Shown: in pieces, positions 1 to 31,065 of the stretch
How the letters are laid out: the number at the start of each line of letters is the position of its first letter
How positions within the stretch are numbered: the stretch's first letter is position 1
From: Candidatus Micrarchaeia archaeon
GTDB taxonomy: Archaea > Micrarchaeota > Micrarchaeia > Micrarchaeales > CABMGC01
Direction: 5' to 3'
Assembly (NCBI GenBank): GCA_049966395.1
Contig: JBMFUT010000005.1
Location: forward strand, 1-31,065
DNA: 31,065 nucleotides
Notes under the pieces: generated by a model
Told to the model about the DNA's origin: nothing
What the model saw: only the letters and a program-made list of their open reading frames with translations
The model's database searches: none
Translations under genes and position numbers: made by a program

Positions 1-1
1 C

Positions 2-1558
2 TTGCCCTATATAGTCAAGCTCGTTGTAATGCGAAAGCCAGGAGGGAGGCGGACCGGGCTTGTATTCCAGAGTCAGATTGCATTCCTTGATCATTGGTGA
101 GCGGTTGCTGATTACCAGCAGGCTGTTTGGAGCTATGGCAGAACATTGGAGAGGCAGCGCGTATATCGGGGTCTTGTACTTGTAGTATATCCCTATAGGT
201 ATGCTGAAATCGCCGTATATGGTTATGTTGTGGTTTGCATTGTACTGGGATATCAAAAAGTTACCAATATTTATGAGGGGATATGCGTACTTGTATTCTG
301 AATATGAGGCCGCCCTTATAATGATTATCGCGTTTACTAAAAGCACGGCTATGACAATAGCTAGGATAGCATATGCAGATGCCCTCAAGAGCCTGTGCCT
401 CCCTATTTTCTCTATCGCAGTGAAAAATCCGAAAGATATTATTAGCATCATGGAAGGCGCAAGAAGCAGCAGAAACCTTGGCCACGTTATAAGGAAGGAA
501 TATCTTTCTAAGCTTGCGGTGCCGAAGCTAAGGTAGAGGAGCACGAAGCCAAACCAGAAGAGAGGAATCGAAGACCTGCGCCTGGGTAATATTGCGAGCA
601 CTATTATGAAAAACGCCGCAACGTAGCCAAACAGCCCTAGGAAGTCGTAGTCAGGCTCCATATGCAAAGGTATTGAAGTTGCCGCCATAAGGATTGGCGT
701 TGCATTTGCATTTTCAAGGGCGCGGAGCCTGGCAGTTATGCTGTATGGGAAGAGAGCTATCATGTAACTGCTGAATGAATTATGGTTATTAACAAATGCG
801 TTGGCGTAAAAATTCGACGATGTCTGCACTAGGCTTAGAGGATTGCCCGTCTTTGCCGCGCCAAGTGTAACAATCAGCCACGCTGCTATAGAAATGCCTA
901 CAAGGAAGCATATCGTGTTTGCTTTTATATTGTTCTTTATTTTGCCTATGTTGATAAGGAATACAAACAGCACTACAGGAATTATTATCACTGTCTCTGA
1001 GGTAACCAAGAAAGAAGCTACGGAAAAGAAGCCCGCCAGCGCAAAGTACTTGCCTGAATTCTTGTTGCCTGACGCAGCTTTTATGGCAAGGAAAACCGAG
1101 AGCGCCGCAAAAAATGCCATAGGCACATTGTCGCCCACGCTGGAGCTTTCTATTACTGCAAGGGGCAGAAAAGAATAAAGAAAAGCTGCAAGCATTCCGG
1201 CCCTCGCAGAATAGAGCTCCTTTCCAATGAAGTATATCAGCACTATAGTCAATAGGAAGCAGAGCACTCCGAAAGCCGCGGCTGAAGCGGGGCTGTATCC
1301 AAATAGCAGGTAGAACAACGCTATTCCGCTTATGAGTATGTAGCGCTCGTCAAGAGGGCCCGTTATGTCGTTGAAATTGCCTGCGAGCAGATTGTGCGCA
1401 GAATCTGTATATAGATAGTTGTCTGATGTGTTTATTATGCTTGGACCGTGGAAAAAGGAAACACTTAGGGCAAGTCCTATTGCCAATGATAACAAAAGAA
1501 TTAAGGTGCCCCCAAGCCGCCTTCTTACATTTGCTGACTCCTTTTTGCCTGCCGCCAT
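2..1558 (-). CDS. GT-C membrane glycosyltransferase (family 39/ArnT/PMT-like), 3' end runs off the window
   Basis: Absent from the ORF track because no stop lies in the window. I read it manually from ATG 1558: MAAGKKES...LILLLSLAIGLALSVSFFHGPSIINTSDNYLY...LIYFIGKELYSARAGMLAAFLYSFLP...GDNVPMAFF. It has an acidic loop after TM1 and the typical 'YFIGKELY...AAFL..FLP' motif. The frame was open in the stretches checked (start, ~180-230, 2-55). Confidence 0.8.
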   Translation of the reverse strand, partial: MAAGKKESANVRRRLGGTLILLLSLAIGLALSVSFFHGPSIINTSDNYLYTDSAHNLLAGNFNDITGPLDERYILISGIALFYLLFGYSPASAAAFGVLCFLLTIVLIYFIGKELYSARAGMLAAFLYSFLPLAVIESSSVGDNVPMAFFAALSVFLAIKAASGNKNSGKYFALAGFFSVASFLVTSETVIIIPVVLFVFLINIGKIKNNIKANTICFLVGISIAAWLIVTLGAAKTGNPLSLVQTSSNFYANAFVNNHNSFSSYMIALFPYSITARLRALENANATPILMAATSIPLHMEPDYDFLGLFGYVAAFFIIVLAILPRRRSSIPLFWFGFVLLYLSFGTASLERYSFLITWPRFLLLLAPSMMLIISFGFFTAIEKIGRHRLLRASAYAILAIVIAVLLVNAIIIIRAASYSEYKYAYPLINIGNFLISQYNANHNITIYGDFSIPIGIYYKYKTPIYALPLQCSAIAPNSLLVISNRSPMIKECNLTLEYKPGPPPSWLSHYNELDYIGQ

Positions 1559-1559
1559 G

Positions 1560-1625
1560 AATGCATCTCAGAATTTATATTTTATGGCAAGAAATATATT
1601 TGAATAAGTCTAAGCATCTGATTTA
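1560..1625. promoter_or_regulatory. AT-rich divergent promoter region between the glycosyltransferase and the KH gene
   Basis: Short intergenic gap with TATA-like words on both strands (gaatttatatttt; gaaatatatttg) within ~30 nt of the two divergent ATGs. Confidence 0.4.
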
Positions 1626-2135
1626 ATGCAACATTTCTTGATACCTAGGGAAAGGGCTAAGCTTCTTAACGGCAAGCTCCTTGAAGAGCTTGAGAAGAGG
1701 CTCGGGTGCAGCATAAGGATCAGCGATGAGAATGCAGTGACCCTTGATGGCGACGCATACTTGGAATACAATGCAAAGGGAGTCATATTCGCGTTTGGTA
1801 GAGGTTTCGATGCAGAAACCTCATGCAAGCTTCTTGACGACGCCCATTTCCTGGAAGTTATAGATCTCAAGGAGAGAATAGGCGACGAATCTAGGAGGAA
1901 GCAAATAAAGGCAAGAATTATAGGAAGAGGCGGCGCCGCAAAGACATATATTGAAAAATTCAGCGGGACAAATATTAGCGTATATGGCGACACTGTTAGC
2001 ATAATAGGCGCCCTTGACGACATCAAAGTTGCAAAGGCGGCAATAAACGCCATTGCAGAAGGGAGCATGCACAGAAAGGCGTATACTCTCATGCAGATGG
2101 AAAAGGAGAAGCTTAGAAGAGAGAAGGGGGCATGA
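1626..2135 (+). CDS. KH-domain pre-rRNA processing protein (Dim2/Pno1/Krr1 family)
   Basis: Motifs 'AFGRGF' and 'KARIIGRGGAAKTYIEKFSGTNISVYGDTVSIIG', and C-terminal 'GSMHRKAY'. Located upstream of top6B, as in many archaea. Confidence 0.9.
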   Translation: MQHFLIPRERAKLLNGKLLEELEKRLGCSIRISDENAVTLDGDAYLEYNAKGVIFAFGRGFDAETSCKLLDDAHFLEVIDLKERIGDESRRKQIKARIIGRGGAAKTYIEKFSGTNISVYGDTVSIIGALDDIKVAKAAINAIAEGSMHRKAYTLMQMEKEKLRREKGA

Positions 2136-2136
2136 A

Positions 2137-3726
2137 ATGGAAGCAATAAGCGCGGATGACATATTCAAGGAGTTCAGGGAGCATTCAATAACGGAATTCT
2201 TCAGAAAGAACAGGCAGATGCTTGGCTATTCAGGCAAGGTAAGGTCACTCACGACCATAGTTCACGAATACGTGACAAATTCGCTTGATGCTTGTGAAGA
2301 GGCAAACATATTGCCCACAGTCAGGGTCGAGATAAAAGGGACCGGAGAAGATAGGTATTTGATAACAGTAAGGGACAACGGCCCAGGCATACCAAAGAGT
2401 ATAGTTGGCAAGGCGCTAGGCTCCATACTCACAGGCACAAAATTTCACAGGTATATGCAGCAGAGAGGACAGCAGGGGATAGGGGCTGCGGGGTGCACCC
2501 TCTTCGCTCAGATAACTACAGGAAAGCCAGTGCACGTTAAGGCAAATACTGGGAGGGAGGCCTACGAGGCAGACATTTCAGTGGACATAAAAACAAACAA
2601 GCCAATAGTAAGCAATACTGTAGCTCTTCGGCCTGAAGGAAGCACTTTCATGGAAATAAGCATGGAGGCGGCAGATGTAAAGCATGAGAACAGCGACCAC
2701 GGGGTATATGAATACCTTAGGCGCACGGCAATAGCCAACCCGCACGTTGAAATATCGCTTTTGGAACCAGACGGAAAGGAAAGCATTTTCCCAAGATCTT
2801 CAGAAAGCATACCTAAGAGGCCGAAGGAAATTAAGCCGCATCCACTAGGCTTAGAAGCAAGCGACCTGCTCGATTTCGCTCACCTCAGCGAAAACAAAAA
2901 GATATCTTCGTTCCTTGTGGAAACTTTCTCAAGAGTCACCCAGGATAAGGTTGCAGAGCTCAAGCAGATTGCAACCGATGTAGACTTTTCCAAGGAGCCG
3001 AAGAATATGACATGGAACGATGCAGAGAGCCTCGTCAAGGCCTTCAAGCAGCTCAGATGGATAGCACCAGATATGGATGCCCTTTCAACAATAGGCGAAG
3101 AAAGAATTGCAGCGGCAATAAAGAACATACTAAATCCGAAATTCGAGAAGGTAATAGAGAGAAAACCGAAAATATTTAGGGGAGGCATACCATTCGTTGT
3201 AGAAGCAGGCATCGCTTTTGGCGGGGGCGCCGGAAGGAAGGGCGAAGATGGAACATTAGGAGGCACTATAATGAGATTTGCAAACAGGGTGCCGCTGCTG
3301 TTTGACAGCGCCAATTGCGCGATAACAGAAGCAGTCAAGAGCATACAGTGGAAAAGGTATGGCATAGGCAATTTTGACGAGGAACCGGTAAGCGTATTTG
3401 TAAACGTGTCGTCTGTTTACGTGCCTTACGCTGGCGTCGGGAAGCAGGCAATAGCGGACGAAGACGAAATAGTTGAAGAAATAAAGCTTGCAGTAATGGA
3501 TGCTGCAAGAGGCGTCCAGGGCTACATAAGCAGCACGAGAAACATGCAGCTCCAGGAATCAAAATACAAGACAATAATGAGATATGCCGACCAGCTCTCC
3601 AGTGACCTCGCAGAATTGACAGGGGTGGACAGGGGCAAAATAGAAAAGGAGCTTAAGGCGCTGATAGAGAGCAAATACAAGAGGCTTTTTGAGGAAACAG
3701 AAAATCAAGTACAAGAAAGCAACTAG
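2137..3726 (+). CDS. top6B: DNA topoisomerase VI subunit B
   Basis: GHKL motifs HEYVTNSLDA, DNGPGI and GTKFH..QQRGQQGIG; transducer motifs RFANRVPLLFD and GVGKQAI. Start reassigned to ATG 2137, just after the KH stop. Confidence 0.97.
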   Translation: MEAISADDIFKEFREHSITEFFRKNRQMLGYSGKVRSLTTIVHEYVTNSLDACEEANILPTVRVEIKGTGEDRYLITVRDNGPGIPKSIVGKALGSILTGTKFHRYMQQRGQQGIGAAGCTLFAQITTGKPVHVKANTGREAYEADISVDIKTNKPIVSNTVALRPEGSTFMEISMEAADVKHENSDHGVYEYLRRTAIANPHVEISLLEPDGKESIFPRSSESIPKRPKEIKPHPLGLEASDLLDFAHLSENKKISSFLVETFSRVTQDKVAELKQIATDVDFSKEPKNMTWNDAESLVKAFKQLRWIAPDMDALSTIGEERIAAAIKNILNPKFEKVIERKPKIFRGGIPFVVEAGIAFGGGAGRKGEDGTLGGTIMRFANRVPLLFDSANCAITEAVKSIQWKRYGIGNFDEEPVSVFVNVSSVYVPYAGVGKQAIADEDEIVEEIKLAVMDAARGVQGYISSTRNMQLQESKYKTIMRYADQLSSDLAELTGVDRGKIEKELKALIESKYKRLFEETENQVQESN

Positions 3727-3728
3727 GC

Positions 3729-6122
3729 TTAGAAAAGCAGCTGGTCGAGCGCATTTGTGCTCACTAGCTTTATGTAACTGTAGCTTATTCCTATCTTCAG
3801 CATCTCCGCCTCTTCGCCATATGAAGAGTAGAGCTTCTCTAGGAAACTTTGCTTCGTCTCCTCATCTATGAAAACTATGAATGTCTTTATACCATTCACC
3901 AGGCGTATGCTCCTCATTCCGGATATGCTTGAGTATATTATAACGTGCGCCTGAACCCCGCTTTTGCTTATCACCGCGTCGGCTATGTCGCTGCTGTCCA
4001 TTTCTGTGAAAAGTATTGCGTGGGATATGCAGTAGTCGCGAAGCTTCCTAAATACCGCCAGGTATTCTATGTCGTGCTTTGAGCTTTCTATGAATTTCTT
4101 AGGCGCATAGTACCCGCCAGCCGTTTCCACTTCGCCCTGTGCAATAAGGTTGCTCATTATGAGGTTTGCATTTTGCAATGTAACGGCAATGGGCATGCCA
4201 TTGTACCTTATGTTGGAATCTATGCCGTTCTTTACTTCCTCTATCGACAAAGGCATGTTGCGCCAATGGTAATAGTAGTTTACCTTGTCGAATATGGCAA
4301 GGATGTCGTTCTTCCCCACGCTTACTGTTGATTTTTTCTGCGGCGGAAAGTCCGGGACGTCTATGTAGTATTCGTCCCTGTTCGGAGACTTGAGTATGAG
4401 GTTAAGCGCTATTACAACAATGCCTACTATTGCGAATTCTATGTAGAATGCAGGTATGTGGAAGACTTTTTTAATGTAGCTAGTAGAGTAAGAAAAACTT
4501 AGTCGGCTCATGTTTATTGTAAATACCTGGTTGCCGTAGTTGATTATTGCGCCTTTAGGAAGCGAATAGTATAGGTCTCCTCCGTAGAGCGTACCGCTTT
4601 GCTTATATGCACCGTTGAGGGTTATTGAATAGGTTGTGTTTGTAACCGGCGCGCCGTTGCTGTAAACAGAGAATATGAAGGTTCCGTTTGCAAAATTCAG
4701 CGCGACTGGCTTGACTTCTGGTGGCAGCACCTGGAAAACTGCACTGGAATAGTAGCGATTGTAGAAATCCCTAAGCAGCAGTATGTAGCGGCCTTCCGGA
4801 AGGTTGAAGGCGTAGTACTTAATCACGTTTATGTTTGAACTCGTGTTGAAAAATCCGATTGGTATTGACTCTATGTAGCTCATGTTGTCTGTGAAAAGGT
4901 CGAGATGCGGCACGACCAGGTGCTTTGATGAGGATGCTGTGCTCATGCCTATTGTCATTGCTGTCTGCTCTGCGAAGCCCAAAATGCTGGGCACGCTTAA
5001 TGTACCGTTAGCTGAATATTTGATCGAAAAAGGAATATTGTAGTAGTTAGTGAATGTGCTGTTTTGCGCCACTATAGACACCAGTGGGTAAGACATGTTT
5101 ATCTGCTGCTCTGAAATCTGCGAATTAGGCATTGTCTGGTTAAGCGTGAATATGCCAACATTACCGTTTGTAACGTTGGAAATGTTTTCGTATCCGAACG
5201 CCAAGCTAGGATTCCACACTTGAGAGTATATGACTTTTGCTATGTCGTGGGCAAGAGAAACTGGATTGCCCCAGCTTGCAGGCGTGCTTGGAAGCGCTAC
5301 AAGGGTGCCGTTGAAACGCGGTGGTACTCGATTGGCATATTTGTTGACATAGGTAAGCGGCCCATACATTGTACCGTTTATAAACTTGAAATTTGGAGAA
5401 GATATGCTTATGTTGAGCGGATTCGCCTTCTTGAGCTTAACGCTGCTGAAAGGCATGGTGCCGAGTCCGTACAAGTATAACTGGCTTAGTGTCTGCGGCG
5501 GATTCACAAATATGACGCCATTAGGACCTACTAGCCTGGAGAAATTTTCTCCTATGTAAACTATGGTGTCGCCTTCGTTTAGGAGGGTTTCTATTGGCAG
5601 CGTGCTGTTTGAAGACTGCATTAGCTGCGTTGGCATTAGCCCCGTAGCTATTATGACCATCGAGCCAGGAATTATGCTGCTGATGTTTTGTATGCCTATC
5701 ATCTGTATTCCGCTGAAAGAGCTGTTAAGCATATCGTAATAATAGATCTCGTTTGAGACATTGTCATACAGGCTCTGGGTCCCAAGGCATTGGTAGCACT
5801 CGCCGGTAGAGTTTAGAAAATAGATTTTTGGCATTGGATTGAACACGTACATTTTCAGACTGAAATTAGCTGATATTACGTTTTCGGTGGTGTAATTTAC
5901 AAGCGCGTAGCCAACAAGCTGCTGGCTGTTGTTGTAGGAAAGCACACCTTCTGAATTTACATACGCTGATATCGACATGGGTCCTGTGAACTTCGGAGCC
6001 GGTGTCTTTGGGATGTGGCTTATTACGCTTGAGACATAAAGGTAAAGAGAAAAGATGAGCAGTGCAATAACCGCTACTGCAAACAGTATAATGTATAGCA
6101 GTTTTCTGTTAGATTTGGCCAT
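3729..6122 (-). CDS. 797-aa membrane protein: N-terminal anchor, large sequon-rich extracellular region, second TM, cytoplasmic C-terminal domain
   Basis: Long ORF with hydrophobic segments at ~aa 8-30 and ~aa 558-578. N-x-S/T sequons are confined to the region between them. Last gene of the minus-strand cluster. Confidence 0.8.
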   Translation of the reverse strand: MAKSNRKLLYIILFAVAVIALLIFSLYLYVSSVISHIPKTPAPKFTGPMSISAYVNSEGVLSYNNSQQLVGYALVNYTTENVISANFSLKMYVFNPMPKIYFLNSTGECYQCLGTQSLYDNVSNEIYYYDMLNSSFSGIQMIGIQNISSIIPGSMVIIATGLMPTQLMQSSNSTLPIETLLNEGDTIVYIGENFSRLVGPNGVIFVNPPQTLSQLYLYGLGTMPFSSVKLKKANPLNISISSPNFKFINGTMYGPLTYVNKYANRVPPRFNGTLVALPSTPASWGNPVSLAHDIAKVIYSQVWNPSLAFGYENISNVTNGNVGIFTLNQTMPNSQISEQQINMSYPLVSIVAQNSTFTNYYNIPFSIKYSANGTLSVPSILGFAEQTAMTIGMSTASSSKHLVVPHLDLFTDNMSYIESIPIGFFNTSSNINVIKYYAFNLPEGRYILLLRDFYNRYYSSAVFQVLPPEVKPVALNFANGTFIFSVYSNGAPVTNTTYSITLNGAYKQSGTLYGGDLYYSLPKGAIINYGNQVFTINMSRLSFSYSTSYIKKVFHIPAFYIEFAIVGIVVIALNLILKSPNRDEYYIDVPDFPPQKKSTVSVGKNDILAIFDKVNYYYHWRNMPLSIEEVKNGIDSNIRYNGMPIAVTLQNANLIMSNLIAQGEVETAGGYYAPKKFIESSKHDIEYLAVFRKLRDYCISHAILFTEMDSSDIADAVISKSGVQAHVIIYSSISGMRSIRLVNGIKTFIVFIDEETKQSFLEKLYSSYGEEAEMLKIGISYSYIKLVSTNALDQLLF

Positions 6123-6136
6123 GTAACCATTTGCAC

Positions 6137-6289
6137 TTATATCTCTGACTTCTTCTCATTCAAAAATATCCTGTCTACCAATTTTTGGAACCATATTGAG
6201 AGCTTGTTGGTGTTCTCATTCACCCTTTTTACCACTCGGTAAACCTTTATGTTTTGGGTCCTCTTGTTTATGGTTGCGTAATATTTCAT
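6137..6289 (-). CDS. Small basic protein, 50 aa (MKYYATINKRTQNIKVYRVVKRVNENTNKLSIWFQKLVDRIFLNEKKSEI)
   Basis: Read manually. The ATG-to-TAA frame fills the gap between two same-strand genes, leaving 7-nt and 14-nt spacers. Confidence 0.6.
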   Translation of the reverse strand: MKYYATINKRTQNIKVYRVVKRVNENTNKLSIWFQKLVDRIFLNEKKSEI

Positions 6290-6296
6290 TGAAACA

Positions 6297-7019
6297 CTAG
6301 CTTTTCAATTCCAAATATCCCTGCGACACCATTTTGTTCAATATTTGCTCCACTCTCGGCGAAGGTATCTTGTAAGTCTTTGCAAATTCGTCTATGTCTA
6401 TGGTGCTGTTGTGGGCTATTATCCAGTCTTCGACCATTGCCATCAGCGATTCGTCTGAGAACGTCTGGAGGACTTTCAGTTCCTCCGAAAGCTTACTGTT
6501 TTCGTCCTTGAGCTGGGCAGCTTCTATGGTAAGGTTCCTGTTTGACGCTATAAGCTCGAGATTCTGCCTTTTGAGCTCCCTGTATTCGCTTACAAGCGCG
6601 TCGTACCTGTTGAAAAGCACGCTATAACTCTGCGAGAGGCTGTTGAGCACATCTTCTATTGCTGAATCGATGTACTGGAAGAACTTTGTTTCGTCCACAT
6701 GGAAATTCTCATTTATCATTGAAAGTATGGCTGCAACGTTCTTTATTACTGTCAGCTTCCTGAGTTTCTCGCTCGTGTCTGGCGCTATGGAGTATGTTAC
6801 TGTCATGCCCTCTTCCTTTATGGCCAGAATATAGAACAGGAATGGCTTTTTGTTTATGTCCCTGCTTTCTATCTTTGTCACTAGAAGCTCGTTGTTTTCA
6901 ATTTTGGCTGAGAAGAAAGGGGAATTGCTTATCTTAGACAGTATGTCTTCCAGCTTGCCAGTGATAGAGCCTGTTATTGCAAACTCTTCCACCTTAATAG
7001 AAGGGGTTTCCTCAGCCAT
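6297..7019 (-). CDS. 240-aa soluble protein with central coiled coil and C-terminal winged-helix-like domain
   Basis: Heptad stretch 'YDALVSEYRELKRQNLELIASNRNLTIEAAQLKDENSKLSEELKVL', followed by 'IDIDEFAKTYKIPSPRVEQILNKMVSQGYLE'. Confidence 0.8.
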   Translation of the reverse strand: MAEETPSIKVEEFAITGSITGKLEDILSKISNSPFFSAKIENNELLVTKIESRDINKKPFLFYILAIKEEGMTVTYSIAPDTSEKLRKLTVIKNVAAILSMINENFHVDETKFFQYIDSAIEDVLNSLSQSYSVLFNRYDALVSEYRELKRQNLELIASNRNLTIEAAQLKDENSKLSEELKVLQTFSDESLMAMVEDWIIAHNSTIDIDEFAKTYKIPSPRVEQILNKMVSQGYLELKS

Positions 7020-7037
7020 AGTATCAGATCAGTTGAC

Positions 7038-7052
7038 TGTTATTAAATATAC
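7038..7052 (-). promoter_or_regulatory. Putative internal TATA box for 7019-3729
   Basis: Minus-strand TTTAATA at 7047-7041, about 25 nt upstream of ATG 7019. This is typical spacing for a leaderless archaeal transcript. Confidence 0.4.
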
Positions 7053-7063
7053 CGCCAATGTTT

Positions 7064-7498
7064 TTATTTTATTGCTTTATCATTTGCTGCCTGGCTTTGT
7101 TTGGAATGCACTCGGCCTTTTGTTTCTTTTGGCGGAATGGCAAGATGCTGACCGAGCTTGATTTTGGGGATATAGCTCAACAGCGAGAGAAGATAGAGGA
7201 AAACAGCAACTATTACCGTCACAATGAAAGTTCCGATTCTTGGGGATATTACCGTTCCAGTGATTATGAAAAGTATTCCAAGTATTATGTATATTTTTTC
7301 CCTTTTCTCGAATCTCTTCCTGAGGATCTTGTACTTCGGGTAGCAGTCCTTGCATACTACTATCCTGTTGCGCTGCTCGTTCTTAGTGACGTTTCTTTTG
7401 AACCATCTTATCGCATCTATGACATAGTCGCTTTCTATTTCTATGCCATCCTTTTCCTGGCCGCAGATTATGCAGTAGCTCTTAGTTTTGTCAGCCAT
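7064..7498 (-). CDS. 144-aa membrane protein with N-terminal CxxC...CxxC zinc finger and two TM helices
   Basis: CIIC and CKDC pairs, then two hydrophobic helices and a basic tail. Co-oriented with the cluster. Confidence 0.75.
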   Translation of the reverse strand: MADKTKSYCIICGQEKDGIEIESDYVIDAIRWFKRNVTKNEQRNRIVVCKDCYPKYKILRKRFEKREKIYIILGILFIITGTVISPRIGTFIVTVIVAVFLYLLSLLSYIPKIKLGQHLAIPPKETKGRVHSKQSQAANDKAIK

Positions 7499-7508
7499 GG
7501 CAACATCC

Positions 7509-7805
7509 TCACGTTACGTTCACTTCGACGACCCTGCCATAAGAAGCATTTATCCTCTCTTCGTCGAGGGCATTGAGTATCTTTGTTATTGTAACATCAT
7601 CTATTCCGAGGCGCCTGAGGACGTTTTTGACGCTTTCCTGGCCTAAGCCGTATTTCTGCAGCATTCCAGCAAATGTCACTGCGTCAACGTGCCTATGCAT
7701 CTTGTTTATAGAAGCCTCAAGGGTGTCTATGTTCTTGTCGCTCATGCCGAGCATCGTCAGCATTTTCTTCAAGTCAAGCCTGTTTACTATAAATGTTTCT
7801 CCCAT
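7509..7805 (-). CDS. 98-aa protein paralogous to the C-terminal domain of the adjacent ATPase
   Basis: GGTG RBS upstream. Manual ungapped alignment to the ATPase C-terminus gives 23/74 identities. Confidence 0.8.
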   Translation of the reverse strand: MGETFIVNRLDLKKMLTMLGMSDKNIDTLEASINKMHRHVDAVTFAGMLQKYGLGQESVKNVLRRLGIDDVTITKILNALDEERINASYGRVVEVNVT

Positions 7806-7813
7806 TGTGACAC

Positions 7814-9319
7814 CTATGAGACAAAGTTGAAGGCACGCGTTATTATTGCGTCCTCGAAGCCTATGTTCCTTAGCACTGAAACAACGCGGTCTCTTTCCAT
7901 TCCCTCGTTGAGCAGAAGCTGCATGAACGTCCTTATGTCCACAAACCTGCTCTTCTCATCAAGTTCTGCAAATATTCTTTCTATTGAGCTGGTGCTTACG
8001 TTGCTTTCCACAAGCTTATTCTGCAGGTCTATTTTTTCGTAATAGAACTCTTTCTGCATATCTGCATTTTCGGCCTCGCTTTGCGTCAGTATGTCCCCTA
8101 TTGATATGGTATATACGTCTAATGGAACCTCTCCTACAACCCTTTCTATCAGGAAGACCTCTGGAAACTGCACAGACGTTTGGAAAGACATGTCTATTGC
8201 AGCCTGGCCGACGCCGAACTTTCCTATTTCCCTTCTCATGAAATCAGAAAAGTTCAGTGAGCCTTGCAAGTAGTTCAGGAATTTCTCGAACTTCACCCTG
8301 AGCATTATAGTAGTACCTACGTTTGAAAATATTGCTTCGTTTATGTCCGTAGGGTTTTGGGATGCGACTATAAGGCCGAACTGGTACTTTCTGCCTTCCC
8401 TTACTATCATCACGGCGTCGCTCCTCTCGTCGCTTGCGACCTTCCATGCTTCGTCCAATACGACTATTGCCTTAAGACCTTTTGATGCGCTCCACCCTTC
8501 AAGCCTCATTTTCTCCTTCAGTGATTGGAGTATGAAAAGCGCGGCAAGCGCCCTGAATGTTTCGTCCGGAAGACCTGAAAGGTCTATGTCGACAAGCCCT
8601 GATGAGACAAGCTTGCCCAAGTCCAGGGTGCTCTTCCTTGCGAAATAGTCTTCGCCTTCCCTTGCAAACTGCCTGAGCCTGTATACGGCATTCTCAAGCT
8701 CTGCGGGGTATTCGTAGCTTCCTTCCTGAAGCTTTTCCTCCAGCAGTGATATGACGTTCTTCAATGTCGGCGGCTCTTTTGAAGGGTCAGGTACCTCGGC
8801 AGAATTGAAGCCCATGTTGACGTATGCCTGCTCTATCGCTTCCTCTGTAAGCCTCTTTTGCTCAGGGTATTCGCTGATGTCTGTTAGTATTTCCAGCGAC
8901 CTAATTATCTGCTTCGTCCTGTCTATAGGCTTCATGCCAGAGAGATCCATTATGTTGAGGTAGTCGCCCTTTGCCAGAGATATGACAATGCCACCGCTTT
9001 GCTTGACCCACGCTTTGTATTCTCCTGCCCAGTCTATTATTACCGCGTTTGTGTTCCATATGTAGCTCGCTCTTGCAAGGAATGTCTTTACAAAGAAGCT
9101 CTTTCCTGCCCCTGTAATTCCCACTACTGCTATGTGAGGGTTTGTCAAGTTTGAAAAAGTCCATGTGAAAGGCACGTTGAATATCTTTGTAAGGCCTATG
9201 AAAATAGAGTTTGTAGGGTCGTTCAGTAGGTATTCCTGCGGAGGCTCCGGCGGCCTGCTGAAAAATACCCTCTTAGCAAGCTCGTTACTCATTATGTTTT
9301 GCAGCTTTACCTGGGTCAC
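7814..9319 (-). CDS. VirB4/CedB-like (FtsK-HerA superfamily) ATPase
   Basis: Walker A 'NPHIAVVGITGAGKS', 'IIDWAGEY', Walker B 'IVVLDEAW', arginine finger 'REGRKY' and sensor 'ASQNP'. No N-terminal HAS barrel. GTG start at 9319, with a possible alternative ATG nine codons later. Confidence 0.9.
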   Translation of the reverse strand: MTQVKLQNIMSNELAKRVFFSRPPEPPQEYLLNDPTNSIFIGLTKIFNVPFTWTFSNLTNPHIAVVGITGAGKSFFVKTFLARASYIWNTNAVIIDWAGEYKAWVKQSGGIVISLAKGDYLNIMDLSGMKPIDRTKQIIRSLEILTDISEYPEQKRLTEEAIEQAYVNMGFNSAEVPDPSKEPPTLKNVISLLEEKLQEGSYEYPAELENAVYRLRQFAREGEDYFARKSTLDLGKLVSSGLVDIDLSGLPDETFRALAALFILQSLKEKMRLEGWSASKGLKAIVVLDEAWKVASDERSDAVMIVREGRKYQFGLIVASQNPTDINEAIFSNVGTTIMLRVKFEKFLNYLQGSLNFSDFMRREIGKFGVGQAAIDMSFQTSVQFPEVFLIERVVGEVPLDVYTISIGDILTQSEAENADMQKEFYYEKIDLQNKLVESNVSTSSIERIFAELDEKSRFVDIRTFMQLLLNEGMERDRVVSVLRNIGFEDAIITRAFNFVS

Positions 9320-9336
9320 GATATCATCTCAAACTA

Positions 9337-10164
9337 TTATTTCTGCTTGTGGAACAGCTTCATTATGTCTGACTGGAGCGTCGGAAGGGCGAAGTTGAAC
9401 TTGAACAGGTAGTACAGCTCGCGGCCTACTATTCTCATCATGCTTATGTCCATCGAATTGAATATTGTCTGCAGCTGGTTTATTTGGTTTTCTAGGCTGT
9501 CTGCAGCGGCCTTCTCACTCACCCCCGCTGCGGTGGTTTCTATATACATTATGCTCCAAAGAGGCCTTTCGCCTGATGAAATTCTGTCTATCCTCGCCTG
9601 CAGGACGTTTATCTTTCTCTGGAAATCATCTATTGCCATCTGGCTTGGATTCGGACCGCTCATTTCCTTTGAGAGCTGCTGCTCCAGAAAGCCCCGCTGC
9701 CCTTCTAGCTCTTCCCTGTATTCCTGTATGTCTTGCGCAAAAGTTATCAGGTTGAACTTGAATGGAAAATGCGTATTCATCACTATTCTTTCCCAGTTCT
9801 CCGGAGCCTGAGAGAGCTGGCTCTCTTCGTCCTCGCCGACCCTCTCAGCAGCGAAAACATACTTGTATATGTTCGCAGTTATGAAGCCAGTTGCGTAGTA
9901 TATCCCATTGACGTTCTTCACGACGTATTTCTGATTTTTCGGTATGGAATAGCCCTTTGCAGGCATTATTGAAGTCTTGGTTATTATGGTGACAAGCGGG
10001 AAGAGCAGAAAGTCAACATACTCAAGAGATACTATCATTCCGAATGCCAAAAGAGCCAGTATTAGAACAACCAGTTTGAAAGGGCCATATGATCCTATTA
10101 CAAAAAGCAGCAGCAGGACTATCATGCCCGCAATTGCCATGTACAATATTTCTTCCTGTTCCAT
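9337..10164 (-). CDS. Two-TM-anchored protein resembling a VirB3/PrgI + VirB4 N-terminal region (paralog B)
   Basis: Two N-terminal TM helices, then an alpha/beta domain with a helical hairpin insert. Immediately upstream of the ATPase and paralogous to 10164-11000. The ORF is solid; the family call is tentative. Confidence 0.6.
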   Translation of the reverse strand: MEQEEILYMAIAGMIVLLLLFVIGSYGPFKLVVLILALLAFGMIVSLEYVDFLLFPLVTIITKTSIMPAKGYSIPKNQKYVVKNVNGIYYATGFITANIYKYVFAAERVGEDEESQLSQAPENWERIVMNTHFPFKFNLITFAQDIQEYREELEGQRGFLEQQLSKEMSGPNPSQMAIDDFQRKINVLQARIDRISSGERPLWSIMYIETTAAGVSEKAAADSLENQINQLQTIFNSMDISMMRIVGRELYYLFKFNFALPTLQSDIMKLFHKQK

Positions 10165-11000
10165 TACAATCCCTCAGCCGCCGTTTTTGCCCTTATCTGC
10201 TCACTAAGGGTAGAGTATGGTATTGCTTGTTCAGGTTCTATGAACAGCAGTATTTCTGCGCCTTCTGCTATTGAAGCAGTAACTCCGAACGTTGCGCTTA
10301 TTCCTGCTACTATTTCGTCCGCTTGCTGCAGGGCAAGGTTTGAAGCTTCCTCGTCTGTTCCCCCAAGCGCCGTAATCATCGCGAAAGAGATCAGTGAGTA
10401 AGATTGAGACCTGCTTACGTTGTCAAGCAGGTTGTGCCACATTGTCACTTCTCCCTTTGTCCTGTTTATATCGCTTTGGCTTGCGCCTGAATTAGAATTA
10501 ATGCTCTGGTATCTGTCTTCCGCTTGGCTTAGCTTGTCCCTTATCTTTTCTATGTAGCTCTCCTTGCTCACTATGTACATCTGCGACGATATCTTTATAG
10601 GGGACTTGCTCAGCGTTATTACCCTGCTGAACATCCTTGCAAAATCAACCTTCTCGTCTGTACCCATTTCTGTAGTAGATTTGTATATTGGTATTTTTAT
10701 AAATGCGCTAGCGTATACTGATCCTCCTTCCCTCACTATTATCGTGTTCCCTGATGGAGAAAGAATATAAGGCTCAGCATTATTTAGTATTGCCATGCCT
10801 TTCTTCCTGTGCATGAACGGGATGAAAAAGTACCAGTAAAACCTTGAGGAAAATGCAAGTATGTCGCACAGCATGGCGACGATTACAAGCACAAGCTTGA
10901 GCGCATAGTTTGGCAATACTACTGAGAAGAGAATTAGCACTAAGCTGGCCCCGTAAAAAGATACGAACAATATCTTCTGAAAATCAAATGCCAAAACCAT
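10164..11000 (-). CDS. Two-TM-anchored protein resembling a VirB3/PrgI + VirB4 N-terminal region (paralog A)
   Basis: Same architecture as the neighbor. ATG 11000 follows AGGTTG, and the stop overlaps the next start (TAATG). Confidence 0.6.
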   Translation of the reverse strand: MVLAFDFQKILFVSFYGASLVLILFSVVLPNYALKLVLVIVAMLCDILAFSSRFYWYFFIPFMHRKKGMAILNNAEPYILSPSGNTIIVREGGSVYASAFIKIPIYKSTTEMGTDEKVDFARMFSRVITLSKSPIKISSQMYIVSKESYIEKIRDKLSQAEDRYQSINSNSGASQSDINRTKGEVTMWHNLLDNVSRSQSYSLISFAMITALGGTDEEASNLALQQADEIVAGISATFGVTASIAEGAEILLFIEPEQAIPYSTLSEQIRAKTAAEGL

Positions 11001-11136
11001 CAACCTGCTTGCATTTGGCAGCGCATTTCATGTCTCTCTGGCCGCATTCAACGCACGGCATGACGCTGCGCAGCTTTGCAATGCTTATTGCTCTGTTAAG
11101 ATTTATATTCTTTGAGCAACAGCAAGCTAGATTCCG

Positions 11137-12301
11137 CTAGAGTAGCCCAACTTTCGCTGTCTTGTGCGCGAATCCTCCTATGAACTCTGCTATAGTGATT
11201 ACCGCCATGTAGGTTGCTGCGGTTATTAAAGCAGGATAAAAAAGCACAGAAAGCCAGAAAGCGCCCATCGATGACTGGATGTTGCCAAGCGTTTCCACTA
11301 GAGGGCTTGTTGGCGAAACTGCATTTGCCTGCGAATTCGCGCCGCCGCCATATGCGTTTATGGCTGCGGTCTCCTGGTTAAGCGAGCTAAGCACAGTGGT
11401 GTTTGTGAAGAAGTACGCAATTGAAAATAGAAGTGGCATTATCAGGTAGAACCCTATCGATATGGCGATAAGCATGCCTCCCAAAGCCCTTGTTGGCAGC
11501 AGTGCCCTGAATATTATTCCTGGTATTAGAAATACTGGTATTGAAGCGTACATGAAGAACAGGATAAGGTAGAATTCTATGTGGAGCACTAGCAGCCCCT
11601 GCACAAGCACTGCGCCTATTGCCTGAGCTGGGAGCACATACAGTATCAATATCGCCTGCGAAAACACTCCAGTTATAAGGGATGCGTACACCACTGACGA
11701 TATGTCTATTCCGAAGCTGGCGTAGAAAGATGCGGCCATGTTGGTATTGAACAGCGCGGTAAAAAGATTTTCAGCAGAGGATATCGTGTTGTTTATGTAT
11801 ACTAGAGAGGTATTGTAAGGGTCTATTGGGCCTACCACGAACCCGGGTATGAGCCCCATCATTACTGCCGCTATTAACATGAACATTATCACTATTATTG
11901 CGGTCGCAAGAGCCTCGTATATTTCTCCAATTCCGTAAGTCCTGACCTTTTCGCTGTTTAGTATCAAGCCAGACATGAATATCAGGACACCTATGAAGAA
12001 AGAAACCAGTATTGCCAGTGTCGCTATTGGAATCCATGGGTGCCATGCGTTGTAGACTGCCTGATTTATCTGGCTGCAGTACCATGGCGCTAAGTTGTTC
12101 ACAATTGGCGGNNNNNNNNNNNNNNNNNNNNNNNNNNNNNNNNNNNNNNNNNNNNNNNNNNNNNNNNNNNNNNNNNNNNNNNNNNNNNNNNNNNNNNNNN
12201 NNNNNNNNNNNTTGGCGTGCATTTAGAACGCCGAATATCAATGCAAATACAAATGTTGCCAAAATGATGCGCAACGCAAATTCAAATTTTTTCCCTGTCA
12301 T
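11137..12301 (-). CDS. CedA/VirB6-like multi-pass membrane protein, paralog 6 (spans an assembly gap)
   Basis: The signal peptide MTGKKFEFALRIILATFVF (ATG 12301, ATGA overlap) is joined across the 100-N gap to the 11137 frame. Motif 'PGIIFRALLPTRALGGMLIAISIGFYLIMP'. Confidence 0.7.
12112..12211. other. Assembly gap (100 N)
   Basis: Run of exactly 100 N. Confidence 1.
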
Positions 12302-13353
12302 ACAATCCTACTCAGCATTGAGAGAAGGTCTATCTTCTCCCCTATAGCCCTTGAAAAATCAATTATAAAAATATCTGTTATGACGAAATTTATGAAAGGT
12401 ATGAGGAACAATCCAAGCCCCACTATTCCTATGTATATCATGAACCATTCAACAGAGGCATAGGCGAGTATGGCAGACACCAAGCCTGCCACCGTTGCAG
12501 CGCCAAAGCTAAAGAATGCGGCTATTATTGATATTACTATCGATATTACGTCTGCAATTAGCGTAGGGGCAAATTGGCCGTATGCATAAGTGAGGGCGTT
12601 GTCTATGAAGCCGTAGGTTATTGCAACAAGCATTGGATAGACAAATCCCAAGCCTATGGCAAACGCTATTGCGGCTCCGCCGAATGTTCTGGTAACGCCG
12701 AACATCCTCGCTATGAGCCCTATTGCCATGAAAACTGAGAAGAAAAGCAGGGAAGTGCTTATTAGCAGAAGCTGCACCTGATTGAGCACTACGCCCATTG
12801 CCAGACCGTTGAGTATCGTACCCATCGACTTTGACATCAGCAATGGTATTATTTCCAGAGCTCCAGATATTCCGAAGCCATTCAAACCTGGTATGAAATT
12901 TATCGCGAAGTCCACATTTGGCACGAATGCGAATATTATCGCTATTGCAAACATGTAGTTGTTGGCAACGTCTATGGCATCGTTGTTGAATGTGTAGACA
13001 TCACATAACGCAATTCCATAGAGTGTGCCAGTAGAGCCGCAGTTGCCAGGTATTAAGCCTACGCTGTTGAGTGCCGGCGCTGGGTTAACGTTGCACAATA
13101 GCGTGCTGAATGCACCGAATATCGATATAAGCACGAGCGAGAGCAGTATGGCATAAATCTGGTAGCGCGTCCAGTTCTTTATATCGGTGCGACCCATGAG
13201 CGGGCTTAGCACATAGATTATGCCAAGTATTCCTATTACTGCGATTGCTACTGCTGAAACTGCAGGAAACCACGCTGTGTATGGCGATGTAAGAAAGCCT
13301 TTTACGCTGCTTACACAGCTGCTCTGCAGAAGAAATATTGTATTTATCATCAT
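12298..13353 (-). CDS. CedA/VirB6-like membrane protein, paralog 5
   Basis: Motif 'IGLIARMFGVTRTFGGAAIAFAIGLGFVYP'. ATGA overlaps at both ends. Confidence 0.72.
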   Translation of the reverse strand: MMINTIFLLQSSCVSSVKGFLTSPYTAWFPAVSAVAIAVIGILGIIYVLSPLMGRTDIKNWTRYQIYAILLSLVLISIFGAFSTLLCNVNPAPALNSVGLIPGNCGSTGTLYGIALCDVYTFNNDAIDVANNYMFAIAIIFAFVPNVDFAINFIPGLNGFGISGALEIIPLLMSKSMGTILNGLAMGVVLNQVQLLLISTSLLFFSVFMAIGLIARMFGVTRTFGGAAIAFAIGLGFVYPMLVAITYGFIDNALTYAYGQFAPTLIADVISIVISIIAAFFSFGAATVAGLVSAILAYASVEWFMIYIGIVGLGLFLIPFINFVITDIFIIDFSRAIGEKIDLLSMLSRIV

Positions 13354-14465
13354 ATCAGCTTTTGGAATATGCTCCCTCCTCTGCCCCTAAACGCTGGAGC
13401 GCCGAGAAGCTGGGCAAATGCCTCCAGCGAATCGTAGGCGATTATGAAAGCTATTGAAATGCCTATGAGTGCAAATGAGTACGACGCTACCATAGCCCCT
13501 ACAAAGCCACCTATCATAAGATTGAATATAGAAAATCCGAAGCTTGTAAATAGTGATGCCACCCCGCCAAAGAAAGATATCGCCCCCGTCAGTGCGTTGT
13601 TGACGTTTATTGAAATTAGGGAGAAAGGATACACGAGTGCAGGGAAGATTATGTAGAAAGATATGAACAGGGCGAGAAATGCGCCGCCTGCGGCGCGTGT
13701 CCAAGGGAATGCCCTGAGAATTACGCCTAGGTAGAGAAAGATTGGAAATAGGAAGTATATTATGAAAGTGAGGAATACCATCAGCAACGTGAGCACGTAT
13801 AGTGTAATGCTCACAAAGAACAAGCTAGAGAAAACTATTGATATTGGGGTCATGCCATTGAGTGGCATCATCGATATGCCAAAGTTGTTTGGCATGATGT
13901 TCAGGGAGAGGCCTGAAACTGCATTCAAAAGTTCTAGCTGTATAAGGCCCCCGATGGCGTTGCCTAGGAATGTATAGAAATAGCCGGCGAAGTTGTTGCA
14001 TATTGATGTGTAGAATTCCAGAGTGCTTGAAGGCATTACTAATGGGGATATTGTTATTGAAGATGTGCTGGCGGTGCTTAATGAAGACATCCCGAAATTC
14101 GCAATCTGCATTACGAAAACTATGCCATTGAATGCTATGGCAGTACTGCCGATAATAGTGGCTATTATGAGTATGTTGGCAGCCTGCTCTGCTATTTCCC
14201 TCTTAACGTAGTTGGTGATGGAGTCTATCCTCATTGAATAGCCTATCGCATATGCAATCCCCATGACGCTAAGCACAGCCAGTATTATCAGCAGGGCGAT
14301 GTCAAGCATTCCAGTGTAAGTAGAGCTGTCAGTAATGTATTGGGCGTTGCCATTGCCCATTTGCGAGGGGATGCTATAAAGATTGGAGCACAACTGCGCC
14401 TTGGAAACGTTTACTAGCAGCACTGCTAAGAAGAATGTGAGGAGTGCAATGCGTTTGTAATCCAT
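13350..14465 (-). CDS. CedA/VirB6-like membrane protein, paralog 4
   Basis: Signal peptide ending SKA-Q. Motif 'LGVILRAFPWTRAAGGAFLALFISFYIIFP'. Confidence 0.72.
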   Translation of the reverse strand: MDYKRIALLTFFLAVLLVNVSKAQLCSNLYSIPSQMGNGNAQYITDSSTYTGMLDIALLIILAVLSVMGIAYAIGYSMRIDSITNYVKREIAEQAANILIIATIIGSTAIAFNGIVFVMQIANFGMSSLSTASTSSITISPLVMPSSTLEFYTSICNNFAGYFYTFLGNAIGGLIQLELLNAVSGLSLNIMPNNFGISMMPLNGMTPISIVFSSLFFVSITLYVLTLLMVFLTFIIYFLFPIFLYLGVILRAFPWTRAAGGAFLALFISFYIIFPALVYPFSLISINVNNALTGAISFFGGVASLFTSFGFSIFNLMIGGFVGAMVASYSFALIGISIAFIIAYDSLEAFAQLLGAPAFRGRGGSIFQKLI

Positions 14466-14467
14466 CC

Positions 14468-15868
14468 TTACACCAGATTTCCTATTCCGAGGAGGTTAGT
14501 GTCGCCTCCGAACAGTTGTGAGAGTCCTTTTAGCGCAGCCAGAGCTATCAGAATGTTGAGCACAGGTATTATGAAACCTGTAACATCCATCACTCCATAG
14601 ACGTTTATTATGTTTGGAATCATCTTTGTAACTTCTGATGGCGTGCATGCAGTGTTCACCGAAGGTATTGAGCTTACAAATGCAAAGGATAGCACCTGGG
14701 CGAATATTTCGTACAAAGTATAAGGAGTCAAGTAAGGCCATGCAAAACCCACTTCTGCAGAAAGTATGTTTGGCTGCCAGCAGTTATAGTTGTTTGCAAC
14801 CCAGTCGACTCTTGGGAATACGTAGAAATTCAGCGTATTGGAGCCGTATACTATCTTCTGGCCGCTGAATGTAGTTTCATTTATAACAAGCACCGGAAGG
14901 TTGCTAGCTCCTATAGGTGAGGAAGCTGCAGCACCGCCGCTGAGCGCGGCATATTCTATCAGATATATTAGAGGGAATACGCCAAACGCAATTATTGCTA
15001 TTGCCATGAGCAGGCCCCCGACTTTCCTCGTTAGGAACGTCGATCTTAGTATTATGCCAGCCGCAAGCAAGTAAGGCCACGCGTAAAGTATCATTATTAT
15101 CATTACCAGCTGCAGGACAAAAGACTCGAAGGTTATGTATGCGACAGATTCCAAAGGCTTGGTGACCTGCTTTATCATGTCGTACCCAGCAAGGGGAACA
15201 TATGATATTTTTACATCGAAAGGCACAGGAACCCAAGGCAGGGTGCAAGCTGCAAGGTCTCCAGCAGGAAGACATATGGTGAAATATGGCGAGAATCTCG
15301 AAAGGAATCCAAGGTAGTTTTCTACTACATATAGGGAATTCAGGTTTTCCAGCGCTTGCGTTGTAAGGTTGGCAGTTATAACGTAGCTTGCGGCAAGCGG
15401 ATAGTCTAACTCCACAGTGTTGCTCGGATTCTGCTGGGCGTTCTCTATAAAGCTGCATATTGCATCTGTCGGGGATTGTAATGAGTTTGCGAGATTTAGC
15501 GGTGATTTTGAAAGGTAGTTCTGGCATATGCCTGAAGGTATCGAAGGCGAGAATGCTGATGTTGAAACCGCGCTAGAAGATATGATGTAGAATATTCCTA
15601 GCAGCAATACTACTATTATCCCAGTCCCTACCGCCTGGCCAAATTCGGTAATTGCGTTAGACTTGACCCCAGGATTGTTTACTATGACCCCTGCAAGATA
15701 GTAAATTCCGGCTATCACCATGCCTAATGTTATCGCAATGAAGATTGTAGATATCCAGTTTGTAAAAACGGAATAGTGGGTTATGAAGCTCGACTGCGCG
15801 CTTGCCATAGGAACGGCTGCAATTGCAAGCGCGAAAAGCGCTATAATTATATGCTTTGAATCTGCCAT
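14468..15868 (-). CDS. CedA/VirB6-like membrane protein, paralog 3
   Basis: Signal peptide ending ASA-Q. Motif 'AGIILRSTFLTRKVGGLLMAIAIIAFGVFP'. Cys pairs in the loops. Confidence 0.72.
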   Translation of the reverse strand: MADSKHIIIALFALAIAAVPMASAQSSFITHYSVFTNWISTIFIAITLGMVIAGIYYLAGVIVNNPGVKSNAITEFGQAVGTGIIVVLLLGIFYIISSSAVSTSAFSPSIPSGICQNYLSKSPLNLANSLQSPTDAICSFIENAQQNPSNTVELDYPLAASYVITANLTTQALENLNSLYVVENYLGFLSRFSPYFTICLPAGDLAACTLPWVPVPFDVKISYVPLAGYDMIKQVTKPLESVAYITFESFVLQLVMIIMILYAWPYLLAAGIILRSTFLTRKVGGLLMAIAIIAFGVFPLIYLIEYAALSGGAAASSPIGASNLPVLVINETTFSGQKIVYGSNTLNFYVFPRVDWVANNYNCWQPNILSAEVGFAWPYLTPYTLYEIFAQVLSFAFVSSIPSVNTACTPSEVTKMIPNIINVYGVMDVTGFIIPVLNILIALAALKGLSQLFGGDTNLLGIGNLV

Positions 15869-15871
15869 GCG

Positions 15872-17071
15872 CTAACCCCAGAATGAACCTCCAGCGACGA
15901 AATTCATGCCCGAATTTAAGGCCTTGGCGAGACCTATCGAAAACGCCACCGTTATTGCAACTGCTATCGCCACCAGGAATATGCCTTCAAACATATATTC
16001 GCCGACTTGGCTTGCAATTGTAACCATAGCGCCTGGGGCGTTGAAAGGATTTATGTACTCAGAAAATGCGGAGGAGAAAAACGAAACTGGCAATGTAAAA
16101 TCTAGGGGACCTGCGTCTATGTTTGTAGATCGTGATGTGAATATAGAGCTAAGCGGCAGTTTTGCTATGTTGTATGATATGTATTGAGAATATGGGTTGC
16201 AAGGGCTTACGCCGAATGTGCAGAATGTCCACCCCATTGCGTAAGAGTTGAACATTAGCATTATTGGGAATACGAAATAGAAGCCTACCGAAAGGGCGAG
16301 GAAAGAATTTGCGGCCTCCCTGAGCTTTGGACCGGCAAAAGAGAGAGACCTCATTATTAGGGCGACAGGAAGCACGACAGTAAGGGCTATCGCAGATATG
16401 AATGGCAGCATTAGATATATGAAGAAAAGCAACCCGAAGGTTACCACTACAAGCGCTGAAAGCACATCGGTAAGCATGAGTGAGTAGCTATCGTATATTG
16501 ATCCGAGATCAGGGCTCGGCCCCAGGCTTACTTCGATATTTTCCGATTCGAATATCGGGGTAAATATTCCATCTGCCGCATTAGGGTCGCCAACGACAGG
16601 ATAGGGCAAAATCGAGCCTACTAAGCCGAGCGTGTGTATTACCTCAGCGGCGATGAAAAATCCTATGGCGGCGGAGTAGATGTTGGTCATTAAGCCAACG
16701 CCCTTGTTGAAAAGCAAATTCCCTACGTAAAACTGGTCGTACTGGAATATCTGGCCATTGTACGTCTGCCCGAATTCTGAGGTTGATATCGGCCCCGCTA
16801 TAGATTGGCTCAGGCTGCAAGAGAGCTGGGCAGAGCCGACAAGTATCACTATTATGAACGTGCTTATCATGCCCTGGAAGAATTCGAACCTTACAACGCC
16901 CCTTGCCTTCTCCCTTGTCCTTGTAGGGAAGAGGTTGCTTAAGGCGTAGAAGAATGCCGCTATTGACAGGCTGGCTATTATGACAATTATATTTATGTTT
17001 ATCCAGTTGTTCTGGTTTATGCCACCATACGTGCATCCAGGCAAAGTTTGCATCAGCAGCGTCTCAAGCAT
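15872..17071 (-). CDS. CedA/VirB6-like membrane protein, paralog 2
   Basis: Divergent motif 'VALIMRSLSFAGPKLREAANSFLALSVGFYFVFP'. Confidence 0.68.
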   Translation of the reverse strand: MLETLLMQTLPGCTYGGINQNNWININIIVIIASLSIAAFFYALSNLFPTRTREKARGVVRFEFFQGMISTFIIVILVGSAQLSCSLSQSIAGPISTSEFGQTYNGQIFQYDQFYVGNLLFNKGVGLMTNIYSAAIGFFIAAEVIHTLGLVGSILPYPVVGDPNAADGIFTPIFESENIEVSLGPSPDLGSIYDSYSLMLTDVLSALVVVTFGLLFFIYLMLPFISAIALTVVLPVALIMRSLSFAGPKLREAANSFLALSVGFYFVFPIMLMFNSYAMGWTFCTFGVSPCNPYSQYISYNIAKLPLSSIFTSRSTNIDAGPLDFTLPVSFFSSAFSEYINPFNAPGAMVTIASQVGEYMFEGIFLVAIAVAITVAFSIGLAKALNSGMNFVAGGSFWG

Positions 17072-17079
17072 TTTTTCGC

Positions 17080-18360
17080 CTATATGAGTTTCATCCTACC
17101 GCCAAGCTGCAATCTTATTGTCCCGCCGAGCATCTTGGCAATTGCATCGGTGGCGGGGTACACTATCATAAGATCAAGCACAAAAAGAATGATTTGAGAA
17201 AGTGAAAACAGAAGGTAGTAGTTTATGCCGTTCATCACACCATACAAATTGTCGTAAAAAAAGCTGCTCAAACCGTCAGATACGCCGGCAATTCCTGCCG
17301 CAACTCCACTAAACCAACTTGAAACGGTGTTGACAATCCCGACTAAGAGTTGTTCGAGGAGGTTAGACCCTGAATAGCTAAGGGATGTCTGAGAGTAGAC
17401 AGGCAGGCTGCTCAGGAGCATTGACGAAATAGGATAGTTGAAAAATAGCAGCACCGAAGGATATAATATGCCTACTCCTATCCCTATTGCGATAAGCGTC
17501 CCCCCTATGCCCCTCAAGAAAGGAAGGGCGCGCAAGATAAGACCTATTGGAATTAGCACTACCAGCACCACTTCTATCAAATATGGAAGCATGTATATCT
17601 GTGCGTAGATTATGAGCGTAGCTGGCGCCGCGATGAACTCCATGGCGTCGTTGAGTGCAGATTCATATTGCACAGATAGCACTGTTGAATCAAGCATTGG
17701 ATTTGTGTAAGGTACTGCAATAAAGCCGAACTGCAGCGTGACCACCGGCGTTGGAGGTATCAATGGCACGGGTATGTACAAGCCTACCTTTGTGGTCCTC
17801 AGGGCGCCAAGGCCAGCAGCAAGCCCTGTCAGGTAGTCGTTTCCTTCTTCTATGTTGCAAACCACTTGGCCGCAAAGATAGTTGTTCATCACTCCGTTTA
17901 CCAGGGTGCCTACGTTGTTGTAATATGCACCGGATGAGGTGGACTGACCTGATTGCAGGCCATAAAGCGCCACCATTACGCCGCTTATTAGAGTCATAAT
18001 TGCGAATATCCCTGCAATAAGCATTGTTGTTTTTCCTATCTCCCAGTATTCGCTCCTGAGCCATCCCTGCACTCCTATAGACGGGATCAATTTGCTTATG
18101 AAGTATCCTATGGCAACCACAAGAAATGATATTGTCAATGCGAGTAGAGAAAGGGATATGGCTGCTGTAGTTATGTTGAAGCTCACGTTGCCCTGGTAAG
18201 ACGTGCATTGAGAAGGCACAGTTATTCCAGGGAGTTGAGAGCAACTAGACACAAGAGAAACAGAACCTGAACTTCCCGAACCTGCATAATTAATTTTAGT
18301 GCCGAAGGCAAGCAAAAGCAGCACTACAAGCATCGCAAGCCCTAGTTTGGCACCGGTCAT
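17080..18360 (-). CDS. CedA/VirB6-like membrane protein, paralog 1 (first gene of the operon)
   Basis: Signal peptide. Motif 'IGLILRALPFLRGIGGTLIAIGIGVGILYP' and C-terminal 'IAKMLGG'. Confidence 0.72.
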   Translation of the reverse strand: MTGAKLGLAMLVVLLLLAFGTKINYAGSGSSGSVSLVSSCSQLPGITVPSQCTSYQGNVSFNITTAAISLSLLALTISFLVVAIGYFISKLIPSIGVQGWLRSEYWEIGKTTMLIAGIFAIMTLISGVMVALYGLQSGQSTSSGAYYNNVGTLVNGVMNNYLCGQVVCNIEEGNDYLTGLAAGLGALRTTKVGLYIPVPLIPPTPVVTLQFGFIAVPYTNPMLDSTVLSVQYESALNDAMEFIAAPATLIIYAQIYMLPYLIEVVLVVLIPIGLILRALPFLRGIGGTLIAIGIGVGILYPSVLLFFNYPISSMLLSSLPVYSQTSLSYSGSNLLEQLLVGIVNTVSSWFSGVAAGIAGVSDGLSSFFYDNLYGVMNGINYYLLFSLSQIILFVLDLMIVYPATDAIAKMLGGTIRLQLGGRMKLI

Positions 18361-18371
18361 TTAACCTAGCA

Positions 18372-18395
18372 TATTTATTATATAAACTATAAATG
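18372..18395 (-). promoter_or_regulatory. Putative TATA box of the secretion-like operon
   Basis: Minus strand reads 'catttatagtttatataataaat', about 18-33 nt upstream of ATG 18360. Confidence 0.5.
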
Positions 18396-18410
18396 CCTTG
18401 CTATGTTGCG

Positions 18411-19142
18411 TCAGTGTGACAGCAAAGGGAATTTTCTCATGTATGCTTCAGCTTGGAATATGACGAAATAAGGAAGCACTACGATTGAATTTATAACAAG
18501 CATTAGATACTCTGAAGCCAAGGTGCCTGTGATGTGCACAAGAAGGTAGTCTAATATGGAAACCACCATGACTGCGAGCAGAAGCCATATGACAAAATAC
18601 TGCGGCGCACGCGCCATCAGGCGCATGTTGTCCTTGAAAGCCCTGCCTATGCGCTTGTCTTCTACTACTATCGCGCTTGGCACGTAGAATATGAATATGA
18701 ATCCGAAAAATCCGACAATAGAAGTAATGGCGGCCTCCGCGCCAGCATAGTAGCCTATGAAGTTTGCTATAATCAGTGCAAGTGCGTAAACTAATAGCAC
18801 TACGAAAACCTTGCTTATGTAGCGTTCTATGCCCTTGAGCACCGATGAAGGAGTCTTCTTGTAGGTCTTCTTCGCCTTTACTATTAGGCTTATGGCGACA
18901 AAAGCGAAGCTTATGAAAAGCAGCGAAACGAAAAGAGATATTACTATCACTGCCAAAGAGACGGCGCTCATGTTCATTGATATGCTCGCACTCCTCAGGA
19001 ATATTGCGCCCGCGCTCAGGTAAGTCGGCAGAGGCGCGAACATAGGTATGAGGAAAGCTATTGCGAATGGTATTGAGAACAGAAGCACGAAACGTATGTT
19101 CTCAGCATAAGTCGAAAAAGACTCGCTGACTATGTTTGCCAT
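18411..19142 (-). CDS. 243-aa multi-pass membrane protein (YciC/UPF0259-like architecture)
   Basis: About six hydrophobic helices, with 'FYVPSAIVVEDKRIGRAFKDNMRLM' resembling that group. Confidence 0.65.
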   Translation of the reverse strand: MANIVSESFSTYAENIRFVLLFSIPFAIAFLIPMFAPLPTYLSAGAIFLRSASISMNMSAVSLAVIVISLFVSLLFISFAFVAISLIVKAKKTYKKTPSSVLKGIERYISKVFVVLLVYALALIIANFIGYYAGAEAAITSIVGFFGFIFIFYVPSAIVVEDKRIGRAFKDNMRLMARAPQYFVIWLLLAVMVVSILDYLLVHITGTLASEYLMLVINSIVVLPYFVIFQAEAYMRKFPLLSH

Positions 19143-19178
19143 CTTTATCAGAAATATATCTAATGAAACAAATAAAAA

Positions 19179-20603
19179 TTAGCATGATTTGCGCGGCTCC
19201 ATTACAATCCATCCGTATTTTGAATAGCTTTGCTCATAATGCGCGATAGTTGCATTTATGATTCTAGGATATGCCAAAAACCTGTCATAGCCTTCCGGAA
19301 AAACTATCGCTCCGAAGCTGCAGTTGTCCACGCTGCTGACTATTCTAGAATCGTTCCACATTCCATGAGCCTGAAGCACCCAGAAAACGCTGGGTTCGAA
19401 GAGTATTGGCTTACCTGCAGCCACATAAACCTCAGGATCCTCTGCGAGGATAGGTCCGCTCACGTTCCTTAGCATGAAGCCTATTTTGTCCGCTGATGGC
19501 ACAGTGCCGTTGTATATATAAAGCGTTTTGTAGTATGCTGAATTGAAAGCAAGCAGAAGCAGGAACATTGCCACTGTGTAAGACATTGCCACCCTTGGGT
19601 TAAGCATTTGGGTGCCTTTTGCCTTGCTATGTGATATTTCACTTGCGCCGAGTGCGGCGGCAATGCCTAAGAACGCAAGAAAAGGAGTAAAATAGACTAT
19701 TGTAGCGCCGTATTTGGCGCTGCTCAATGTTGAAATGCCAGTAACCACAAGCAGCACGCTTATCAAAGAGTTCCTCTTTTTGAAAAGGAAAAACCACCCT
19801 AGTGCAAGAAGAGCGAAAGCGGCTGAATACGTTGATTTTATGAAATCGAAAAGGTTCAGCAGGAAAATTTTAAAAAGGGCAGGGGTGATAAGTGGCAGCT
19901 CAATCACTTCCAAGATGAAGCGCCCCCCTGTCAGAGCGTTTATTGAAAATACAGCGACTGCAGAAGAAACCAAAAAAATGGCCGAAAAGCCGAGCGCAAG
20001 TTTGAAGCGGCGCTCAATAAGCAAATATATGAGCAATGCGGCGAATATCACAATGGCGCTCTGCCTGAACATGAAGGCGATGAAAAGGGAGACAGCTGCG
20101 TATGCTACCTTTTTGCCTCCAGGCTTGATCATGAGGTATACTGCAAGTAGATCGAAAGCAAGCTCTAAAAAAATTGGACTGAAAGAGGTTCCGTATTGCA
20201 GCAAGAGCGTTGAAGACAAGAAGAATGCCGTTGCAAGCGCCGCATACTTCTTGCTAGACAAATTGTTAGTTATGGCAAATATTAGAACAGAAACAGCTGC
20301 TACTGCGAAAATATCCAAAATTTTCATATAGAAGTAAGGATTTGTCGAGACGAACTGCGGCGCAAGCATAGCAAAAGCCCTGACAAGAAGATATGAAAGA
20401 GGAGTGTAGTAAGTAAGTATGTAAGGATATGTGCTGATGCTTTTGTAAAGGATCCCAGATGTAGCTAGTATCAAAGGGTCGCTGTAATTCAATCCGTAAT
20501 TCCAAAATATGGATCTGAATAGCAGCAGCAAGTTGAAAAATGACTGCGCTATTAGAATTACGGTTATTGAGCTAATTGCCATGCTTGTTTTGCCCTTCAA
20601 CAA
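19179..20603 (-). CDS. GT-C membrane glycosyltransferase (ArnT/PMT-like)
   Basis: Multi-TM protein with a 'YSDP' loop after TM1, 'YYTPLSYLL', 'AFMFRQS' and an extracellular C-terminal domain. GGTGAT RBS with a TTG start (exact start uncertain). Confidence 0.7.
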   Translation of the reverse strand: MLKGKTSMAISSITVILIAQSFFNLLLLFRSIFWNYGLNYSDPLILATSGILYKSISTYPYILTYYTPLSYLLVRAFAMLAPQFVSTNPYFYMKILDIFAVAAVSVLIFAITNNLSSKKYAALATAFFLSSTLLLQYGTSFSPIFLELAFDLLAVYLMIKPGGKKVAYAAVSLFIAFMFRQSAIVIFAALLIYLLIERRFKLALGFSAIFLVSSAVAVFSINALTGGRFILEVIELPLITPALFKIFLLNLFDFIKSTYSAAFALLALGWFFLFKKRNSLISVLLVVTGISTLSSAKYGATIVYFTPFLAFLGIAAALGASEISHSKAKGTQMLNPRVAMSYTVAMFLLLLAFNSAYYKTLYIYNGTVPSADKIGFMLRNVSGPILAEDPEVYVAAGKPILFEPSVFWVLQAHGMWNDSRIVSSVDNCSFGAIVFPEGYDRFLAYPRIINATIAHYEQSYSKYGWIVMEPRKSC

Positions 20604-20611
20604 ATCACCTA

Positions 20612-22495
20612 CTAGCTTGCAGCTGTCATGTTTGCATTGTAGAAGTAGTCCCCGCTGTAGATTATTGCGTCGGCAACATCTATCCTATATGCCTTCTTGG
20701 TATAGTTGCCACTAGCCTTTGGCCAATTGATAGTAGCATTAAGGGCGTATTCGTGAACGCCTGCCTGAAGCGTTATCTTATTTACGTTCAGGAGGCACCG
20801 GTAGTCATTTGTGCTGCAGCGTTGAGGCTGTTTTATCAGACTTGAATTTCCAAAACCTGATATGTATATCGTGTTGTTGGCGTATGTGTAGAAAAACAGG
20901 TACGCCGTGGTATTTGAATTTCCCATGTAGTGTATTTCGGCAGAATAGCGGCTCTCGTTTGACTGTGGGATCGAAATCAGGCTCTGGTTGCTTATTGATA
21001 CCCCGAAATCGCTCTTGTATAAATTATGAGATGCCAGTATTGCATAAAACCCTGCAACCACTAGTAGCAATGCAACTGCTGCCACAGCAAGCCTGTGCCT
21101 CTGCAGAAAAACTTTGCGCCTAGGCGCGGCACCTTCTTTCATGAAAAGCACTATCACCGCAAAGGCTATGAAAAAAGTGAAGTATGAGCCGAGCGCATGT
21201 GGAAACATCAGTGGCACCATGCTGAATATTGGAACTAATTTTTTCTCGTTTAAGAATGCGAAAAGAAGCACCATCAAGAGCGCAGATATAGCAAACATTG
21301 TCGTGAGGGAAGGAATTGTAACATTGTAGAGCTGCAGCAGCGGGTATCCGAATAGCGAGGATGGCAAAGGCAGCAGCAGTTTTCCTATGGGGGAGAACAC
21401 GTCACGGAAATATGCCGTCGGGCTCGAGGCTATGAAATAGCCGTTTATCAATGCAAACACGAATATGGCGCCAAGCAGGTCGTATGCGCCGCGCCTGATG
21501 CCTTTGTTTGTGAAAGAGTATGTTATGAGTAACAGCACTGGGAGCCACAGCTCTTCCTGTATAGAAGCCGCAATGCCAAGCATTAGCCACGAATACTTGC
21601 TATCTATAGAGGCATATGCTATAAGTATCAGCGCAAGCATGAGGAATGTCTGCGTTGAGGACACTATCGCAATGGCAAAAAGCAGAAATATTATCACGCT
21701 ATATCTTGGCCTGGCTATGTGCTTCTTGTCAAGAAGCAGCGCTATTGTAAGCAGGAGTATGAAAATAAATACGCCGGCTTGAATGCTCATTTCGGTAGAA
21801 AGATTTTTCATTGTGGGTGGGAGAAGCAAATAGAAAGGCAGAAAAGATAGCATGTAAAGCGCAGGGTAGTTTATTGTGCCTATTATGTCGTTGTTTGTGG
21901 TCGGAGTATAGCTCATGTTAAGCATGTTATCGTAGACCTGCTGCGAGAAAGAAATCGCATATGGATTTGTGCCGTTTAGGAATGCCTTTGTGCTTAGGAA
22001 GCATATGTAGGCCTCGTCGTCAGGAAAGAAGTGGAAGGCGTATTCAGCAAAATAGTACAGCGATATTATCAATATAGCTGCAAAAATCAATATCAGCGCA
22101 ACTTTTGTGTACTCCTTGCCCGCTCTCAAAAGGTAAGCCCCGAACATCATGCAGAAGAGTAGTGGAAGAAACAGTATTATGTACTTACCCAGCAAAGTTC
22201 CGAGCGTAACTAATGATAGTACTTCGCCTGACCTTACAACAGGCAACATTAAAATAGGCAATAAGAAGAAAAAAACCAAAACCGATAGAGCCACAATCAT
22301 TGGCATGTCGTACTTCTTTGATGCACGGTCTTTCTGGTTTTCAAACATTCTCATTGACGCTATCGCAATAAACGAGATAGCTATAGGTATGCCACTTAAT
22401 GAAGGGATATAAGAAAGGTTACCGCACTGCGCCCCAATGAACATGATAAATAAGAAGGCTGACACGAAGAAGATGCTATCGTGGCTAAGTTGCAT
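20612..22495 (-). CDS. GT-C membrane glycosyltransferase (GT87/DUF2029-like)
   Basis: 'FPDDEAY...FLNGTNPY...NYPALY' motif series, many TM helices and a sequon-rich C-terminal domain. Confidence 0.7.
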   Translation of the reverse strand: MQLSHDSIFFVSAFLFIMFIGAQCGNLSYIPSLSGIPIAISFIAIASMRMFENQKDRASKKYDMPMIVALSVLVFFFLLPILMLPVVRSGEVLSLVTLGTLLGKYIILFLPLLFCMMFGAYLLRAGKEYTKVALILIFAAILIISLYYFAEYAFHFFPDDEAYICFLSTKAFLNGTNPYAISFSQQVYDNMLNMSYTPTTNNDIIGTINYPALYMLSFLPFYLLLPPTMKNLSTEMSIQAGVFIFILLLTIALLLDKKHIARPRYSVIIFLLFAIAIVSSTQTFLMLALILIAYASIDSKYSWLMLGIAASIQEELWLPVLLLITYSFTNKGIRRGAYDLLGAIFVFALINGYFIASSPTAYFRDVFSPIGKLLLPLPSSLFGYPLLQLYNVTIPSLTTMFAISALLMVLLFAFLNEKKLVPIFSMVPLMFPHALGSYFTFFIAFAVIVLFMKEGAAPRRKVFLQRHRLAVAAVALLLVVAGFYAILASHNLYKSDFGVSISNQSLISIPQSNESRYSAEIHYMGNSNTTAYLFFYTYANNTIYISGFGNSSLIKQPQRCSTNDYRCLLNVNKITLQAGVHEYALNATINWPKASGNYTKKAYRIDVADAIIYSGDYFYNANMTAAS

Positions 22496-22520
22496 GATGA
22501 TAATTAAGAGGAATACAAAA

Positions 22521-22559
22521 TAAAAAGGTTAGTTTGCCGCCACACATACGGCGGCAAAC
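22521..22559 (-). terminator. Hairpin + T-tract downstream of the pilin gene
   Basis: Perfect 10-bp stem gtttgccgcc (22532-22541) / ggcggcaaac (22550-22559) with an 8-nt loop. On the minus strand it is followed by taacctttttatttt. Confidence 0.65.
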
Positions 22560-22584
22560 GAAATTTTTCGGCTTACCCGTAGCT

Positions 22585-22908
22585 TCATATTCCTTGTATT
22601 AAGCCTACGAGGTAAGGGGCAATCAATACTAGGATCAATCCCACTATTGAACCTATGATCATACCCATTGCCCAGCCCTGCATGTTTGCCTTTATCTGTC
22701 CTGCTGCAGGCAGGAAATGCGCTGCGGCGTAGAGGACGCCTCCTACCATGAAGAGTGCTATGGCGAACACGCCGATTACAGTCTGCACTATTGATACTAT
22801 GCTCTGGAATACAGAACTGAGCAACGATGCCGCTTGAGCAAACGCTAGAGAACTTATCTGTGACACTAAAAGCAGTGAAACCAGCAGTTTCAGATAATTT
22901 ATTTTCAT
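22585..22908 (-). CDS. VirB2/TrbC/CedA1-like pilin
   Basis: 107 aa: signal peptide ending AFA-Q, an amphipathic helix, then two hydrophobic helices joined by a short loop ('HFLPAAGQIKANMQGW'), ending 'IAPYLVGLI'. GGTG RBS. Confidence 0.75.
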   Translation of the reverse strand: MKINYLKLLVSLLLVSQISSLAFAQAASLLSSVFQSIVSIVQTVIGVFAIALFMVGGVLYAAAHFLPAAGQIKANMQGWAMGMIIGSIVGLILVLIAPYLVGLIQGI

Positions 22909-22943
22909 GTATACACCAATGTCGCATTTTAATATATTGCTAT

Positions 22944-22962
22944 TGATTTAAATAGCTTTCGC
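22944..22962 (-). promoter_or_regulatory. Putative BRE-TATA promoter of the pilin gene
   Basis: Minus strand 'gcgaaagctatttaaatc', about 40 nt upstream of the ATG, leaving a short leader that contains the RBS. Confidence 0.5.
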
Positions 22963-23012
22963 ATAAGTCTATGTAATAGTAGAGAACAAGCTCTCCACGC
23001 TGAAATTATAAC

Positions 23013-23345
23013 TTACTCTGGACTTGGATTGTAGCGTNNNNNNNNNNNNNNNNNNNNNNNNNNNNNNNNNNNNNNNNNNNNNNNNNNNNNNNNNNNNNNN
23101 NNNNNNNNNNNNNNNNNNNNNNNNNNNNNNNNNNNNNCCGAAGTGGCGCTAGTAGTAGATGTTGATAATGATGTTGAGCCAGAAGTCAATAATGAAGGCG
23201 AGCTTGTTGCAGCGTTTGTATAATGGGTATAATGAGTGAAGTAAGTCTTGTGGGTGGGCGGCAATGTAAAAGAGGCAGACAGGGATGCTGCGAATGAAAT
23301 CATGAGCAGCACTATTAGGAATGCATCCCAAAGCCTTATTGGCAT
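23013..23345 (-). CDS. Secreted Ser/Thr-rich protein, interrupted by a gap; length and 3' end uncertain
   Basis: Signal peptide MPIRLWDAFLIVLLMISFAASLSA, then 'THYTHYT' and an S/T-rich linker that runs into Ns. Confidence 0.55.
   Translation of the reverse strand: MPIRLWDAFLIVLLMISFAASLSASFTLPPTHKTYFTHYTHYTNAATSSPSLLTSGSTSLSTSTTSATSXXXXXXXXXXXXXXXXXXXXXXXXXXXXXXXXXXRYNPSPE
23038..23137. other. Assembly gap (100 N)
   Basis: Run of exactly 100 N. Confidence 1.
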
Positions 23346-23394
23346 CCTGTCGCCCTGTATTAATAGGCACCTTATGTATAAATATTTTTGCATT

Positions 23395-24300
23395 TCAGCC
23401 GAGGGTGGCTATTATGCCGTCTATTATGCCGTGCACTCCTACGCCGCCTGTAGACCTAACTGCTATCCTGTGGCTCAGCACTGGCGTTGCAAGGAACTTT
23501 ATGTCGTCTTTCGTAACTTTATTCCTTCCTTCGGCCAATGCCTTGGCCTTACCGCACTGCATGAAGGCTATGTCTGCCCTTGGGCTCGCGCCCATTACAA
23601 CGTGTATGTCTGTCCTGGTTGCGTTGACTATGGCTGTTATGTATCTTGCCACGTCGTCTGGCATCTCGACCTGCTTTGCCTGCTGCTGCATGTCAATTAT
23701 GTCGCTTGTTGTTATTATCTTGTTCACCGCGATCTTTTCCTCTCTCTCCTTTATGCGCAGCATCTCCTGCTCTTCTTCCATGCTCGGATATGAAACATCT
23801 ATCTTCATTATGAACCTATCAGCAAGAACCTTAGGCAGAGGCTCAGTGCCTTCTATCTTGAGAGGATTTTGAGTGGCGAATGCTGTAAAAGGCTTCATGA
23901 GAGGCATGTCCACGCCGCCAACAGTCACCTGCCGCTCCTCGAGGCTTTCCAATAATGCGCTCATGGTCTTTGGGGGCGCCCTGTTGAGCTCATCCACAAG
24001 CAGTATGTTGGTGAATATCGGCCCCCTCTTGAACTTCACCTCGCTGCCCTCCGAGTAGGTGTAGCCTATTATGTCGCTTGGCTCAAGGTCTGGGGTGCCC
24101 TGTATCCTCTTGAAATCCGCCTGTATGGTAGAAGCGAGCGCCTTTGTCATTGTAGTCTTAGCCACTCCAGGCACGCCTTCCAAAAGCGCGTGGCCGTTTG
24201 CCACCAAGGCTATGAATAGAAGCTCAAGGGTCTCCTCTTTTCCAGCAATATGCTTCTTCATTTCTTCCATAACTTTTAAGTATGCATCGTGCGCATCCAA
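23395..24300 (-). CDS. moxR: MoxR-family AAA+ ATPase
   Basis: LLEGVPGVAKT, RIQGTPDLEPSDIIG, GPIFTNILLVDELNRAPPKT, ATQNP, DRF and GASPRA. TTG 24300 chosen as start because of the GGTG RBS. Confidence 0.93.
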   Translation of the reverse strand: MDAHDAYLKVMEEMKKHIAGKEETLELLFIALVANGHALLEGVPGVAKTTMTKALASTIQADFKRIQGTPDLEPSDIIGYTYSEGSEVKFKRGPIFTNILLVDELNRAPPKTMSALLESLEERQVTVGGVDMPLMKPFTAFATQNPLKIEGTEPLPKVLADRFIMKIDVSYPSMEEEQEMLRIKEREEKIAVNKIITTSDIIDMQQQAKQVEMPDDVARYITAIVNATRTDIHVVMGASPRADIAFMQCGKAKALAEGRNKVTKDDIKFLATPVLSHRIAVRSTGGVGVHGIIDGIIATLG

Positions 24301-24327
24301 TGAAACACCAATTACTAAGTAGTCGCA

Positions 24328-24343
24328 GAAAAAGCTTAATAAA
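24328..24343 (+). promoter_or_regulatory. Putative BRE-TATA for rpo4-DUF655
   Basis: 'gaaaaagcttaataaa' upstream of a GGTG RBS and ATG 24387. Confidence 0.45.
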
Positions 24344-24386
24344 CCTAGCACATGTAATATATGAAGCGGATTAAGACGGTGTAGCT

Positions 24387-24725
24387 ATGATAGGAAAGCA
24401 GCACAGCGAACCAAATGCAGTGAGCATGCCCGAGGCGCTCTCAATACTGGAAGAGAGGAAAAAGGAGGGCGAATTAGGCTACGAGCAAGAGATCACGCTT
24501 GAGCACGTCAAGAAGTTCGCAAAGTTGAGCAAGGCAGACGCAGAAAAGATGTCTAAGGAATTGCTGGAATTCGGCCTGAGCAAGAAGGGCGCGGCAAAGA
24601 TCATAGACGTGATGCCAATAAGCGTCCTGCAGCTTAAGCAGGTGCTCATAATAGAAAGGAGAAACTTCGAGGAAGAGACAATAGCCAAGATATTCGAGAC
24701 TATAGAGAAATACAGGAAGAGGTAG
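24387..24725 (+). CDS. rpoF: RNA polymerase subunit Rpo4 (RpoF)
   Basis: 'MIGK...EALSIL...ELGYEQEITLEHVKKFAKL...KIIDVMP'. Followed by DUF655, as in other archaea. Confidence 0.93.
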   Translation: MIGKQHSEPNAVSMPEALSILEERKKEGELGYEQEITLEHVKKFAKLSKADAEKMSKELLEFGLSKKGAAKIIDVMPISVLQLKQVLIIERRNFEEETIAKIFETIEKYRKR

Positions 24726-24752
24726 CGTTAGCATGCATTGTCAGTGGTCGAC

Positions 24753-25328
24753 ATGGCTGAAGAACAAAGACACGAAGAATTGGAGGAGTATGCAATTGTG
24801 CTTGACTATCTGCCTACCGGAAGGTCTTTTTCTGCAAGGTCTGAGCCAGTTGTTGAGCTCATAGGCGAGGAGAGGTTCACGCTTCTAGAAGCAGTGCCGA
24901 AGCCAGGGGCGCAGCTTAAGGTTGAGGAGGAAGTTTACATAGGCAGGAACGAGCGCGATAAGATATCTCTCATAAAAACAAGGCTCAACTACAACGAGCT
25001 CACAGAAGGCGCAAAGAAGGAGTTGCCAACTGCTGTTGCCAACATAATAAGGAAACACGAGGCGAAGTTCGTAAACCTTTTCAATGTCGCTGGGCCGCTG
25101 AACATAAGAGAGCACTCTCTTGAGCTTCTGCCTGGAATAGGCAAGCGCCATTTGCAGGAACTCCTAAAGGCGAGGGAAGAGAAAAAATTTGAGAGCTTTT
25201 CAGACATATCAAGCCGTGTGCCTTTGCTGCAGGATCCGGTGAAGCTGCTTGTAGAGAGGGTGTTGATAGAACTCAACGAGGGCAGCCGATTCTATTTGCT
25301 CACGAGGCCATACAGAAAGCAGTACTAG
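24753..25328 (+). CDS. DUF655 family putative RNA-binding protein (HhH)
   Basis: 'EEYAIVLDYLPTG', 'IGEERFTLLE', 'HSLELLPGIGK' and 'FESFSDI'. Confidence 0.92.
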   Translation: MAEEQRHEELEEYAIVLDYLPTGRSFSARSEPVVELIGEERFTLLEAVPKPGAQLKVEEEVYIGRNERDKISLIKTRLNYNELTEGAKKELPTAVANIIRKHEAKFVNLFNVAGPLNIREHSLELLPGIGKRHLQELLKAREEKKFESFSDISSRVPLLQDPVKLLVERVLIELNEGSRFYLLTRPYRKQY

Positions 25329-25618
25329 CGCTTTATTTGCTCCACGTCGCGTTGGCCTACTACTATGAACCTTGATGTAGCGTTGGAAAGCTTTATCTTT
25401 ACAACATACGCTGATCCGCGCTTTTCCACTATCTTGCCGACCTTGCCCCTGTACCTAGGATTTGGTATGTCGTTGAAAGTGCCCTTAGGCACTATTGATA
25501 CGGTATCGCCTACCTTTAGGTCCTTTACAAGCTTTGATATCGTCAGTCTTGAAGGCATGTGGTGCCTCGAAAGATGCCTTGACTTGCCCACAAAAAGCCC
25601 GTGCGAACGCATGCTCAT
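25325..25618 (-). CDS. rpl21e: 50S ribosomal protein L21e (divergent)
   Basis: 'RSHG...VGDTVSI...IPNPRYRGKVGKIVEKRGSAYVVKI'. ATG 25618 follows a GTGAT RBS. Confidence 0.88.
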   Translation of the reverse strand: MSMRSHGLFVGKSRHLSRHHMPSRLTISKLVKDLKVGDTVSIVPKGTFNDIPNPRYRGKVGKIVEKRGSAYVVKIKLSNATSRFIVVGQRDVEQIKR

Positions 25619-25649
25619 TGAAATCACTTGCAAGCATATTTGCTGAAGA

Positions 25650-25688
25650 ACATTTAAATACCTTTATAAACCATCTCTTTTAAATAAC
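25650..25688. promoter_or_regulatory. Divergent promoter region between rpl21e and the TBP-like gene
   Basis: Palindromic TATA-like words atttaaat (25652-25659) and tttataaa (25663-25670). Confidence 0.5.
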
Positions 25689-25702
25689 TTATGTGTGGTG
25701 CA

Positions 25703-26011
25703 ATGGCAAGCAAGAAGAAAGTTGCGATTCATCCTGATTTTAGGGTCGAGAACATAGTTGCAAGCACTGACTTGGGAGTCGACCTGGACCTTTACGCTAT
25801 AGCTAAGGCCTCCCCTGACATAGACTACGAGCCTGAGCAGTTCCCTGGGGCAATATGCAAAATACACGAGCCCAAGGCGGCGCTCCTGCTCTTCAAGAAC
25901 GGCAAGATAATATGCACAGGGGCAAGGACAGAGTCAGACATAAGGAAAGTGATAGACCAGGTAATAAAAATAGTCAAGAATCATACTATACAGTCTAAGA
26001 CTCCGGAATAG
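25703..26011 (+). CDS. tbp: Single-repeat TATA-box-binding protein (half-TBP)
   Basis: 'VENIVASTDLGVDLDL..IA...YEPEQFPG...EPKAALLLFKNGKIICTGAR' occurs only once in 102 aa. GGTG RBS before ATG 25703. Confidence 0.88.
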   Translation: MASKKKVAIHPDFRVENIVASTDLGVDLDLYAIAKASPDIDYEPEQFPGAICKIHEPKAALLLFKNGKIICTGARTESDIRKVIDQVIKIVKNHTIQSKTPE

Positions 26012-26013
26012 GG

Positions 26014-26652
26014 TCATCCTCTTATCCTGGACATTGCCGCCCTGTAGATCACATACAGCGCTATCCCGAATGCCGCAACTGCGACAGACATTATTAGTAT
26101 GTTGCTCTGTGCCGAAACTGCATAAGTGCCGAAAGCGTAGCCGAATAGGAGGAGTGCTATGTCCCATATGGCTGCGCCAAGCATCGAATAAGAGTAGAAC
26201 TTCCTCTTGTCCATGAGCGCAAAGCCTGCAGGGAAGTTTATCAGCCCCCTTACTAGAGGAAGCATCCTAGACACGAATACGGCGAATGCACCGTTCCTCT
26301 CGAACCACCTGTCGAAGGCATCAAGAGATTCTTTCTTTATGTGGAAGAGGCGCAGGTGCTTGTATACAATGTCCTTGCCTATGAAATAAGCGATGTAGTA
26401 GTTTATCGCCATTCCTACGAAGCTTCCTATCAGCACCACGACTATCGTGAATGGAAGGTATAGCGATCCTTGAGATGAAAAATATCCCGCCACTGGAAGC
26501 AGCAGCTCGCTGGGCACCGGAAGTGACGCGCTTTCCAGTATCATGAGCCCTAGTATCGCGGCGTAGCCGTATGCGTGTATGAATGCCGAGAGCGACGAGT
26601 AGGTCGAGGCGAAAATCGAAGAGATTGCCGAAAGCGCTATCACTCTTAGCAT
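26014..26652 (-). CDS. dedA: DedA family membrane protein
   Basis: 'LESASLPVPSELLLPVAGY', 'WFERNGAFAVFVSRMLPLVRGLINFPAG'. A TATA-like TTTATATA lies ~25 nt upstream of ATG 26652. Confidence 0.93.
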   Translation of the reverse strand: MLRVIALSAISSIFASTYSSLSAFIHAYGYAAILGLMILESASLPVPSELLLPVAGYFSSQGSLYLPFTIVVVLIGSFVGMAINYYIAYFIGKDIVYKHLRLFHIKKESLDAFDRWFERNGAFAVFVSRMLPLVRGLINFPAGFALMDKRKFYSYSMLGAAIWDIALLLFGYAFGTYAVSAQSNILIMSVAVAAFGIALYVIYRAAMSRIRG

Positions 26653-26847
26653 AAGAAAAGATTTGAACTGCAATATATAAATCTCTTGCACAGCAGCGCA
26701 TCACTCAGTTTGCCTAAGCGACTTCATTTAGCATAAGGCGCCGCGAGGTAGCTTCGATGTAAGTAGCGGGGAATATGCAGCATTGTATAGCAGTTTAAAA
26801 GTCTGCCTTTTCAATATATAGATGTGCATTGGGTTTCGGGTGGCGCA

Positions 26848-27285
26848 ATGACAACTGTAGAAGACTTGAAAAGGGGCTTCGAATTCATAGAAAGAGTGAG
26901 GGAGGAGACTGTCAAAAGCGTTTTTAGCGAGCTCGGCGCTGCAGTGGACGCTGCAGATGTGCAAGACATTAGCAAGGATGAACTTGTCAAACGCATAAAG
27001 GAAACAATCGATAGAATCGCTGAAAAATACGCCAAGGAAAAGAGTGTCGAGGAAGCTGAAATAAGGAAAGAGGAGAGCGGATTCAACGATGTGATTGCAG
27101 GCATCGAAAGCACTGAAAAAGAGGCGTATGAAAAGGGCCAAGAGGACGAATACGGCGAGATTTACAACGATATTTACAACAAAGGTTACAACGAGGGTTA
27201 TGCCCATGGAAGCAACGACGGGTATGGAAGAGGGTACAACGACGGTTACAACAAGGGATACAATGACGGTTATAACAAGGTGTAG
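26848..27285 (+). CDS. Acidic helical protein with C-terminal GYxx (FliH/Yae1-like GxxxG) repeats
   Basis: GGTGG RBS. Tail 'YNDIYNKGYNEGYAHGSNDGYGRGYNDGYNKGYNDGYNK'. Confidence 0.75.
   Translation: MTTVEDLKRGFEFIERVREETVKSVFSELGAAVDAADVQDISKDELVKRIKETIDRIAEKYAKEKSVEEAEIRKEESGFNDVIAGIESTEKEAYEKGQEDEYGEIYNDIYNKGYNEGYAHGSNDGYGRGYNDGYNKGYNDGYNKV
27163..27279 (+). repeat. Degenerate 12-nt coding tandem repeat (tacaacgacggt-like, ~10 units)
   Basis: Units such as tacaacgatatt, tacaacaaaggt, tacaacgagggt, tacaacgacggt and tacaacaaggga. Confidence 0.8.
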
Positions 27286-27294
27286 GATGATTGC

Positions 27295-28335
27295 ATGCAG
27301 ATAATAAAATTCTTTGACGCCACCAACACTCTCAAGTGCAGGGCAGACTCATTCGACGACCTTTATCTGCTACAAAGGATAATAGCAAACGGGGACGGCA
27401 TCGCAGCAAAGAGCTTTAGGAGGTTCAAGGCGAACGAAACTGACACAGGCTCCCAGAAGGAGGTCTTCGTCAAGATATCTGTAGAGAAGAGCGAGCTTGA
27501 CAAGACATCTGGCAAGCTCAGGCTCACTGGCAAGATACTTGAAGGCCATCCGGAGGAATTTGTCAAGATTTCAAGCTACCACACCATAAATGTTGGAATC
27601 GGCGACGTCATAGAGATACAAAAAACGGAATGGAGGCATTACATAATAAGGAGGTTAAAGGAAGCGGTAGAGGAAGCAAAAAGGCCTCGCTTTGGAGTGA
27701 TAGCCATGGATGACGAGCTCGCTACAATAGCTTACATACGCGGATATGGCATAGAGATAGTAGCTGAAATATACAGCCACTTGAGCAAGAGAATGAAGGA
27801 CAAGGAGTACGCAGAACAGAGGAAAAAGTATTTTGACGAAGTGATTGCAGCTGCGACACGCCTCGAAGTTGACAATATTGTGGTGGCAGGACCCGGATTC
27901 ACGAAAGATGACCTCAAGGCTTACATGGAGTCTGAACGCATATCCTTGAACAAGAAGATTTCTTATGTGCATGCAAGCAGTGCCGACAGGGCGGGGATCA
28001 GAGAAGCGATGCAGAGCGAGGATGTTGCAAGGCTTCTCGAGAGCGAGCACCTAAAGAAGGAATTCGCGCTGCTCAACAAATTCCTCGAATCGCTGCGTGT
28101 TGGCGCTGCATTCTACGGAGAGGAGCAGGTTGGAGGGGCATTAGAGTCGTTCAAGGCGGGAGTAGTGCTCGTTAACGATGACATGATAAACAATGCAAAA
28201 ACCCAGGAGCTCCTCGAAAGAGCAGACGCACAAAAGGTTAAAATAGAAATATTCAATTCTGACGATGAAGCAGGCGCGCAGCTCAGGAATTTCAAAGGCA
28301 TCGGCGCAATTTCGAAATCGGTGTTGCAGCAATAG
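27295..28335 (+). CDS. pelA: mRNA surveillance / ribosome rescue protein Pelota (Dom34)
   Basis: 'DDLYLLQRII..GD', 'LRLTGKILEG', 'YHTINV', 'VVAGPGFTK' and 'EAGAQLRNFKGIGAI'. Confidence 0.95.
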   Translation: MQIIKFFDATNTLKCRADSFDDLYLLQRIIANGDGIAAKSFRRFKANETDTGSQKEVFVKISVEKSELDKTSGKLRLTGKILEGHPEEFVKISSYHTINVGIGDVIEIQKTEWRHYIIRRLKEAVEEAKRPRFGVIAMDDELATIAYIRGYGIEIVAEIYSHLSKRMKDKEYAEQRKKYFDEVIAAATRLEVDNIVVAGPGFTKDDLKAYMESERISLNKKISYVHASSADRAGIREAMQSEDVARLLESEHLKKEFALLNKFLESLRVGAAFYGEEQVGGALESFKAGVVLVNDDMINNAKTQELLERADAQKVKIEIFNSDDEAGAQLRNFKGIGAISKSVLQQ

Positions 28336-28365
28336 CCGGTTAAAGATTATGCTGCCAAATGAAGG

Positions 28366-29403
28366 TTATGTTGTTATGTTGAGAAGCTGCATTCCTGGAC
28401 TGCAGCTATTGAACCATGCGGCAGCAATCTTGTCCACGCCGTTGTTGAGCGTCACAGAGTAAACGCCGTTTGTCGGGTATCTTGTTGCGCCCTGACCGTG
28501 CCATGCTGAATTGCCACTGACGTTCATCCATACATTGGAGCCGTATTCCTGGTAATATACCGCCATGCCGTCATCGGTCTCAAAAGTTATCCCGACAGTA
28601 GTCGTGGAAGGGAGGTAGATTGGCGCGTAAGCTATTGATGCAGTCGTGTTGTAAGGCGATGAGCAGTGAACGTTGTTGTTGTTCAGGCTAGAGTCGGTAA
28701 TTGGAAATGGCTGCACTTTTATGCCCATGAATGTTGCGCCTTGGTAGCTTGGAGTGCCGAATGCGTAGTATATTCTGGAGTTGTTTGAGTATGCAACCCA
28801 GTCGCCATTCTGCACAACCGAAAAAGAGCTAAATGGCGCCGGCACGCCGGAATACGACGGGCTGTTAATATTTGGAGGGCTGACGAATGATATCACGCTG
28901 AATATCACTTCTTCCTTGTTTGTGGGGGAGGTGCTGAAAGAGCCGCCATAAGAGGCGCTTGTGTAAGAGCAGCCGCCCTGCAGCACAGAAGATATACCAG
29001 AGCTACAAGACCTGCCGTTGATAGTGTAGAAGCCGTTTACAAGTATGCCTTGGTTTGGCGAATATCCCTGCATGGGCACTATGCAAGTCGAGAACTCTCC
29101 CGGAAGGACGAACGCGGGGTCGCACACGCCAGTGCCTGTGTGCCCGGATATCGAGACGCTCATGTTGGTTATGTTTATTGCGGTGCTCTGCGAATTAGTA
29201 ATGGAAAACGTGAGCAAAGAGTAGCTCCCATTGACGTAGAAGTTGAGGAAGTTGCATGTGGGGCCGCTGAATGCTGTGCACGACATAGGAAAAGTTGTCT
29301 TAGGAAGCACTGTTACAAAAAGCAATATGCTTATCACTATTCCTAAGGATATCATGAGGAAGCTGTAGGTCGACATGAATTCTATTGATGATTGCAGTCG
29401 CAT
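28366..29403 (-). CDS. Class III signal-peptide (type IV pilin-like) protein with C-terminal PA14-like domain
   Basis: N-terminus MRLQSSIEFMSTY followed by a hydrophobic helix; Cys pairs; C-terminal 'FETDDGMAVY...WHGQGAT...VTLNNGVDKIAAAWFN'. Confidence 0.75.
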   Translation of the reverse strand: MRLQSSIEFMSTYSFLMISLGIVISILLFVTVLPKTTFPMSCTAFSGPTCNFLNFYVNGSYSLLTFSITNSQSTAINITNMSVSISGHTGTGVCDPAFVLPGEFSTCIVPMQGYSPNQGILVNGFYTINGRSCSSGISSVLQGGCSYTSASYGGSFSTSPTNKEEVIFSVISFVSPPNINSPSYSGVPAPFSSFSVVQNGDWVAYSNNSRIYYAFGTPSYQGATFMGIKVQPFPITDSSLNNNNVHCSSPYNTTASIAYAPIYLPSTTTVGITFETDDGMAVYYQEYGSNVWMNVSGNSAWHGQGATRYPTNGVYSVTLNNGVDKIAAAWFNSCSPGMQLLNITT

Positions 29404-29530
29404 CGTTTAGATAACGCGCAACATTTATAATAAGTTTGCTTATTGCTGATGCCCAAGCGAACAGTAGCGAGCTGCGCAAAATTATTATAGCAAGAGATTG
29501 GTATCTAATATTATGATAGGAAAGAACCAA

Positions 29531-30313
29531 ATGTACTTCAGGCCAGTTAAGGCTCTTGGCCAGAATTTCCTTGTCAATGAAGGAGTAGCCAGAGCGGAGG
29601 CGGCGCACGCAACAGGTAAGAATGTGCTAGAACTGGGGCCTGGATACGGCACTCTTACTGCGGAGCTTTGCAATGAAGCAAAGCACGTTACAGCAGTTGA
29701 GAAGGACGCAAATCTCTACATGCTCCTCAAGGCAGAAATGAAATGCCCAAAGTTGAAGCTAATAGAAGGCGATTTCTTCGCCATGAGCGACGAGGAGCTT
29801 GAAATAGCAAACACTGACATACTGATATCGAACATACCTTACAACCTTTCCAGCAAGATGATTGAGTGGCTCTCATTGCATGATATAGAGGCGGTGCTCT
29901 GCCTGCAGAAGGAATTCGTCGAGCACATGCTTGCAAAGGAGGGCACAGACAAGTATTCCAAGCTGAGCGTGATAAGCAGCCTGACTTTCAGCATAACCAA
30001 AATAATGAATGTGTCGAAGGGAAGCTTCAGGCCCATCCCAAAAGTCGACTCCGCCATAATTTACCTAAAGCCCAGAATGGCTAAAATAGGCGCGGCAGAG
30101 CGTTCGGTAATAGGCATGCTTATGCAGCACAAGAAGAAAGTGCTTAAGAACGCGATTAAAGACTCGCGAATGGTCCCAGGCAAACTTGAAGACAGCATTG
30201 ATGATGAGCTGGAAGAATTCTCAAATGAGCGCGTCTTCAAGCTAAGCCCGGATAAACTGCTGCATATCGCTGAGAAGCTCGTTGATTTGGGAGTCTCATT
30301 TGAAAGAGTATGA
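29531..30313 (+). CDS. ksgA: 16S rRNA adenine dimethyltransferase
   Basis: 'KALGQNFL', 'VLELGPGYGTLT', 'AVEKD', 'SNIPYNLSS', 'LQKEF' and 'FRPIPKVDSA'. Confidence 0.96.
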   Translation: MYFRPVKALGQNFLVNEGVARAEAAHATGKNVLELGPGYGTLTAELCNEAKHVTAVEKDANLYMLLKAEMKCPKLKLIEGDFFAMSDEELEIANTDILISNIPYNLSSKMIEWLSLHDIEAVLCLQKEFVEHMLAKEGTDKYSKLSVISSLTFSITKIMNVSKGSFRPIPKVDSAIIYLKPRMAKIGAAERSVIGMLMQHKKKVLKNAIKDSRMVPGKLEDSIDDELEEFSNERVFKLSPDKLLHIAEKLVDLGVSFERV

Positions 30314-30955
30314 AGGTTCTTGCACTTCCTTCATAATCTCGGCGTTCCTTACGCTTTTCCTGAACGCTTCCTCTGCCAAATTTGAGCCGTCCTTTCCGAG
30401 TAGCGCCTTGTAGTGCATTGGTATTATTCTTTTTGAGTGAAGTGTGTTTGCCGCCTCTATTGCTTCTTCGACGTCCATGGTATAGGTGCCCCCTATAGGT
30501 ATCATCGCAGTGTCTGCATTCACGCTTTTCATTTCCTCCACAAAATCGGTGTCGCCAGCATGATATATGCGCTCGGCTCCAGCCTTTATGATATAACCAA
30601 CCCATCCGTTAGACTTCGGGTGGAAACCAAGCCTCTCCTTCCTGATGTTGTAGGCAGGTATCGTCTCGAAATCGATTCCCAGCACACTGTAGCTCTTGTT
30701 TGGCTCAACAGGCATTACATTGCTGTACGGTATCTTGGACTTGCTCTCCGCAGGCGCGACGAAATGTGTATCTGCAACTGCTATTTTCTTTATCGCATTT
30801 AAATCGAGGTGGTCGAAATGGGAATGCGTAATGAATATTATGTCGGCTTTGCCGGTATCAACATTTATGTTAAAAGGGTCTATGAATATTGTCTTGCCCG
30901 CTGCCTCAAAAACAAATGAGGCGTGTCCTATCCATTTTATGGTTTCGTGCGCCAT
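30296..30955 (-). CDS. Metallo-beta-lactamase-fold hydrolase (UPF0173-like)
   Basis: 'WIGHASF', 'IDPF', 'THSHFDH', 'YHAGDT', 'PIGGTYTM' and 'IPMHY'. GAGG RBS before ATG 30955. Confidence 0.93.
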   Translation of the reverse strand: MAHETIKWIGHASFVFEAAGKTIFIDPFNINVDTGKADIIFITHSHFDHLDLNAIKKIAVADTHFVAPAESKSKIPYSNVMPVEPNKSYSVLGIDFETIPAYNIRKERLGFHPKSNGWVGYIIKAGAERIYHAGDTDFVEEMKSVNADTAMIPIGGTYTMDVEEAIEAANTLHSKRIIPMHYKALLGKDGSNLAEEAFRKSVRNAEIMKEVQEPSYSFK

Positions 30956-31010
30956 CAAATCGCCTCGCGTTCTGGCATTGCTGCCTATTTCATATAGCAT
31001 GCAAAAAATA

Positions 31011-31047
31011 GTGACATCCTCCCACCCGTAAACGGCGTGGGCTTCCC
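31011..31047 (+). mobile_element. Probable IS200/IS605-family (tnpB-type) element end with subterminal hairpin
   Basis: gtgacatcctcccacccgtaaacggcgtgggcttccc: an imperfect hairpin cccac-ccg-taaa-cgg-c-gtggg flanked by 'catcct' and 'cttcc', resembling IS605/IS1341 ends. The window ends 18 nt later. Confidence 0.6.
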
Positions 31048-31065
31048 AAGCTAACGACGGTATAA

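Follow-up and report, generated by a model that had tools for sequence, protein, structure and literature searches.

Ced and Ted are the only archaeal relatives of the system described here that have been characterised experimentally and, according to the available parts of the published accounts, both move DNA (PMC9905601, PMC11868833). The available part of PMC9905601 also reports that pilin and channel stand in a similar relation in CedA1-CedA and in VirB2-VirB6. We analysed a chromosomal gene cluster that most probably represents a vertically inherited ("domesticated") descendant of the T4SS and Ced-Ted machines, specific to most Micrarchaeota, and not a mobile element. A published description of this system was not found.

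Gene content and setting of the cluster

The window, i.e. the whole stretch of DNA analysed, comprises 31,065 nucleotides and contains 17 co-oriented genes, which run from position 22908 to 3729 with intergenic gaps of -4 to 174 bp (Table 1). All open reading frames listed in a preliminary description of this DNA are present on the minus strand. That description counted 14 co-oriented genes within 18360-3729; the orientation holds, while the count is corrected to 13, namely six multipass proteins, two 2-TM proteins, one ATPase and four accessory proteins. Four of its five accessory proteins are thus within this range and the fifth is the six-TM gene just outside it. As proposed, the block is embedded among housekeeping genes, the flanks encoding topoisomerase VI-B, a KH protein, RpoF/Rpb4, DUF655, L21e, TBP, an eRF1-like protein and KsgA. 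The named homologues of the cluster proteins come from Candidatus Micrarchaeota, and the earlier guess of a DPANN archaeon was therefore right. Every match to a named Pfam or NCBIfam family given below scores under the curated cut-off of that family. Two runs of 100 N in the window (12112-12211 and 23038-23137) stand for withheld sequence, the first of which interrupts the sixth membrane paralog (M6).

Table 1. Genes of the cluster in the order from 22908 to 3729, with the basis of each assignment.
Feature	Position	Strand	Basis
VirB2/TrbC-type pilin precursor, 107 aa	22585..22908	-	signal peptide, Pfam/PDB profile matches
Polytopic membrane protein, 627 aa, ~11 TM	20612..22495	-	C-terminal extracellular part rich in N-glycosylation sequons
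Polytopic membrane protein, 474 aa	19179..20603	-	weakly GT-C glycosyltransferase-like
Conserved six-TM protein, 243 aa	18411..19142	-	constant member between pilin and array
M1, 426 aa, CedA/VirB6-like	17080..18360	-	paralogy, family comparison
M2, 399 aa, CedA/VirB6-like, most divergent motif	15872..17071	-	paralogy, family comparison
M3, 466 aa, CedA/VirB6-like, larger extracellular insert	14468..15868	-	paralogy, family comparison
M4, 371 aa, CedA/VirB6-like	13350..14465	-	paralogy, family comparison
M5, 351 aa, CedA/VirB6-like, paralog modelled	12298..13353	-	AlphaFold2 model, structural matches
M6, 361 aa, CedA/VirB6-like, N-terminus interrupted by N run	11137..12222	-	paralogy
2TMb, 279 aa, two TM helices and soluble domain	10164..11003	-	membrane-anchored paralog of VirB4 N-terminal domain
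2TMa, 275 aa, two TM helices and soluble domain	9337..10164	-	membrane-anchored VirB4 N-terminal domain
VirB4/CedB-type P-loop ATPase, 501 aa, motor domain only	7814..9319	-	Pfam, NCBIfam, VirB4 structure alignment
Soluble protein, 98 aa	7509..7805	-	free-standing copy of ATPase C-terminal domain
144-aa protein, N-terminal CxxC...CxxC zinc ribbon and TM hairpin	7064..7498	-	read from sequence
240-aa cytoplasmic protein: N-terminal domain, coiled coil, C-terminal winged helix	6297..7019	-	Pfam, PDB profile match
797-aa bitopic surface protein: TM 8-26, ~530-aa ectodomain, TM 559-577, 220-aa cytoplasmic domain	3729..6122	-	

Channel-like array, pilin and divided motor

The six array proteins are paralogs, as had been suggested: 13 of the 15 possible pairs match in BLASTP at E <= 1 (5.9e-7 to 0.17), and the proteins have the motif R..(P/F).TR..GG..(I/L)A....G....(Y/F)P in common. 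Residues R216, R222 and P240 (numbering of M5) are invariant in an alignment of 54 family members. Best conserved is M6, with 41-50% identity to its orthologues in loci L010, L011, L013 and L014. Array position 1 forms a clade among the 10 genomes of the same order, and at positions 2, 3, 5 and 6 the sequences of 13 genomes group as one clade per position (support 0.98, 0.96, 0.99 and 0.84, respectively). The M family gave no direct sequence match in Pfam, NCBIfam or PDB. Comparison by hhalign with a CedA-like family, represented by a profile of only 4 sequences, scored 91.5% (E 8.5e-7, 252 columns) with the common motif aligned, and that family itself matches CedA (3.5e-19 and 3e-13) and CedE (1.3e-13) in NCBIfam. 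Furthermore, TrwI/VirB6 occupied the top 5 Foldseek rows (E 0.12-0.24) for the AlphaFold2 model of M5 (pLDDT 85.4, pTM 0.79). The top structural match of the model was TrwI/VirB6 (Z 9.6, rmsd 6.5 A, 239 of 261 residues aligned), followed by further TrwI/VirB6 matches (Z 9.2 and 9.1), and in an independent search TrwI/VirB6 ranked first of 48,161 chains (Z 8.6, 244/261) as the sole chain with Z >= 8; scores of this kind (Z 8.6-9.6, rmsd 6 A) lie in a range where helical proteins may match by arrangement alone. The six M proteins are homologous to CedA-like proteins and their best structural match in PDB is VirB6, in agreement with the VirB6/CedA relationship proposed for them.

The pilin gene lies on the same strand 4.2 kb upstream of the array, close to the 4 kb first estimated. 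Its product has a signal peptide ending AFA|Q, followed by two hydrophobic helices with a K-containing loop between them, and matches Pfam T4SS_pilin PF18895 at 4.7e-5 with 23.8 bits (cut-off 26.6, not reached). Among 34 members of the pilin family, 23 match PF18895 and 17 match PF04956 (TrbC/VirB2), and TrwL/VirB2 (8s6h, E 0.0026) heads the PDB matches of the family profile. The pilin profile also aligns with the first helix of the M family (E 1.4e-4), which resembles the relation of CedA1 to CedA and of VirB2 to VirB6 described in the available part of PMC9905601. In relatives, the pilin gene is directly upstream of the array and 1-3 pilin genes stand at the head of the operon. Three genes separate pilin and array here. 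The 627-aa protein, with 13 NxS/T sequons and no match in a family search, probably represents either an accessory gene or an insertion; loci L010, L023-L027, L036 and L038 have a homologue in the interval from pilin to six-TM gene, whereas most relatives belonging to the order's second family have none there. The 474-aa protein (Pfam PMT_2 at 0.0057, under the cut-off) has no counterpart among the 53 loci of relatives and is probably an insertion specific to this genome. The six-TM gene has orthologues in 24 of the 26 full-array loci, and Pfam gave no credible match for any of the 24 members aligned.

The ATPase has Walker A at residue 67 (GITGAGKS), Walker B at residue 285 (IVVLDE) and a C-terminal domain of ~80 aa. 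It matches DUF87, AAA_10 and TraG P-loop in Pfam as well as CedD (68.5 bits), CedB (67.0), VirB4-like CD1110 (61.3) and HerA (53.3) in NCBIfam, all under the cut-offs, and the VirB4 structure 4ag5 aligns with its residues 57-335. Across 41 aligned orthologues 108 columns are invariant. Matching plasmid records numbered 1365, of which 844 are conjugative, mostly under traC. The nearest relatives in which the protein is unsplit (E 1e-49 to 1e-29, 689-913 aa) are thaumarchaeal CedB-like proteins encoded beside CedA-like genes; in these the ATPase domain begins at about residue 270-310, and nearly the full length of the CedB profile is matched (94-144 bits). In thaumarchaeal MAGs, two such fused CedB-like genes are the immediate downstream neighbours of CedA-like genes. 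The two 2-TM proteins were rightly called paralogous, matching each other at E 0.001 with profile HMM cross-matches of 1e-17 to 1e-62. Their family has no direct sequence match in Pfam, NCBIfam or PDB; nevertheless, their HMMs match the N-terminal ~250 residues of the fused CedB-like relatives colinearly (E 6.5e-9 to 3.5e-4, the best being 2TMb). For the AlphaFold2 model of 2TMa (pLDDT 85.2), TrwK/VirB4 fills the first 7 Foldseek rows (probability 0.97-1.00), and residues 70-275 align with TrwK/VirB4 221-384 in VIA-align (Z 10.7, rmsd 3.3 A, 151 residues). Thus 2TMa and 2TMb are the detached N-terminal domain of VirB4. Whereas in the unsplit relatives this domain is fused to the motor, here the protein is split into the ATPase, 2TMa and 2TMb. 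In addition, the 98-aa protein matches ATPase residues 421-498 (BLASTP, 30.8% identity, E 4.3e-10) and was found in 33 of the 53 loci.

Among the remaining genes, those for the zinc-ribbon protein, which weakly matches zinc-finger family TIGR04104 (5.5e-4), and for the 240-aa protein are kept in all 53 loci. The latter protein matches Pfam PCI (2.9e-5) and has a ZapB-like coiled coil, and the top PDB match of its family profile is the CdvB winged helix (2xvc, E 0.0029). The 797-aa gene was found in 45 of the 53 loci; the ectodomain of its product carries all 23 NxS/T sequons and the cytoplasmic part has none, conservation is highest in the cytoplasmic domain, and searches of PDB and the ESM Atlas gave no match.

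Distribution and inheritance

Out of 251 sampled Micrarchaeota genomes, 221 carry the ATPase and 224 the M family, with the same presence/absence pattern at family level, so the cluster is not patchy. Gene order is identical in 26 of the 53 loci of relatives; in the other 27 the membrane array is not adjacent, and it was located elsewhere in the genome in all five such genomes searched. A second, minimal module of pilin, M, 2TM and ATPase genes lies elsewhere in the same genome. Orthologues occur on contigs up to 853 kb and adjoin topoisomerase VI-B in several relatives; in the same relatives, identity to orthologues is 63-80% for the ATPase and 54-68% for topoisomerase VI-B. The cluster is inherited vertically across the phylum. 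Searches of the genome (89% complete) gave no match to VirD4 (PF02534), relaxase (PF03432, the one relaxase family searched) or tyrosine integrase (PF00589), as the preliminary description had anticipated, and no counterpart of VirB8, VirB1, VirD4 or relaxase was recognised. GC content is 0.40-0.48 across the window and base composition does not shift.

Possible working and cargo

Vertical inheritance and the lack of VirD4, PF03432 and PF00589 matches in the 89%-complete genome therefore argue for a domesticated Ced/T4SS-like machine and against a mobile element. The pilin, channel and motor parts are homologous to T4SS/Ced parts, which bears out the claimed kinship, and the results on membrane fold, HerA grouping and patchiness all came out for the reading first put forward. 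We infer the following assembly and stoichiometry. A hexameric VirB4/CedB-type motor would be tethered to the membrane by two separate VirB4 N-terminal domains, each copy carrying a VirB3-like TM hairpin, and would sit beneath a platform or channel of six non-interchangeable CedA/VirB6-like paralogs. Once processed by signal peptidase, the pilin would be pulled from the membrane on the M platform and would polymerise as a pilus or tube of the conjugative type. Cell contact and control might be added by the lineage-specific 797-aa, coiled-coil/winged-helix, zinc-ribbon membrane and six-TM proteins. If Ced is taken as the model, the system would most likely serve relaxase-independent DNA transfer between the symbiont and the cells next to it, probably as import, with DNA as the cargo proposed tentatively, at a little below an even chance.

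A rather less probable, though possible, reading is that the same machine provides a conduit at host contact, with lipids, nucleotides, proteins or effectors being taken up or delivered instead of DNA. The available parts of two reports propose such roles for the chromosomally encoded T4SS in Patescibacteria and for giant nanohaloarchaeal proteins with a VirB4 domain (PMC12102498, PMC10266531), although Ced and Ted, in the accounts cited above, move DNA and no effector-like or substrate-recognition component was identified in the cluster. Micrarchaeota genomes are small (0.6-1.6 Mb), a DNA-processing gene is not recognisable in the cluster, and near-universality in the phylum, together with an ATPase that is better conserved than topoisomerase VI-B, agrees more with an essential function in symbiosis than with DNA being exchanged only occasionally. 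It is unlikely that the cluster serves pilus assembly or adhesion only, with a VirB2-type filament for host attachment and nothing translocated. The pilin genes heading the operon in relatives, the lack of a coupling protein (VirD4) match in the 89%-complete genome and the large glycosylated surface protein, which suggests adhesion, point that way, but six conserved channel-like paralogs and a three-piece motor would be a large investment for a mere filament, and the VirB6/VirB4 core is used in known T4SS both in pilus growth and in transfer.

It is very improbable that the ATPase is of the HerA type, active in repair or defence, and only happens to lie beside unrelated membrane proteins, with no T4SS/Ced kinship. 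The top Pfam match of the ATPase is DUF87 ("Helicase HerA central domain"), its top PDB sequence matches are of the HerA family (e.g. 8wiv, E 5e-12) and one relative of 31, P0248, is labelled best by HerA; however, CedB (21), CedD (2) or VirB4-like (6) is the best NCBIfam label in 29 of the 31 (none in one), which places the ATPase near CedB/VirB4 as originally judged. Moreover, with Walker A at residue 67 it has no N-domain of HAS-barrel size, the detached N-domain matches that of VirB4 in fold and sequence, and the genes around it encode a VirB2-like pilin and CedA-like proteins, with no NurA, Mre11 or Rad50 among them. Least probable of all is an ordinary integrated conjugative element, which the preliminary description had also set aside, or the remnant of a plasmid. 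The homology of the parts to conjugation genes might suggest it, but the phylum-wide distribution contradicts it, together with the conserved position beside topoisomerase VI-B, the unshifted base composition, the fixed and ancient paralog order and the lack of integrase, PF03432 relaxase and VirD4 matches in the 89%-complete genome.

If the cluster is a domesticated T4SS/Ced descendant, as is most probable, this tiny, host-dependent micrarchaeon has, as part of its core chromosome, a greatly enlarged relative of the machinery for conjugation in bacteria and for Ced DNA import in archaea, and the cluster is a concrete candidate for the exchange of DNA or other material between Micrarchaeota and their hosts.

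Layout and genomic setting of the cluster

A co-oriented block amid housekeeping genes had been proposed in the preliminary description, and annotation of the window bears this out: 17 minus-strand genes occupy 22908 to 3729, with intergenic gaps of -4 to 174 bp, and the Pfam families around them are archaeal housekeeping families, namely topoisomerase VI-B, RpoF/Rpb4, DUF655, L21e, TBP, eRF1-like and KsgA. Judged by these flanking genes, the window is archaeal; GC content is even across it (0.40-0.48), and the named closest homologues of the ATPase belong to Candidatus Micrarchaeota, Micrarchaeia or Micrarchaeaceae. The earlier count of 14 genes between 18360 and 3729 has to be corrected to 13, the fourteenth being the conserved gene for a 6-TM protein beyond that interval.

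Coordinates of the cluster, of neighbouring features and of the loci compared (window positions unless a locus is named).
Feature	Position	Strand	Length	Remarks
Ser/Thr-rich secreted ORF	23013-23393			small
Pilin	22585-22908	-	107 aa	signal peptide ending in AFA before Q, then two hydrophobic helices
Two large polytopic genes	19179-22495	-	474 aa and 627 aa	separate the pilin from the other operon genes; weak PMT_2 GT-C match in the 474-aa protein
6-TM protein	18411-19142	-
Membrane paralogs M1-M6	11137-18360	-		CedA/VirB6-like
M5	12298-13353	-
M6	11137-12222	-
2TMb	10164-11003	-		two-TM protein
2TMa	9337-10164	-		two-TM protein
ATPase (motor)	7814-9319	-	501 aa
98-aa protein	7509-7805	-	98 aa
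Zn-ribbon protein	7064-7498	-	144 aa
Coiled-coil protein	6297-7019	-	240 aa
Surface protein	3729-6122	-	797 aa
Topoisomerase VI-B	2053-3726	+
TBP ORF	25691-26011		106 aa	Pfam PF00352, single stretch, residues 16-97
N run	12112-12211		100 bases	exact length
N run	23038-23137		100 bases	exact length
Second module, same genome (G000), contig C2	L066:4474-8868
Second-module pilin	L066		126 aa	HMM E 1.6e-10; T4SS_pilin 8.8e-5
Second-module M-like protein	L066		354 aa	single; HMM E 4.9e-32
Second-module 2TM-like protein	L066		239 aa	HMM E 3.8e-23
Second-module ATPase	L066		361 aa
Thaumarchaeal Ced-like locus	L067:8178-12577			CedB-like ATPase with two to three N-terminal TM helices and ~250-aa C-terminal extension
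Thaumarchaeal Ced-like locus	L068:8927-12727			as for L067

The assembly comprises 0.69 Mb in 34 contigs and is 89% complete; only three DNA runs, all from one hot-spring study, and no RNA run are listed as containing part of the stretch. Of its two N runs in the window, both of them withheld sequence, one breaks the N-terminus of M6 and the other the Ser/Thr-rich ORF, and neither product is fully readable. TBP is usually a two-repeat protein; the ORF found here is only 106 aa long and holds one repeat. Tyrosine recombinase PF00589 was found in 14/14 control genomes but not detected in this assembly, where a XerA-type resolvase was to be expected.

Regarding the accessory genes, the 797-aa protein has two TM helices, with 23/23 NxS/T sequons in its 528-aa ectodomain and none in its 219-aa cytoplasmic tail, which is the best-conserved part; it gave no credible PDB profile match (best E 0.11), no named ESM Atlas cluster and no fold or family. 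The 240-aa protein combines a coiled coil and, at its C-terminus, a winged helix (best PDB match the CdvB winged helix, E 0.0029), the 144-aa protein a zinc ribbon with a TM hairpin, and the 6-TM protein has no Pfam family. HMMs of the 240-aa, 144-aa and 797-aa proteins (cc240, Zn144, BIG797) found no match in the thaumarchaeal loci, the second module or 150 ATPase representatives, and the thaumarchaeal Ced-like loci hold no counterpart of the accessory genes. The two large polytopic genes, of which the 627-aa type recurs at the same spot in close relatives, look like later insertions, and their products may glycosylate surface parts of the machine.

Channel-like, pilin and motor components

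The six multipass proteins match one another by BLASTP in 13 of the 15 pairs (E 5.9e-7 to 0.17) and have in common the motif R..(P/F).TR..GG..A....G....P; R216, R222 and P240 are invariant in a 54-sequence alignment covering all six groups. Searches with this family gave no meaningful match in PDB sequences (profile A1), Pfam (members), NCBIfam or PHROGs, nothing against NCBIfam CedA/CedE at E <= 0.1 and no direct match to the VirB6 family PF04610, and a set of 5.8 billion proteins returned only unnamed or hypothetical Micrarchaeota-type proteins. In the ESM Atlas, M5 matched only archaeal ('Microcaldota') clusters; one cluster scoring 0.90 with M5 carries PF27251 CedA1 on 23% of its members, which we treat as a lead only. 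The AlphaFold2 model of M5 is confident (pLDDT 85.4, pTM 0.79), and its five best Foldseek rows against PDB are all TrwI/VirB6 chains, at E values of only 0.12-0.24. VIA-align placed three TrwI chains on top, with Z 9.6 (rmsd 6.5 A, 239/261 residues), 9.2 and 9.1, above a designed repeat protein (Z 8.1) and BAR domains (Z 6.9), and a second, independent search of 48,161 representative chains ranked TrwI first at Z 8.6 over 244/261 residues, the sole chain with Z of at least 8; taken alone, such M5-TrwI values (Z 8.6-9.6) are moderate and lie in the grey zone for helical proteins. A link in sequence is provided by two thaumarchaeal loci, in which the polytopic genes directly upstream of CedB-like genes match NCBIfam CedA (3.5e-19 and 3e-13) and CedE (1.3e-13): a four-sequence profile of this CedA-like family aligned with the M-family profile in hhalign at 91.5% (E 8.5e-7, 252 columns), and the signature motifs line up. 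This alignment and the first rank of TrwI in three structure searches mark the M family as the VirB6-like polytopic component of a T4SS in the broad sense; the six-fold paralogy and the VirB6/CedA kinship suspected in the preliminary description both stand. A FastTree phylogeny of 83 sequences resolves one clade spanning 13 genomes for each of the array positions 2, 3, 5 and 6 (support 0.98, 0.96, 0.99 and 0.84); for positions 1 and 4, clades are confined to the 10 genomes of the same order. By these position-specific clades, the six copies are old and not interchangeable.

The window pilin matches PF18895 T4SS_pilin at E 4.7e-5 with 23.8 bits, just below the cut-off of 26.6, and as a single sequence it found no match in PDB. 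Among 34 homologues from relatives, PF18895 occurs in 23 and PF04956 TrbC/VirB2 in 17, and the best PDB match of the family profile is TrwL, the VirB2 of plasmid R388 (E 0.0026); the protein is, as had been proposed, a pilin of the VirB2/TrbC type found in T4SS in the broad sense. A weak alignment (53%, E 1.4e-4) also joins the pilin profile to helix 1 of the M family, and excerpts of Beltran et al. describe the same pilin-channel relation for CedA1-CedA and VirB2-VirB6 (PMC9905601). Most pilin homologues (alignment A2, L010-L058) have a Cys near the mature start and a near-invariant C-terminal Cys, a pair that could link the two ends of the peptide, which would resemble the cyclised TrbC/VirB2 pilins. 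Both Cys are missing from the window copy.

The VirB4 ATPase is the one ubiquitous T4SS protein. In the window, the Walker A motif of the motor lies at residue 67, and the protein is therefore without any large N-domain. Its Pfam families are DUF87, AAA_10 and TraG P-loop, and among NCBIfam families, for which all its scores are far under the cut-offs, CedD (68.5 bits) and CedB (67.0) rank ahead of VirB4-like CD1110 (61.3), TraC (55.1) and then HerA (53.3). HerA-family entries of PDB align mainly with residues 232-392, and the VirB4 structure 4ag5 with residues 57-335. The ATPase matches 1365 plasmid records, mostly under traC, and 844 of these are typed conjugative. A phmmer search of 1.84 billion representative proteins returned 1909 matches at E <= 1e-3, and the nearest relatives beyond the orthologues include proteins of 689-913 aa in which the match starts at residue 270-310. 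For 31 relatives the best NCBIfam label was CedB (21), VirB4-like (6), CedD (2), HerA (1) or none (1); the fused relatives, to which a cluster look-up gave no names, match CedB over nearly the whole profile with up to 144 bits.

The counterpart of the missing N-domain lies in the neighbouring genes. 2TMa and 2TMb are paralogs, in agreement with the preliminary description (BLASTP E 0.001, strong cross-matches between their profile HMMs), and gave no meaningful match as a profile (A3) to PDB sequences or as members to Pfam. In seven fused relatives, their HMMs match the first ~250 residues colinearly (E 6.5e-9 to 3.5e-4). For the AlphaFold2 model of 2TMa (pLDDT 85.2) the seven best Foldseek rows are TrwK/VirB4 (probability 0.97-1.00, E 0.018-0.06), and residues 70-275, the soluble domain, can be superposed on TrwK 221-384 with Z 10.7 and rmsd 3.3 A; in other rows with comparable Z, the alignment is limited to a 55-residue hairpin. 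The HMM matches and the superposition therefore identify the 2-TM proteins as detached pieces of the VirB4 N-domain: each is a separately encoded, membrane-anchored copy of the domain's second half. The split echoes that in Sulfolobales, where, according to excerpts of PMC11868833, CedB and CedD bear different parts of the VirB4 N-terminal domain. Among 251 Micrarchaeota genomes, none gave a match to the fused CedB-like type at E <= 1e-60; this type is present in two Nitrosopumilales/Thaumarchaeota MAGs, each time directly downstream of a CedA-like gene. In addition, the 98-aa protein duplicates the C-terminal domain of the ATPase (residues 421-498; 30.8% identity, E 4.3e-10). A separate 98-aa gene of this ~80-residue domain (given as the 9055-9319 region) stands directly behind the ATPase gene in 33/53 loci; in families without it, the ATPase tail matches the domain profile more strongly.

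The NCBIfam ranking, the 4ag5 alignment and the detached N-domain together support the VirB4-type ATPase first proposed, with all scores below curated cut-offs. A motor of the HerA-NurA repair or anti-phage HerA kind would belong to the same P-loop superfamily, and DUF87 and several PDB HerA entries do find matches in the ATPase domain, within its C-terminal half; we nevertheless reject this reading, as a Walker A at residue 67 leaves no room for the HAS-barrel N-domain, the neighbours are of the T4SS kind with no NurA, Sir2 or nuclease family among them, the N-domain is of the membrane-anchored VirB4 type and HerA scores below CedB, CedD and VirB4-like. A search of the two thaumarchaeal genomes yielded no bona fide HerA sequence to serve as outgroup.

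Furthermore, another contig of the same genome carries a second, minimal paralogous set with one protein each of the pilin, M, 2-TM and ATPase types. Downstream of it lie genes of 223 and 171 aa and then a 762-aa P-loop protein, and a 574-aa CedD/HerA-like ATPase lies a further 5.8 kb away. That the same four types of part occur together again makes it more likely that they work together.

Distribution and inheritance

An ATPase match was found in 41/41 genomes of the relatives set, with a full-strength orthologue (63-80% identity) in 40, the exception being a genome (G008) that is 84% complete. Across the phylum, the ATPase occurs in 221/251 genomes at E <= 1e-40 and the M family in 224/251 at E <= 1e-10, and the two share a family-level pattern (none in families f10, f15, f17, f18, f20, f22, f26 and f29; 2/11 in f11); two of the genomes tallied are unpublished (G038, and in the 251-genome counts also G210), their omission changes no conclusion, and no other result depends on them. 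For topoisomerase VI-B, a neighbour of the cluster in this genome and in several relatives, identity in those 40 relatives is 54-68%, thus the motor is more conserved than this housekeeping enzyme; 108 columns of the ATPase are invariant across 41 orthologues. The synteny survey proposed in the preliminary description showed the same gene order in 26/53 loci, from the pilin(s) through 6-TM, M1-M6, 2TMb, 2TMa, ATPase, the 98-aa gene where present, Zn-ribbon and coiled-coil to the ~800-aa gene. The other 27/53 loci hold the motor half only; five such genomes were searched, and all five have the six-gene array elsewhere, in two copies each in the three more distant families among them.

This phylum-wide, syntenic distribution speaks against an integrated conjugative element, for which a relaxase, VirD4, an integrase and a patchy, mobile distribution would be characteristic. 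PF02534 (VirD4), PF03432 (relaxase) and PF00589 (integrase) gave no match in the 89%-complete genome, with control genomes positive, and we reject the integrated-element reading. The claim that the system is relaxase-free extends in this way from the block to the genome, within the scope of one relaxase family and 89% completeness. The cluster is a domesticated relative of T4SS/Ced-Ted and not a mobile element.

Relation to known systems and biological significance

The Ced set of Sulfolobales comprises CedA, CedA1, CedA2 and CedB plus CedD and CedE (excerpts of PMC11868833 and PMC9905601). Like the cluster, it is chromosomal and relaxase-free, with a VirB2-like pilin, a VirB6-like polytopic protein and a VirB4-like ATPase; CedD and CedB are the best NCBIfam families of the window ATPase, and, as described in the same excerpts, Ced also has its channel (CedA/CedE) and motor (CedB/CedD) duplicated and its VirB4 N-domain divided between proteins. 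In Micrarchaeota, by contrast, the channel paralogs are six and fixed, against two in Ced; the VirB4 N-domain is not fused to ATPases but encoded as two separate 2-TM proteins; four or five further conserved parts lack a counterpart in Ced; and the pilin has a cleavable signal peptide, whereas Ced pilins appear unprocessed in the excerpted account (PMC9905601). The motor scores 67 bits with CedB against an equivalog cut-off of 700 and 68.5 with CedD against 600; measured by the CedA, CedA1 and CedB equivalogs (NCBIfam NF041796, NF041017), the system is a relative of Ced and not a Ced member in the equivalog sense. The activity of Ced is DNA import, with induction by UV or DNA damage.

Ted of Thermoproteales (TedA, TedB, TedC) is likewise chromosomal, with a pilin processed by signal peptidase I, a VirB6/CedA-like protein and a VirB4-like ATPase, but by its description in the excerpts of PMC9905601 it is set apart by a single channel gene and an unsplit ATPase, and by HerA, ParA and Rad50 genes that are often in Ted loci and absent from the Micrarchaeota cluster. 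The nearest unsplit relatives of the motor are in the two thaumarchaeal Ced-like loci, where the gene immediately preceding that of an 861-913-aa CedB-like ATPase encodes a 290-aa CedA-like protein. Sequence matches join this CedA-like protein to the M family and the ATPase N-terminus to the 2-TM family; in contrast to the cluster, there is one channel gene, N-domain and ATPase are fused, and a long C-terminal extension replaces the short C-domain. These loci suggest that Ced-type systems reach beyond Sulfolobales and Thermoproteales.

Among bacterial systems, the R388 Trw T4SS (TrwL/VirB2, TrwM/VirB3, TrwK/VirB4, TrwI/VirB6) supplies the best PDB matches for the pilin (TrwL), M5 (TrwI) and 2TMa (N-terminal domain of TrwK). 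Unlike bacterial T4SS, the Micrarchaeota cluster has no outer-membrane core and no recognised VirB5, VirB8, VirB10, VirB11, VirD4 or relaxase, is chromosomal and vertically inherited, and has a split VirB4 and six VirB6 paralogs. Chromosomal T4SS of Patescibacteria (CPR), as reported in excerpts of PMC12102498, are near-universal and mostly relaxase-free and have been proposed as co-opted for host interaction; they resemble the present system in this near-universality, in VirB2-like pilins and in belonging to an ultra-small epibiotic lineage, but are bacterial, of MPF-FATA type and with full-length VirB4. The same excerpts cover 12 archaeal VirB4-like proteins (Ced, Ted, plasmid) and have DPANN only in the reference list. 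The rvh T4SS of Rickettsiales shares a tandem expansion of VirB6 paralogs in reduced-genome, host-dependent cells, but is bacterial, diderm and effector-secreting, its paralogs have huge extensions and its expansion is independent (excerpts of PMC2653234 and PMC7648143). We found no description of the Micrarchaeota system in open-access full text; the excerpted secretion section of the Mia14 genome paper names only type IV pili, Sec and Tat (PMC5498576).

By homology, the motor would drive a platform of six paralogs carrying a VirB2-type pilus, and DNA would be the most likely cargo. A more specific scheme, which we advance tentatively and consider doubtful as a whole, has the six CedA/VirB6-like paralogs forming a fixed hetero-oligomeric ring, one of each, that would match the six-fold motor, with the three-piece VirB4 driving a ring that supports a VirB2-type tube to the host; the machine would then be the main organelle of symbiosis in the phylum, through which DNA, nucleotides or lipids of the host are imported, and an independently evolved archaeal counterpart of the Patescibacteria T4SS. 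The analogy with the chromosomal T4SS of Patescibacteria hints at a convergent use of conjugation-derived machines by episymbionts.

Through the cluster, the range of domesticated conjugation machinery of the Ced/Ted type widens beyond Thermoproteota to include DPANN, and the architecture of the cluster is novel in two respects, the division of VirB4 into a motor and two membrane-anchored N-domains and the six-fold, order-preserved expansion of the VirB6/CedA channel protein. Moreover, with a defined set of ~15 candidate proteins and its presence in about nine of ten sampled Micrarchaeota genomes, it bears on how DPANN archaea with genomes under 1 Mb get material from their hosts.

Follow-up and report, generated by a model that had tools for sequence, protein, structure and literature searches.

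Can a protein that holds half of a TBP serve as the TBP of an archaeon? The question is raised by a short gene in the DNA analysed here, a stretch of 31,065 nucleotides (the window) from a Micrarchaeota genome of 693,655 bases in 34 contigs that is 89% complete (G000, the source genome). Canonical archaeal TBP is a single chain of about 180-200 aa in which two PF00352 repeats follow each other in tandem (e.g. PDB 1PCZ/1AIS, 2Z8U, 1MP9), and TBP is the textbook pseudo-symmetric protein, thought to go back to a homodimer whose gene was duplicated and fused. The gene in question, called A below, does not have two tandem repeats in its polypeptide; it has one repeat in 102 aa. A second single-repeat gene of the same genome, on contig C17, is called B.

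25703..26011, + strand: gene A, single-repeat TBP; an ORF of 102 aa plus stop, with one Pfam PF00352 repeat

The start codon of A is an ATG at 25703 and its stop is a TAG at 26009-26011. Another in-frame ATG at 25691, 12 nt 5' of this start, would add 4 residues; the start at 25703 is preferred because the orthologues begin with MAK or MAS and basic residues. In a Pfam search, residues 12-93 of A matched positions 1-84/85 of PF00352 with 98.9 bits (cut-off 22.9) and an E value of 1.4e-28, far above chance, which bears out an earlier, sequence-only reading of this DNA that had seen a single complete TBP repeat in the 102-aa ORF. The same reading held that both intercalating phenylalanines are retained, and F47 (in EQF) and F64 (in LLF) are indeed invariant in 39/39 A-type orthologues, which are 44-79% identical to A; N17, V19, L62, I70 and T72 are likewise invariant in all 39. 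We take these positions, F47 and F64 included, to be DNA-contacting positions in the solved TBP-DNA structures. The stirrup YEPEQFPG (Y42-G49) is also invariant among the A orthologues. In A as in B it aligns with the C-terminal repeat of the Pyrococcus woesei TBP, where the N-terminal repeat reads YNPEEFPG, and it is presumably of the acidic, TFB/TFIIB-binding type that belongs to the C-terminal repeat. An AlphaFold2 model of A, built on the 39 orthologues, had a mean pLDDT of 87.3 and the element order S1-H1-S2-S3-S4-S5-H2. Foldseek with this model returned 44 solved chains at E<=0.001, every one of them a TBP, and the model superposes on one half of the solved TBPs (TM 0.71-0.79 by query, about 0.45 by target), to whose repeats A is 38-44% identical.

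Two matches to the TBP repeat were found in the source genome, A on contig C5 and B on contig C17. B is a single-repeat ORF of up to 109 aa that scores 86.1 bits to PF00352 and is 44% identical to A. A six-frame search of the whole genome, using a profile of 172 repeats with all filters off and covering 8469 frames of at least 40 aa, gave just these two TBP repeats, at 141 and 134 bits, and the next match had an E value of 0.8; neither a two-repeat TBP nor a third repeat was found in it. The A locus thus conceals no second half, frameshifted or otherwise, as the earlier reading had maintained; the genome search for a full-length TBP or a second half that it suggested gives the single-repeat B. 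The counterparts in B of the invariant positions of A (N28, V30, F58, I73, F75, I81 and T83) are invariant in 31/31 B sequences, and so are all residues of its YEPEQFPG stirrup but E56, which is at least 90% conserved. Pairwise dN/dS (pairs with dS of 0.05 to 1.5 were used, most pairs being saturated) had a median of 0.14 for A over 88 pairs and likewise 0.14 for B over 47 pairs, and by these sequence comparisons both genes are under purifying selection. A TFB dedicated to B was also sought and none was found: there is a single TFB gene in the source genome, on contig C2, and likewise one in nearly all of its relatives, with or without B.

The distribution of the two genes was surveyed at several levels, with incomplete MAGs making up most of the genomes. 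The order was represented by 41 genomes from 38 genera and 3 families, the source genome included, three of them closed into single contigs. A TBP match was present in 41/41, the 72 listed matches lying in separate open frames of 98-274 aa. The fetched frames that were scanned held one repeat each, the sole exception being a tandem in genome G018 that is cut by the end of its contig. Apart from this partial tandem, no two-repeat TBP was found in 41/41 genomes searched in the order, closed ones included. Two of the closed genomes (G032 and G039) carry two single-repeat genes hundreds of kb apart, and the third (G017) has one match.

In the family of the source genome (f1), 114/118 genomes had a match and the pattern follows genera. 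Eleven genera (g18, g21, g11, g39, g4, g12, g20, g40, g25, g113 and g3), with 58 matching genomes, have exactly one match in 57 of the 58; in the exception, G243, two equal matches of A-like type were found. Among the 58 are the closed genomes G017 and G122. The nine one-match genomes for which the locus was fetched are A-type or basal, and the rest are A-like by score alone, that is above about 100 bits, B genes scoring 86-93 bits. In 17 genera of f1, the source genus among them, most genomes have two matches, and one genome (G005, 88% complete) has a B-type gene only. The sister family f3 has kept both A and B in 15/15 genomes of the order survey and in 23/24 of the class survey. Across the class, 158 of 161 genomes of at least 80% completeness had a match. 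A two-repeat TBP, in frames of 190-220 aa, occurs in families f5, f10, f13, f14, f16 and f19; one single-repeat gene occurs in f4, f6, f7, f8, f9, f11, f12, f15, f17, f20-f23, f25-f27 and f29; and two separate single-repeat genes occur in f3 and part of f1. The unpublished genome G038 is counted in the order, class and TFB tallies, and the unpublished G193 in the family tally; none of the conclusions depends on these two, and G038 was omitted from the scripted analyses. Relatives of A were also found at 80 loci (54-83% identity, each matching over about one repeat length), in records named Candidatus Micrarchaeota, Micrarchaeia or Micrarchaeaceae with a few Marsarchaeota and one bacterial bin. 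At E<=1e-10, A has at least 773 relatives of 56-179 aa among the proteins in public databases. Many measure about 93-130 aa, with 70-85% identity to A, and the name given is 'hypothetical protein' in some records and TBP in others.

Longer proteins with A-type repeats are found as well. Four of them (P0001-P0004, 195-196 aa) are made of two A-type repeats, each pair 85-91% alike, with 71-75% identity to A, and in the tree they nest among the B-less genera. A model of P0001 (pLDDT 90.9) forms a full TBP saddle, with TM 0.84 by query and up to 0.93 by target; such a predicted saddle is to be expected from the likeness to solved TBPs and taken alone is weak evidence. A further two-repeat form, in genome G074 of family f7, has repeats that are each other's nearest relatives and 85% alike. 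Among 46 longer matches none was a fusion with B, the best one reaching 51% identity.

The tandem in G018, a genome of the same family as the source genome (locus L015, at the end of contig G018:C39, minus strand, frame 2-412), has two A-type repeats in one frame. The final 33 residues are identical between the copies, with 98/99 nt the same. At the point where the second copy has its stop the first has none, and its frame continues (…YILEPQEEKR…). The tandem has the look of a duplication and fusion of very recent date, and an assembly artefact is also possible.

We propose, with moderate confidence, that A is the single-repeat TBP of this lineage, that it acts as a dimer and can pair with itself, and that B is a later paralog serving as an optional subunit. 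One A chain would be half of the saddle, and two chains, paired through their central strands, would together restore the DNA-binding saddle of ten strands, which would then bind the TATA box and recruit the single TFB of the source genome. With both stirrups of the TFB-binding type, TFB could dock on either side. In archaea the polarity of a promoter is fixed by the contact between BRE and TFB, and this contact would set the direction of transcription here also. Self-pairing would give A2, and B as an extra subunit would allow A:B and/or B2, all three being conceivable in the source genome. We infer dimerisation, DNA binding, TFB binding and the role of B alike. Self-pairing of A is favoured because B is missing from 11 genera that keep an A-like gene, closed genomes included, because natural A-A fusions exist (P0001-P0004 and the G018 tandem, with G074 as a further two-repeat form), and because no longer protein with a B-type repeat was found.

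The sequence-only reading had offered three roles for A, and they fare differently. That A modulates a main TBP finds nothing to act upon, since neither the source genome nor any of the 41 genomes searched in the order, three of them closed, yielded a two-repeat TBP. For heterodimerisation with another half there is now a candidate partner, B on contig C17, which lay outside the DNA available to that reading. Homodimerisation gathers the most support of the three, from the 58 genomes in 11 genera and from the A-A fusions. Because B has been lost in many genera we propose that it is an accessory and not an obligatory subunit. Against an optional B stands the fact that it is as constrained as A and has kept the DNA-facing residues and the stirrup. 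The retention of B throughout or nearly throughout f3, and in most genomes of the 17 f1 genera, suggests that its role is important, and perhaps obligatory, where it is present.

An alternative would be a TBP split in the strict sense, with A and B as the obligatory halves of one heterodimer, perhaps derived from the N- and C-terminal repeats. We regard this as less likely. The source genome has exactly two different single-repeat genes, both conserved at the same median dN/dS, and all 15 f3 genomes of the order survey carry both, as such a split would have it; evidence against an obligatory pair comes from 11 genera of f1, in whose 58 genomes (two are closed) B is missing and the A-like gene is kept, and from the fusions, which are of A with A and never contain B. 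The phylogenetic evidence was obtained from a careful IQ-TREE analysis of 71 repeat domains (LG+C20+F+G4) on an alignment of only 85 columns. Its best tree recovers B with support 100/100 and A with 96/79, makes A and B sisters at 99/94, and places the pair inside a 25-row clade of single-repeat TBPs (96/85), contrary to what a split into first and second repeats would give; a quick tree of 172 rows agrees with it. AU tests rejected none of the constraints, with p 0.143 for R1|R2, 0.147 for A+R1|B+R2 and 0.095 for A+R2|B+R1, so the two arrangements that a strict split would produce both stand. Scored with HMMs of the two repeat types, the difference of R1 minus R2 was +3.5 +/- 2.4 bits for A, a weak lean to first repeats, and +0.1 +/- 2.2 for B, which thus bears no second-repeat signature when set against the references of +11.2 for true first and -8.6 for true second repeats, both inflated by having been scored on their own models. 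With two solved TBPs the C-terminal repeat gives B a slight advantage in score (66.9 versus 50.7 and 63.0 versus 59.5 bits), whereas with the Sulfolobus acidocaldarius TBP it is the N-terminal repeat on which B scores higher.

To return to the reading with an optional B, the best tree makes it most likely that a single-repeat gene was duplicated in the order's ancestor and that B is the product. In a tree of the three neighbour proteins, which recovers the order at 99 and one main group of two-repeat families at 82 with its backbone unresolved, genera without B are scattered among those with A+B, and B has therefore been lost more than once. Since the AU tests reject neither A+R1|B+R2 nor the reverse, fission of a two-repeat gene may still lie behind the pair, duplication being the more likely of the two on these thin data.

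The two-repeat TBPs of the wider group show a further peculiarity. In those of the class (L171-L182) together with the DPANN proteins P0104, P0105 and P0112, the repeats are 54-73% identical within a protein. For the two-repeat TBPs of the class Micrarchaeia alone the identity of R1 to R2 is 58-73%, compared with 43% in an unrelated archaeal TBP (L184), and in the IQ-TREE tree R1 forms the sister clade of R2 in several lineages. This suggests either that the repeats have undergone gene conversion or that duplication and fusion have taken place several times over. Tentatively, and giving it slightly less credence than its opposite, we consider that the TBP of Micrarchaeota may have gone back to the proposed ancestral state, a symmetric homodimer of one-repeat chains, and that the later steps of TBP evolution have been run again in different branches, a duplication giving A+B in the source genome and in-frame A-A fusion giving P0001-P0004, the G018 tandem and G074. 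Given the repeat identity of 58-73%, even the 'normal' two-repeat TBPs of the class may be secondary re-fusions. A bolder view, on which this lineage has kept its one-repeat state as a primitive one, is less likely.

A three-repeat TBP homologue, P0005 (283 aa), has its tandem repeats in one chain, and in the quick tree these group with Diapherotrites/Iainarchaeia-like TBP repeats.

The position of A in the genome was examined by BLAST of its neighbours in the window against the ORFs of 109 fetched loci. The neighbours are the following.

24387..24725, + strand: RNA polymerase subunit Rpo4 (RpoF), Pfam PF03874
24738..25328, + strand: DUF655 / helix-hairpin-helix protein, Pfam PF04919, 203 bits
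25325..25633, - strand: ribosomal protein L21e, divergent from A, Pfam PF01157
26014..26691, - strand: ORF of a VTT/DedA membrane protein, convergent with A, Pfam PF09335

The numbers of loci at which they were found are as follows.

A-type loci (n=39): L21e 36, DUF655 27, Rpo4 18, DedA 19
Two-repeat TBP loci of related families (n=14): L21e 12, DUF655 12, Rpo4 12
Single-repeat loci of other families (n=25): L21e 17, DUF655 18, Rpo4 21
B-type loci (n=31): L21e 0, DUF655 0, Rpo4 0, GT4 glycosyltransferase 25

The Rpo4-DUF655-L21e slot that A occupies holds the two-repeat TBP in related families, and since A adjoins the same genes we consider it the positional orthologue of TBP. B belongs to a separate conserved locus, next to a GT4 glycosyltransferase (identified via Pfam) at 25/31 loci and next to L21e at 0/31. 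By sequence, fold and position A is thus a member of the TBP family from which the two-repeat architecture is absent. One could still suppose that A is a decoy or a regulator with the TBP fold, the true TBP being missing from an assembly that is 89% complete or too diverged to be seen, the more so as stand-alone TBP-domain proteins beside a full TBP have been published (PMC3597702). We consider this very improbable in view of the 41/41 genomes of the order in which no two-repeat TBP was found, closed ones included, the place of A in the TBP slot, its identity of about 40% to solved TBP repeats, which sets it apart from the diverged proteins of Thermococcales, and the failure of the six-frame search of the source genome to give a third, weak match.

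The stop codon of A lies 2 nt from that of the convergent VTT/DedA gene, as the sequence-only reading had correctly pointed out. That A is a pseudogene, was truncated recently or owes its end at 26011 to misassembly can be dismissed, with same-length orthologues next to DedA at 19/39 A loci in independent assemblies, 80 loci in named Micrarchaeota records matching at single-repeat length, and A under purifying selection. Short public contigs (three DNA runs from one study) cover 25703-25975 and 26013-26322, and none of them spans 25975-26013. The comparison with same-length relatives and their dN/dS that the earlier reading had called for came out in its favour: as orthologues of the same length occupy the same slot across the order and the median dN/dS is 0.14, A is a genuine stand-alone single-repeat TBP gene, neither truncated nor misassembled.

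Upstream, A shares its spacer with the divergent L21e gene, and the following elements were noted there.

25634..25702: spacer of 69 nt common to A and the divergent L21e gene, with candidate TATA boxes and GGTG
25652-25659: candidate TATA box ATTTAAAT, read from the sequence
25663-25670: candidate TATA box TTTATAAA, read from the sequence
25679-25686: candidate TATA box TTTAAATA, the most enriched upstream 8-mer of the source genome
25697-25700: GGTG, just 5' of the ATG of A

Any assignment of an individual box to A or to L21e is one that we would infer. The palindromic TATA words of this spacer had been given some meaning in the sequence-only reading, and this could not be upheld: the words are ordinary among promoters of the source genome, whose TATA consensus is TTTAAATA with a median centre at about -29 from the start codons (promoter EM seeded with TTTAAATA), and the same consensus is found in the A-only genome G122 and in the two-repeat genomes G118, G057 and G152. 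TATA matches in tandem upstream regions were forward-only versus reverse-only at 17:8 in the source genome (p 0.11) and 5:3 in G122, and at 6:4, 9:7 and 3:6 in the two-repeat genomes G118, G057 and G152 respectively, and palindromes make up 5-8% of AT-only 8-mers in every genome compared. No difference in TATA orientation or palindromy between single-repeat and two-repeat genomes was seen, in a comparison that had no power.

Compared with known systems, A shares with canonical archaeal TBP the sequence and fold of the repeat, the two phenylalanines per repeat, the YEPEQFPG stirrup and the L21e/DUF655/Rpo4 slot. It differs in having one repeat per chain, so that a saddle would need two chains, symmetric (A2) or mixed (A:B), and the system has no covalent link that fixes the order of the halves. 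Proteins with one TBP domain have been described by Brindefalk et al. (2013, PMC3597702), who report monopartite proteins in Halobacteria (TbpA) and in Thermococcales, in every case with a full-length TBP in the same genome, TbpA being non-essential and the Thermococcales group far diverged from TBP. Like these proteins, as far as they are described there, A is a complete stand-alone gene with a single TBP domain, in the class of about 80-140 aa; unlike them it sits in the TBP slot of a genome in which no full-length TBP was found, and it is close to the canonical repeats. Small archaeal genomes are known to have split genes, for example those of the split large RNA polymerase subunits (PMC7289017), and here too one function would come from distant loci (A on C5 and B on C17). 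The difference is that A and B are paralogues on the best tree, not N- and C-terminal parts, and that one of them is dispensable in many genera. In the full-text literature, subscription journals lying outside its coverage, we found no paper on a one-repeat or split TBP in Micrarchaeota or DPANN, and comparative papers on DPANN, in the parts accessible, merely list TBP as present (PMC8407392, PMC8204110).

The lineage would be of high interest for the evolution and the mechanism of transcription initiation. No organism running its transcription on a one-repeat TBP is described in the searchable literature, again with subscription journals outside its coverage, and here one-repeat (A only), two-subunit (A+B) and re-fused (A-A) forms are held side by side. 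Whether a symmetric TBP is sufficient for directional initiation could be tested directly with a few recombinant proteins, as could the share of BRE and TFB in promoter polarity and what the covalent linkage of the halves adds. There is a bearing on annotation also, as many such proteins are public as 'hypothetical protein' and may be counted as fragments by marker sets in which a TBP is expected to measure about 180 aa.

Some minor observations were made along the way. A search for tRNA genes across the window found none. The ORF at 26824-27285 (+) encodes 153 aa with a C-terminal low-complexity tail of GYN(D/E/K)GY repeats, and its match to Yae1_N is below threshold (21.9 bits versus a cut-off of 27.5). 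Ordinary neighbours are a Pelota/aRF1-type protein with eRF1 domains 1-3 at 27295-28335 (+) and a MoxR-type AAA+ ATPase at 23395-24351 (-). Genome G065 (family f8, 2 contigs) has three single-repeat TBP genes on one contig (L152, L153 and L154), one of them in the TBP slot and two extra near-identical copies elsewhere (tree support 100), a paralogue expansion independent of A and B. Finally, L184 is a 191-aa two-repeat TBP with long branches and without the synteny of the TBP slot, on a contig of 3.7 kb (G100:C77); genome G100 (f1) has its own A and B beside it, and the contig is probably the DNA of another archaeon binned with this MAG.
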